From: Paraphysomonas bandaiensis | Taxonomy: Eukaryota > Protista > Chrysophyceae | DNA length: 64,000 bases | Reading direction: 5' to 3' | NCBI GenBank assembly: GCA_965644295.1 | Contig: CBFFRP010000066.1 | Coordinates: 62,001 to 126,000, forward strand | In this document: in pieces, positions 1-64,000 of the stretch | Numbering within the stretch: position 1 is the stretch's first letter | How the letters are laid out: every line of letters starts with the position of its first letter | Notes under the pieces: model-generated | Database searches by the model: none | What the model was told of the DNA's origin: nothing | The model's input: only the letters and a program-made list of their open reading frames with translations | Program-made: the position numbers and the translations under genes

Positions 1-865
1 ACCACTACCTTTGCAGTGTATGTGATGTGCTGTGGGACGACCCGTTTTAGCCCAGTCAGTAAATACGGTCAACTCTCCATTCGAGGTATCGTTGAACATT
101 GCGACAGGACCATGAAATATCTTGATGTGAATATCTTGTTCAACAGGATCCAGTGATATGGGTATTGCCTCTAGGTTGTCACGTCCATCCTGGAGCTCCA
201 ACAACGCATAGTCCATTTTAGTGTTATAGCGAATAACCTTGACGGGACGGATATCGTCGTCGAAAACGAGTTTCCCGTTTCTCTTACAAACGGAAAGAGT
301 AATGGAATACAAGAGATTTCCACGATCCATGAAGTGTTGACACGACAGTAAATACTTCGACGAGATGGCAAAACATGTTCCCACAGGCTGACAGTTGCCT
401 CTATCACAGATAAAGAACACTGAATTCGGATAAATGGGATTTGGAAGCTCTGACATGGTAACTGTATATACAAAGCATATCATATAAAAATATTCGGGTG
501 TGGATGGTATGAAATGATGGATGTATGAGTGATTGAGTATACAGTGAACGACTCTGTTTGAAATGCAGCAGTACACACAAACTGAAAAGTTTACCTCTCA
601 ACTTCTTCTCTTCACGTAACTCCTCCATTCGGTACATATGCTCCTCCTTCCGGCGTAAACTTTCACGTAAAAACTCCTCCTCTTCGTGTAAAAACTTCTT
701 CTCTTCGTATAAACGTTCAAGTTTACGGCTCCAAAATTGTTTGTCGTCGTCGGCTAGTGCTTTGGCTTCAGTATCTTCAATAGAAGACTCCACCCTTCGA
801 ATCTGTTCATTAACTTGGTTGATTTCAGTCTCAACACGGTCTATTGCTGCATTGATATCACTCAT
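1..865 (-). CDS. Crinkler-like modular protein: coiled-coil header exon (865-595) spliced to a trypsin-like serine protease exon (461 to <1); 3' end is outside the window
   Basis: ATG at 865 (MSDINAAIDRVETEINQ...), then a phase-1 GT..AG intron at 594-462. I translated exon 2 by hand; it is open to the window edge and reads ...PVGTCFAISSKYLLSCQHFMD...KMDYALLELQDG..., matching the His and Asp motifs of Trypsin_2-type peptidases. Confidence 0.75.
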
Positions 866-993
866 CTTATATACAGTGATATTAACAATGATAATATGTA
901 TGTATGTATGTCTAGTCTGTAGAAGAGTGATTGATTCTACTATATGGAGAAGCACGTAGCTAGTAAGATCATTGACCTCGTATGCTATTGTTA

Positions 994-1144
994 CGTATCG
1001 GCAGTCAGAATCTTATTTTTCGGAAATAAATTGAAGTAAATATTCTTTATATTACTGCAATGAAACTACGGCTGGAATATACATAATTATTGACTCAATA
1101 TTAGAGGCATCTTGGAACAAAAATATACAAAGAATGCTGATACG
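994..1144. mobile_element. MITE family A, copy 1 (~150 bp)
   Basis: Termini CGTATCGGCA...TGCTGATACG are inverted repeats; flanked by TA/TA; five further copies in the window. Confidence 0.8.
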
Positions 1145-1174
1145 TACCCCACACTTCGATACAGCAGAAGAAAT

Positions 1175-1315
1175 AATTCTGCCTGTGGGAATAAGTATGT
1201 CGATCCAGCAAAAAAATCGACTTTTTCTCATTATTTCTCTGAAATATATTCGTCAAAAAACAACATGCATCAAAAAAGCCTGGATTTTTTTGCTGTTATT
1301 CCCACAGACAGAATT
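1175..1315. mobile_element. MITE family B, copy 1
   Basis: 20-bp inverted ends AATTCTGCCTGTGGGAATAA / TTATTCCCACAGACAGAATT (19/20 match); an inverted homologue lies at 39312-39456. Confidence 0.65.
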
Positions 1316-1360
1316 CGCTCTCTGTGGTCGGCAACAAGTGCGATAATTGTCTGCTTACAC

Positions 1361-4300
1361 GTTTTTCTAAACGGTCGAAACTATGTAAAATTGTGTAAAT
1401 TACGTATTATTAGAGTATGTATTTTGTATATACGGTTGCTGGTATACTGGCAGGGGTGTGTTAGATGTGAGGGTCATGTCACCATACATAGACACACAGA
1501 CAGTCTATTGTGGGGTGAAATTATGACCCAACCTGCAGATTAAAACAAAGGACGATTGATGGAGTCGTTAATGGACTGACTTGACTTCACTGTACCGCAA
1601 GCTTCATGCTGTGCAAGACCAGTACGATGACTTTTAACCGCTTGAGACAACTGATTCATGTGTGTGGTTATTACCATCAGAAGAGACAGTGAAGTGGAAG
1701 AGGGCCCTTACAAGAGGATAAAATACTGCTTGAGTCGTTATTTTGCAGAATGCATGCTCAGTGTGCATCCTGTGAAGTTCTCCCGTTAATTCAAGGATTC
1801 AAGTAATGTGACCGTTAGCTTCTTCAATATCCATCAATTTCTCGTGGTATGTATATTAGTAGGTTCTAAGTAGTAATTGCCGTTAATTTTTACTTCGTAA
1901 GATGTTAATGCGAATACCGTCTTATTTTAATTGAATACATGCTTTGTCTTTTCATAATTGATACAGATCTGCAATATTGCTGGTTTTTATATTATTTCCT
2001 ACTTTGCAATATATATATTATACTGTGTTTATTGTTGTTAATTATGGTACCTCTAGGTCGTATTGGTATTATATTTTTAGGTAGTACCTATAGGTTGTAT
2101 TGATACATGTAGGCAGTGCCTGTAGGTACATTTTAATATAAATAGGGATACTTATCAGTAGGAAATGTAGAGGTTATAGATACCACCTATAGGGAGGCGA
2201 TTAGGCACGTGTATTAGTGCAATATCATATGTCGATATTGGCATCATTTAATCCAACCATAAGTCCAACGCTCCTGACATACTCCTCATTGGGGTAATCA
2301 GCCATTAGTGGATCATTTGCTTCCAACAGCATTCTTAGTACTGCAATAGCTGCACTTAACTTAGAACGTCTTTCTTAGGCGCTTCTTCCATAATAGCAAT
2401 AAATCAACAACTATGGATAAGTCTACAATTACAATACTATTTACAAGCAACTTCCAGAGTAAAGAATTTGCATCTTATTATGAATAATCAATATATACTA
2501 CCTACGATTACCAGGTATCATGGTAATGTCAACATAATATTCTACTAATAGGCTGGCGTATTCATCCTCTGCAGAGTGTTACAGGTAGCACTAATATTCT
2601 ATTTATGATAGATGGTAAATATCAAGATACAAAGCACCCTATATCTAGGTGACAATGATTGACATGTTTCAATACACCGTCCTTATTTACATCAATACGT
2701 ATAGGGCACAGTGAGAAAGTAATATATCTTACATTCATATTAGTATATGCATACTCAATTGACAATTGAAGTTATTCTTGCGTGGGTCTCTCCATTATCG
2801 AACTCTGAAGTGTGTCATTTTCGTCATATGCTCTGTATCATAGAATCAAAATTTCTAAATTAAATATTTTCACAACATAATTCAAGAACGTTACCCTAAG
2901 GCTCCTCTGGTGTTACATGACAATCGAGTTCATACGGCTCCGCAGAGTATGCTGCACGTCAACAATGATTGACATGCTCCAACACAGTATCTTTATATAC
3001 ATCAATACGCACAGGACACTATGAGAAAGTATCTATAAATGATACAATCATAGTAGTATTTACCTTCAAATCAGAGAGGAGAATGACACTCAAGTGGAGT
3101 TATTCTTATGTGAGTCTCTCTGATGATCAGCTCTGCAGTATGAGTATACTCATATGCTCTGTTTCGAACCACTAAATTGAATATATTACAATATCATCCG
3201 ATCGTATTACCTGAGAGCCCTCTGGTGTTATGGTCACGGAATCAACTCTGCTATCTCTGTCTTTGAAATAGACCAACTCTCCTGTATGATTGCCACTTAA
3301 CCATACCTTTCACCAGCTAAATCAACAACCAGCAGCATATGGCATGAAAGAACTATGAGCTCATGTATTCCCAGTGAGGTTATGATCATATCAGCCTGCG
3401 TTCCTCTTATTACTGTAAAAGTATCGCATCGTATCCTGTATGTGAAGCTAACAGACATCTGCCTGTCTCTGGATTCTGTGGACAATATGCCGATTATTAT
3501 CTTGAAAATGTGTAGTTTTGTGACATTTTTGAGTGAAAAACCAGGGGATTTTTTAGTTTAGGTTGTGTAATTCATTTTACATAGTTCTTCTAGTTTCGCT
3601 AAACCCAAAAACTCACACACACTACAATAGAGAATAATTTTTTCTCGTGTAAATTATTTTACACAACTCCCAAAAATCCTGCCTTTAGTTTTACATAGAT
3701 CGGTGGGTTTTTCTAAACGGTCGAAACTATGTAAAATTGTGTAAATTACGTATTATTAGAGTATGTATTTTGTATATACGGTTGCTGGTATACTGGCAGG
3801 GGTGTGTTAGATGTGAGGGTCATGTCACCATACATAGACACACAGACAGTCTATTGTGGGGTGAAATTATGACCCAACCTGCAGATTAAAACAAAGGACG
3901 ATTGATGGAGTCGTTAATGGACTGACTTGACTTCACTGTACCGCAAGCTTCATGCTGTGCAAGACCAGTACGATGACTTTTAACCGCTTGAGACAACTGA
4001 TTCATGTGTGTGGTTATTACCATCAGAAGAGACAGTGAAGTGGAAGAGGGCCCTTACAAGAGGATAAAATACTGCTTGAGTCGTTATTTTGCAGAATGCA
4101 TGCTCAGTGTGCATCCTGTGAAGTTCTCCCGTTAATTCAAGGATTCAAGTAATGTGACCGTTAGCTTCTTCAATATCCATCAATGGCAGCGTTCATATTA
4201 GTATTATCAATGCATGCAATTAATAGAAAAAATATTTTGGGTAAATTATTTCCTATATAAACCCTCTGTATCAGCATCGTGCTCCAGAAGTTGTCTCGGT

Positions 4301-7300
4301 GTAAGATCGGTGTAAGATGGCTTGGACGAACAAATGTTATCATTACCTTGGAAGCTAACTGAACTCAGATTGGCGGTGAAGACATCTGAAGTGCACAATG
4401 CTTCTGCTTCTTAGCAGGTGATTGGGAGCTAGTTTACACTTTGGTTCAGATTTCTCGTGGTATGTATATTAGTAGGTTCTAAGTAGTAATTGCCGTTAAT
4501 TTTTACTTCGTAAGATGTTAATGCGAATACCGTCTTATTTTAATTGAATACATGCTTTGTCTTTTCATAATTGATACAGATCTGCAATATTGCTGGTTTT
4601 TATATTATTTCCTACTTTGCAATATATATATTATACTGTGTTTATTGTTGTTAATTATGGTACCTCTAGGTCGTATTGGTATTATATTTTTAGGTAGTAC
4701 CTATAGGTTGTATTGATACATGTAGGCAGTGCCTGTAGGTACATTTTAATATAAATAGGGATACTTATCAGTAGGAAATGTAGAGGTTATAGATACCACC
4801 TATAGGGAGGCGATTAGGCACGTGTATTAGTGCAATATCATATGTCGATATTGGCATCATTTAATCCAACCATAAGTCCAACGCTCCTGACATACTCCTC
4901 ATTGGGGTAATCAGCCATTAGTGGATCATTTGCTTCCAACAGCATTCTTAGTACTGCAATAGCTGCACTTAACTTAGAACGTCTTTCTTAGGCGCTTCTT
5001 CCATAATAGCAATAAATCAACAACTATGGATAAGTCTACAATTACAATACTATTTACAAGCAACTTCCAGAGTAAAGAATTTGCATCTTATTATGAATAA
5101 TCAATATATACTACCTACGATTACCAGGTATCATGGTAATGTCAACATAATATTCTACTAATAGGCTGGCGTATTCATCCTCTGCAGAGTGTTACAGGTA
5201 GCACTAATATTCTATTTATGATAGATGGTAAATATCAAGATACAAAGCACCCTATATCTAGGTGACAATGATTGACATGTTTCAATACACCGTCCTTATT
5301 TACATCAATACGTATAGGGCACAGTGAGAAAGTAATATATCTTACATTCATATTAGTATATGCATACTCAATTGACAATTGAAGTTATTCTTGCGTGGGT
5401 CTCTCCATTATCGAACTCTGAAGTGTGTCATTTTCGTCATATGCTCTGTATCATAGAATCAAAATTTCTAAATTAAATATTTTCACAACATAATTCAAGA
5501 ACGTTACCCTAAGGCTCCTCTGGTGTTACATGACAATCGAGTTCATACGGCTCCGCAGAGTATGCTGCACGTCAACAATGATTGACATGCTCCAACACAG
5601 TATCTTTATATACATCAATACGCACAGGACACTATGAGAAAGTATCTATAAATGATACAATCATAGTAGTATTTACCTTCAAATCAGAGAGGAGAATGAC
5701 ACTCAAGTGGAGTTATTCTTATGTGAGTCTCTCTGATGATCAGCTCTGCAGTATGAGTATACTCATATGCTCTGTTTCGAACCACTAAATTGAATATATT
5801 ACAATATCATCCGATCGTATTACCTGAGAGCCCTCTGGTGTTATGGTCACGGAATCAACTCTGCTATCTCTGTCTTTGAAATAGACCAACTCTCCTGTAT
5901 GATTGCCACTTAACCATACCTTTCACCAGCTAAATCAACAACCAGCAGCATATGGCATGAAAGAACTATGAGCTCATGTATTCCCAGTGAGGTTATGATC
6001 ATATCAGCCTGCGTTCCTCTTATTACTGTAAAAGTATCGCATCGTATCCTGTATGTGAAGCTAACAGACATCTGCCTGTCTCTGGATTCTGTGGACAATA
6101 TGCCGATTATTATCTTGAAAATGTGTAGTTTTGTGACATTTTTGAGTGAAAAACCAGGGGATTTTTTAGTTTAGGTTGTGTAATTCATTTTACATAGTTC
6201 TTCTAGTTTCGCTAAACCCAAAAACTCACACACACTACAATAGAGAATAATTTTTTCTCGTGTAAATTATTTTACACAACTCCCAAAAATCCTGCCTTTA
6301 GTTTTACATAGATCGGTGGGTTTTTCTAAACGGTCGAAACTATGTAAAATTGTGTAAATTACGTATTATTAGAGTATGTATTTTGTATATACGGTTGCTG
6401 GTATACTGGCAGGGGTGTGTTAGATGTGAGGGTCATGTCACCATACATAGACACACAGACAGTCTATTGTGGGGTGAAATTATGACCCAACCTGCAGATT
6501 AAAACAAAGGACGATTGATGGAGTCGTTAATGGACTGACTTGACTTCACTGTACCGCAAGCTTCATGCTGTGCAAGACCAGTACGATGACTTTTAACCGC
6601 TTGAGACAACTGATTCATGTGTGTGGTTATTACCATCAGAAGAGACAGTGAAGTGGAAGAGGGCCCTTACAAGAGGATAAAATACTGCTTGAGTCGTTAT
6701 TTTGCAGAATGCATGCTCAGTGTGCATCCTGTGAAGTTCTCCCGTTAATTCAAGGATTCAAGTAATGTGACCGTTAGCTTCTTCAATATCCATCAATGGC
6801 AGCGTTCATATTAGTATTATCAATGCATGCAATTAATAGAAAAAATATTTTGGGTAAATTATTTCCTATATAAACCCTCTGTATCAGCATCGTGCTCCAG
6901 AAGTTGTCTCGGTGTAAGATCGGTGTAAGATGGCTTGGACGAACAAATGTTATCATTACCTTGGAAGCTAACTGAACTCAGATTGGCGGTGAAGACATCT
7001 GAAGTGCACAATGCTTCTGCTTCTTAGCAGGTGATTGGGAGCTAGTTTACACTTTGGTTCAGATTTCTCGTGGTATGTATATTAGTAGGTTCTAAGTAGT
7101 AATTGCCGTTAATTTTTACTTCGTAAGATGTTAATGCGAATACCGTCTTATTTTAATTGAATACATGCTTTGTCTTTTCATAATTGATACAGATCTGCAA
7201 TATTGCTGGTTTTTATATTATTTCCTACTTTGCAATATATATATTATACTGTGTTTATTGTTGTTAATTATGGTACCTCTAGGTCGTATTGGTATTATAT

Positions 7301-8939
7301 TTTTAGGTAGTACCTATAGGTTGTATTGATACATGTAGGCAGTGCCTGTAGGTACATTTTAATATAAATAGGGATACTTATCAGTAGGAAATGTAGAGGT
7401 TATAGATACCACCTATAGGGAGGCGATTAGGCACGTGTATTAGTGCAATATCATATGTCGATATTGGCATCATTTAATCCAACCATAAGTCCAACGCTCC
7501 TGACATACTCCTCATTGGGGTAATCAGCCATTAGTGGATCATTTGCTTCCAACAGCATTCTTAGTACTGCAATAGCTGCACTTAACTTAGAACGTCTTTC
7601 TTAGGCGCTTCTTCCATAATAGCAATAAATCAACAACTATGGATAAGTCTACAATTACAATACTATTTACAAGCAACTTCCAGAGTAAAGAATTTGCATC
7701 TTATTATGAATAATCAATATATACTACCTACGATTACCAGGTATCATGGTAATGTCAACATAATATTCTACTAATAGGCTGGCGTATTCATCCTCTGCAG
7801 AGTGTTACAGGTAGCACTAATATTCTATTTATGATAGATGGTAAATATCAAGATACAAAGCACCCTATATCTAGGTGACAATGATTGACATGTTTCAATA
7901 CACCGTCCTTATTTACATCAATACGTATAGGGCACAGTGAGAAAGTAATATATCTTACATTCATATTAGTATATGCATACTCAATTGACAATTGAAGTTA
8001 TTCTTGCGTGGGTCTCTCCATTATCGAACTCTGAAGTGTGTCATTTTCGTCATATGCTCTGTATCATAGAATCAAAATTTCTAAATTAAATATTTTCACA
8101 ACATAATTCAAGAACGTTACCCTAAGGCTCCTCTGGTGTTACATGACAATCGAGTTCATACGGCTCCGCAGAGTATGCTGCACGTCAACAATGATTGACA
8201 TGCTCCAACACAGTATCTTTATATACATCAATACGCACAGGACACTATGAGAAAGTATCTATAAATGATACAATCATAGTAGTATTTACCTTCAAATCAG
8301 AGAGGAGAATGACACTCAAGTGGAGTTATTCTTATGTGAGTCTCTCTGATGATCAGCTCTGCAGTATGAGTATACTCATATGCTCTGTTTCGAACCACTA
8401 AATTGAATATATTACAATATCATCCGATCGTATTACCTGAGAGCCCTCTGGTGTTATGGTCACGGAATCAACTCTGCTATCTCTGTCTTTGAAATAGACC
8501 AACTCTCCTGTATGATTGCCACTTAACCATACCTTTCACCAGCTAAATCAACAACCAGCAGCATATGGCATGAAAGAACTATGAGCTCATGTATTCCCAG
8601 TGAGGTTATGATCATATCAGCCTGCGTTCCTCTTATTACTGTAAAAGTATCGCATCGTATCCTGTATGTGAAGCTAACAGACATCTGCCTGTCTCTGGAT
8701 TCTGTGGACAATATGCCGATTATTATCTTGAAAATGTGTAGTTTTGTGACATTTTTGAGTGAAAAACCAGGGGATTTTTTAGTTTAGGTTGTGTAATTCA
8801 TTTTACATAGTTCTTCTAGTTTCGCTAAACCCAAAAACTCACACACACTACAATAGAGAATAATTTTTTCTCGTGTAAATTATTTTACACAACTCCCAAA
8901 AATCCTGCCTTTAGTTTTACATAGATCGGTGGGTTTTTC
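1361..8939. repeat. Three head-to-tail copies of a 2613-bp unit (starts 1361, 3707, 6320); copy 1 lacks 267 bp
   Basis: Identical ORFs recur at 2613-bp spacing (2969/5582/8195). Each unit begins GTTTTTCTAAACGGTCG. The segment at about 4185-4451 is absent from copy 1. Confidence 0.95.
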
Positions 8940-9198
8940 ATAATCAAAAACCGCTTTTATTATTCCAAAAGCGCGTTGGTTGCCGACCACAGCCTAAAAA
9001 AACAACCCAGATGTGTAGATAAGTACACTGTGCATATCCATAGTACGTATATGGCACTGTACATATACAGAGCAGAGTACAGTACAACCCTGCTTACATA
9101 TATATACACTGCACATATCATCCATACACACCATCCACATGAATAAATCATTACCATTATAGTAATTACCTCTCATCTCACTCCTAGAGTACGATACA

Positions 9199-10104
9199 AT
9201 GGCAAAAAATTACATGGAGTTGCATGGGACAGAAGATGATAAGTGTTTAAGAAATATGTTTGCAAACTCATCTGATAGTGATGATGACGACTCTGTGCAG
9301 TTAGATGCCGTTGTAGAGCAATTAGATGCAAAAGACGTTGAGGGAAGCAATATATCATACTTTACATGCATAAACGGCAATCAGATTGCAATAGAAACAA
9401 ATAGAGTGCTTGGGATTGCGTTTCAGTTATGGCCGGCGGCATCGCTTCTTTGTCGCTATATAGAAGAGAATTACTACGAGCTCGTACCTCATCCGCAAAA
9501 CACTTACGTGATAGAGCTAGGTGCGGGTGTGGGCTTGTGTGGCATTCACATGGCGAGTTTGAGTTGTGCACACGTGTTGGTAACAGATCTTCCAGAGGCA
9601 ATGGAACTTATCCAAAAGAATATAGACCACAATAGACATCTGTACTCTTCACACACGAAAATTCAACCCGCTGTTCTCTCCTGGGGTCGTCAAGAGGAGT
9701 ATATTGCATGTACAGAGGCATTGTCTATGCCCACTGATTCCTCGTTGTTAATGATTGCTGCTGATTGTGTATACTGGGAGTGTTTGTATGAACCCTTCAT
9801 TGACTGTTTACTACACTTTACACAAACCTACAAAGCTACAGTCATTCTGGCCCATGTTAAACGATGGAAAAAGGAAAAGAAATTCTTTTCCATGTGTAGC
9901 AAGAAAATGAAGGTTGAAGTTGTTTCGGAAAAAGTTGAATTGGTGGAAGATCTTGACCAACAACAGACTACTTCACCAGATTGTGATGATGCAGAGAGCG
10001 CGAGTATTGTAGATAGCGATGTAAAATCTAGTGAAGTGGATCACGTATCCATGAGATACCGTCGGCAAGTATCACGTGTATATAAAATATCTTGCAAAGA
10101 TTAG
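9199..10104 (+). CDS. METTL21-like (Methyltransf_16) protein-lysine methyltransferase
   Basis: LWPAASLL, motif I VIELGAGVGLCG, VTDL, LSWG and the DCVY (DxxY) motif. Confidence 0.88.
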   Translation: MAKNYMELHGTEDDKCLRNMFANSSDSDDDDSVQLDAVVEQLDAKDVEGSNISYFTCINGNQIAIETNRVLGIAFQLWPAASLLCRYIEENYYELVPHPQNTYVIELGAGVGLCGIHMASLSCAHVLVTDLPEAMELIQKNIDHNRHLYSSHTKIQPAVLSWGRQEEYIACTEALSMPTDSSLLMIAADCVYWECLYEPFIDCLLHFTQTYKATVILAHVKRWKKEKKFFSMCSKKMKVEVVSEKVELVEDLDQQQTTSPDCDDAESASIVDSDVKSSEVDHVSMRYRRQVSRVYKISCKD

Positions 10105-10424
10105 TAATATGAAATAACGACGAACTTTGTTTTGAGTGATTTTGCAACATGCTTCGTCTACGTTTTTGTACTATACCAAATTCATCCACGAATTGTTTAC
10201 ATGATCATCGTAAAATGAAATTCTTTTAAATTGTAAGATATTTTAAAATTAAAATTCAGGTAATGCAATGGCAAATGCTGAAAGTATATATAGGAATATA
10301 GTATATAGATACTGAACTCTGACGTAACTCATATAATTCTATGCTTAGTTCATGGAATACATTGCACGAAGAGTCTAAGAAAGATCTATATTATAGTGTC
10401 TTATTAACGCTGAACATTGAATTT

Positions 10425-11494
10425 CTAATTTCTTGGCCCTCCTATAGTCGCTATACCGTACTCCTTGCAGCGTTTATAAAATATTGATTTAGCTACATTA
10501 TACACGAATTCATCACTTCCATCCCTCCACTCCAATCTTCGTAACAAGATTGCCAACTCTTTATTTCGTTCGGTCGAGTGTACATAATTCTTCCTGTATG
10601 ACATCGCATACACGGGGCGCATAGTCGGGACGTCAGTCAGGTGGCCCGGACCAAACATTGCAATGAACAAATCATACGTTGCTTTGCTTTCTTCGGTGAG
10701 TCCTACAACAAGCATGGCGTTACACAATGTACATGTAAACTATACAAAGTGCTAAGTAGTGGGGTATGTAATGGCAAAGTCATTATGCAATTAGGTGCTG
10801 GATTTTATATCTTGATCAAGTGGCACATATCTAAGCATGCATATAGCTATATACCGATAAAAGCAAAGTCTTCGGCGATTCTCCTCTGAGCTTCCTTTAA
10901 TTCAATTTTGGAAAATTTAGGTATAATACTGCCGCAGTGATGACCCAGCACCATCTTAGATTGACATTGTGATATACCAGGAAGCAAACCATAAGCATAG
11001 ATAGGATATTGTGCGGCCGTAATGTTGGCACGTATCTGAGGCTCGAGCTCGTAATTCGGATACCCTCTGGGAATCATGATACCGTCCGCAAAAAGAAAAG
11101 CAGATATGAGTCGATCAATCGGCTTGCGGAACATCGTCACAGTAGCACCTTTGAGCGAAGTTTCATAAGGTACATGGTGTCCATAATGATCATGAGTAGT
11201 TATGATTTTCATGTCACATTTCCATGACGACAAATTAAATCGAACTCTATCAGCAAGAAATATATTCTCTTCGGGTGATACATGATACCCCTTGTCAATA
11301 TCAGCACAACCCCATCGTAGTAACATATCTCCTAACCATGATGATGTCTTTTGAATATGCATCCAATACACTTCATTGAGTGAACGTACAGATCCCCTCT
11401 TCGTATCATATGTGGATTGACACATACACAACTGAACGATATGTAGAGATGTTAACACCACAACTACCGTATATACTTGCATTAAATGTATCAT
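10425..11494 (-). CDS. Secretory-pathway sulfotransferase (Sulfotransfer_2-like), 2 exons: 11494-10855 and 10702-10425
   Basis: N-terminal hydrophobic segment; PAPS-binding motifs WMHIQKTSS and MFRKPIDRLISAF; a phase-1 GT-AG intron joins FAFIG|LTEE. Confidence 0.8.
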
Positions 11495-12133
11495 TCTAAC
11501 AAACTACAATGTATACTATGAAATTAAGCGCTTATAGTGTTAAAGTGTGTGCATATATGTATGTATATATATATTCAGTGCTTATACAGTTAGTGTTTAG
11601 ATACGCTTATGCATACACTATAATCAGTTGATAGAACACAATCAATAGAATAAAGAAGAGAATCCATGCAATGAATTGAAGAAATGAGGATAACTAAGTG
11701 AGAATGAGAGCATAGTATGCAATAGATTCCTTACTACGAGCAGTTCACATGTCAGTTAAGAATTGTCCACTCGCAAAATTGTAAAATTTGTAAAATTTGT
11801 AAAAATTGTAAAAAATAAATTCCATGTATGTATTAACTATATATAAAACACATCCCCACAATGTAAAAAAAATAATTATGACAATATTACCTCTCAATAT
11901 ACCAGTATATACATACCCATACAACTAGAAATACACATTTTCAGTTTTCATCATAATCCCATAAAAAAAAAAACTCTATTAAAAAAATATATATATTTTC
12001 AGTTTTTTTGTTGTCCATTAAAGATTCATGTGTTTGTGGAGGGGTGTAGGACTCCATCATCACTTAACTTAACAACAGGAAATGACTGTATCCATTCTTT
12101 ACCATTTATTAATTGCTGGGGTTTCAGTTAACA

Positions 12134-12906
12134 ATGGTAATATATCATATCATATGCATCATTGTAACTAATCTGTTGTCTGTGACATGTGCTGTCTCTT
12201 CATTGATCAAATCAGGTCTCTCTGAAGCTGCAAAAGAGGTAGTATATAATCATATATGTATATATATATATATATTCATGTATATATATTAAAGGCTTGC
12301 TGCCTCCGTATTGAAATGCGGAAAGAAGAAGGTCTGGTTGGATCCTAATGAGGCCACTGAGATCTCCGTCGCTAATAGTCGTCAGAATATTCGCAAACTT
12401 GTCAAGGATGGGTTCATCATTAGAAAGCCCCAAGTCGTTCACTCCAAGGCTCGTCATAACCGCCAGTTGGAGGCCAAGAGGAAGGGTCGCCACACCGGTG
12501 AGTTTAGATGTTGTTGAATGATAGTTTTATTGTTTTAATGATATCTTATCTGATTATCTTGTATACAGGATATGGTTGCCGTAAGGGTACCATGAATGCT
12601 CGTATGCCTTTCAAGGTACTCTGGATGAGACGTGCCCGTGTCCTCCGTCGTCTTCTCCGCAAGTACAGAGATGCCAAGAAGATTGACAAGCACCTTTACC
12701 ACGAGCTTTACGCTGCCTCCAAGGGTAACCAGTTCAAGAACAAGAGAGTTTTGATGGAGACTATACACAGTAAGAAGGCAGAGCTCGCCAGACAGAAGCT
12801 CCTTGCCGAGCAGGCCGAGGCCCGCAAGGTTAAGGCCAAGCTTAAGGCTGAGAAGAAGGCTGCTAAGGACCAGAAGAAGCACGCGGAGAGAGCTTCTGAA
12901 GAGTAA
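12134..12906 (+). CDS. RPL19: 60S ribosomal protein eL19, 4 exons (12134-12136, 12216-12238, 12295-12497, 12569-12906; 188 aa)
   Basis: The spliced product reads [28 protein letters not shown]...[13 protein letters not shown]...[11 protein letters not shown]; all introns are GT-AG and preserve the frame. Confidence 0.97.
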
Positions 12907-13449
12907 ATATTGACCGTATGATACCCCAGCTTATAGTTGGTGAATTGATTGATTAGCACCTTGTATTAATTCAATTCAGTTCCTAATTATATTATTACTT
13001 TTCTATTATTGATATTTTACTAGCATAGATAAGACATTTTACAATCGAAATGTGCACGATCACATGACCAAAAGTAAAATTATCCTGCATGATACCACCG
13101 GTTGTGAGCTCTTCCTACATTCCTATCCATAGTGAAAAAGGAGTAATACTATACAATTTTGTTAGTGACACTACTTTTGGTATAAATGATTCGTAGTAGT
13201 CAACTTAGTTGCAATTCTCAGAATTCAGAATAGGACCTAGTCTTAATTAATGGTTGTTTCGTTGTTTTATCCATTGTTTATTGTTTACATATTGTCATGG
13301 TACGTAGAACGTAGACCTGAAGATACAGTACCTAATGATACAAACAAAAAATATTTACATGGTAAAGCTACCCACTTGGGAATGTATGTGATGTTTGTGT
13401 GTATACGTGCATGCAATTTTTGCATTCATTACATGATAGGTAGAATGTA

Positions 13450-14023
13450 TTAGTCCCTCAACAAAGTCCCTTCTCGTGGTGTCCCGGGGGATAAGTACCG
13501 GAGATATTTCTCCGGGAAACTAACGTGAGCCGCAAACATAGTCAGCAGATATTGTTCTGCCCACTCATAGCCGAATGCTTGTGTGGTACAAGGTAGAGCA
13601 ATAAATGTCACTTGTGTAGACGTCTTTGGGCCTTGACGAATAAACAGGCATTCGGGAATGGGCCCACCTCAAGGGCATCCGGGACAGGGCCCACCTGAAG
13701 GGTATTCGAGGTATTGGGCTACTTGCTGAAGTCAAGCATCCGGAATGTTCACCTTAAGGACTCAAAAACTTGAAGTCAGCAGATGTCAGGTATATCAACA
13801 TTCTGCTTGCTCACGGCGTTTGCTTTGAGCGATAGGAGGTGGTTGGACCTTGGTGCTTGCGACGACGTAGAAGCAGCCTCCGTAGTGTTAAATAGTAGGA
13901 TAATAGAGTTTGTACTTGTTAGTTACAGGTTACACGCAGACGTCTATCTAGCTTGACTAGTTTTTTTCTAGCTACTAAACTGGTGCTGATTCTTAACGCC
14001 TATTGCTAATAATAGGACCTTCA
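13450..14023. repeat. Dispersed repeat family C (possible LTR/DIRS-type fragment)
   Basis: Shares the end CGCCTATTGCTAATAATARGAC and internal blocks with 27287-27590, 43780-43915, 51563-51770 and 56985-57115. No TSD found. Confidence 0.6.
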
Positions 14024-14303
14024 ATATATAAATGATTATGCTAGTCATATATCTATTTGAACTGTTGCTACAATCCTACCTACAATTATACTTTCCATAA
14101 TTAGACTAAAACATAAGCGTAATTAAAATACTCAGTTAATCTTAGAAGATTTTTATTATCAACAGCACACAATTCGCTACGACAACACTATATTCAATCA
14201 AGAACACACATACAGATATAAATCCAAGGTATTTTACAATACACAAATACCATACTACTACACACAAATCAGTACATGCAACTTACAACAACTTGCAAAT
14301 CAG

Positions 14304-14747
14304 CTATATGTCCGATACGACACTCGCAGCAGGAGTGCTCCACACATATGAGCTGGTACCACCCCCCCTAGAAGCACCTGCTTCGGAAGACGATTCACTA
14401 GCACGTAATGTATGAAGATAATTCTCACGCATACGTTGTGCTTTCGTTGTCTTCACAACACCAGGAACTGTCTTCGTTTTTACTGGTATATCAGAACTTC
14501 TTAATTCGACTTGTCGTTTATTTAATCTATCTAATAATTTCTTATTCCACATATGAGATGCAGTTCTATTTATAATCTTATGCTTCTCATCTTGATGTTT
14601 AAAATAAGACCATTCTGAGAAATTTCTTACACCTTTACTCTTATCATTACATGGATATGCTAATTCATGTTTAGGAATATTGTTTTTAGTATTTTCTAAA
14701 TAGGAATTATATTTTTGTAATGCTCGTTCATTAATAGTTGATTTCAT
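14304..14747 (-). CDS. Hypothetical basic 147-aa protein, copy A
   Basis: Near-identical to 18551-18994. The ORF-track extension to 14813 lies inside the adjacent transposon. Confidence 0.55.
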   Translation of the reverse strand: MKSTINERALQKYNSYLENTKNNIPKHELAYPCNDKSKGVRNFSEWSYFKHQDEKHKIINRTASHMWNKKLLDRLNKRQVELRSSDIPVKTKTVPGVVKTTKAQRMRENYLHTLRASESSSEAGASRGGGTSSYVWSTPAASVVSDI

Positions 14748-14762
14748 GTATGTATGTATGTA

Positions 14763-16368
14763 GGAAGGGGGGGCTCTATTATGAACCGTTTTTTGGCCAT
14801 TTTCATCGCTCATATAGTCAACCTATAAATACATGACTTATCAATCTGAGCATATCATGAGATCAGGCTTGCTCTCAACTTAATTTCATATTATTTGATC
14901 AGCTTCTCTCATAATTTGTTTCTGATGTTATAGCCCGCCAAAGTGAACACCTTAAGGCGATTTTCAGTCGTTCAAAAAAACAGGTCCCCTATTATGAACC
15001 ATTTTCAAAACACAGAGTTGACAGGCATATTCACATTATTACACACATCTCAACACATATACTAATAGTGCAGACATGTTTCATGACAGTTAGACTAATA
15101 TTATACTGCTTGACACGCCTGTGTGCTCTGATCCTTGTAATTCATTCTACGTCTACAGATATTGTAGAGTTTATGTGATTCGTCGTGTTTGTGATTCATG
15201 AGTGTCATATCTGTAGTGTGACTCTATACCCACTTATATGTGTTAAAATAGAACTAGTACCATTGTTTTGAATTAATCAGAAGTTTATTTTACTCCATGG
15301 CGCCTATGCCGAAGCCATATTCATGTGATAATCCAAATGTAACAAATCCATAGACCCTAATTGTTGACCTGGTGTTCTCCAACCAGTCATAATCCTTCAG
15401 TATTAAGAAATTATCCTTTAAAAAAGTTCTCCTTTAAAAAGTTCTCCCCGCATTTGGCCTTCCTGTGACGTTCAGACTGATTCGTAGCGACCCCCCCGTT
15501 CGCCCCACAGAAAGCATCCGCATATTGGTGGCAGTATTACACTGCGAATTCTCATATATCGCTTCTTTGACTATACCCATAACCAGCATGGTCATGGAGG
15601 TCGAACGTCACTGTCATCAATTCCCGTCAAGACGTGATGACAGGAGGGGGGGTGGTCCGGAGAGAGGAAACTGCAACTCGTCGATGACACTGGCCAACAA
15701 AAGTGATTAGACTCATCTTCCACAAAGGCGTTCATAACCGATATAGATTCCATATCGAGTCATACCCGAAGAAGACTTAAATCTCTCGTCAGTAGAAAAT
15801 GGAACTCCAAAGTGCTCCAGGATTTCGCTCCACTTCATTTAGCCAATAACGCGGGCTTTAGGGCTGCCATACGTTCCTCAAGTTAGTGGACCTTCCAGCT
15901 TGATAGAATATTAAGGTCAGGGAGGGATTTGGCAGCTGCTCTGATGGTCCGCTCAGGAGCCCGGGAGGAGCCTGAATTAAGGTGATCTGTAGACGGGAGT
16001 GCCCCAAACAACCTATTCACAACCCTTTTTACGAGTACAGATACAGGCATACTTCCAGGCTTAGTCGCTTTCATCACTGATGCAATTATATGATTATGGA
16101 GGGGGCGGGTCGCTTGTATCGTGCTGCTAATGGTGGGAGGCCACCATGAGGATTCATGTCACTTATCTCTATAAATATGAGATGAGAGTGTGATCTGAAG
16201 GGGCCAGTGTGTCAAGCATACTCAAGTTAGTCTAAGCATGTGACCGTATATACTAATACCGTGGAATACAGACGCTGCCAGCACTTCATTCGAGGAAATA
16301 GTGATCGAAGTCCACAAATCTTCCAACTTCGTTTTCAGAAAATGGTTCATAATAGAGCCCCCCCTTCC
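14763..16368. mobile_element. 1.6-kb non-autonomous TIR DNA transposon inserted in a (TATG)n tract
   Basis: Perfect 25-bp TIRs GGAAGGGGGGGCTCTATTATGAACC / GGTTCATAATAGAGCCCCCCCTTCC, flanked by TA on both sides. A partial internal TIR copy lies near 14987. No long ORF inside. Confidence 0.85.
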
Positions 16369-16660
16369 TATGTATGTATGTATGTATGCATGTATGTATG
16401 TATGTATGTATGTATGTATGTATGTATGTATGTATGTATGTATGTATGTATGTATGTATGTATGTATGTATGTATGTATGTATGTATGTATGTATGTATG
16501 TATGTATGTATGTATGTATGTATGTATGTATGTATGTATGTATGTATGTATGTATGTATGTATGTATGTATGTATGTATGTATGTACTGTATGTATGTAT
16601 GTATGTATGTATGTATGTATGTATGTATGTATGTATGTATGTATGTATGTATGTATGTAT
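16369..16660. repeat. (TATG)n microsatellite, about 290 bp
   Basis: Directly visible; it is the source of the spurious MYVC/HTYI ORFs. Confidence 0.98.
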
Positions 16661-17061
16661 GTGTATTGTCTGTACTGCTGTACCATGGTGTATGTGTACC
16701 TACACACTCTACCAATATCATTCTATTTGCTTTGCTAACATCCGGAGAGTGTCCTCCTACACCTCCCCGAATTCACCCCAAATCCTGTGCACCCCCCACT
16801 CGAATCCGCGCGGTTTCCCACATTTCGATATGCCCCCCCCTCCCGATCCCCCCAAAATCCTGCGCAACGCACTCTGGATCCAGCAATTAGACAGAGGTGT
16901 GATACTGACATGTGGACAGAGGTGTTATACATGATGTCAAGTGGACAGAGGTGTAACACGAACGAATCAGAATGACCCAAGAACTTATATATAGTGACTC
17001 TGTTCAAAACAGTACCTTTCTCAGTATACTTCATATATTTTGTCGCTGACTGACTCCACTG

Positions 17062-17709
17062 ATGGAATTCAACGAAGCTGAGCGAGATGTTTGGTTTGGG
17101 AAATGCCCTGATATGGTTTTGTGCTGTGAGGGCACAAGATTTCATGTCAATCGGGCAATTTTAATGGAGGCTAGCCCGGTGTGGATGGCTATGTTGAATG
17201 GGCCTTTCCAGGAAGGGGCTGCGGATACTGTGCACTTGGAGGAAGATTGTGTGGACTCAGTTCGAATAGCATTAACACTACTGTATTCCCCTTTCACTGT
17301 AGCAACGGACAACTCGTATTCAGAAGCTTCGCTTGATGTATTAATTGAAAAATATGACTTGGAAGGTCTCAGTGCGCTTCTTCGGACTGATAGAAAAAGA
17401 CATTTAGAACTTGTTGAACTTGAGAGTCAATTGAGAGCGGCCAAAAGTGAGATAGGCATGCTGAAATCGAGAGCAATAAACGAGCGTATGGCAAGAATGG
17501 AAAGGGGGAATGTAGTGGACTATAGAGATTATCCCGATATTGGAACACGGGTTAAAAGAAATTACGTAGATAGATCTCCAAAAAGAGGAAGAATTATTGC
17601 AAACGACGAGGATGGCGGTACTGAAATTGCAGTACGATGGGACGATGGAAGTGAATCACACCACCTGCACTGTTGCAAAAAAGGCGGCCAAGCGTTGAAG
17701 TATTTATAA
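17062..17709 (+). CDS. BTB/POZ protein with coiled coil and a C-terminal Mib-Herc2/SH3-like domain
   Basis: BTB motif PDMVLCCEGTRFHVNRAILMEASPVWMAMLNGPFQE. The C-terminus IGTRVKR...DGG..IAVRWDDG resembles Mib_Herc2. Confidence 0.75.
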   Translation: MEFNEAERDVWFGKCPDMVLCCEGTRFHVNRAILMEASPVWMAMLNGPFQEGAADTVHLEEDCVDSVRIALTLLYSPFTVATDNSYSEASLDVLIEKYDLEGLSALLRTDRKRHLELVELESQLRAAKSEIGMLKSRAINERMARMERGNVVDYRDYPDIGTRVKRNYVDRSPKRGRIIANDEDGGTEIAVRWDDGSESHHLHCCKKGGQALKYL

Positions 17710-17753
17710 GAGCTTGTAATTACATGAGCCAGGGTTGAATTTTGTAATTTATG

Positions 17754-18279
17754 TTGCCCCATTCTGAGAGCGTACCCTAGTGAAGTGCTAGTGTTGACTA
17801 AGCCAAGTAACGTATAGAATATTAATAAAAATCTCAGCGTATTATTCGTGTGTTGGCATCAAGAAAGCTCTAGCTAGATCTACACTATACCTGCATAGCC
17901 TATATGAGATTACGAGAAACCCCGCGCATTCTAGGGGAGGGAGGGGGGCGGCCAATGTCACACTAGACCTATACTGAGTCATGCATGGTCACGAGAATCC
18001 CCGCGTAATCTTTATTAGGTAATGATGGGAAGGTACACATGGTCCTAATAGAATCTGCGCGAATTACATATATAAAAGTCATGCATAATAATGAGAAATC
18101 CCGCGTAATCTCAGCAAAGGTTAACACAGGTAGGGGGAACAACAGAATCTGCGCGTGATCTATATGGTCAGCTAAGTTGGCACACGGGTGGGTGGGTAGT
18201 AGAATTTGTGCTATATATTGGTGTTATAGGTGGGGCACCAGCCAGCCTACATTATGGCCACGCCGTCGGAATGGGGCAA
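17754..18279. mobile_element. TIR element family D (~525 bp) with an internal repeated GAATCC(C)GCG motif
   Basis: Imperfect inverted ends TTGCCCCATTCTGAGAGCGT / ACGCCGTCGGAATGGGGCAA. An inverted partial copy lies at 53541-53776 and a related end at about 20877. Confidence 0.65.
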
Positions 18280-18550
18280 TGATTTTGCTGGTCATATATC
18301 TATTTGAACTGTTGCTACAATCCTACCTACAATTATACTTTCCATATTTAGACTAAAATATAAGCGTAATTAAAATACTCAGTTAATCTTAGAAGATTTT
18401 TATTATCAACAGCGCACAATTCGCTACGACAACACTATATTCAATCAAGAACACACATACAGATATAAATCCAAGGCATTTTACAATAAACAAATACCAT
18501 ACTACTACACACAAATCAGTACATGCAACTTACAACAACTTGCAAATCAG

Positions 18551-18994
18551 CTATATGTCCGATACGACACTCGCAGCAGGAGTGCTCCACACATATGAGC
18601 TGGTACCACCACCCCTAGAAGCACCTGCTTCGGAAGACGATTCACTAGCACGTAATGTATGAAGATAATTCTCACGCATACGTTGTGCTTTCGTTGTTTT
18701 CACAACACCAGGAACTGTCTTCGTTTTTACTGGTATATCAGAACTTCTTAATTCGACTTGTCGTTTATTTAATCTATCTAATAATTTCTTATTCCACATA
18801 TGAGATGCAGTTCTATTTATAATCTTATGCTTCTCATCTTGATGTTTAAAATAAGACCATTCTGAGAAATTTCTTACACCTTTACTCTTATCATTACATG
18901 GATATGCTAATTCTTGTTTAGGGATATTGTTTTTAGTATTTTCTAAATAGGAATTATATTTTTGTAATGCTCGTTCATTAATAGTTGATTTCAT
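18551..18994 (-). CDS. Hypothetical basic 147-aa protein, copy B
   Basis: Part of a ~730-bp direct duplication (14031-14760 versus 18278-19006, offset 4247); the ORF is intact in both copies. Confidence 0.55.
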   Translation of the reverse strand: MKSTINERALQKYNSYLENTKNNIPKQELAYPCNDKSKGVRNFSEWSYFKHQDEKHKIINRTASHMWNKKLLDRLNKRQVELRSSDIPVKTKTVPGVVKTTKAQRMRENYLHTLRASESSSEAGASRGGGTSSYVWSTPAASVVSDI

Positions 18995-19134
18995 GTATGT
19001 ATGTATGGTGTGTGTGTAGTGTGTATGATATGGTTGATAAGTGTATTAATTGATAGTGTGGGGGGTAAGTTTGTGTATGGTATATGCATATAGCGATTGC
19101 TATGCTGGGTATACTCAACTGCCTCTATAGATGT

Positions 19135-19279
19135 CCTATCGGCATTCTTTGTATATTTTTGTTGAAAGATGCCTCTAACATTGAGACAACAATTATCTGT
19201 AATCCAGCTGTAGTTTCGTTACAGTAATATGGAGAATATTTGCTTCAATTTATTTCCGAAATAAATGACATCCGATACG
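19135..19279. mobile_element. MITE family A, copy 2
   Basis: Homologous to 994-1144 in inverted orientation; flanked by GT/GT. Confidence 0.75.
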
Positions 19280-19581
19280 GTATATAATAACCGCCCTATG
19301 GTAGATATACATACATTTTGTACAGAGTACATACAGTACAGCAGTATGTACATATAGAGGTAGTATGGAGTAGTATATCAGTACACACATATGCTGTATA
19401 TCCAGATATCCTATACGAGAATACACACACTGCTGTACTGTACATATAGCACAATAGGCATCATACAAAGCAGCGTGTATCCTGCTGTTGATGTATCCTT
19501 CTATAGTCCTTCTGCCTCGTATCTTCTAGACAAAATCACCATAGTAACCTTCATATATATACACAGTAATATATTACCACA

Positions 19582-20381
19582 ATGAGCCACACAGAATATA
19601 TTCAATGTGATTTTCTAGATTTACGTCACTTTGTAGAGGTAGCATTTAACACAGGAAAGACTCCACTAGTGTTAGATAGCTCTATTGATGAAAAAGTTTG
19701 CACATATTACAGTTATCAAACAGATGCCATTATACTAGAGGCTAGAAGTATGATCATGCAATCATCAAACTCTTTAAAAGATGCATTAGAAATAGGAAGA
19801 CGAGCTCTGTCGAATGCAATGCGTCATGGAAAGACTTTAGTTATTAGAATGGGCACTTCAGCCCCTGATTTTAGAAGTACACTGAATGACAGCAATCTGG
19901 CTACTGCTATGGGCAAACCCTTAGACGAAAGCTATTTCCCAGAGCAAGTTTTTGTTGAAGCAGGAAGGTAGTTTAATTTAGAATTGAATACTTGTATTTG
20001 TTGTGTATTTAGTTACTGTGTTTATGGATGCATGCAGGCTGCTACATGACAGTAATCCGAGAGAAGATGGAACTGAATGGGCCCAAAAAATTATTAGAGC
20101 GGAGGACATGTTTCCTCACAGAAATATAGCATTCTGCAGGTACGTGGCATGTGTATATTGCGATATGTATCATGGACAACATATAGATACACTGTTTACT
20201 AACACCTAGCCCTATTAATAGGGAGGGATTCCGAATCATGCTGGTATCCCAGATTCCAATACACGAAATCGATGAGCTCTTATTTGGTAACGAATGGGGG
20301 GGGCTTCCTTCAAAGGATTTGTTTGCACTTCTACAGGTACATCATGACACAGAAGACAGCGAGAGTGATGCTTCGAGTTAA
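19582..20381 (+). CDS. Stand-alone IQANK1-C-terminal / dynein AAA5-like domain protein, 3 exons (19582-19967, 20038-20139, 20222-20381)
   Basis: GKTPLVLDSS...YYSY...LEIGRRALSNAMRHGKTLVIRM resembles the xPLxIDP...AxRxGKPLVI signature. GT-AG introns keep the frame. Confidence 0.6.
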
Positions 20382-21543
20382 CGCTATTTACCATTGTAAT
20401 CTAAAGGTGTAATTTTTTGTATTGAAAGCTGTGATGTGTGTGTATAACACTATACAAGTAAGAATAGAAAGAGTGTATCAAGTTATCTATATGGAGTTAA
20501 TATATAATCTCGCTCTTTAGAAGTAGGGGTGTCATGGTGGTGAGGGACTTCTTTCGAATCGATATGTCGCTAACTCTTACGTAAAAATATATTTCATACA
20601 CTCTCCGGCTTTTGCGTCTATTGATGACATACAGCTAAAAATAATTACTATCGCACAAGCAAGCAATATCCGGATTGTATACTTTACGACTAAATTCAAA
20701 CAAATTGTTTAGATACAGAATTACTGTGCTAGAGGGGCAACGACCCCTGTAATAACACTTAGCCCAGTAGTGGCATTTTCTGCTATTGTATTTCTGATTA
20801 TGAATGACAGATACACATATTATGGTTGATATATTATGAATCACATATTCAAATGACTAGACTCATCACCACCATATTGCTCCATTCTGAGCGCGTACTT
20901 AGGTAGAGCCAGGTGGGGGGCGGGTGGGTATCTAACTAATACGTGATTAAGTCCCATACGTTATTTGCTAGCTACCTACTGAACCCAACTAGCTACATCA
21001 TTATCACACGGTATTTAGCGCCGAATATGCAGTGAGAACCCGCGTGGGGAAGCGCTGAACTAAGTAATGTGTACGTAGGTAGAGGTGCGCGGTCACAACA
21101 CTCAGCCGCACTCACTAGACGGTCAAACGCGGTGATTAATTACGCTATCAATATGGGGCACATATGTTTGACTTGTGTGTTCTGAGCCAACAACTTGTGA
21201 GGATATTGAAGAGGACATAATTGCACTTGACGTCACAGTATTTGTACCTACAAGCTAAATGTAGATAATAAAAATAGGCTTTCTATGTTAAAAGCACAGT
21301 ATTTGAATATTAAAAAAGCTATTTTTTCCCTAAAATCATATATTTTCATGACTATAACATTTTCAAAAAAACGGAGTGTCATGATCGGCACTGGCTCGCA
21401 GAACAAACTTCGCTCACTCACTCACTTCTTTTGAATCTGGTCTGCTCTGAATCCCCTCAGCGCCTTCGCTTCCTTCCCATACCGCATAACTATCAGCCAG
21501 CAACCACAAGGAGCGACATCACTTAGTTATCACTGTATTTAAG

Positions 21544-23460
21544 ATGAGTGATATCGATGATATCAATGCAGCAATAGACCGTGTTGAGACTGAAATCAAC
21601 CAAGTTAATGAACAGATTCGAAGGGTGGAGTCTTCTATTGAAGATACTGAAGCCAAAGCACTAGCCGACGACGACAAACAATTTTGGAGCCGTAAACTTG
21701 AATATTTATACGAAGAGAAGAAGCAGCTGCGCGAAGAGGAGGAGTTTTTACGCGAAGAGGAGATGCTTTTACTCAAAGAGAGATTAGCAGTGAGAAAGTC
21801 AATATATGAAGAGATGAAGTTGAAGGGTGAACTTCGATCGACTTCAGGTAACTGAATTTTGAGTTTGTGTTCTGCTGCATTTCTAACAGAGTCGTTCACT
21901 ATATGGATATATGCATGTGTAGAATCCGTATCCACTTTTGATTATACAATCCCATGCTTTGTCAATCCGAACATATCAGCTTCTCGTATTGCGACCAAGA
22001 GCCATAGGTCCCTGTATGATGTGTTTGCACTCCCATGTTCTCCTAGCAGTTACATTCCTAATAGACGCATACGAACACTTCTTAAGTGCTATCAAGAGTT
22101 ATCAGATCACACTGATGACGTTCGTAACTTCGAGTATTACATGCAAATGGATCTTAAGTCACTGCACACGTGGAGATACTCTTCTGGAGGTTCTGAGACG
22201 CATATTTGCCATCTCAATTTGTCAAATTATTTGTCAATGATAAATAGCAGGGTCGGTAACAATACAACAGAAAACACTGCAGTCATTAATGATTCCTTGC
22301 CTTTCCGTCTTGTGCTTGCTAACCAAAAGAGCAAATCGGAGCAGCGAATTCAGTGGAGAGACCATGTTATCATAGCCTCCGAGGCGAAAGGAGTAGAACA
22401 TTCTCATTATGCGGCTTTAGTTCAGGGATTTGAGGTTGGTGGAGACTCTTCAGTGAATATGTGGCGCTGTGGGTTAGCCACGGAATTAGCTGTGACCCCA
22501 GTGATCCTAAGCTACGGTGATTGCTTTTGTATTTATTCTGTGTATCTTCTTCCCCACTGCTATCCTGTGATCGTGCAGCTATCGCCCCCTCTATCATATC
22601 TCACCCTCGAAGGAAGATGTTGTCTAGCGCGCTGGGGAATCGTGCTCGCAAAATTTGCTTTGGAAACTATAGATATCTTGAATAAGCGCCTTGTTGGTAG
22701 GGACTCTAGCCGGAAAAGCAAGCAGCCTGGGCTCTATATAGCACGGGGCTTATTCTTCAAACCACTGCGAGAGTTTGATACAACAAGAAATTGCACATTA
22801 GATCTTGGGTCTAGTTTGAGGACCAATTTGGAATCATTGATGCTTGCTTATCATCGTTTGCATAATGTTGAGAATTCCGATCGTTATTTTTTGTTCCCAC
22901 TTGGCGTTATAGCGTACCCCTCTCCTCAGTCAGAGTCTTATGATTACCGCATACGTGATGTCATGGATACCTCTATTCATAACCACTTTCCCCACCACAA
23001 TGATCTTGTCCGAAATGGTTGTCCCGTTGTAGTATATGAAGAGTTGAGTTCACAATGGTCCAATAAAAAGCCTCCGCCTGATGTGGTACAGTCATACGTA
23101 TATAATGTGAATAAGGCTGTAGAAGTATTGAATGAAGCTCAAATTTCTCACATGGACCTGAGGCCAGCTAACATTTTCTGGAGAATTGATCCAGCAATTG
23201 ACACAAAGAGTGAAGTGGAAATAAGAGTAATCGACCTTGAAGATTCGGTTCCTTTTGGATTCCACATACGGTGTATCGATACTTTGCGCAATGACCCGCG
23301 ATACCCTGTCTCTGTCCAGGATGACAGAGAGCTTATACCTGCAACCTCTGATCAAAATGATTGGTTTGGTATGGCTGTGGCTTCGTGGGCAAAACAATCT
23401 GATGTTGATAGCTTTACAGACTATATGGCTGCGAATTCAGAACTAAATTTTACTACATAA
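21544..23460 (+). CDS. Crinkler-like protein: coiled-coil header exon (21544-21847) plus PD-(D/E)xK nuclease-like and kinase-like exon (21923-23460)
   Basis: The header is nearly identical to that of the gene at 865. Phase-1 intron. IIASEAKG...ALVQ is an ExK...Q REase-type motif; HMDLRPANIF and IRVIDLEDS are the kinase catalytic loop and DFG-equivalent. Confidence 0.75.
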
Positions 23461-25879
23461 GCATTCCTTTTTGGGTGATCTCAGCTGAAGTATGTAAAGT
23501 TATTCGAGGAATATTTGAATTTTTAGGGGTAGTGGGAGCTTTGAATATTGCTAATCTCTCGTGTCACCTTGGTAGAAAAAAGAGGTGGGGGAAGGTGGTT
23601 GTGTGAGGAACTAACATATTCTTAGATAGCTCATTGTACTCAATCACACAGTTGATTATTAGTAAATAATTATAATGGTAATCGTTTCTCAAACGACACA
23701 TTTACGTTGAGCGATATGAAATGTAACCGAAATATATTACAGACATATATTTGACAATATCAATATATTTGACAATATCAATATATTGGAATTTATTAGG
23801 TGATAAAAAGATTAAATGCTGTATACAATGCCTTAATTATAAATTATGACCAATCTCACTTCTCATTCATTGCCATTCGCCTTATATATAGACACCATCT
23901 TATACAGTCAATATATTCCAGTTTCACGTATCTGAGATATAGAGTTATGAGGACGGTCGAGACACATATGTTTGAAAGCCACAGTCTGAGCATTTGGTCA
24001 TGTTCAGGTCGAGTCCGTGCTTTGTTTTGGCCCTGTACCTTTCAATGCTGAATGATTTGTCCTATGTCAGGCCAGTATTGAGAATAATGCATTGACGTGT
24101 TGACGTAGTAGTTGTGATATATTAACTCTCGGTAGCCTACTGGGTGGTGTCAAGGCAGAAGCTCACGGAGGAATACATTACAGCATTATTACAACTCTGA
24201 TCCATGCATTGTAATACCTCCGCTTCAGAGGACCTGAAAACAGGTGTGGTGTTGTTTTCCCGCCTTCTTGAAATTATTGATGAGGAACTAAATGATAGAG
24301 TGAGTGACTAAAAGAGGGACCTATATAGACAGCCATATTGTATGAGCTTGATTTAATTATTGCAACTACAGGAAATTTAAGGTTAAAGAATATGTTCTAA
24401 GTTTTAAGATACAAGAGACTAACTCAAGCTAAATTTAACGCATGCGTGATCGCTATAGCGTCACAGTGTGAGAGATGGATGCACTGCCATTTCATATAAT
24501 ATATCCAGTAACCAGGCAGTTCTATAGCGAGTGGTTGATTGCTATTTTCATATATATATATATATGTAGATGTACTTGCATGCATATCAATATCATGATG
24601 AAACTCATTACCTCTATGATATATTGATTGCAATATATTTTGAGCTACCTTAACAGTAACTATATATTAATGGGAATTCAGTATATTGTTTATTTTTCCC
24701 TAGCTTCAGTTTCGAACTTACTTATAGCCCTTGGAATATCAGATGAATTAAATCTATTTTTCTGTATTTCTCGTTGAGCTATCCGGCAACAGATGTGAAT
24801 ATCATATACATGTACAGTACACACTTGACGTCAACAAAAAATTAGTCTATCAATGACACATCCACATGTAGAGATGATGTTTTTGTTGCACTCACTTATT
24901 CCTCTAAAAAGCAGTAGAAGTTTTACATGAAAGATCAACCCTCGGTGGCCACAAGGGTAACCGATTTACTTCATGGCCAGACAGTCACACTCATGCCACC
25001 ATCGCAAAGCGGATGTGTACTTCTGCTATGACTCAACAGACATCGTCATATGATTATCTTAATCATCGTCTCTCTCACTCTCGTGTATTGTGTATATATG
25101 GAATTGTGTATTCAAAATTGAAAAAAACGAGATTTCAGTTTATCATTTTCAGTGAGACTGCGCCTCTGATTTCACCCCTGAAAACCAAAATCACTGAATT
25201 TTCAGAATTCAGTATTCAGAAATTCAGTTTTCCTAAATAAGACCCACCCTAAAAAAATAAAATTAACGCTTTTTTAATAAAAACCCCACTTTTATGACGG
25301 GGATATTTCCGAAAAGTTGGTGAAGATTTCCTCTTGATCCAACAAAATATGATTTCCTACAAAAATGAAACTGGCACTTTTCTATATGAAAACCCCATAA
25401 TACAGTAGAATACAATGCAATAGTTGTGTATGTACTGTACATGTAGGAGCAGTGTGCAGTGAGCGATAAAAAAAACTGGAGTTTTCTGCTTGATTTCCCA
25501 CACACAAAAATACTGCCCATGAAAATACATATAGCAATTAGTGGTATGGAGTTAACGTACTATTCTATCCACTCCTTCTATATACTAAAACACACGTAAG
25601 ATGTTCATATACGTACATATACAGACGTATATTGCTATGTAGATCCTCATCTAGAACGTAGTTTTGTATAGGGAAAACATGTACGTAGAGTTTCATATGT
25701 AATCCTCGCCAATGCAACCATTAAACTTAACCTTCCTCGAATTCTTGCATTCATAATTGTTCTTTACATCAATAACTCTTCCCTATCATTTAAACTATTC
25801 AAGTAGTCTATTAACTACTGTCAATTTCTTTTAATTTTGCAATACAATACTTATATATTGCAACTATCTGATATCTCAA

Positions 25880-26915
25880 ATGGCAATTCGTTTTTGCAAG
25901 AAACTCATGCAAACCACTTGTGGACAAAGAAAATTTACAACCCTATCAGCGGCCATTGATTTAGAGAGCTTAGATGTGGACTTGTTTCGTTCTCAGCAGC
26001 TGTGGAAACCTCCTGGTGCAAGGGCTGTATATGGAGGACAGGTTGTCGGTCAAGCTTTAGCGGCATCGAAGCAATGCGTCACAGATGAAAAAGAACTACA
26101 TAGTATGCATGCATATTTTTTGAAAGGGGGGAATCCCGCGACACCAATTTTGTATCAAGTTAGTCGATTGAGTGTCACGAATAATTTCGAGATGCATAAC
26201 ATCAATGCAAAGCAGCAGGGACAAACTATATTTAGCTGTTCAGCATCGTACCATCGTCCAGAAGCATCCCCTCTGTTCCATGAGAGAGAAATGCCATCAG
26301 CTCCTCCCCCAGAGACGCTTCAGTCTCAAGAAGACCGGCTACAAGCCGTGCTACATGACCCTCGTCTACCAGAACGAGCAAAATTAGCAATTGAGAATTC
26401 CCTCAAAACCCCTTTTCCTATCGACGTTAGGGAAGTAAACCCGGTTGATTTTTTCAATCCTGAAAAGCGGGAACCTAGAAAGTTAATGTGGATGAAAGCA
26501 AGAGTCCCCCTTAGTTCTGATGAGACAAACATGCACCGATGTCTAGCCGCTTTTGCCAGCGATTGGGGATTGGCCACTTCAAGTCTTTTACCTCATGCCA
26601 TCAGCTTTGGTAATCCTAAATTAAAGGTAGGTAATATTTTAGTATTATATGTATATATATGAACTATTCAAAGTTTACTCATGCTCACTTTCGATGATAT
26701 CTATCTAATTTCTCCATCGTCGACAGTTGGTGACATCATTGGATCACTCGATGTGGTTTCACGCTCCCTTCCGGGCTGATGAGTGGATGCTTTTTGATAC
26801 GTCCTCCGTTAAAATGGCAGGTGCCAGGGGCATGAATATGGGTTATGTCTACAACTCTTCAGGGGAATTGGCCATCACAACCACCCAGGAGGCACTCATC
26901 AGACTTAATAAGTAA
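25880..26915 (+). CDS. tesB: Acyl-CoA thioesterase II (TesB/ACOT8 family), 2 exons (25880-26626, 26727-26915)
   Basis: VYGGQVVGQAL, HSMHAYFL, AFASD, SLDHSMWFH..FRADEW and QEALIR motifs. Confidence 0.93.
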
Positions 26916-27286
26916 GGACAGAAGATAGAATGTAAATACTCTAGAATCATGATGTAGTTGTGTGATATGTTGTTGCACAAAAGTTCTAATCGGAGAAGAT
27001 AGATGTAAGCTGAAAGTTTGGTAACAGGACAGTATAAATATGTTGGTGACTATTAACTTTCCAAGATGTGCTAACGGGATAGCGAGTGATTCAATAAATG
27101 CACAAGAAGTTCTACGATATAAAGCTGCCTACAAATCCTTCAGCACGCTAGTATTACATAGCATGACACAAAGGCTTTAAGCTTTACTAAAGTTGTAGAG
27201 AAAACCGGACAGAGGAGTATTAAGCTGAAACCAATTCCTATGTGCGTACTTGAAGCTTGCAAAGAAACTAAAATTATAGATATATA

Positions 27287-27590
27287 TGAAAGTCTTATTA
27301 TTATCAGTACTAGGCGTCAAGAATCGTCACCAGATAAGTAGCTAGATGAACACTAGTCAAGCTAGATCGACTTTTACCAGTAACTAACTAGTGAAAATTC
27401 TCATATCCTACAATGTAACGCTACGGAAGGTGCTTGTGCGTCGCCGCAAGCACCACGGTGCGACAACTTCCGTTCTTATAGTATGTGAGGGAGAAGCTCT
27501 CTATGAACGTGAGTCCTGGAAGTATAGAAGCGGTTAGTCAGGGGATGCCCCTTGTGGTAGAGCACCGCAGGACTTTGTGGAGGGGAATTT
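27287..27590. repeat. Dispersed repeat family C, inverted relative to 13450-14023
   Basis: Both ends match (GTCTTATTATT...AGGCGT and GGACTTTGTGGAGGG), as do the internal CTAGTCAAGCTAGA and GCAAGCACCA blocks. Confidence 0.6.
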
Positions 27591-28192
27591 TGTATATTGA
27601 ACTACAACCAACTCCTGCTGCGTACTTGAAGCTTGTTGACGCCTATCGTTAGTAGCTGTCCTGTATACTATGACGCAATGAAATACAGAATCTAGAGGAC
27701 TACAACATAAGAGTAGCTATTGCCTTGTGTTATATATATCATTTTATATTTTCTTCAGGAGAAATAACAGAATATTAATTGATTACATCTAGATGAAATA
27801 CAACAAGTATGCATAACATATTTTTATGGTGCGGTATAGCATAAATCTAGGTAGGTCGAACAGCTCAGTTTAAAATCAATGTACAATTACCTGCAGGTAC
27901 CATTTTCTCTACGACTAATCATCACTTTATCCAATAAACGGTTATCTACATGCTTACACAGGTTCTTATAGTGTAAGGACTTCTATATCTTTTATAGCAA
28001 TATCCGCTGTATCCTACAAACTGCGCGAGATCCGTACGACTACGTAAGTAGTATGGGCGTGTCCGTAGTCAGCGTTCGCCCATATCCTCATTGAATCATC
28101 TCGTCAGAATTTGCGCCTAACGTAGAAGTAACAGATATAGGATATTTTTCGAGTTTCTCTGCAGAATTCGCAGATGCACACTGAGGGCTCTG

Positions 28193-30826
28193 TTAGGCAG
28201 AGCTTTTTTCAACAGCAAGTGCGGGTCTTATACATAACATGCTCCTAGTATTCTCATTCTTGTCATAATTGGGTACAACTCGAGGGAATTTCTCGCTTTT
28301 ATCGTTTTCAACACTTGTACTATGAGCCTTCTTTTGGTTATTCAAAGGGGAAAGATACTTTCTTTGCCGCTCGTTAGATACCAGCTCGCGTATTTCGGCC
28401 GTAGCTGAGGTGTAGGGCACGCCAGTTAAATCTTGGTGACCTACAGCATTAGTTTCATGGCTGATTCGGTTAGCGGCAAGAGTTGCTGAACCCTGCAGGT
28501 CTTGACACATCGTACCACTGCTCATTCGAAACCTTCCTCCAGGCAATTCGAATTGTAGTTCACATGGATCCGCTTCAAGGACTGTGTTTCGATCATGAAG
28601 CCCCCCCATGTCAAAGTCAGAACCTTTATCGGCTAATTCAGTAACATCCTTTACTAGCTTTCCAAAACCTTTCTTAACAAGTCTAATGGGCGCATTTAAC
28701 TGCACCGACATATTAACTACAGTAGAGGGCTCCAACAATGGCGCCATAAATTCATGTATGTCCTCTTTTGAGCGCTGGTGTGGGCTATGACTCTTCGCAG
28801 AAGTTGTTGATTCATTGCTACATACCAACATTTTGTTTATATATTTTCTGTACTCTTTGAGAACTTTCCTCAAATGAATGATGCCAGGGCGCTGGGGTTG
28901 TTGTTGAATTCCTTTGTCATCATGTTGCTGACAACTTTTGCGACGCAATTGGACTGACTTATCACCCCCCACGTCACTTCTTTCCTTGGTCACCGAGGTG
29001 GTGTTGGCACTTTCCAGATGATCCATATATTCGGACTCGATGTATTGACTCTGGCGTGCACAACACTGAATAATGAATTCCTTAGTAGTATCCTCCTCGA
29101 CAGATGCAGTTGCATGTGTCAAAAAAGGGTGTTGAAGGAGTGCTGAGGCTGTGGGTCGCTTCTTCTGGTCTCTATGCATTGCAAGAGATAAAAATGAATG
29201 AAAGTCTCGGGTAAATAGTTGGATGGCAGTAGTAGTAGACACACTGTTGGAGTGTGTATGGCCCTCACAGGAGTGCTGGCAAGACTGCAACAGTGACCGA
29301 ATAGAAGGTCTTTCCTGTATAGCTTGCAATATTGCCCAGTAGCCCCCTTCACCCTCTATACAGTACCCAGCGTCTTCGGTAAGACTAACTTTCGGACTGG
29401 CAGGAGAAAATGGATACCGCCCTAGAGCTACCGCCAAGATCGTCATACCAAAGCTCCAAATATCCGAAGAAAATGAATAGTCATCGCCTGAAATGCGCTC
29501 CCTACAAAAATTGAACGGAAAATGAGGATTTAATCTTTAATATAAACAACATAATTCCTACTACAATAATCCGGGATATGTAATCATATATTTTTCAGTC
29601 CAAGAACTTACGGGCTCATATAATGGAAAGTGCCAAGAAAAGAATCTGCAAGGCTGTGTCCTTTCTCCAGCTCTTTGGATAACCCAAAGTCTGATATCTT
29701 TACTGCTGCACCATCTGTACCATTAGTTGTTCCCCGTCCACTGCACATAAGAACGTTTCCTGGTTTGATATCTCTGAAAGCAAACAATTAAATGTGAAAC
29801 ACATAGAGCACAGCGTGTGAATATAACGTAATAAACTTTATAGTTCACTGACCTGTGAATTCGTCTCTTGCTGTGAAGATAGGCCAAACCTTTCAACATC
29901 TGCCTCGCAATACCGGCTATCACACTCTCACACTGACACCCACCACGCCTGACCACATCCTGTAAAGATCCCCCGTCCATATATTCCAAGCACATCGATA
30001 TTGTGCCATCCCTAGGATTAGGATAAACTTCCAGCAGACGTACTATATTTGCAGAAGATGGCTTGTTATTGCCAGATGCAGATGAAGTAGAACCATGTAC
30101 AGTAGATCGAAGTGATTTCAATTCTTCAATTAACTGTAATCTCTTCTCATTACTTGATACAATAATCACTTTATCTGCTACAATTGTAAGACTTGGAAAA
30201 TGTACAGACTTAAATACATATGCAGATGATCCACTTCCAATACGAACCAATCGAATGAGATTACAGGGATTATCATCCTGTATTTTCTCTTCAGTTAATG
30301 ATGAGATCTCATAGAATTGTTCTTCTTCATCAATTGAATGATTCTGATAATCTGAAACATCGATTTCAAGTGCTGTAGAAGTAGTTGATCCAGTTGATGT
30401 ACGATGACTGTGTTCTATTCCATGAGATGATGAGATTGATATCTTATCAATCATTGGAAGTGATAATAAACAATCTGATGATACATTCTTCTTGATTGAT
30501 GACTTAATAGAACTCTGTATAGTAGAACAATGAATGGGTTTAAGTATATGTGAGTTCAGATTATTCATATGAGATGTATCGCTTCTATGTGATGTATGTA
30601 TATCTTGTAATGTGTTCTTCTTTTTCAGTTTTGTTAAATATGTATGAAATGCAGACTTCATTTTCATTGATTTCTTATTGGATGACTTCATATTTAATGA
30701 TTTCTCATTGGATGATTTCACTGAAGTTGACTTCATATTTGATGATTTCTTATTGGATGACTTCATATTTAATAACATCTCATTGGATGATTTCATTGAA
30801 GTTGACTTCACTTTTGTTGATTTCAT
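28193..30826 (-). CDS. MAP kinase kinase (STE7/MEK-like), 3 exons (30826-29853, 29773-29612, 29501-28193)
   Basis: GSGSS, ADK, LEYMDGGSL, HR|DIKPGN, DFG, activation loop SLADSFLGTFHYMSP|ERI and SDIWSFG. The N-terminus has low-complexity MKSSNKKS repeats. Confidence 0.9.
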
Positions 30827-31695
30827 AGTATGATATGATGGTGATTTACTTATAGGGACCTCCAGATAGACCGTCTTAGTAGAGATATTGGAGTTTCACT
30901 GTTGTTTCAGTTCGATACTTTCATAGTAACAAACTTTAATAGTTAACTATAAGTAAAGAAAGTCAATTAGTGTCATGTGATTAAGTGCTATAACACACAC
31001 ATGTTGAGCTGTATAGAATAGTGTTGAACTCACTGAAGTACTTTGTATATAGTACTTAATAGAAATGGCGATTTAAGGTGTTGCTCTACTGTTGAGTACG
31101 TAATAATTAGGTATATCTCAAACAAAATTTGATATTTCGGATTTCGACAAACAAAATTATGTACCAAAAATTTTGATGGTATTTTTACACAGAAAATTCT
31201 ACAGGTGATTAAAAACCCTGGTATTATTGGAACAAACGGAGTATATATTGACTCAGAGAGCCAATCAGAAAGCATAAACTCCCCTTTTTTTCATTTTTAG
31301 ATGTTTTATCTGGATATTTCAGGATTTATCAATTTGGAAGGTTTTTAGACTGGGAAAATAACAATATCCTGGTTTTTATTGCTTGTACACACTCTGTACA
31401 CGACAGCAGGAATTCCAATTCTGAATTATGTTGCATTGTATACAGCGGTACGTTGTGTCCTATAGATGTACAGCAGTATATATATATCTCTCCATACTAT
31501 ACTATACTACACCATCGTATACTATACTACACTATACACTACACTATACACACTATACTACACTACTATGCTACACTACACTCTGCTATGCTATATCGCC
31601 TATGCATACATACATACATCATGCATGTCTGTTATCAGTACATACAATCCATTAACTAACTCCCTGTTCCTCCAACACAACACACTATCAACACC

Positions 31696-33546
31696 ATGAG
31701 TGAAAACCCTCCAATCCCTCAATCATTCACTGATATTAAACAATATCTTCATAACAATACTATACATAAACAGTCCCTCATATCAGCACACGATACACAT
31801 GAACACACACATGAACACACTCACCAACACACACATATATATAACATAATACATACAAACTACCATCAGAATACACCCCCATTAAACTATAGATATGATC
31901 CATATATAAACTGCAATCCAGATTGTATAAAACAAACCCATCACATGTTTTCAAGACACAGACATGCAATCCCAGTCATACAATATAACATAACAAATCT
32001 TAAAAAATCATATTATTTTCCATTATTTTCTAATAATTCTATCAAAGCAACATTTTTATCTGATATTTTTACTTTAGCAAAAGGATTGTCATGTCGTGTA
32101 ATAGTGTTAGTAGAAGGATCACATCAATGGGCAAAAGAGCCACATGAAGATGAGATATTAACTGTGAATGATGTGACAGTTGATATGCAAATTGAATCAG
32201 AGTGTTGTGATGTATCAAGAGAATGTGTGTTGTCATGGGTTCGTCTATCGTCTCATATCTGTACTGCTGCATCTACTTCATCGACCCCAGATGATCCATA
32301 TGCGGGCTACCGGCTGGCACTCATTCGAGTTGAAAATTGGGAAGTAGGCTCCGCTCCATCTCTTAAGAAGTGGAACGCAATAGAGGCTATATACAACAGG
32401 TTTGCGTGTTAATGTCAATCATGTATATAACGTGTGCATGTTGCTATTTTTTTCTCTATTTGCATGGCTGTATTTGACTTTGTATAGCCATGTCCTTCCC
32501 ATTTCGTTTATTATGCGATAGTAACACAGTTTTTTTGTGCAGAGCCTACAGTGAAGCCATGGCGGCATATGGCAGCACTAACGTGATGATAGTGGATAAG
32601 GGAGAGATGACTTCCCCTACTCACTGGGGTATAGGGAATCGAGCAGGCATGATGATTGCTTGTGAAATGGCCCTCACAAGATACGTGTATTCGCATGACG
32701 AAGTAGATGAGGCTGCAAGTAGTGTCGAGAGTATTTCTTGTGCACCAAAAGAAACTGAGAGTTGTAATCTTCAACGAAGCACGGGAGGGCATGTGCCAGA
32801 GAGCGTCGATTCTAGGACAGACGACAACTGCCCTGAGGATGTTCCCGCATTAGCTTCTTCCCATCAACCAGCGGCTGTTCAGTGCATAGGAGGGGAGGGT
32901 GAGGACGATAACAGTGCTTCTATTGCCAAGACACTTCTGGATGCCTCGGTAATTTTACAGGGAGGAGGATATGAAACATCTCCTTCAACAACCGAGAGTG
33001 CAGAAGTAAGCTCAGATGCTGTGAGTGCGGTAGTGAGGCAAGCGAATGTAAGTAACATACAACATATGATATAGTATATGCATTTCTATAACCTGTGTAC
33101 AATGACGCTGAAAATATATGCGATTACGTATTTATCTGATATATATCGTGTTATAGGAGGCAAGTGGTTGTCGGGAGACCTACTTGAGTGATACAAAGGA
33201 AAAAGCAGCAGATAGACTGAAAAGGCGACTTGCCGCTCGCAGAAAAGCTAGGGAGGATGCCAATTCTAACACTCTCAATCAACCCCCACCCGCGCCTGTG
33301 AAGTCTTTACCAGTCGTGCCTCCCTCTCCGCCACAACCACTTGAGAGTGACGAATCCCAAAGTAATTTTTGCAGTACAACCAGCTTGGAAGAATTATTTG
33401 AGGGTATTGATGGCGACAGTGTGTGTCTTCCTTTGATTTTACTACACCTTGCGGTTGTTTCGCCAGCATTACTTTTAACCCGTGATCAATATGAGTTTTT
33501 ATATCATGTAGTATGTTGTAGACTGAAGAAAAGATTGTCAACGTAA
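31696..33546 (+). CDS. Hypothetical protein, 3 exons (31696-32399, 32543-33047, 33157-33546)
   Basis: Three long ORFs join in frame through GT-AG introns; no domain recognised. Confidence 0.65.
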
Positions 33547-33916
33547 ACAAACTATATGAATTTTTTACAGTCCCTTTAGTTGGTAGAAGCAGTACTAGAT
33601 ATTAAGATTAACTATTTCACGTATACTCCTTACAGTTATACATATTACGCACGTGAATATAACTAGATACAATGAAAAATGAAATAGCAACTGCTGAATT
33701 GTCGTCGGACTATATAATATACTTGACTATACAAGTACGTTGATAGTTGATATGATCCCATATATGATTTGTTCTAATGCTACTTTGTAATCGTGTCTTG
33801 CTGTTATACGATTTGCCTTTATTATTATTATTATTAGTCACTCGACTAGCTATAAATCTCAATTACAGAGAAGTGCTAGTGTTAGCTAGTATTCTTTTAC
33901 TATAAACATTAGCTTA

Positions 33917-36118
33917 TTACTTAATCATATTCCTCATTGAGCTTAATATAGATTTGAGCTCTACATAGTCTGGATCAGATTTAGTATCTACATATGGTCG
34001 CATACTTTCTATCAGCTGTACAGAGAGATTATAGCACTGCTTCCATTTTTCTGACATATACAGCATCTGTACAATTTTTACGCGTTCCCTTGATATAATA
34101 ATATCGTCATCTGGTAAAGCAATACCATCACTTCCTTTTCGCATTATTGTAATAGCTTTCTCGATAAAATTAATTGCTGACATATAGTGCCCTAGAGTAC
34201 CGTCAATATGCCCCAGGATATCAAGGGCGGTGCACATTAACATATCTCTCTCAGCTTCGTTCTTCTTACTAAGCTTCAATGGCAGCTTTTCCAGTGCATT
34301 ATAAATTTCTAATGCTTGAGACCTGCAGTTATTAAGTTCGTTTTTCACACGATGAGTTACACTTCCACTCTGTTCCAAACAGCCAGCAACATTCTCTTGA
34401 ATATTTCGTAATGATACAGTTATATTTTGCATTTTGTCAGTCCAATCCTTATCATCCATCAAATGAACATACTCTTCAACAGGAGATCTCTTCGCGGAGC
34501 AAGCATCACTACCTGGTACTTTGCTGGATTGCAATAAGCAGAGATTACACTGGCAACGAAACTGGTACACATCGTACAGAAGATTCTGCCGTTGCTCAAA
34601 AGGCGTGCTTGGGAGAGGTCCATAAGATATCGTGACTTCTTCCTCTGGCGACACATTGCGAGTGAGGACGACATCAACAGCATAGCTCATAGCCTCAACA
34701 GAGCTATAAGGATTACTATTGCCCGCTTGACTTTCTCTCTCATATTTTTCTCTCTCTAGGATGGCGTACTTTACTGATGCATTGGGCTGGCATGAATGGT
34801 TGATACATGACGCGGTCAGGTATACTGCAAGACCAATTTTGGTATCAACAACATTATCAGCAACCTTGCGTATGCTATGAATGCAGTGAGTGTTGTGTGG
34901 TATTCGGGTAAGGGCCCGTAACATATCCCAGGGGTCAGTGTTGATATACGGGTTCATGAGTTTTGTGGTGATAGAGACAGCAATTGACATCATCATTAAT
35001 ACGTCACCCCTCCAGCCACTACATCGACATACTGTACATTGGCAATTCGAAGCTGCAGGCGAGTCATTGCAGGTGCATGTCAAATCACAGGGTTCGGATG
35101 AAAACTTTGGTGTCCTTAGAGTATTGATAACATCGTTAAATTGCTGTGATGAGAGGTGTATAGCGTTCCAAGCGAGGTGTATGTGAGCCGGTAAAATTGT
35201 GGTAGAGTTTCCACAAGACCCTTGATCACGGCAACAAGACGTAATAGGTGCTGCCACAGCTGGGCCTTCGGTTAGTACCACCTGGGATCTGTCTACCGGT
35301 ACTCTTAATCGTCCCTGGCGTCCATGAGTGCCAATATCCATATACAACACTATGTATTCATACACCGTTATTGGTGCAATAGGTATATGAAATGTATGGT
35401 CTTACCGTCACTCTGTGTGGATTGATGAACCTCATATGAATTGTTGAGTGAAATATTGTTATGAGTTGCAGACAGTAATTGGGATATATGATCTTCAATA
35501 GAGCACACACCATATCGAGCCATCATCTGTATGAGATGTAAGTAGTGATCATATCATATATATATATATATACACTGATGCAACTCATATATATATACGT
35601 ACATTGAAGTGCTAATATGTATATACATATACATGTAACTACGCAGCATATGTATGTATATATGTGTATAGTCATGCTGCTTATGTATATATACATACTG
35701 CATACGTAAGTATGAGGCAGCACATGTATGTATGTATAATCATGCAGCTTATGTATGTATATGTACACACACATGTATGTATGTATGTATGTATGATACA
35801 GAGATATGATACACTCCGTCTCACCTTTACAATACTTTGCCAGATATCATCCCATAACACATCAACTAATCGACATGCAACAGATAGCATCATTTGATCC
35901 CATAATCCACTTATATGATAAGAGAATCTTTCAACTGCCAGATGCGATAAATTCCTATAGATAATATTTCAGAGTATACAGTAGAGAATACAGTGCGTAT
36001 ACCGTGATAATAATGATATTATACAGAAGATAGTATGCATGTTGCATGGAAGTGTATGTGAATGGAGATATGAGGGGTATGGAATTGGTGGGATGTGGTA
36101 ATATGGTGTCGTGTTCAT
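33917..36118 (-). CDS. SMYD-like SET-domain lysine methyltransferase with a TPR-like C-terminus; 5' exons uncertain
   Basis: GLAVYLTASCINHSCQPNA, EEVTISYG and post-SET YQFRCQCNLC. Candidate small upstream exons at about 35405-35525, 35823-35956 and 36003-36118. Confidence 0.8.
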
Positions 36119-37289
36119 TGTGGAGAGTTTGATGGATGGCTTAGTATGGTACTGTACTGTATATACATATATATATATACAGCAGTACATCACACATGAC
36201 TATGTACTGCTGTATGTATGTATTCCATATTGTACTGCTGTACTCTGTGCTGTATACAGCAGAGTGTACTGCTAGATTCTGGGAATGTACTGTTGCACAC
36301 TTGATTATATGACAGATCCTCCTGTACGTATATATACAGCAGTATGTAATATATGTACGCTATGTACTGCTTTTCAATTATTTCTCAAGAAAACTACTTT
36401 TTCAGTCAAAACCCTGATTTTTACGTATTTTCCCTACTTTTTTGATGATTACCACACATACATATCATTTTTACGTAATAATCCAACAGGCAGATACTGG
36501 CTGTATCTCTATGCATATGGCAGTTCATGATATCGCTCTATGTGGTGTAGATATCTACTATGAGCTACATGCACCATATAACATGACAGTACAGTAACCG
36601 GGCATTAACAGCAGTGCATTAACATATGGAGTAAACGATCACAACTATACACTAAACTAATATATCATTTGCATTATCAGTAGTAAGAGTACGACACATA
36701 CATGTTTATAACTTGCATGAACCGCTATATCTAAGAGAGTCTTGTCTCTATCAAGTATACCAGTGCATATAGCTGTACTACTTTACATTAGGGTGTGTAG
36801 TTAGATTCATATGTTTTTGCTTTGTAAAGCTAATTGATAGTATTGCCGTGATACAAGCCTATTTTAAGTGACAGTTATGGTGACGAATATGGTAACAGTA
36901 GTTCTGGCGATATTTTTGGTATATTGTGATTTTTGTGTATTTTTCTAAGTTATTAATTAATATGTGTTTGACTTTAGTAGTGAACTTTTATTGTTATGCT
37001 ACATTTACACGAATATAATCCTTATTCGAGTATTGAATTCTTACTTTCAATAAAACACTTCAGCTCATATCACATTACTCAAGATTGAAGACATATATCG
37101 TCGGCTAATATATCATACTGATATCACGACCCACATGGAATTCTGTTTGTGGTGTTGTGAGCTCCTATGTCATCAACATGTAACACTTCCAATTCAGTGT
37201 ACAACAACACACATCGACAGCAACTACAATAAAAAAACTACATAAAGATAAAATACAATTTGTATTCAAAATTGGAACAGCATCATCAG

Positions 37290-39197
37290 CTACTTCGTGA
37301 CAGCCACTTCGAAGCACGACTTCGACGGTGCAGAAGTCGTATGTTCATCCGTAGTAAATCCGAACCGTGTACTCTGTGGCTGAAACAATATATAAGTATT
37401 TCAAGACATGTTTTCAAGCGGAAGTTGATATATCCAACACACTTACACTTAGTATAAAAAGTCCCTTGTCGATTGTATTAACGGCTATAGTTCCAGAATC
37501 AAACTTGGGATAAGCAGTCCATGCGCCCAAGAACGAAGTTGTATTACACTCAGGAGCAACATCGAAGTATGCCACTTCATCAAGAGATGTATCTTCACTT
37601 AACGATGACACATTTAGAACTCTCAGTCCAGCGCAATAGTTCGCCTGCCAGGAGTATCCTTGGTGAATATACTGATTGTGATCTGTATTACAAAATCAAA
37701 TGTCAGGTTAGCACAACGTACACTGTCTAGACGCATTAATAACTTACCGATGCTTGTCTCTGAAGAACGATATGTGTTCACAAGCTTGGGCTCCGTGATA
37801 TTTTTCATGTCCCACACATAAGTATGTGTACGCCCATCGTCTATTGTCTTCAACTCATCAACCTCATCGTCCGCAAGTAGATAACGCATATCTTCAGTTA
37901 GCCATCCTACAGATACGCACGAGAGAGATTAGTACCACATAGCACAAGAATGCCCGTACATCGAACTATATGGTATACCTTGGTGACAATACGCACGCTG
38001 AGAGTAATCTGTCAACACTAGAATAACCATGTTACTCTTATCCGTTACATCCACCACCGACAAACTCTCCCCGTTGAAAGTAAAGCACAGCTCTCTACCC
38101 GTATATCTTTCATCTGGACCAGTGTAAATGACACACTGGGCGTCATGAATATAACCGACGTCTTCAAAACACCCAGCAAACTCTGGCTCAGCAGGTGTTG
38201 ATAAATTAATTACATGAAGCCCACCAGCGCACGTATCGGAACCGACTACGTACAAGAAACCAGATTGTTCATTCAAAACAAGATTATGAGACGATCCTGC
38301 AAGAGAAGAGTCAAACATATATATAGTTGAATACAAATATCAGCCTTATACATATGTATACGTGTACTAACCCCCTTACCTACGTCAGTATATATGAATG
38401 TTTCTTGTAGAGTAATATTCAATCGTCTGTATCCTCTACTAGAAACAATGACTTGAAATTGATTGGGATTATGCATATATGATTGTATGATATGACTAAC
38501 AGCAGTTAAGTTAATCACTTGTATGCCTGAATCAGATGCTTCTGATCCAATATATGCATAGTTGTTAAAGACCTGTATAAGAGATACTATGAGATTGTTT
38601 GAGGGTAATGAGGGGAGTGTCTAGAGGTCTGTGTACCTTAATATCTCTCCATGAAGAGGGTGATGGATAGGCTGGTAGTGTGCATACAATATAAGGGTCT
38701 TCTGGGACAGATATATCGATAAATGATGTCCCTGAATAACACCCAGCGATAACAATTTCATGATTGTATTCATCTGTCCATCCCCATACTATATATATAT
38801 AACCATATAGAGTTATACATACATACATATGTACATAAGCATAGTATATACCTTCATTTCCGTGGTACGTACAGCCTAAATCAGATAAATATAATACAGA
38901 CCATAAATCAATCCCTGAACATGGATATTCTCCTGCCAGCCCATCCGTACAAGTCACTTTTAATTTTGAAATGAATGTTGTTGAATTTGATGTATGTGTA
39001 AATGGGGGGTTTTTAGTAGAGAGATTTGACCATTGAGATATTTTAGAGTTTTTAATAGATTGCATAGTATTAAAATTACTATATTTTGTATGTGATACAT
39101 AGTTAGTTGATTGGATGATGGGAGTGTTAACACTTGTATGTGTTGTGGAGAGTAGAGTGGGAGTATATGATAGAAGAGTGAAGAGAGAGAAGAACAT
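37290..39197 (-). CDS. Secreted choice-of-anchor B (regulatory P domain-like) beta-propeller protein, multi-exon; last exon uncertain
   Basis: Signal-like MFFSLFTLLS; CTDGLAGEYPCSGIDL, WGWTD, SSWRDIK, SSHNL, YIHDAQCVIYTGPD, HQ|GWLTED, DDEVDE, DHNQY, ANYCAGLR and GAWTAYPKFDSG motifs. Confidence 0.88.
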
Positions 39198-39311
39198 GAA
39201 GGGAGAGTGATGTGAATTATAGATATGGGGATACACTCTAGCAGTGTATGTATGGATGACATATCTGTTAATAGACCAGCCCACAATCCAACAGAACAAG
39301 CACCAACCTGC

Positions 39312-39456
39312 CTGTCTGTGGGAATAAGTCGATCCAGTTAACAAATCCAGGCTTTTCTTGATGCATGTTGTTTTTTGACGAATATATTTCAGAGAAATAA
39401 CGAAAAAAGATCGATTTTTTTGCTCGTCGACATATTCCGCTGGATCCCACAGACGG
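39312..39456. mobile_element. MITE family B, copy 2
   Basis: Inverted homologue of 1175-1315 with CTGTGGGA / TCCCACAG ends. Confidence 0.6.
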
Positions 39457-39874
39457 TCATTCCTACGTACCTGCCTGTATATCTAGATATCAGATATCCA
39501 TATCGCTGACTCCACACCAAAAACTGGGATTTACTAAGAAACTAGCTTTTTGCAACAAAGCAGGATTTTTACAACAAAAAACTGTGTTTTTTTATGGTGT
39601 TCATGTCGAGAACTGACTGTGTACACATACAGTACATACATACATAGCATTACCAACATACATGAAAACCCCTCATTTATAGAAAATCAACAAGTTTCTA
39701 GATTTATGATACTATAAATACGTTAAACTTATAAATATCTAGATTTACTAGTAAAATACCCTATTTTACCCCTCGGTGTACCACCCTGATTTCTCCATAT
39801 CTAGAGAGACTGTCATACTGCGTGATTCCACGTGGAACTACCGTCCGCTAACTTGAACTTGTCAAAACCATAAT

Positions 39875-42800
39875 ATGCATATGCATGTGATCATCATTGC
39901 AATCCATGCACTAACCACAGCAGCCCAGACCTATTTGGGTTCTTACAGTACAGCTGATCTTGCCTATGGAGTGTATGTGGTGAATGAGGTGGCGTATGTT
40001 GCCGATGATTGGTCAGGATTGCTGATTATCGATGTGAGTAATTCGACCAACCCATTGCTACTGGGTTCATATGATACACCTGATATTGCCCTTGGGGTGC
40101 ATGTGGTGAATGAGGTGGCGTATGTTGCTGATGGTGCTTCAGGATTGCAGATTGTTAACGTGAGTGATTCGACCAGCCCAGAGCTACTGGGTTCATACGA
40201 TACATCTGGTCATGTCAATGCGGTGTATGTGGTGAATGAGGTGGCGTATGTTGCCGATGGTTATTCAGGATTGCAGATTATTGACGTGAGTGATTCGACG
40301 AGACCATCGCTATTGGGTTCATACGATGTAACTGATGGGGCCGGTGGGGTGTATATGGTGAATGAGGTGGCGTATGTTGCCGTTGATTGGTCAGGATTGT
40401 TGATTATTGACGTGAGTAATTCGACCAACCCATCGCTATTGGGATCTTACGGTACACCTGATATTGCCCTTGGGGTGTATGTGGTGAACGAGGTGGCGTA
40501 TGTTGCCGATGATACTTCAGGATTGCTGATTATTGACGTGAGTGATTCGACCAGCCCATCGCTACTGGGTTCTTACGATACACCTGATATTGCCAAGGGG
40601 GTGTATGTGGTAAATGAGGTGGCGTATGTTGCCGATGGTTATTCAGGATTGCAGATTATTGACGTGAGAGATTCGACGAGCCCATTGCTATTGGGTTCAT
40701 ACGATACACCTCATTTTGCACTTGGGGTGTATGTAGTGAATGAGGTGGCGTATATTGCTGATGGTTGGTCAGGATTGCAGATTATTGACGTGAGTTATTC
40801 AAATCCCTCATCGATTCCCACTTTGACCTACTTGGGTTCTTACAGTACAGTTGATCTTGCCTATGGAGTGTATGTGGTGAATGAGGTGGCGTATGTTGCC
40901 GATGATTGGTCAGGATTGCTGATTATTGACGTGAGTAATTCGACCAACCCATCGCTATTGGGATCTTACGATACACCTGATATTGCCCTTGGGGTGCATG
41001 TGGTGAATGAGGTGGCGTATGTTGCTGATGGTGCTTCAGGATTGCAGATTGTTAACGTGAGTGATTCGACCAGCCCATATCTACTGGGTTCATACGATAC
41101 ATCTGGTCATGTCAATGCGGTGTATGTGGTGAATGAGGTGGCATATGTTGCCGATGGTTATTCAGGATTGCAGATAATTGACGTGAGTGATTCGACGAGA
41201 CCATCGCTATTGGGTTCATACGATGTAACTGATGGGGCCGGTGGGGTGTATGTGGTGAATGAGGTGGCGTATGTTGCCGTTGATTGGTCAGGATTGCTGA
41301 TTATTGACGTGAGTAATTCGACCAACCCATCGCTATTGGGATCTTACGGTACACCTGATATTGCCCTTGGGGTGTATGTGGTGAACGAGGTGGCGTATGT
41401 TGCCGATGATACTTCAGGATTGCTGATTATTGACGTGAGTGATTCGACCAGCCCATCGCTACTGGGTTCTTACGATACACCTGATATTGCCAAGGGGGTG
41501 TATGTGGTAAATGAGGTGGCGTATGTTGCCGATGGTTATTCAGGATTGCAGATTATTGACGTGAGAGATTCGACGAGCCCATTGCTATTGGGTTCATACG
41601 ATACACCTCATTTTGCACTTGGGGTGTATGTAGTGAATGAGGTGGCGTATGTTGCTGATGGTTGGTCAGGATTGCAGATTATTGACGTGAGTTATTCAAA
41701 TCCCTCATCGATTCCCACTTTGCAGCCAACCACGTCGATCCCCTCTTCAATTCCTTCATCGATTCCCACTTTGCAGCCGACCACGTCAATCCCCTCTTCA
41801 ATTCCCTCATCGATTCCCACTCTTCAGCCGACCACGTCAATCCCCTCTTCAATTCCGTCATCGATTCCCACTTTGCAGCCTACCACGTCAATCCCCTCAT
41901 TGATTCCCACTTTTCAGCCGACCACATCTATCCCCACTTCAATTCCCTCATTGATTCCCACTGTGCAGCCAACCACGTCGATTACCTCATCGGTTCCCAC
42001 TTTGCAGCCGACTACGTCGATCCCCTCTTCAATTCCTTCATCTATTCCCACTTTGCAGCCGACCACGTCAATCCCCTCTTCAATTCCTTTGTCGATTCCC
42101 ACTCTTCAGCCGACCACGTCTATCCCCTCTTCAATTCCTTCATCGATTCCCACTTTGCAGCCGACCACGTCAATCCCCTCCTCAATTCCTTCATCGATTC
42201 CCACTTTGCAGCCGACCACATCAATCCCCTCTTCAATTCCTTCATCGATTCCCACTCTTCAGCCGACCACGTCAATCCCCTCCTCAATTCCTTTGTCGAT
42301 TCCCACTTTGCAGCCGACCACGTCAATCCCCTCCTCAATTCCTTTGTCGATTCCCACTTTGCAGCCGACCACGTCAATCCCCTTTTCAACTCCCCCATCA
42401 ATTCCCACTTTGCAGCCAACCACGGCAATCCCCTTTTCAATTCCTTTGTCGATTCCCACTATACAGCCGACCACATCAATCCCCTCCTCAATTCCTTTGT
42501 CGATTCCCACTTTGCAGCCAACCACGTCGATCCCCTCCTCAATTCCTTTGTCGATTCCCACTTTGCAGCCGACCACGTCAATCCCCTCTTTAATTCCCTC
42601 GTCGATTCCCACTTTGCAGCCGACCACGTCTATCCCCTCTTCATTTCCTTTATCGATTCCCACTTTGCAGCCGTCCACGTCAATCCCCTCTTCAATTCCC
42701 TCATCGATTCCCACTCTTCAGCCGACCACGTCAATCCCCTCTTCAATTCCTTCATCGATTCCCACTTTGCAGCCGTCCACGACAATCCCCTCTTCAATTC

Positions 42801-43705
42801 CCTCATCGATTCCCACTCTTCAGCCGACCACGTCAATCCCCACTTCAATTCCTTCATCGATTCCCACTTTGCAGCCAACCACGTCAATCCCCTCTTCAAT
42901 TCCTTCATCGATTCCCACTTTGCAGCCGTCCACGTCAATCCCCTCTTCAATTCCCTCGTCGATTCCCACTTTGCAGCCAACCACGTCAATCCCCTCTTCA
43001 ATTCCCTCGTCGATTCCCACATTGCAGCCAACCACGTCAATCCCCTCTTCAATTCCCTCATTGAGTCCCACAACTCAACCTACCACTTCTGTTCCTACTT
43101 CGCAGCCTACGCTATTTGGCTACAGGGTGTCATCGTATTCTACCCCCCATCCCTATGAAAATTTGGCTACCTATAGTCACAGTTTCTACGAACCTAGCGC
43201 TACTAAAATAAAAGTGCATTTCTCCATGTTCGAAACAGAAGAAGGCTATGATGTGGTTGAACTGATTAACTCTGATGGTGTGATTCAGGAGAGTTATTCA
43301 GGGGCTTTGGGACAATTCGATAGCGCATGGGTCAGTGGAAATGAGGTGAATATTAGACTGGCTACTGATTCCACATATACCTCATATGGATTTGATGTAA
43401 CTGGCTTTACATTTTCTAAAGAGCCGTTAAGTAGTGAGTCAGGCGATGGTGGTGGAAGTGGCAGTATTCGTGGCAATTACTGGTGGTTGTATCTACTGAT
43501 CTTGATACTTCCAATTATCGTTGCTTTTGTTTGTTGCTGTTATTGGTGCAACAATTACCGTAAGAGGCGTCCTGCTGATCATCCTCCTTCCTATACTGAT
43601 GTTCAAATGGTGTCGACTAACACTTCCGTTCCTACTAAAAGTCGACCTGGGCATGACACCTGGGAAGTGGATTTGACAAGCTTTTCATATGAAAATAGCA
43701 TATAG
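39875..43705 (+). CDS. LVIVD receptor A: signal peptide, 14 LVIVD repeats (2x7), ~470-aa P/S/T stalk, CUB, TM, tail
   Basis: 1276-aa intronless ORF; 42-aa repeats (AYVAD..SGLQIIDVS.P.LLGSYDTP); CUB-like TPHPYEN..FETE.GYD..TD..GF; TM WWLYLLILILPIIVAFV. Confidence 0.92.
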   Translation: MHMHVIIIAIHALTTAAQTYLGSYSTADLAYGVYVVNEVAYVADDWSGLLIIDVSNSTNPLLLGSYDTPDIALGVHVVNEVAYVADGASGLQIVNVSDSTSPELLGSYDTSGHVNAVYVVNEVAYVADGYSGLQIIDVSDSTRPSLLGSYDVTDGAGGVYMVNEVAYVAVDWSGLLIIDVSNSTNPSLLGSYGTPDIALGVYVVNEVAYVADDTSGLLIIDVSDSTSPSLLGSYDTPDIAKGVYVVNEVAYVADGYSGLQIIDVRDSTSPLLLGSYDTPHFALGVYVVNEVAYIADGWSGLQIIDVSYSNPSSIPTLTYLGSYSTVDLAYGVYVVNEVAYVADDWSGLLIIDVSNSTNPSLLGSYDTPDIALGVHVVNEVAYVADGASGLQIVNVSDSTSPYLLGSYDTSGHVNAVYVVNEVAYVADGYSGLQIIDVSDSTRPSLLGSYDVTDGAGGVYVVNEVAYVAVDWSGLLIIDVSNSTNPSLLGSYGTPDIALGVYVVNEVAYVADDTSGLLIIDVSDSTSPSLLGSYDTPDIAKGVYVVNEVAYVADGYSGLQIIDVRDSTSPLLLGSYDTPHFALGVYVVNEVAYVADGWSGLQIIDVSYSNPSSIPTLQPTTSIPSSIPSSIPTLQPTTSIPSSIPSSIPTLQPTTSIPSSIPSSIPTLQPTTSIPSLIPTFQPTTSIPTSIPSLIPTVQPTTSITSSVPTLQPTTSIPSSIPSSIPTLQPTTSIPSSIPLSIPTLQPTTSIPSSIPSSIPTLQPTTSIPSSIPSSIPTLQPTTSIPSSIPSSIPTLQPTTSIPSSIPLSIPTLQPTTSIPSSIPLSIPTLQPTTSIPFSTPPSIPTLQPTTAIPFSIPLSIPTIQPTTSIPSSIPLSIPTLQPTTSIPSSIPLSIPTLQPTTSIPSLIPSSIPTLQPTTSIPSSFPLSIPTLQPSTSIPSSIPSSIPTLQPTTSIPSSIPSSIPTLQPSTTIPSSIPSSIPTLQPTTSIPTSIPSSIPTLQPTTSIPSSIPSSIPTLQPSTSIPSSIPSSIPTLQPTTSIPSSIPSSIPTLQPTTSIPSSIPSLSPTTQPTTSVPTSQPTLFGYRVSSYSTPHPYENLATYSHSFYEPSATKIKVHFSMFETEEGYDVVELINSDGVIQESYSGALGQFDSAWVSGNEVNIRLATDSTYTSYGFDVTGFTFSKEPLSSESGDGGGSGSIRGNYWWLYLLILILPIIVAFVCCCYWCNNYRKRRPADHPPSYTDVQMVSTNTSVPTKSRPGHDTWEVDLTSFSYENSI

Positions 43706-43914
43706 TAGAGTTGTCATAAGAATTCTTCTGGGGCCATAAGCATAATATAGTAATTACTTTGGCATGTTATCATGTATATTGAAAGTCTTATTATATAGCA
43801 ATAGGCATTAAAAAAATGCACCAATGTAGTGGCTAGTTGAATGCTAGACAGACTACCCACAACTAATCAGTACACACTTTTTTATCCTACTTTTTAACGC
43901 TACGGAAGCTGCTG

Positions 43915-44077
43915 CAATGGAATTCAGGTTGGGAGCCAAACTCTAAATAAGCTAAAACTCGCTCTAACAGAGAGAATGCTGCTTATTATGAACTTATACT
44001 ACTTCTGCAGTACTAAATGCTTCTCGGCACCCCAAGAAACTAAAGCACAACTCACCAGCTATGCAGTTCAGTACTAA
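43915..44077. repeat. ~160-bp repeat also present at 49655-49826
   Basis: GAGCCAAACTCTAAATAAG...GTTCAGTACTAA is essentially identical in both places. Confidence 0.85.
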
Positions 44078-44261
44078 CTAATGGTAGTCCAGTTCCCGGT
44101 AATTATAATGGCATTAATGAAAAATGTCCCGGCAATTATAATGGCAATTAATGGCCATTAATACCTACTAACTTAATGTAGATAGCACCACTCATATAAT
44201 AGATAGTGTTGTGCTCCCTTAATTACTAATTTGTAGTTAAATAGCAGACTACAAACTTTAA

Positions 44262-44795
44262 CTACTTCTCGTTCTCTACTGGCACATCAGGATCTTCTTG
44301 CAGGGCATTATGGAGGGTATAAACACCCCACAACATATAATTGGCTCGTAGGGATAGCAACGATTCTAGACGACATGGATTCATGTTTCTACGCTCAGGT
44401 GTCATACTCAACTTTGCACGACTAAAGAGCCTCTCAACAACATTAGAATGTGCTTCACTATGAAGCAAGCAGCGGTAGTTGTACTCATAGGTACCAAGTC
44501 GAGCTCTCTTGGTGACCTCGGCGCTGTCCAGAACACGCTGTGCAAAATCAGTTCCTTCACTCTCGTCCTCGTTATTTCTGTCGGGTACACCAACCTTCAT
44601 GGATGAATCCAGTTGCAAATGTCTAACTGCTCTTCTTTCATTGCCTGTCAACTCTCTTTCATCGTTCCCTTGAATTTTGGCCACTGCCTTCTCAAAAATT
44701 TCACTGGCAACAATGCTTGCGTTCAGGGAAAGGTATGGATGCAGCTCTGGAAATTCTTGTAGCAGCATATCAAATAACTGGCGGGCTTGGTACAA
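44262..44795 (-). pseudogene. hAT transposase C-terminal fragment (dimerisation domain)
   Basis: SNVVERLFSRAKLSMTPERRNMNPCRLESLLSLRANYMLW; the catalytic core upstream is missing or degenerate. Confidence 0.8.
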
Positions 44796-45201
44796 ATTGA
44801 TTCCATCTCTTCCGAATATACTTATTCTCTACAATAGAAAATGGTTCGTCGTTCATGACTATCCATTCCAACCACCGAAATAAGTTCCTTGAAGCAGGAG
44901 AGACTTTCTTACAAAAGACAATAAATCGCCCCTGTGAATTCTTTCACATCTCAAAAATCTCTCAAGTTTCCTTTTGTCAACAAAAATCCGCATGTTTGAT
45001 GCTCTTGGCTGTATGGTTCACACAAGTCGCGTAACCTCGCCATATATTCTGATACAGAAGATTCACTGAATCCACTCGGAAGAAGACTCTGTAAATTACA
45101 TTGCCATCAAATTGTTTTAGCCATCGTCGTTACTTAATATGCTGGATGGTATACAGCACAGAGCATCATCATATACTTCGTACTGCAGCTTCTTTCAACT
45201 G

Positions 45202-45346
45202 CGTATCGGCATCCTTTGTATTTTTTTGTTCCAATATGCCTCTATTATTGAGACAACAACTATCTGTATTCTAGCCGTAATTGTATTGCAGTAATATAGA
45301 AAAATTTTGCTTCAATTTATTTCCGAAGAAAATGACAGCCCATACG
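45202..45346. mobile_element. MITE family A, copy 3
   Basis: CGTATCGGCA...CCCATACG; flanked by TG/TG. Confidence 0.75.
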
Positions 45347-45383
45347 TGTATATTTCGTACGAGTGATGACCACAATTCACTGT

Positions 45384-45533
45384 CCTATTGGGATCATTTG
45401 TGTTTTTGTTGAAAGATGCCTCAAATATTGAGACAATAATTATCTGTATTCCAGCCGTAGTTATATCTCAGTGATATAGAGGATATTTGCTTCAATTTAT
45501 TTCCGCAAAAATAAGATGATGAATGCCCATACG
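45384..45533. mobile_element. MITE family A, copy 4
   Basis: Same internal sequence; flanked by GT/GT. Confidence 0.7.
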
Positions 45534-45929
45534 GTAGAGAAGAGAAAGGTCAAAAATCATAAAAAAAAACATGAAAAAGTGTCTTTTACATTTAATTCCA
45601 TAACTTTTTAATTTCAGCAATCGAAATACTGCGGTTTTAACACGAAATAGCCCATTAAATGCTGAACATTTCGCAGCATTACCAACACACATGAAAACCT
45701 CTCATTTATAGAAAATCAACCAGTTTCTAGATTTATGATAATATAAATACGTTAAAACTTGAGAAACTAAAAATACGTTAAACTTATAAATATCTAGATT
45801 TACTAGTAAAATACCCTATTTTACCCCTCGGTGTACCACCCTGATTTCTCCATATCTAGAGAGACTGTCATACTGCGTGATTCCACGTGGAACTACTGTC
45901 CGCTAACTTGAACTTGTCAAAACCATAAT

Positions 45930-48212
45930 ATGGATATGCATGTGATCATCATTGCAATCCATGCACTAACCACAGCAGCCCAGACCTACTTGGGTTCTTA
46001 CTATACACGTGATGCTGCCAATGAAGTGCATGTGGTGAATGAGGTGGCGTATGTTGCCGCTAGTTATTCATTGCAGATTATTGATGTGAGTAATTCGACC
46101 AACCCATATCTATTGGGATCTTACGATACACTTCATACTTTATTTGCGGGGATATATGTGGTGAATGAGGTGGCGTATGTTGCTGCTTCTAGAGCAGGGT
46201 TGTATATTTTTGACGTGAGTGATTCGACCAGCCCATTGCTATTGGGCTCTTACGATACACCTGATCGTGCCGGGGAGGTGTATGTGGTGAATGAGGTGGC
46301 GTATGTTGCCGATAATTGGTCAGGATTGCAGATTATTGACGTGAGTGATTCGACCAGCCCATTGCTATTGGGCTCTTACGATACACCTGATTATGCCCGT
46401 GGGGTGTATGTGGTGAATGAGGTGGCGTATGTTACTGATAGTGCTTCAGGATTGCTGATTATTGACGTGAGTGATTCGACTAGCCCATTTCTATTGGGTT
46501 CTTACGATACACCTCGTTATGCCGATGGGGTGTATGTGGTGAATGAGGTGGCGTATGTTGCCGATGATACTTCAGGATTGCTGATTCTTGATGTGAGTGA
46601 TGCGACCAGCCCATTGCTGTTGGGTTCTTACTATACACCTGCTACTGCCCTTAACGTGTATGTGGTGAATGAGGTGGCGTATGTTGCCGATCATTTTTCA
46701 GGATTGCAAATTATTGACGTGACATCGATTCCCACTTTGCAGCCGACCACGTCAATCCCCTCATTGATTCCCACTTTGCACCCGACCACGTCAATGCCCT
46801 CTTCATTTCCCTCATCGATTCCCACTTTGCAGCCGACCACGTCAATCCCCTCATCGGTTCCCACTTTGCACCCGACCACGTCATTCCCCTCATCATTTCC
46901 CTCATTGATTCCCACTTTGCAGCCGACCACGTCAATCCCCTCTTCAACTCCCTCATCAATTCCCACTATACAGCCGACCACATCATTCCCCTCTTCAACT
47001 CCCTCATCAATTCCCACTTTGCAGCCGACCACGTCAATCCCCTCTTCAAACCCCTCATCGATTCCCACTATACAGCCAACCACATCAATCCCTTCTTCAA
47101 TTCCCTTGTCGATTCCCACTTTGCAACCAACCACGTCAATCCCCTCTTCAATTCCTTCATCGATTCCCACTTTGCAGCCGACCACGTCATTCCCCTCTTC
47201 ATTTCCCTCATCTATTCCCACTTTGCCGCCAACCACGTCATTCCCCTCTTCAATTCCCTCATCGATTCCCACATTGCAGCCAACCACATCAATCCCTTCT
47301 TCAATTCCTTCGTCGATTCCCACTTTTCAGCCAACCACGTCAATTCCCTCTTCAACTCCCTCATCGATTCCCACTTTGCAGCCGACCACGTCAACCCCCT
47401 CCTTAAATCCCTCATTGAGTCCCACAACTCAACCAACGACGTCAATGCCCTCTTCAACCCCCTCATCGATTCCCACTTTGCAGCCGACCACGTCAATCCC
47501 TTCTTCAATTCCTTCATCAATTCCCACTTTTCAGCCGATCACATCAATTCCCTCTTCAATTCCCTCATCGATTCCCACAACTCAACCAACCACTTCTGTT
47601 CCTACTTCGCAGCCTACGCTATTTGGCTACAGGGTGTCATCGTATTCTACCCCCCATCCCTATGAAAATTCGGCTACCTACAGCCACAGTTTCTACGAAC
47701 CTAGCGCTGCTAAAATAAAAGTGCATTTCTCCACGTTCGAAACAGAAGAGGACTATGATGTGGTTGATCTGATTAACTCTGATGGTGTGATTCAGCAGAG
47801 TTATTCAGGGGCTTTGGGACAATTCGATAGCACATGGGTTAGTGGAAATGAGGTGAATATTAGACTGGCTACTGATTCCACATATACCTCATATGGATTT
47901 GATGTAACTGGCTTTACCTTTTCTAAAGAGCCGTTAAGTAGTAAATCAGGCGATGGCGGTGGGAGTGGCAGTAGTCGTGGCAATTACTGGTGGCTGTATC
48001 TACTGATTTTGATACTTCCAATTATTGTTGCTTTTGTTTTTTGCTGTAATTGGTGCAACAACTACCGTAAGAGGCGTCCTGCTGATCATCCTCCTTCCTA
48101 TACTGATGTTCAAATGGTGCCAACTAACACTTCCGTTCCTACTAAAAGTCGACCTGGGCATGACACCTGGGAAGTGGATTTGACAAGCTTTTCATATGAA
48201 AATAGCATATAG
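45930..48212 (+). CDS. LVIVD receptor B: 6 repeats, ~300-aa stalk, CUB, TM, tail
   Basis: 760-aa intronless ORF with the same architecture as A. Confidence 0.92.
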   Translation: MDMHVIIIAIHALTTAAQTYLGSYYTRDAANEVHVVNEVAYVAASYSLQIIDVSNSTNPYLLGSYDTLHTLFAGIYVVNEVAYVAASRAGLYIFDVSDSTSPLLLGSYDTPDRAGEVYVVNEVAYVADNWSGLQIIDVSDSTSPLLLGSYDTPDYARGVYVVNEVAYVTDSASGLLIIDVSDSTSPFLLGSYDTPRYADGVYVVNEVAYVADDTSGLLILDVSDATSPLLLGSYYTPATALNVYVVNEVAYVADHFSGLQIIDVTSIPTLQPTTSIPSLIPTLHPTTSMPSSFPSSIPTLQPTTSIPSSVPTLHPTTSFPSSFPSLIPTLQPTTSIPSSTPSSIPTIQPTTSFPSSTPSSIPTLQPTTSIPSSNPSSIPTIQPTTSIPSSIPLSIPTLQPTTSIPSSIPSSIPTLQPTTSFPSSFPSSIPTLPPTTSFPSSIPSSIPTLQPTTSIPSSIPSSIPTFQPTTSIPSSTPSSIPTLQPTTSTPSLNPSLSPTTQPTTSMPSSTPSSIPTLQPTTSIPSSIPSSIPTFQPITSIPSSIPSSIPTTQPTTSVPTSQPTLFGYRVSSYSTPHPYENSATYSHSFYEPSAAKIKVHFSTFETEEDYDVVDLINSDGVIQQSYSGALGQFDSTWVSGNEVNIRLATDSTYTSYGFDVTGFTFSKEPLSSKSGDGGGSGSSRGNYWWLYLLILILPIIVAFVFCCNWCNNYRKRRPADHPPSYTDVQMVPTNTSVPTKSRPGHDTWEVDLTSFSYENSI

Positions 48213-49402
48213 TAGAGTTGTCATAAGAACTCTTCTGGAGCCACAAGCATTCTTCAGCCATCACAATATATATGTATATAATAATTTCTTTTTAAACCAT
48301 TTTATATATATTTTCTTACTATACACATTCCAGAGCTTAAAGCATATTCGCCATTATATCACTACAACTACATTCCAGAGCTTAAAGCATCGCCATTATA
48401 CATTATATTATTTAGTAGCTTTTATGGTCGTAGAATCCGGGTTTCTTACAACCTCTACAAATTTAAATTATTTTTCATTTTATTTTTTCCCTTCCCCGAC
48501 TTCTACCATTAACACTACCTTTTAAATCTACTTTACTATCTATATTACTTTTTTATTATAACAATATAAATAATATATAAAGTAATTTATTTTATTATAA
48601 GAATACAAATAATATATAAAGTAATTAAGTTATTAATAATAAGATATAAAGTTAAATTAGCAAGGAGAGATAATTACAACCGCAAAGCTTGCGGTTGTAA
48701 TTGGAAACTCTCGAAGAGAAGAAGCCCCCTTGGGGGTTTGGGGGTTAAAAGGCTTGTCCTTGTCTTCCTCCCTTCGTTTTTTTATCTCATCTTTGCAATC
48801 ACAACATTGTTTTCAGCAACTGGTCTCTGCTATGTACCTCACAGTGAGTTCAGGAGCTCTCCATAACTGCGAATTTTGATGCAGGACAACAATTGCAATC
48901 TTACAAGCAAATTTCCACCAAAAGTTGTGGAAGTTGGACTCCACACCTCCAGAATAGCATGTTCTATTGGTAACCCACAGTGTTTATGTGGTATGTCTCA
49001 ATGCTTGAGCACATGATTGACATATGGAGGGGACCTTAACCTACAGTATGAAACTGTGTGGAATACGGTGTCTGGAATGGGAAATAAACTGAAAAAAACT
49101 TCCTAGAGTTTTCTCCGCCACTAGAAGTGCTTTAGTGGCTGGAGCTGTGCAGATGAGGAGAGGAGGATTCGAAGATATGAAGTGAAGTGAAGTGAGAAGT
49201 ACAGAACTTCACTTTATATACAGTCAGAATACCATAAAATACGTAGAAGGTTAAGATACTAGTGGAACACCCAACTCACTCCTCGAGCTCAGCTGACCAG
49301 CCTGATGTGGATAGTCCGCCATTCCATCACTGCACTCGGAGACCTTCATAGTCAGTCATACTATGGAACTATACGCAGACTTGAACTTGTCGAAACCATA
49401 AT

Positions 49403-49655
49403 ATGCATATGTATGTTATCATCATTGCAATCCATGCACTAACTGCAGCAGCCCAGAGCTACTTGGGTTCATACGATACACCTCATTATGCCCGTGGGGT
49501 GTATGTAGTGAATGAGGTGGCGTATGTTGCCGATAATTGGTCAGGATTGCAGATTATTGACGTGAGTGATTCGACCAACCCATTCCTATTGGGTTCTTAC
49601 ATAGATCTGGTGTTGCGAAGGGGGTGTGGTGAATGAGGTAGCGTATGTTACCTAT
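49403..49655 (+). pseudogene. LVIVD receptor C, truncated after about 1.5 repeats
   Basis: Signal peptide plus one repeat, a frameshift near 49625, then fusion to the 160-bp repeat. Confidence 0.85.
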
Positions 49656-50512
49656 GCAATGGAACTCTGGTTGGGACCTGAGAGCCAAACTCTAAATAAG
49701 CTAAAACTCGCTCTAACAGAGAGAATGCTGCTTATTATGAACTTATACTACTTCTGCAGTACTAAATGCTTCTCGGCACCCCAAGAAACTAAAGCACAAC
49801 TCACCAGCTATGCAGTTCAGTACTAAACAGAAAAGTGACGAGCTACATCAACCAACAAAGAGAGAACAAGCTTAACTAAAAAGAATGACGATGCGCTTGG
49901 GCATTGACAGCCACACAGTGACTAAATCCAAATTTTCTGCGAAGGAGTGACGATATTTATGAATATTCTTGGAGAATTCTTCTTCTTCATACTCTACACA
50001 TTAATGTATGGACTCTGCCGTATACGCTCTGAACTGCTGCTCATCTAAACGATAATGAGCCCTCGACCAATCATCATTGAGAATAGGGAAAGCATTGGCT
50101 CAGCATTCGCTTCCTGTATTTATACAGTGTAGGGTGCAGTATACTGAAATAATTTACAAGAAAACTCGGAAAAATCCACCCAAAAAACTTGGAAAAATAC
50201 TATATTATACCATATATACCTCTGGATATCTCCTCTGTACCCATAATGAGTAGATTTAGGTTTTGAGCACAAATCTGGATTTCAAAACTTCACTTTTTAT
50301 ACAATTTCAATACAATAAAATCTGTAAAAAACGTAGCATACTATAAATACGTTAAAAATTATCAAAATACTCCCACTTTATACACAGTTGGCAAGTGGAC
50401 ATTTCTCTCCACTGCAACACGACTTGCACTCGTAGACTTGCATACTTAATCATTATATTAATTATGGCACTACTCTAACTGGAATCTGTCTATTGGGGCT
50501 CGAAACCATAAT

Positions 50513-51610
50513 ATGCATATGTATGTTATCATCATTAACATCCATGCACTAACCACAGCAGCCCAGAGCTATTTGGGTTCATACGATACACCTGGTTATG
50601 CCCTTGGAGTGCATGTGGTGAATGAGGTGGCGTATGTTGCCGATGGTGCTTCAGGATTGCAGATTGTTAATGTGAGTAATTCGACCAGTCCATCACTATT
50701 GGGTTCATACGATACGTCCAGTAGTGCCTTTGGGGTGTATGTGGTGAATGAGGTGGCGTATGTTGCCGCTTATACAGCAGGATTGCAGATTATTGACGTG
50801 AGTGATTCGACCAGCCCATTGCTATTGGGTTCTTACGATACACCTGGTGACGCCCTTGGGGTGTATGTGGTGAATGAGGTGGCGTATATTGCTGGTCGTT
50901 CTTCAGGATTGCAGATTATTGACGTGAGTGATTCGACCAGCCCATTGCTATTGGGTAGTTACGATACACCTGGTGACGCCCTTGGGGTGTATGTGGTGAA
51001 TGAGGTGGCGTATATTGCTGGTCGTTCTTCAGGATTGCAGATTATTGACGTGAGTGATTCGAGCAGCCCATATCTATTGGGCTCTTACGATACACCTGGT
51101 CTTGCCCGTGGGGTGTATGTGGTGAATGAGGTGGCGTATGTTGCCGATCGTTCTTCAGGATTGCAGATTATTGACGTGAGTAATTCTAGCAACCCATTGC
51201 TATTGGGCTCTTACGATACACCGAGCTATGCCCTTGGGGTGTATGTGGTGAATGGGGTGGCGTATGTAGCCGATTATTCTTCAGGATTGCAGATTATTGA
51301 CGTGAGTGATTCGACCAGCCCATTGCTATTGGGTAGTTACGATACACCTGATCTAGCCCTTGTGGGGTATGTGGTGAATGAGGTGGCGTATGTAGCCGAT
51401 GATTCTTCAGGATTGCAGATTATTGACGTGAGTGATTCGACCAGCCCATTGCTATTGGGTAGTTACGATACACCTGCTTTTTCCTTTGGGGTGTATGTGG
51501 TGAATGAGGTGGCGTATGTTGCTGATGATACTTCAGGTTTGCAGGTTATTGACGTGAGTGATAGGTTTTTAGGAGTCAGAACTAATTTAGAGTTTAGCAT
51601 AACTAACTAG
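50513..51610 (+). CDS. LVIVD gene D: signal peptide plus 8 repeats, truncated by an insertion (secreted form or pseudogene)
   Basis: Homology stops at about 51562 where repeat family C begins. No stalk, CUB or TM follows. Confidence 0.75.
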   Translation: MHMYVIIINIHALTTAAQSYLGSYDTPGYALGVHVVNEVAYVADGASGLQIVNVSNSTSPSLLGSYDTSSSAFGVYVVNEVAYVAAYTAGLQIIDVSDSTSPLLLGSYDTPGDALGVYVVNEVAYIAGRSSGLQIIDVSDSTSPLLLGSYDTPGDALGVYVVNEVAYIAGRSSGLQIIDVSDSSSPYLLGSYDTPGLARGVYVVNEVAYVADRSSGLQIIDVSNSSNPLLLGSYDTPSYALGVYVVNGVAYVADYSSGLQIIDVSDSTSPLLLGSYDTPDLALVGYVVNEVAYVADDSSGLQIIDVSDSTSPLLLGSYDTPAFSFGVYVVNEVAYVADDTSGLQVIDVSDRFLGVRTNLEFSITN

Positions 51611-51770
51611 TAACTAGCACTTAACTCTGATATCCAACTATTTATCGCTACGATAGCTACTTGTGCGTTACCACAAGCACCAAGGTGCCACAACTTTCGC
51701 TCTATCACTTAGAGCAAACGGAGTGAGCAAGCAGAATGTTGATATAGGACATCTGTTGACCGCATGATAT
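51563..51770. repeat. Repeat family C fragment at the breakpoint of gene D
   Basis: GTGAGCAAGCAGAATGTTGATATA and CAAGCACCAAGGT match the reverse complement of 13790-13860. Confidence 0.65.
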
Positions 51771-51884
51771 TTTGAATCCAGTCGTAACCTCTTAACCACA
51801 TTCACTAATCACTTTATCACAGGCACTTAATATGGAAGTAATATATTTATGTCCATATTTGTTGTATTACTTCTAGTCGCGTCA

Positions 51885-52620
51885 CTACTGAATATTACTC
51901 TCAGATAGTGTGCTTGAATGTTCATACAAGTCGCTTGCTGTTGCTTGACAATAACTAAAGTATTCAAAATCTTCGGAATCGACATTCAATATATGACGAT
52001 AAGCGTTGAAGCGGTTTAGAATTATGCTTGCTCGCCTCACCCAAACGCCCATTGTGACCATTCCTGTGTGGCCAGTGCTTGATTTGCTTGTTGTATCTGT
52101 CACATGCATGAATAGTCATCACACACATGAATACATGTTGTAAAGGCTTTGGCTGCCCTCCTCGTGTATGCATTACTTAATGATATGTGTTGTTTCCCAT
52201 ATTTTCTATGAGCGTGCAAAATTTTTCCTTCTGTGTCTCTCGTTCCACATCCCATTCCATTTCCCCTCATATCTACTCTGTGTCGCACCAGTCGTGTCAA
52301 CGCAGGGAATCGCTCTGGATTAACTGATTCCACGCCTTGTCATGTAATATTTGCCACCCCTCATCATCAAAAACTAGGACTGACTCAGTCTTATGATGAG
52401 CAGAACTAAATTGATGTATGATATTGCCCCAGTGACTGACGACGTTAGAAACAGGTATAGACTCCCCCAGTGGTTTGATAGCATCGTGCAGCCACACATC
52501 CAACATTTAAGTCAACTTGTGGTTCAGCGGTGCACATAGCTCATACAGCCATGTAAACGACACGTACATCTGGGCATTTACCTGAAAATCAATATTTTAT
52601 TACGTATAGTAAGCACCTGA
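51885..52620 (-). pseudogene. Degenerate transposase-like remnant (piggyBac-like?)
   Basis: Frameshifted pieces ...SVLVFD..., VNPERFPAL and CDRYNKQIKHWPH are reminiscent of DDE_Tnp_1_7; weak. Confidence 0.35.
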
Positions 52621-53189
52621 TAAAAGTAGAAGCTTCTTATCTCCAGCAAGAGCACGACCAATCGCACTAAGGATACTTCTGAAGTTCAAAGATATATATT
52701 CGGAGCAGCGCTAGTTGAACGTAAAGTTGGCAGTGAATATTTCGGCAAATCGTATGCCAAACGACGAAATCGTAGGATAATTTCTTCTGAACTCTTTTCG
52801 TTATTACTCCAGTCGTGAACGCAGTGGACGGACCTTCTTATGGGCGCCAGTAAACATGAACTATTCGCCATAAATACGAATCCAAATAGCACGCATCTTG
52901 TACAGTGTATATCATACTCACAGATAACAAAACAGAGTTCCTTCTGTAGTAAACGAGGTAATTAGGATCTACATCACGGACAATTATTGTGATAAGTGCC
53001 AGTAGTGTAACAAATAAAAGAAATATACTCAGAAACTTTGGCCTTTGCAGCTTTAAGGTTGATTATTGACTGAGAAGATGTGAATCTGACAAATGAAATT
53101 GATTCATATCTCTAATCAATCCACTTTCATTCCTTTTTGAATCTTCTTTTGACTCAGCCCTTATTTTGGATTGTTGTGTAGCCTTCTCT

Positions 53190-53290
53190 AGGGCTCTTAT
53201 GTATCTCTGTGGGTTCTTATATATCTATATGGGCTCTTATGTATCTCTGTGTTCTCTTATGTATCTCTATGGGCTCTTATGTTTCTCTAT
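53190..53290. repeat. 20-bp minisatellite (GGGCTCTTATGTATCTCTRT) x5
   Basis: Directly visible. Confidence 0.85.
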
Positions 53291-53540
53291 ATGAGCAAAT
53301 TTAGTATGTGTTTTTGTCTTCAAGGACAGAAATCTTGAGTTGTGGAAGACATTTTTCCGCAATAGAGCTTCATTAATAGTTATATACCTACCTGATAAAC
53401 AACACCAGGCGCAATGAAATGATTTATAGTCTCTATCATTGGCAGTATTGGACCCCAATGGTAATTATCTTGGTATTGATTTTCTTGTATATTTTATTTG
53501 TTTTATACCCATGTGTATTTTCCCATTATTACCTAACAAA

Positions 53541-53776
53541 GATTACGCGGGACTTCTCGTGACCATGCATGACTCAGTATAGGTCTAGTGTGATATTGGC
53601 CACCCCCCTCCTCCCCTAGAATGCGCGGGGTATCTCGTAATCTCATATAGGCTATGCAAGGATAGTGTAGATCAAGCTTGGGTTTTCTTGGTGCCAACAC
53701 ACAAAGAATATGCTGAGATTTTTATTAATAATAGTCAACACTAGCACTTCACCAGGGTACGCTCTCAGAATGGGGT
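53541..53776. mobile_element. TIR family D partial inverted copy
   Basis: Reverse-complement match to 17757-18010. Confidence 0.75.
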
Positions 53777-54544
53777 AGTTACTATATTATACACAGTAGT
53801 TATAATGAAGCGTTTGTCAGTGTCAATTTTATATTCACAACTTTGATTACAATTGAATAGTTATCACATGATCTAACTGTAAGACATACAAAATATTGTT
53901 GTATTTATGGCGGCGGAAAAACCCAAAGCTGTACACACCTTTTAATCTTGCATTTAATCACAGATATATTGAATGTGATCTAACTACACGAACAACTGAA
54001 ATGTAGTATATGTTGTACATATAACATATTGGCAACATATTGTAATAAACTAAATATGCACATTCAACTTCAATATTGAGTTAATAGAAACTCACTCTAT
54101 CTTAATTATTAATTATGATAATATCAACCATATGTATGTGATTTCATTCTATTACACAATTACGGAGAAACCACAATGATGAGCCAGCTATGAAAAGGAG
54201 ATCATCAAACACTCCAAGTCATCTTCCATCCTTCGTCTGATGTGGAAGATCATAATGACGACAGTGCAAGCGATCTATCCACATAACCTGAACTAACGGC
54301 TTCAGGATTATGTATATAGCATCTATATGCATCTATAAGGGTCACAGAGTTGAGCATAGAATTCATCAGCAATGCTGTTTATGATCATAGATCTACTAGA
54401 GTAAACAATTTCCTATACACACTGACTGCATCTTGTGTATCAGAGTCATGCAGCAGAAGTTGTCTCGGTGTAAGATCGGAACTTCTTATATGCCACATAC
54501 GGCAGAGTGACTGCAGTGTAGAAGTGTTCTGGATTGAGAGCAGA

Positions 54545-54695
54545 CTTATCGGCATCCTCTGTATATTTTTGTTCGAAGATGCCTCTAATATTGAGACAAG
54601 AATTATCTGTATTCCAGACGTATATGTATTGAAGGAATGTTGATAATATTTGCATCAATATATTTCCGAAAAATGAGATGCTGACTGCCAATAAC
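54545..54695. mobile_element. MITE family A, copy 5 (degenerate ends)
   Basis: Internal homology GAAGATGCCTCTAATATTGAGACAA...TTTCCGAAAA. Confidence 0.65.
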
Positions 54696-54941
54696 TGGAT
54701 ATTGAGAAAAGTGCGCAGGTAAAAAACCAACACTGGCAAACTAAATGAACTACCAAAAAACCCTACCTTTTTCTATACCTTCGTACAAGTACCTACCCAT
54801 AATTTGTAGGTTTTTAGGTCTCGAGCACACATCTGGAATCCAAAACTTAATTTTTTTAACAATTAGAATACAATAAAATACATGAAATCTTAGATACTAG
54901 TAAAATACCCCTACTTTACCCCTCGGTGTAACACCCTGTCA

Positions 54942-55092
54942 CGAATCGGCAGAAAGTATCTTATTTTTCGGAAATAAAATGAAGCGAATATTCTCTATAT
55001 AATTGCATATCAACTACGGCTGGAATACAGATAATTGTTGTCTCAATATATGAGGCATTTCTGAACAAAAATATACAAAGGATACTGATACG
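54942..55092. mobile_element. MITE family A, copy 6, in the upstream region of LVIVD gene E
   Basis: Flanked by CA/CA. The empty site CTGTCATACTG is present in the paralogous upstream regions of A (~39810) and B (~45865). Confidence 0.85.
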
Positions 55093-55153
55093 CATACTGC
55101 ATTATTGCACGTGGAACTACCATCCGCTAACTTGAACTTGTCAAAGCCATATT

Positions 55154-56731
55154 ATGCATATGTATGTTATCATCATTGCAATCCATGCACTAACCACAAC
55201 AGCCCAGAGCTATTTGGGTTCTTACGATACATCTGGCCAAGCCTTTGGGGTGCATGTGGTGAATGAGGTGGCGTATGTTGCTGATGGTTATTCAGGATTG
55301 CAGATTGTTAACGTGAGTGATTCGACCAACCCATCGCTATTGGGTTCATACAATACACCTGACCTTGCCCGTGAGGTATATGTGGTGAATGAGGTGGCGT
55401 ATGTTCCCGATTATTCTTCAGGATTGCAGATTATAGACGTGAGTGACTCGACCAGCCCATCGCTACTGGGTTCATATGATACACCTGGTGATGCCAATGG
55501 GGTGTATGTGGTGAACGAGGTGGCGTATGTTGCTGATGCATCTTCAGGATTGCAGATTATTGACGTGAGTGATTCGACCAGCCCATTGCTACTGGGTTCT
55601 TACGATACACCTGGTGGTGCCAATGGGGTGTATGTGGTGAATGAGGTGGCATATGTTGCCGATGGTTCTTCAGGATTGCAGATTATAGACGTGAGTAATT
55701 CGACCAACCCATTGTTATTGGGTTCTTACGATACACCTGATATTGCCCGTGAGGTATATGTGGTGAATGAGGTGGCGTATGTTGCCGATGATTCTTCAGG
55801 ATTGCAGATTATTGACGTGAGTGATTCGACCAGCCCATTGCTATTGGGCTCTTACGATACATCTGGTAGTGCAAAGGGGGTGTATGTGGTGAATGAGGTA
55901 GCGTATGTTACTGATGGTTATTCAGGATTGCAGATTGTTGACGTGAGTGATTCGACCAGCCCATCGCTATTGGGTTCTTACGATACACCTGGTAGTGCCG
56001 AGGGGGTGTATGTGGTGAATGAGGTGGCGTATGTTGCCGATTATACATCAGGTTTGTGGATTTTTAACATTTTGTTGAATCCTACAATTCCCTCATCGAG
56101 TCCCACAACTCAACCAACCACTTCTGTTCCTACTTCGCAGCCTACTCTTTTTGGCTACAGGGCGTCACCGTATTCTACCCCCCATCCCTATGAAAATTCG
56201 GCTACCTACAGCCACAGTTTCTACGAACCTAGCGCTGCTAAAATAAAAGTGCATTTCTCCATGTTTGAAACAGAAGAGGACTATGATGTGGTTGATCTGA
56301 TTAACTCTGATGGTGTGATTCAGGAGAGTTATTCAGGGGCTTTGGGGCAATTCGATAGCACATGGGTTAGTGGAAATCAGGTGAATATTAGACTGGCTAC
56401 TGATTCCGAATATACCTCATATGGATTTGATGTAACTGGCTTTACCTTTTCTAAAGAGCCGTTAAGTAGTGAGTCAGGCGATGGCGGTGGGAGTGGTAGT
56501 AGTCGTGGCAATTACTGGTGGTTGTATCTACTGATTTTAATACTTCCAGTTATTGTTGCTTTTGTTTGTTTCTTTTATTGGTGCAACAACTACCGTAAGA
56601 GGCGTACTGCTGATCATCATCCTTCCTATACTGATGTTCAAATGGTGTCAACTAACACTTTCGTTCCTACCAAAAGTCGACCTGGGCATGAAACCTGGGA
56701 AGAGGATTTGATCACGTTTTCTTATGAATAG
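55154..56731 (+). CDS. LVIVD receptor E: 7 repeats, very short stalk (~22 aa), CUB, TM, tail
   Basis: 525-aa intronless ORF. Confidence 0.92.
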   Translation: MHMYVIIIAIHALTTTAQSYLGSYDTSGQAFGVHVVNEVAYVADGYSGLQIVNVSDSTNPSLLGSYNTPDLAREVYVVNEVAYVPDYSSGLQIIDVSDSTSPSLLGSYDTPGDANGVYVVNEVAYVADASSGLQIIDVSDSTSPLLLGSYDTPGGANGVYVVNEVAYVADGSSGLQIIDVSNSTNPLLLGSYDTPDIAREVYVVNEVAYVADDSSGLQIIDVSDSTSPLLLGSYDTSGSAKGVYVVNEVAYVTDGYSGLQIVDVSDSTSPSLLGSYDTPGSAEGVYVVNEVAYVADYTSGLWIFNILLNPTIPSSSPTTQPTTSVPTSQPTLFGYRASPYSTPHPYENSATYSHSFYEPSAAKIKVHFSMFETEEDYDVVDLINSDGVIQESYSGALGQFDSTWVSGNQVNIRLATDSEYTSYGFDVTGFTFSKEPLSSESGDGGGSGSSRGNYWWLYLLILILPVIVAFVCFFYWCNNYRKRRTADHHPSYTDVQMVSTNTFVPTKSRPGHETWEEDLITFSYE

Positions 56732-58501
56732 TAGAGTTGTCATAAGAATTCTTCTGGAGCCATAGGCATTAGTTTTTATGTTTGTTAGTAACAGTTTCAT
56801 AAAAAGGAAAAAGACATTATGAGAGTACTACTGACTGATACTCATGCTGTACACAATTATTGCTTGTTGTAATATTATAATTACCATCACGATTGTGATC
56901 CCTTGACCACTTACTCTGTTAGTGACGAAGTTATTACCGTCACCAAAATATGTGGCACTATACATGCCATAAATGATGTTGTTCTTGCTCACTGCGTTTG
57001 ATTTGAGCGATAGAGCGAAAGCGGTGACGCACAAGCAGCTTTCGTAGCGTTAAACAGTAGAATATCTGAGATAAGCACTGACTCTTAAACGCCTATTGCT
57101 AATAATAAGACATTCACTTCTGAGGAGATAAGGTGTTTGTAATAGTGTTGCTGTTATTTAGTTTATAGTTTGAGTTAGCTGAACATAATTATAAGTTGAT
57201 ACGAAGAGAACAATACATTACGGAATACTGCATTGCTGTTTAGTATTCAGTACAGCTGCAGTACTTAACGTGGGGTATCTAGCGGGATATCTAGTATCTA
57301 TATGCATCTATATGGCTAACAGAGTTCATAATAGAATTAAACAGAAATGCTTAGATCTACTAGAGTAAACAATTTCCTATACACACTGACTGCATCTTGA
57401 GTATCAGAGTCATGCAGCAGAAGTTGTCTCGGTGTAAGATCGGAACTTCTTATATGCCACATACGGCAGAGTAACTGCTGCGTAAGTGTTCTGGATTGAG
57501 AGTAATGCTCTTAGGGTGCAATGCGCAGGTAATCAACACTGGCCAACGGTGGTGCCCCATCCAGAGCTAGACTTCCAGCGACTCGCCAGGTATGGTAGAT
57601 ATGAAACATCTACGTGTATATTACACCCCCCTATATGGTGACATGAAAGGTGGATGTAGCCGCTACAAGGCTGCTGCAGAGAAGGTTCAGGAACTGGTTC
57701 AGAAGCACTTTTCTATTGAGGTTCACCTGCTGGCAGTAACTGTGTATGTGATGGTACCGTACCTGTGATCCTGTGCTTCTAAGCCACTCGTTCATACATA
57801 CATCAACCCTCTTGCTATCATCTCAGCTCAGTAATCACAGAGTGCGAAGGGTACAGTTGGGATTGCATCATATACCACCGTAAAGTATGAACACCCCCGT
57901 ATACATGCACAGCAGTATATCCATATGATTCTACGAGTACGAAGTGTGGTATTACAAACCCCTGTTTTTATTTGATTGTGTTATTGGAAATCCCTGTTTT
58001 TAAAATTGAGCGAAGTGTGTTTCTGGAAACCCCTGTTTTTATTGGATTGTGTTATTGGAAATCCCTTTTTTTGTAGGATCACCCATACAAACAACAGCGA
58101 TTTTGAGATTTCTCGAAACTACGAGAAGTTGGTGAAATTTCAGTTTTTCAATGCTAATAACAGCACAACATCTCGTACAACGCTGTATGTACTGAAGTGT
58201 TTAGTGGCTGTAGCTGTGCAGATGGGGAGAGAAGGCTTCGAAGATATGAAGTGAAGTGAAGTGAAGTGAAGTGAAGTGAGAAGTACAAAACTTCACTTTT
58301 TATACAGTCAGAATACCATAAAATACGTAGAAGGTTAAGATACTAGTGGAATCAGAACATGCAGAACCCCCAACACACTCCTCGAGCTCAGCTGACCAGC
58401 CTGATGTGGATAGTCCGCCATTCCATCACTGCACTCGGAGACCTTCATAGTCAGTCATACTGTGGAACCATACGCAGACTTGAACTTGTCGAAACCATAA
58501 T

Positions 58502-60811
58502 ATGCATATGCATGTGATCATCATTGCAATCCATGCACTAACCACAGCAGCCCAGACCTACTTGGGTTCATACGATACACCTCATCTTGCCATTGATGTG
58601 CATGTGGTGAATGAGGTGGCGTATGTAGCTGATGGTTCTTCAGGATTGCTGATTATCGATGTGAGTGATTCCACCAGCCCATCGCTACTGGGCTCTTACG
58701 ATACACCTGGTTATGCCGAGGGGGTGTATGTACTGAATGAGGTGGCGTATGTTGCTGATTGGTATTCAGGATTGCAGATTATTAATGTGAGTGATTCGAC
58801 CAGTCCATCTCTACTGGGTTCATACGATACACCTGGTATTGCCAATGCGGTGTATGTGTTGAATGACGTGGCGTATGTTACTGATGGTGCTTCAGGATTG
58901 CAGATTATTAACGTGAGTGACTCGACCAGCCCATTGCAACTGGGTTCTTACGATACACCTGGTAGTGCCCGTGGGGCGTATGTGGTGAATGACATGGCGT
59001 ATGTTGCCGATTATACCGCAGGATTGCTGATTATTGACGTGAGTGATTCGACCAACCCATTGCTCTTGGGTTCTTACGATACACCTCATACTGCCTTTGG
59101 GGTGTATGTGGTGAATGACGTGGCGTATGTTGCTGATGCATATTCAGGATTGCTGATTATTGACGTGAGTGATTCGACCAGTCCGTTGTTATTGGGTTCT
59201 TACGATACACCTTATGAGGCCTTCTGGGTATATGTGGTGAATGAGGTGGCGTATGTTGCTGATGCATCTTCAGGATTGCAGATTATTGACGTGAGTGATT
59301 CGACCAGCCCATATCTATTGGGTTCATACGATACACCTCATTTTGCATTTGTGGTGCATGTGGTGAATGAGGTGGCGTATGTTGCTGATGGTTATTCAGG
59401 ATTGCAGATTATTGCCGTGAGCGATTCAATTCCGTCATCGATTCCCACTTTGCAGCCAACCACGTCAATCCCCTCTGCAATTCCTTCAGAGATTCCTACT
59501 TTGCAGCCGACCACATCTACCCCCTCTTCATTCCCCTCTTCAATTCCCTCATCGATTCCCACTTTGCAGCCAACCACGTCAATCCCCTCTTCAATTCCCT
59601 CATCGATTCCCACTTTGCAGCCAACCACGTCAATCCCCTCTGCAATTCCTTCAGAGATTCCTACTTTGCAGCCGACCACGTCGATTCCTTCATCGGTTCC
59701 CACTTTGCAGCCAACCACGTCAATTCCCTCATTGTACCCCACTTTGCAGCCAACAACGTCAATTCCCTCATGGGTTCCTTCATCGATTCCTACTGTTCAG
59801 CCGACCACGTCATTCCCCTCTTCATTTCCCTCATCTATTCCTACTTTGCAGCCAACCACGTCAATCCCCTCTTCAATTCCGTCATCGATTCCCACTTTGC
59901 AGCCAACCACGTCAATCCCCTCTGCAATTCCTTCAGAGATTCCTACTTTGCAGCCGACCACGTCAATCCCCTCTTCAATTCCTTCATCGATTCCTACTCT
60001 TCAGCCGACCACGTCAATCCCCTCTTCATTTCCCTCATCGATTCCTACTTTGCAGCCGACCACCTCAATTCCCTCATCGATTCCCACTTTGCAACCGACC
60101 ACCTCAATCCCCTCTTCAATTCCCTCATCGATTCCCACTTTGCAGCCTGCCACATCACTTCCCTCATCGAGTCCCACAACGCAGCCTACCACTTCTCTTC
60201 CTACTTCGCAGCCTACGCTATTTGGCTACAGGGCGTCACCGTATTCTACCCCTCATCCCTATGAAAATTTGGCTACCTATAGCCACAGTTTCTACGAACC
60301 TAGCGCTGCTAAAATAAAAGTGCATTTCTCCATGTTCGAAACAGAAGAGGACTATGATGTGGTTGAACTGATTAACTCTGATGGTGTGATTCAGCAGAGT
60401 TATTCAGGGGCTTTGGGACAATTTGATAGCACATGGGTTAGTGGAAATCAGGTGAATATTAGACTGGCTACTGATTCCACATATACTTCATATGGATTTG
60501 ATGTAACTGGCTTTACCTTTTCTAAAGAGCCGTTAAGTAGTGAGTCAGGCGATGGCGGTGGGAGTGGTAGTAGTCGTGGCAATTACTGGTGGTTGTATCT
60601 ACTGATTTTAATACTTCCAGTTATTGTTGCTTTTGTTTGTTTCTTTTATTGGTGCAACAACTACCGTAAGAGGCGTACTGCTGATCACCCTCCTTCCTAT
60701 ACTGATGTTCAAATGGTGCCAACAAACACTTCCGTTCCTACCAAAAGTCGACCTGGGCATGACACCTGGGAAGTGGATTTGACGAGCATTTCATATGAAA
60801 ATAACATATAG
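58502..60811 (+). CDS. LVIVD receptor F: 7 repeats, ~265-aa stalk, CUB, TM, tail
   Basis: 769-aa intronless ORF. Confidence 0.92.
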   Translation: MHMHVIIIAIHALTTAAQTYLGSYDTPHLAIDVHVVNEVAYVADGSSGLLIIDVSDSTSPSLLGSYDTPGYAEGVYVLNEVAYVADWYSGLQIINVSDSTSPSLLGSYDTPGIANAVYVLNDVAYVTDGASGLQIINVSDSTSPLQLGSYDTPGSARGAYVVNDMAYVADYTAGLLIIDVSDSTNPLLLGSYDTPHTAFGVYVVNDVAYVADAYSGLLIIDVSDSTSPLLLGSYDTPYEAFWVYVVNEVAYVADASSGLQIIDVSDSTSPYLLGSYDTPHFAFVVHVVNEVAYVADGYSGLQIIAVSDSIPSSIPTLQPTTSIPSAIPSEIPTLQPTTSTPSSFPSSIPSSIPTLQPTTSIPSSIPSSIPTLQPTTSIPSAIPSEIPTLQPTTSIPSSVPTLQPTTSIPSLYPTLQPTTSIPSWVPSSIPTVQPTTSFPSSFPSSIPTLQPTTSIPSSIPSSIPTLQPTTSIPSAIPSEIPTLQPTTSIPSSIPSSIPTLQPTTSIPSSFPSSIPTLQPTTSIPSSIPTLQPTTSIPSSIPSSIPTLQPATSLPSSSPTTQPTTSLPTSQPTLFGYRASPYSTPHPYENLATYSHSFYEPSAAKIKVHFSMFETEEDYDVVELINSDGVIQQSYSGALGQFDSTWVSGNQVNIRLATDSTYTSYGFDVTGFTFSKEPLSSESGDGGGSGSSRGNYWWLYLLILILPVIVAFVCFFYWCNNYRKRRTADHPPSYTDVQMVPTNTSVPTKSRPGHDTWEVDLTSISYENNI

Positions 60812-62869
60812 TAGAGTTGTCATAAGAATTCTTCTGAGCCATAAGCATCAGTTTAAATGCTTGTTAGTAACAGGTTCATAAAAAGGAAAAGACATTATGA
60901 GAGTACTACTGACTGATACTCATGCTGTACACAATTATTGCTTACTGTAATATTATAATTACCATCACGATTGTGAATTGTGACCCCTTGACCACTTACT
61001 CTGTTGGTGACGAAGTTGGAAAATTTTAATTTTGGCCCTTTTTGGCCCTCGGCCCGCATTTGGCCCTCTACTACAACTAACAATAATAACAATAATTCTT
61101 AATTAAAAACACACATAACACACACTACAACTACAAGCAACAATAACGCACAAAGCAAAGGGCAGTATTACGCACAAAGCAAAGGGTCAAATTTAGCAAG
61201 AGTTATTAATATCTTAAGCAAGAGCAACTTTTTTACCAAAACATTTTTCGGGGCTGGGGGCTCCACACGCTTCGAGTCTACGAGCCGGCGTCCACTGCCC
61301 CCAGGCCCCCGCCCCTAAACAACGCCGGGGCGCCTGAGCCCTGCCGGCGGCAATACAGCATGTCTCAATAGCATGAATCCTTACATCACAAGACATAACT
61401 GACGGATACGCAACCACCAAAAAACCTCATAGGACAAACCGGTGGACGTATGACTCCGACGTTTCAGCAAGTCTCACCATAGGCAACACATCTGAAAGAT
61501 CTTCTGTCTCTGATAATAGCACGTATGATTTCGTATCCTCGTCACTGAGATCAATCACACCACATCATTCAACTTCAACGCTAAGTCGCGAGCACCCTGG
61601 CTGTCAGGAAGAATGGAGTGGGTTAGGGTTAGCGGATGGAATATTTGACCAGTCCACCAATCAATATATTGTACAATGTATTGCAATACAATATATTATT
61701 CCCTATCCCTGGGGTAAACTATTTCCTATACACACTGACTGCATCTTGTGTATCAGAGTCATGCAGCAGAAGTTGTCTCGGTGTAAGATCGGAACTTCTT
61801 ATATGCCACATACGGCAGAGTAACTGCTGCGTAAGTGTTCTGGATTGAGAGTAATGCTCTTAGGGTGCAATGCGCAGGTAATCAACACTGGCCAACGGTG
61901 GTGCCCCATCCAGAGCTAGACTTCCAGCGACTCGCCAGGTATGGTAGATATGAAACATCTACGTGTATATTACACCCCCTATATGGTGACATGAAAGGTG
62001 GATGTAGCCGCTACAAGGCTGCTGCAGAGAAGGTTCAGGAACTGGTTCAGAAGCACTTTTCTATTGAGGTTCACCTGCTGGCAGTAACTGTGTATGTGAT
62101 GGTACCGTACCTGTGATCCTGTGCTTCTAAGCCACTCGTTCATACATACATCAACCCTCTTGCTATCATCTCAGCTCAGTAATCACAGAGTGCGAAGGGT
62201 ACAGTTGGGATTGCATTATATACCACTATATTGTCATCTTCTACACTGGCCCGTAAAGTATGAACACCCCCGTATACATGCACAGCAGTATATCCATATG
62301 ATTCTAGTACGAAGTGTGGTATTACAAACCCCTGTTTTTATTGGATTGTGTAATTGGAAACCTCTGTTTTTAAAATTGAGCGAAGTGTGTTTCTGGAAAC
62401 CCCTGTTTTTATTTGATTGTGTTATTGGAAATCCCTGTTTTTGTAGTATCACCCATACAAACAACAGCGATTTTGAGATTTCTCGAAACTACGAGAACTT
62501 GGTGAAATTTCAGTTTTTCAATGCTAATAACAACACAACATTTCGTACAACGCTGTGTTACTGAAGTGTTTAGTGGCTGTAGCTGTGCAGATGAGGAGAG
62601 AAGGCTTCGAAGATATGAAGTGAAGTGAAGTGAAGTGAAGTGAAGTGAGAAGTACAAAACTTCACTTTTATACAGTCAGAATACCATAAAATACGTAGAA
62701 GGTTAAGATACTAGTGGAATCAGAACATGCAGAACCCCCAACACACTCCTCGAGCTCAGCTGACCAGCCTGATGTGGATAGTCCGCCATTCCATCACTGC
62801 ACTCGGAGACCTTCATAGTCAGCCATACTGTGGAACCATACGCAGACTTGAACTTGTCGAAACCATAAT

Positions 62870-64000
62870 ATGGATATGCATGTGATCATCATTGCAATCC
62901 ATGCACTAACCACAGCAGCCCAGACCTACTTGGGTTCATACGATACACCTCATCTTGCCATTGATGTGCATGTGGTGAATGAGGTGGCGTATGTAGCTGA
63001 TGGTTCTTCAGGATTGCTGATTATCGATGTGAGTGATTCCACCAGCCCATCGCTACTGGGCTCTTACGATACACCTGGTTATGCCGAGGGGGTGTATGTA
63101 CTGAATGAGGTGGCGTATGTTGCTGATTGGTATTCAGGATTGCAGATTATTAATGTGAGTGATTCGACCAGTCCATCTCTACTGGGTTCATACGATACAC
63201 CTGGTATTGCCAATGCGGTGTATGTGTTGAATGACGTGGCGTATGTTACTGATGGTGCTTCAGGATTGCAGATTATTAACGTGAGTGACTCGACCAGCCC
63301 ATTGCAACTGGGTTCTTACGATACACCTGGTAGTGCCCGTGGGGCGTATGTGGTGAATGACATGGCGTATGTTGCCGATTATACCGCAGGATTGCTGATT
63401 ATTGACGTGAGTGATTCGACCAACCCATTGCTCTTGGGTTCTTACGATACACCTCATACTGCCTTTGGGGTGTATGTGGTGAATGACGTGGCGTATGTTG
63501 CTGATGCATATTCAGGATTGCTGATTATTGACGTGAGTGATTCGACCAGTCCGTTGTTATTGGGTTCTTACGATACACCTTATGAGGCCTTCTGGGTATA
63601 TGTGGTGAATGAGGTGGCGTATGTTGCTGATGCATCTTCAGGATTGCAGATTATTGACGTGAGTGATTCGACCAGCCCATATCTATTGGGTTCATACGAT
63701 ACACCTCATTTTGCATTTGTGGTGCATGTGGTGAATGAGGTGGCGTATGTTGCTGATGGTTATTCAGGATTGCAGATTATTGCCGTGAGCGATTCAATTC
63801 CGTCATCGATTCCCACTTTGCAGCCAACCACGTCAATCCCCTCTGCAATTCCTTCAGAGATTCCTACTTTGCAGCCAACCACGTCAATCCCCTCTGCAAT
63901 TCCTTCAGAGATTCCTACTTTGCAGCCGACCACGTCGATTCCTTCATCGGTTCCCACTTTGCAGCCAACCACGTCAATTCCCTCATTGTACCCCACTTTG
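62870..64000 (+). CDS. LVIVD receptor G (partial; runs off the window), a recent duplicate of F
   Basis: ATG at 62870 (MDMHVIII...), open to the window end; not listed in the ORF track. Confidence 0.9.
   Translation, partial: MDMHVIIIAIHALTTAAQTYLGSYDTPHLAIDVHVVNEVAYVADGSSGLLIIDVSDSTSPSLLGSYDTPGYAEGVYVLNEVAYVADWYSGLQIINVSDSTSPSLLGSYDTPGIANAVYVLNDVAYVTDGASGLQIINVSDSTSPLQLGSYDTPGSARGAYVVNDMAYVADYTAGLLIIDVSDSTNPLLLGSYDTPHTAFGVYVVNDVAYVADAYSGLLIIDVSDSTSPLLLGSYDTPYEAFWVYVVNEVAYVADASSGLQIIDVSDSTSPYLLGSYDTPHFAFVVHVVNEVAYVADGYSGLQIIAVSDSIPSSIPTLQPTTSIPSAIPSEIPTLQPTTSIPSAIPSEIPTLQPTTSIPSSVPTLQPTTSIPSLYPTL

Follow-up and report, generated by a model that had tools for sequence, protein, structure and literature searches.

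In plants, extracellular LRR receptor-like proteins of the Cf-4/Cf-9 type are type I surface receptors that have short tails and are arranged in tandem clusters. Their repeats share a conserved frame on which solvent-exposed residues are hypervariable, and these repeats change in number and are exchanged by unequal recombination. To our knowledge, the surface recognition of bacteria, viruses, parasites or mates by diatoms is very poorly understood. In Podospora anserina, the WD40 repeats of HET-D, HET-E and HET-R and of the HNWD family are under selection at codons 7/9 and 25/27, which lie in the d-a loop and the b-c turn on the top face of the propeller (PMC1805685). The diatom protein ISIP1, which mediates siderophore uptake, comprises a signal peptide, a seven-bladed propeller, an O-glycosylated stalk region, a TM helix and a short tail that carries a motif for endocytosis (PMC3491386; PMC5955625). 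A full-text literature search for "LVIVD" returned no paper on a eukaryotic case or on hypervariable LVIVD blades.

Here we analysed a 64,000-nucleotide stretch of genomic DNA (the window), for which a preliminary description had proposed a tandem array of surface receptors with hypervariable LVIVD propellers.

Gene content of the cluster

The window contained six co-oriented single-ORF genes on the plus strand (g1 to g6) and one N-terminal gene fragment (Table 1). The preliminary description had counted seven co-oriented intronless paralogues; the shared orientation was borne out, and the count was revised to six genes plus a fragment of 74 codons. The reading frames are uninterrupted as described, and the term intronless is deduced from these ORFs rather than from transcripts. 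Contigs from a polyA marine metatranscriptome covered the CUB-TM-tail region of g4 (56164-56728).

Table 1. Positions of the LVIVD-CUB genes and their parts in the window.
Feature	Position	Strand	Size	Remarks
g1	39875..43705	+	1276 aa	ORF, Pfam matches, extracted blades
g1 signal-like N-terminus	39875-39928	+		
g1 LVIVD blades	39929-41686	+	14 blades	two 7-blade sets
g1 Pro/Ser/Thr stalk	41687-43117	+	477 aa	
g1 CUB	43118-43423	+		
g1 TM	43478-43549	+		
g1 tail	43550-43702	+		
g2	45930..48212	+	760 aa	ORF, Pfam matches, extracted blades
g2 LVIVD blades	45984-46718	+	6 blades	single-residue indels in two
g2 stalk	46719-47624	+	302 aa	
g2 CUB	47625-47930	+		
g2 TM	47985-48056	+		
g2 tail	to 48209	+		
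N-terminal gene fragment	49403..49624	+	74 codons	signal-like peptide and one blade
g3	50513..51610	+	365 aa	signal-like peptide and 8 blades, then stop
g4	55154..56731	+	525 aa	ORF, Pfam; protein used for AF2 model
g4 LVIVD blades	55208-56068	+	7 blades	
g4 stalk	56069-56152	+	28 aa	very short
g4 CUB	56153-56458	+		
g4 TM	56513-56584	+		
g4 tail	56585-56728	+		
g5	58502..60811	+	769 aa	ORF, Pfam matches
g5 LVIVD blades	58556-59416	+	7 blades	
g5 stalk	59417-60223	+	269 aa	
g5 CUB	60224-60529	+		
g5 TM	60584-60655	+		
g5 tail	to 60808	+		
g6	62870..64000 (in window)	+	737 aa (open frame in genome)	cut at window end; in genome to window-equivalent 65062

Four genes (g1, g2, g4 and g5) were complete. 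The stalk, CUB and TM were missing from g3, and a search downstream of this gene found no CUB match; g3 thus either encodes a soluble propeller that is secreted or is a pseudogene left by truncation. The 74-codon fragment is accompanied by a copy of the upstream region (49120-49649 versus 58191-58753, 85% identical) and is probably a pseudogene remnant. At the right edge, a 4.26-kb tandem unit (59539-63795 versus 63793-68054, 98.5% identity) contains g6 and also gave rise to an 11-blade gene beyond the window (g7), so that the cluster continues past the window end. Note that the triplication at 98.5% identity could in part be an assembly effect.

The cluster lies in a 553-kb contig and is flanked by ordinary eukaryotic genes (kinases, SET, BTB and lysine methyltransferase). 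Across the 62.6-Mb genome, 94 LVIVD blade matches exceeded the cut-off, distributed over five contigs and about 13 loci. With about 13 loci and about 95 blades, the combinatorial repertoire that had been envisaged is therefore modest rather than large. The genome also contained at least seven silicon-transporter loci.

Domain architecture and predicted fold

Each complete gene encodes a signal-like N-terminus, 6-14 LVIVD blades, a Pro/Ser/Thr stalk of 28-477 aa, a CUB domain, a TM helix and a conserved tail. The layout given in the preliminary description thus applied to g1, g2, g4 and g5, but not to g3, which ends after eight blades. At the DNA level, 126-bp tandem units with 81-88% matches were found in each gene. 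A 51-bp stalk repeat was likewise present in each, except in g3, which has no stalk, and in g4, whose 28-aa stalk contains no array.

The heads matched the Pfam LVIVD profile (PF08309) with E-values of 8.6e-39 to 1.8e-101 and 5-14 stretches per protein (cut-off, 20.2 bits). The AF2 model of g4 was a seven-bladed propeller (pLDDT about 98) with 28 strands in seven units, four per unit, and placed a TM helix at residues 455-482. Foldseek matched this model to seven- and eight-bladed propellers (E 1e-12 to 1e-9). Thus, the heads belong to the LVIVD family by profile and have the fold of a propeller with four-stranded blades by prediction. The extracted blades contained no cysteine-rich region.

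The membrane-proximal domain scored 21-24 bits against the Pfam CUB profile (PF00431) in whole proteins and 27.1 bits on its own (cut-off, 21.4), and a profile of the family matched cubilin (6.7e-18), neuropilin-1 (2.5e-11) and MASP (1e-10). Judged by these profiles, it is a genuine CUB domain. It contains no cysteines, and the two conserved disulfides of metazoan CUBs are absent, as in its bacterial relatives. We place it by sequence in the cysteine-less bacterial subgroup, in which missing disulfides would not exclude the CUB fold. Tyr, Glu and Asp residues conserved in the alignment form what we take to be the CUB calcium site. The claim that CUB, TM and tail are almost unchanged between genes held, since aligned segments of the CUB-TM-tail protein region were 94% (g5) and 90% (g1) identical to g4. 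The LVIVD-CUB proteins are predicted to be secreted, anchored in the membrane and glycosylated.

Variable positions in the 42-aa blade

Entropy along the blade peaked at unit positions 11, 13, 28 and 27 (3.4, 3.2, 3.1 and 2.6 bits, respectively), whereas most framework positions were below 1 bit. Five variable sites, X1 to X5, had been named previously. The last four correspond to positions 11, 13, 27 and 28 and were upheld; X1 corresponds to position 10, which is only moderately variable, mostly G/D/H. Positions 1, 14 and 41 varied as well. All six residue combinations quoted as examples were found among the extracted blades, and the variable residues were rich in Tyr, Gly, Ser, Arg and Asp. 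Identity between blades was 0.68-0.76 in the cluster; it was about 0.40 in a metagenomic relative and averaged 0.50 across 86 bacterial homologues.

In the AF2 model, positions 11 and 13, which flank a conserved Ala, are located in the loop between strands 1 and 2, and positions 27 and 28 in the loop between strands 3 and 4. This strand topology, rather than measured distances, suggests that the four sites lie on one face of the propeller, opposite the exit to the stalk. Contigs from four sequencing runs spanned only 100-400 bases in the repeats, where alleles, strains and paralogues are indistinguishable; apparent loop-codon differences among them, for example at 55237-55240, may come from paralogues.

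Selection on the loop codons

Nucleotide diversity at codon positions 1, 2 and 3 was 0.59, 0.63 and 0.29 in the variable codons and 0.20, 0.13 and 0.29 in the frame. By Nei-Gojobori counting, dN/dS was 3.7-4.3 at positions 11, 13, 27 and 28 and 0.34-0.47 in the frame, and dN of the loop codons was 1.13, compared with a frame dS of 0.23. The comparison of M2a with M1a gave an LRT of 150 and an omega of 3.5 for 17% of sites; note that recombination among short repeats can inflate such site-model tests. The strictest test, a pooled likelihood test in which the variable codons were given their own dS (about twice the frame value), yielded a beta/alpha of 1.9 (p=0.017). Pooled tests were used because site-by-site testing has low power with one codon per site: in a FEL-like likelihood test with site-specific dS (our own code), position 11 was the only one of the four at p<0.05. 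Position 12 was also flagged in this test, owing to a low silent rate there.

A replacement excess at X2 to X5 was thus detected by three methods (3.7-4.3, omega 3.5 and 1.9), while the same proposal for X1 was not sustained, as position 10 had no excess of replacement change. Further, blades whose frames differed by 1-4% differed at 5-8 of 8 variable residues. Positions 1 and 41 were called as selected by M2a. This call was rejected because counting and pooled tests gave a dN/dS of about 1 (1.0-1.2) with a high dS, and we read these positions as unconstrained linker sites.

Amplification and exchange of blades

The paralogues had 6, 7, 8, 11 or 14 blades, and duplicated blades were found within genes. 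The two 7-blade sets of g1 were 98.2% identical (39928-40825 versus 40825-41722), blades 3 and 4 of g3 were nearly identical, and the blades of g6 were identical to those of g5. Frame distance was 0.110 within genes and 0.118 between genes, with positional orthology retained by the first and last blades. Further, frames differing by a single base were found on separate contigs, in heads whose tails are of unrelated types (CUB-TM and EGF-like). Sequence comparison therefore shows sharing or exchange of blades between loci with unrelated C-terminal modules.

Relatives of the head and the CUB domain

Among the homologues found, the head and the CUB domain had only bacterial relatives. The nearest relatives of the CUB domain were bacterial CUBs with 30-40% identity, identified by an exhaustive representative search. 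The same search located a metagenomic eukaryote with the same architecture, in which the blades are of the ordinary, divergent kind and share about 40% identity. A word-based protein search with the CUB-TM-tail region gave no match, and a scan of metagenome contigs with the C-terminal module gave only one weak extra locus. LVIVD and CUB occurred together in none of 275 sampled proteins.

Bacterial LVIVD proteins were 50-59% identical to the cluster over the propeller. They are secreted or of the T9SS/RTX type and lack the mucin stalk, CUB, TM and cytoplasmic tail. The same repeat family is present in cyanobacterial DUF4347-LVIVD(-RTX) proteins (P0040 Microcystis, P0071, P0097 Dolichospermum, P0011), in which blades were 0.73-0.84 identical to each other and varied at the same positions (10/11, 13, 27 and 28). 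In a DNA comparison of these proteins excluding P0040, loop dN was 0.7-2.7 and frame dS was 0.09-0.24. The design had been described as convergent, a term that needs qualifying: a conserved frame with variable loops already exists in cyanobacterial LVIVD proteins, and the head looks to have been inherited from bacteria rather than reinvented.

Discussion

We consider it rather probable that the LVIVD-CUB genes constitute a diversifying surface-recognition family of type I receptors or adhesins with differing binding faces. This reading, which parallels that of the fungal WD40 repeats, is supported at the level of pattern; a binding function, a class of ligand and the identity of the variable face are inferred. 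A rigid LVIVD propeller head would be held off the membrane by a Pro/Ser/Thr stalk of the O-glycosylation type; the CUB domain would come next, then a single TM helix and, in the cytoplasm, a short tail of conserved sequence. The chain is predicted to leave the last blade opposite the face of the variable loops and, if these loops lie on one face, that face would point away from the stalk and the cell. Recent amplification and recombination of 126-bp units would keep the frame near-identical within and between loci, and the same recombination would alter blade number and move blades between genes, while at the four loop codons replacement change outpaces silent change. This would probably yield a limited number of receptors or adhesins whose binding faces differ, and their targets would most probably be biotic partners, namely phycosphere bacteria, viruses or parasites, or mating partners. 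Recognition of prey, which had also been suggested, appears unlikely on the premise of a phototrophic host; the host was taken as a diatom, and the named source is Paraphysomonas bandaiensis.

It is much less likely that the genes encode endocytic receptors for nutrients or scavenging, similar in build to ISIP1. In such receptors the propeller would bind small nutrients of abiotic or microbial origin, such as siderophore-metal complexes or vitamins, uptake would be driven by the tail, and the ligands would differ from one paralogue to the next. Cubilin uses its CUB domains to capture ligands for endocytosis. The tail is near-invariant between paralogues and contains PPSY and YTDV, which we take to resemble the sorting motifs PPxY and YxxPhi. 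Further, ISIP1 has a similar layout and a role in siderophore uptake (PMC3491386; PMC5955625). However, its D/ExxxL motif is absent from the tail, and replacement excess in loops, birth and death of genes and truncation of copies fit biotic conflict or the recognition of mates better than they fit receptors for nutrients.

Slightly less likely still is a structural role as glycoproteins of adhesion or of the cell covering (mucilage, frustule-associated or gliding adhesins), in which the propeller would serve as a scaffold and loop variation would reflect weak constraint together with homogenisation of the frame. The mucin-type stalks are long and very unequal in length (28-477 aa), the bacterial relatives are secreted surface proteins, and in bacterial LVIVD proteins as a whole, conservation is lowest at the loop positions. 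Weak constraint, however, should give a dN/dS of about 1, as at linker positions 1 and 41 (1.0-1.2), and not the values of 1.9-4.3 obtained at positions 11, 13, 27 and 28. If homogenisation acted in the absence of selection, differences in the loops would be lost as well, but most loop residues differ between blades whose frames are nearly identical. On these grounds, plain relaxed constraint was rejected.

Programmed hypermutation of the loop codons, by a diversity-generating retroelement or another targeted mutator, is very improbable. The third base was T in 84% of codons at positions 11, 13, 27 and 28, compared with 38-46% elsewhere in the genes, and the first two bases were scrambled; this NNT pattern resembles NNY, which is the outcome of adenine mutagenesis in retroelement-driven systems. 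Against such a mutator, third-base diversity was the same in variable codons and frame (0.286 versus 0.286), blades 1-4 of the recently triplicated g5, g6 and g7 were identical including their loop codons, and the two halves of g1 (98.2% identical) shared loop codons at positions 10, 11, 13, 27 and 28. Further, the variation was present in every blade of every gene rather than in one variable/template pair. Neither a nearby reverse transcriptase nor a template/variable pair differing at adenines, which mark a retroelement target, was found. No reverse-transcriptase ORF was detected in the cluster; the other ORFs of at least 150 aa were one intergenic ORF (177 aa) with no Pfam match and three within family genes over repeat arrays. 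Programmed hypermutation was therefore rejected.

The long similar repeats, the 4.26-kb unit shared by g5, g6 and g7 at 98.5% identity and a head and CUB with bacterial relatives only might raise the suspicion of an artefact, either misassembly through collapse or expansion of repeats or contamination by bacterial DNA. Such an artefact is hardly credible, and bacterial contamination was rejected, because the cluster is situated between ordinary eukaryotic genes in its 553-kb contig, each head continues in the same reading frame into a stalk, TM and tail of eukaryotic style, paralogues occur on four other contigs, and the family was also found in independent DNA runs and in the metagenomic relative.

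Returning to the reading as a diversifying recognition family, we tentatively raise the possibility that LVIVD propellers with near-identical blades are a cross-kingdom diversifying binding scaffold. The host lineage would have taken the head and the CUB domain from bacteria and added a stalk, a TM helix and a signalling or sorting tail, and the products would now serve as an immunity-like or partner-discriminating receptor repertoire for bacteria, viruses or mates. If this is true, change is driven at the same four loop codons of each blade in cyanobacteria and in the host while the frame is held uniform. The presence of the pattern in cyanobacterial surface proteins suggests that binding diversity can evolve by a general route that is transferable. 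The cluster provides a small, well-defined candidate receptor family, for which we predict that specificity is determined by four residues in each blade, located on the face distal to the membrane. Further, a pairing of highly conserved repeats with small numbers of selected loop codons has been described in the cytoplasmic NLRs of fungi, and it would extend to a predicted extracellular propeller of bacterial origin.

Comparison with known systems

The CUB domain is shared by profile with cubilin, neuropilin and MASP/C1r, but in the cluster it is single and situated between a mucin stalk and the membrane. The lack of metazoan disulfides is shared with bacterial cysteine-less CUBs, which occur on M4 peptidases.

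Compared by description, ISIP1 and the cluster are alike in layout only, that is, in a signal peptide, a surface propeller, a stalk, a single TM helix and a short tail. The ISIP1 gene is conserved, and its product has a centre rich in cysteine and lacks a recognisable repeat family, whereas the cluster is multi-copy and has a cysteine-free head of LVIVD repeats, a CUB domain and diversifying selection. The Cf-4/Cf-9-type receptors differ from the cluster in having an LRR solenoid instead of a propeller, in belonging to a different lineage and in having a known role in pathogen recognition.

The parallel drawn in the preliminary description with the fungal HET-D/E/R WD40 repeats proved close. 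Both systems consist of 42-aa propeller repeats that are highly conserved at the DNA level, and both have four selected codons in two pairs on two loops, which in the cluster are predicted from strand topology to share a face. Further, they share variation in repeat number, exchange of repeats between loci and intact repeats at pseudogene loci (PMC1805685). A domain search found no NLR domains (NACHT/NB-ARC, HET or N-terminal effector) in any cluster member. In contrast to the cytoplasmic NLRs of Podospora, the LVIVD-CUB proteins are predicted to be extracellular and membrane-anchored, their repeats are LVIVD rather than WD40 and of bacterial origin, and RIP is not applicable. Thus, by analogy, the LVIVD cluster appears to work like the fungal HET-E/HNWD repeats and is not a member of the NLR family.

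The LVIVD genes of the window and the source genome

The source assembly is eukaryotic (62.6 Mb, 669 contigs). An ORF scan identified six uninterrupted ORFs of one family on the + strand, from 39.8 kb to the window end (Table). The preliminary description counted seven paralogues; six of these are genes, and the seventh is only an N-terminal fragment of 74 codons. Tandem Repeats Finder detected 126-bp arrays (81-88% matches), in which one unit encodes one 42-aa blade, in all genes. Further, 51-bp arrays were detected in the stalks, except in g4, the stalk of which is very short, and g3, which lacks a stalk. Beyond the window, the cluster continues with g7 (11 blades) and g8, which is divided into two reading frames and has a C-terminus unlike the others, and four additional members are located on contigs C149, C430, C152, and C319. 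A genome-wide LVIVD scan found 94 blades, confined to these four contigs and C66, which carries the window. The family therefore comprises ~13 loci, and the combinatorial repertoire proposed previously is not very large.

Features of the LVIVD cluster and related loci (window numbering unless a contig or locus is named)
Feature	Coordinates	Strand	Remarks
Window	C66:62001-126000
g1	39875-43705	+	1276 aa
ORF between g1 and g2	44262-44795	-	177 aa
g2	45930-48212	+	760 aa
N-terminal fragment	49403-49624		74 codons
g3	50513-51610	+	365 aa
g4	55154-56731	+	525 aa
Metatranscriptome coverage	56164-56728		CUB-TM-tail
High-copy element, both sides of g4	54900-55098, 56890-57287
Loose contig ends	57021, 57078, 57118
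32-bp repeat and (TGAAG)n, upstream of g5	57945-58072, 58247-58279
g5	58502-60811	+	769 aa
32-bp repeat and (TGAAG)n, upstream of g6	62315-62442, 62616-62648
g6	from 62870, past window end	+	open frame 737 aa in genome
g7	L028:3111-6089
g8	72733-74741 (window-equivalent)		L028/L029
EGF-type locus, C430	L031:3732-5444
EGF-type locus, C152	L032:4984-6723
Metagenomic eukaryote-like gene	L034:3433-6879		JGI sample 3300073652
Bacterial loci	L038:3001-5136, L039:301-1842, L040:1-2689

The upstream genes of the window are ordinary eukaryotic genes (lysine methyltransferase, BTB, kinases, thioesterase, SET), and the genome possesses at least seven silicon-transporter loci. Portions of the window were found in marine metagenomes. 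PolyA-selected marine metatranscriptome contigs with 1-6% differences covered the 3' part of g4 or a close paralogue, a weak indication that one of these genes is transcribed. DNA runs carrying two organism labels had a contig depth of 1e4-1e5 on both sides of g4, compared with ~1e2 in the surroundings, and loose contig ends were numerous at 57021, 57078, and 57118; these segments are a high-copy dispersed element. The 177-aa ORF had no Pfam match; its C-terminal part may resemble a hAT-transposase dimerisation region.

Domain layout and predicted fold

The layout of signal peptide, propeller, stalk, CUB, TM segment, and tail described initially was found in full in g1, g2, g4, and g5. In contrast, g3 stops after eight blades, with no CUB-like match downstream, and g6 is cut by the window end. 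The full-layout proteins start with an 18-residue hydrophobic stretch, directly followed by the propeller (Pfam LVIVD, E 1e-39 to 1e-101 in family proteins) and a Pro/Ser/Thr stalk of 28 (g4), 269 (g5), 302 (g2), or 477 (g1) residues. Next are CUB, a Gly/Ser linker, a 24-residue TM segment, YRKRR, and a tail of ~50 residues, which is almost invariant among the paralogues, as originally noted. These features suggest secretion, type I topology, and O-glycosylation.

The CUB match was near the Pfam cut-off in whole proteins and reached 27.1 bits for the isolated domain. When the C-terminal module was used in an exhaustive search, 732 CUB relatives were obtained; the examined ones are bacterial and comprise M4 metallopeptidases bearing type IX secretion tails as well as multi-CUB proteins (CUB 46-80 bits). 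In the PDB, a profile built from this CUB subgroup matched cubilin (6.7e-18), neuropilin-1 (2.5e-11), and MASPs, which identifies the membrane-proximal domain as a genuine CUB, one of the cysteine-less bacterial type.

AlphaFold2 modeling of g4 using 60 aligned sequences predicted a propeller at residues 19-306 (pLDDT ~98; 28 strands, four per 42-aa unit), a CUB-like sandwich at lower confidence (pLDDT 55-77), and a TM helix at residues 455-482. Foldseek matched the model to seven- and eight-bladed propellers and to Sphingobium phosphotriesterase, which is a weak sequence match as well. In unit numbering (residues within a blade), the strands are 1-6, 12/14-18, 21-26, and 30-35, connected by a strand 1-2 loop (positions 7-13) and a strand 3-4 loop (27-29). 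In this antiparallel meander, both loops lie on one face, and the 19-20 turn and 36-42 connection on the other. Because the chain exits the last strand toward the latter face, the variable loops should, according to strand topology, form the face away from the stalk.

In g1, a five-residue insert copied from the stalk start lies between two seven-blade sets, and the blade number of g7 is not a multiple of seven. Unit positions 35 and 38 are polymorphic for Asp and Asn, which creates NVS/NST sequons in 17 of 85 blades; a single further sequon was found at another place in a blade. Those within positions 35-40 should sit opposite the variable-loop face, and N-glycosylation of the stalk-side face may differ between blades.

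Diversifying selection on four residues per blade

We aligned 98 blades from all members in register; by DNA sequence, 85 of these were unique. The six residue combinations cited in the preliminary description all occurred among the blades. Amino-acid entropy was highest at unit positions 11 (3.4 bits), 13 (3.2), 28 (3.1), and 27 (2.6), followed by 1 (2.3), 41 (2.1), 10 (2.0), and 14 (1.8), and was below 1 bit at most frame positions. Variation was thus focused on four of the five positions named earlier (X2-X5), whereas the fifth, position 10 (X1), ranked below positions 1 and 41.

Nucleotide diversity at codon positions 1/2/3 was 0.59/0.63/0.29 for the X1-X5 codons compared with 0.20/0.13/0.29 elsewhere. 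The third bases of variable codons therefore changed no faster than those of the frame, and the rate of change at bases 1 and 2 was about double that of base 3. Nei-Gojobori dN/dS was 3.7-4.3 at positions 11, 13, 27, and 28 (dN 1.13 versus frame dS 0.23). Positions 1 and 41 gave 1.0-1.2 and the frame 0.34-0.47, and the loop-frame contrast was stronger still in the C319 gene alone. Our own implementation of M1a and M2a, using a tree from IQ-TREE, gave an LRT of 150 for M2a versus M1a (omega 3.5, 17% of sites). When the silent rate of the class itself was used in a pooled fit, the strictest of the tests, beta/alpha was 1.9 (p=0.017) for X2-X5 and 0.8 for position 10 alone; site-by-site tests had little power. 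Because site-model tests can be inflated by recombination between short repeats, the model-free contrasts weigh most. We concluded that X2-X5 are under diversifying selection, that X1, for which dN/dS above 1 had likewise been predicted, is not, and that positions 1 and 41 are merely unconstrained.

The third base was T in 84% of codons 11, 13, 27, and 28 compared with 38-46% elsewhere in the family genes. A mutator targeted to the loop codons was rejected, because third-base diversity equals that of the frame and recent copies share their loop codons: those at 10, 11, 13, 27, and 28 match between both halves of g1, and blades 1-4 are identical among g5, g6, and g7, loop codons included. Further, there was no reverse-transcriptase ORF among the cluster ORFs. 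The NNT pattern is instead consistent with repeats that are young and undergo intense replacement change at the first two codon bases. NNT codons cannot reach stop codons through changes at these bases, and we speculate that stop avoidance may favour NNT at fast-changing sites; the excess may be chance or second-order selection.

Blade turnover and exchange between loci

Genes possess 6, 7, 8, 11, or 14 blades. The g1 propeller is an internal 7+7 duplication (98.2% identity), blades 3 and 4 of g3 are near-identical, and in g7, blades 1-4 are those of g5 and blade 5 is a copy of blade 1. Three copies of a 4.26-kb unit, 98.5% identical, correspond to g5, g6, and g7; the 32-bp tandem repeat and (TGAAG)n microsatellite upstream of g5 and g6 belong to it. 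Frame distance did not differ between blades of one gene (0.110) and blades of different genes (0.118). First and last blades had their nearest relatives in the corresponding positions of other genes, unlike inner blades, a contrast that unequal recombination would be expected to produce.

Blades with frames 1-4% apart differed at 5-8 of eight variable residues. Frames only one base apart were shared by a CUB-type gene of C66 and the C152 gene with an EGF-like C-terminus, and heads or single blades therefore move or are copied between loci whose tails are unrelated. The concerted evolution of Podospora WD40 repeats was argued likewise (PMC1805685). In the C430 and C152 loci and g8, a PT linker and C-terminal modules of EGF-like type (teneurin-type EGF) take the place of CUB-TM behind the uniform LVIVD head; the split frame of g8 results from a frameshift or an intron.

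Relatives in metagenomes and bacteria

In a large protein database, LVIVD matches were solely bacterial and restricted to the propeller, with identities of at most 59% over the propeller and 52-57% where about half of the query was covered; among named bacterial matches, the cyanobacterial ones were most similar. No TM-tail match was found there except the family's own fragments (P0121, P0140), and none of 275 sampled proteins combined LVIVD with CUB. The same architecture was present in a set of metagenomic contigs (L034-L036), with eight LVIVD blades, several hundred residues of PT-rich stalk, CUB, and a TM helix. Their CUB is 46% identical to that of the window family, their cytoplasmic tail is unrelated, and their blades are only ~40% identical among themselves; this architecture is therefore older than the blade uniformity of the window family. 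The L034 gene had been cut into many small false genes by a prokaryotic gene caller.

Uniform blades (0.73-0.84 identical) also occur in the closest bacterial matches, P0011, P0040 (Microcystis), P0071, and P0097 (Dolichospermum), and vary at positions 10/11, 13, 27, and 28. The small samples of four or five blades from each of P0011, P0071, and P0097 gave a dN of 0.73-2.7 at the four codons, compared with 0.09-0.24 for frame dS. To judge from these sequences, the design of conserved frame and variable loops is clearly not unique to the source organism. Three bacterial loci (L038-L040) encode near-identical blades with variation at these four loop positions, in which loop replacement divergence far exceeds frame silent divergence, and two of them are cyanobacterial-type with DUF4347 and RTX domains. 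This type looks like an undescribed class of diversifying surface proteins in bacteria.

Discussion

The genes are best read as a small family of putative stalked surface receptors or adhesins, in which the membrane-distal propeller face would be diversified through selection on four residues per blade together with blade recombination. The main rival is a role in nutrient uptake, similar to that of ISIP1. Biotic partners are suggested as the ligand class of the candidate receptors by the kind of selection, by the birth and death of genes, and by the occurrence of one head type on EGF-like tails as well.

A full-text search on LVIVD retrieved no paper that deals with hypervariable LVIVD blades or with LVIVD receptors of eukaryotes. 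The logic of the window family, in which repeats are exchanged and keep a conserved frame while a few loop codons are selected, is known from fungal NLRs. Plant LRR receptor clusters follow the same logic of conserved frame, few selected residues, and repeat exchange. What is new here is its apparent use on an extracellular LVIVD scaffold of bacterial origin in a eukaryote, with a bacterial counterpart that exhibits the same pattern.
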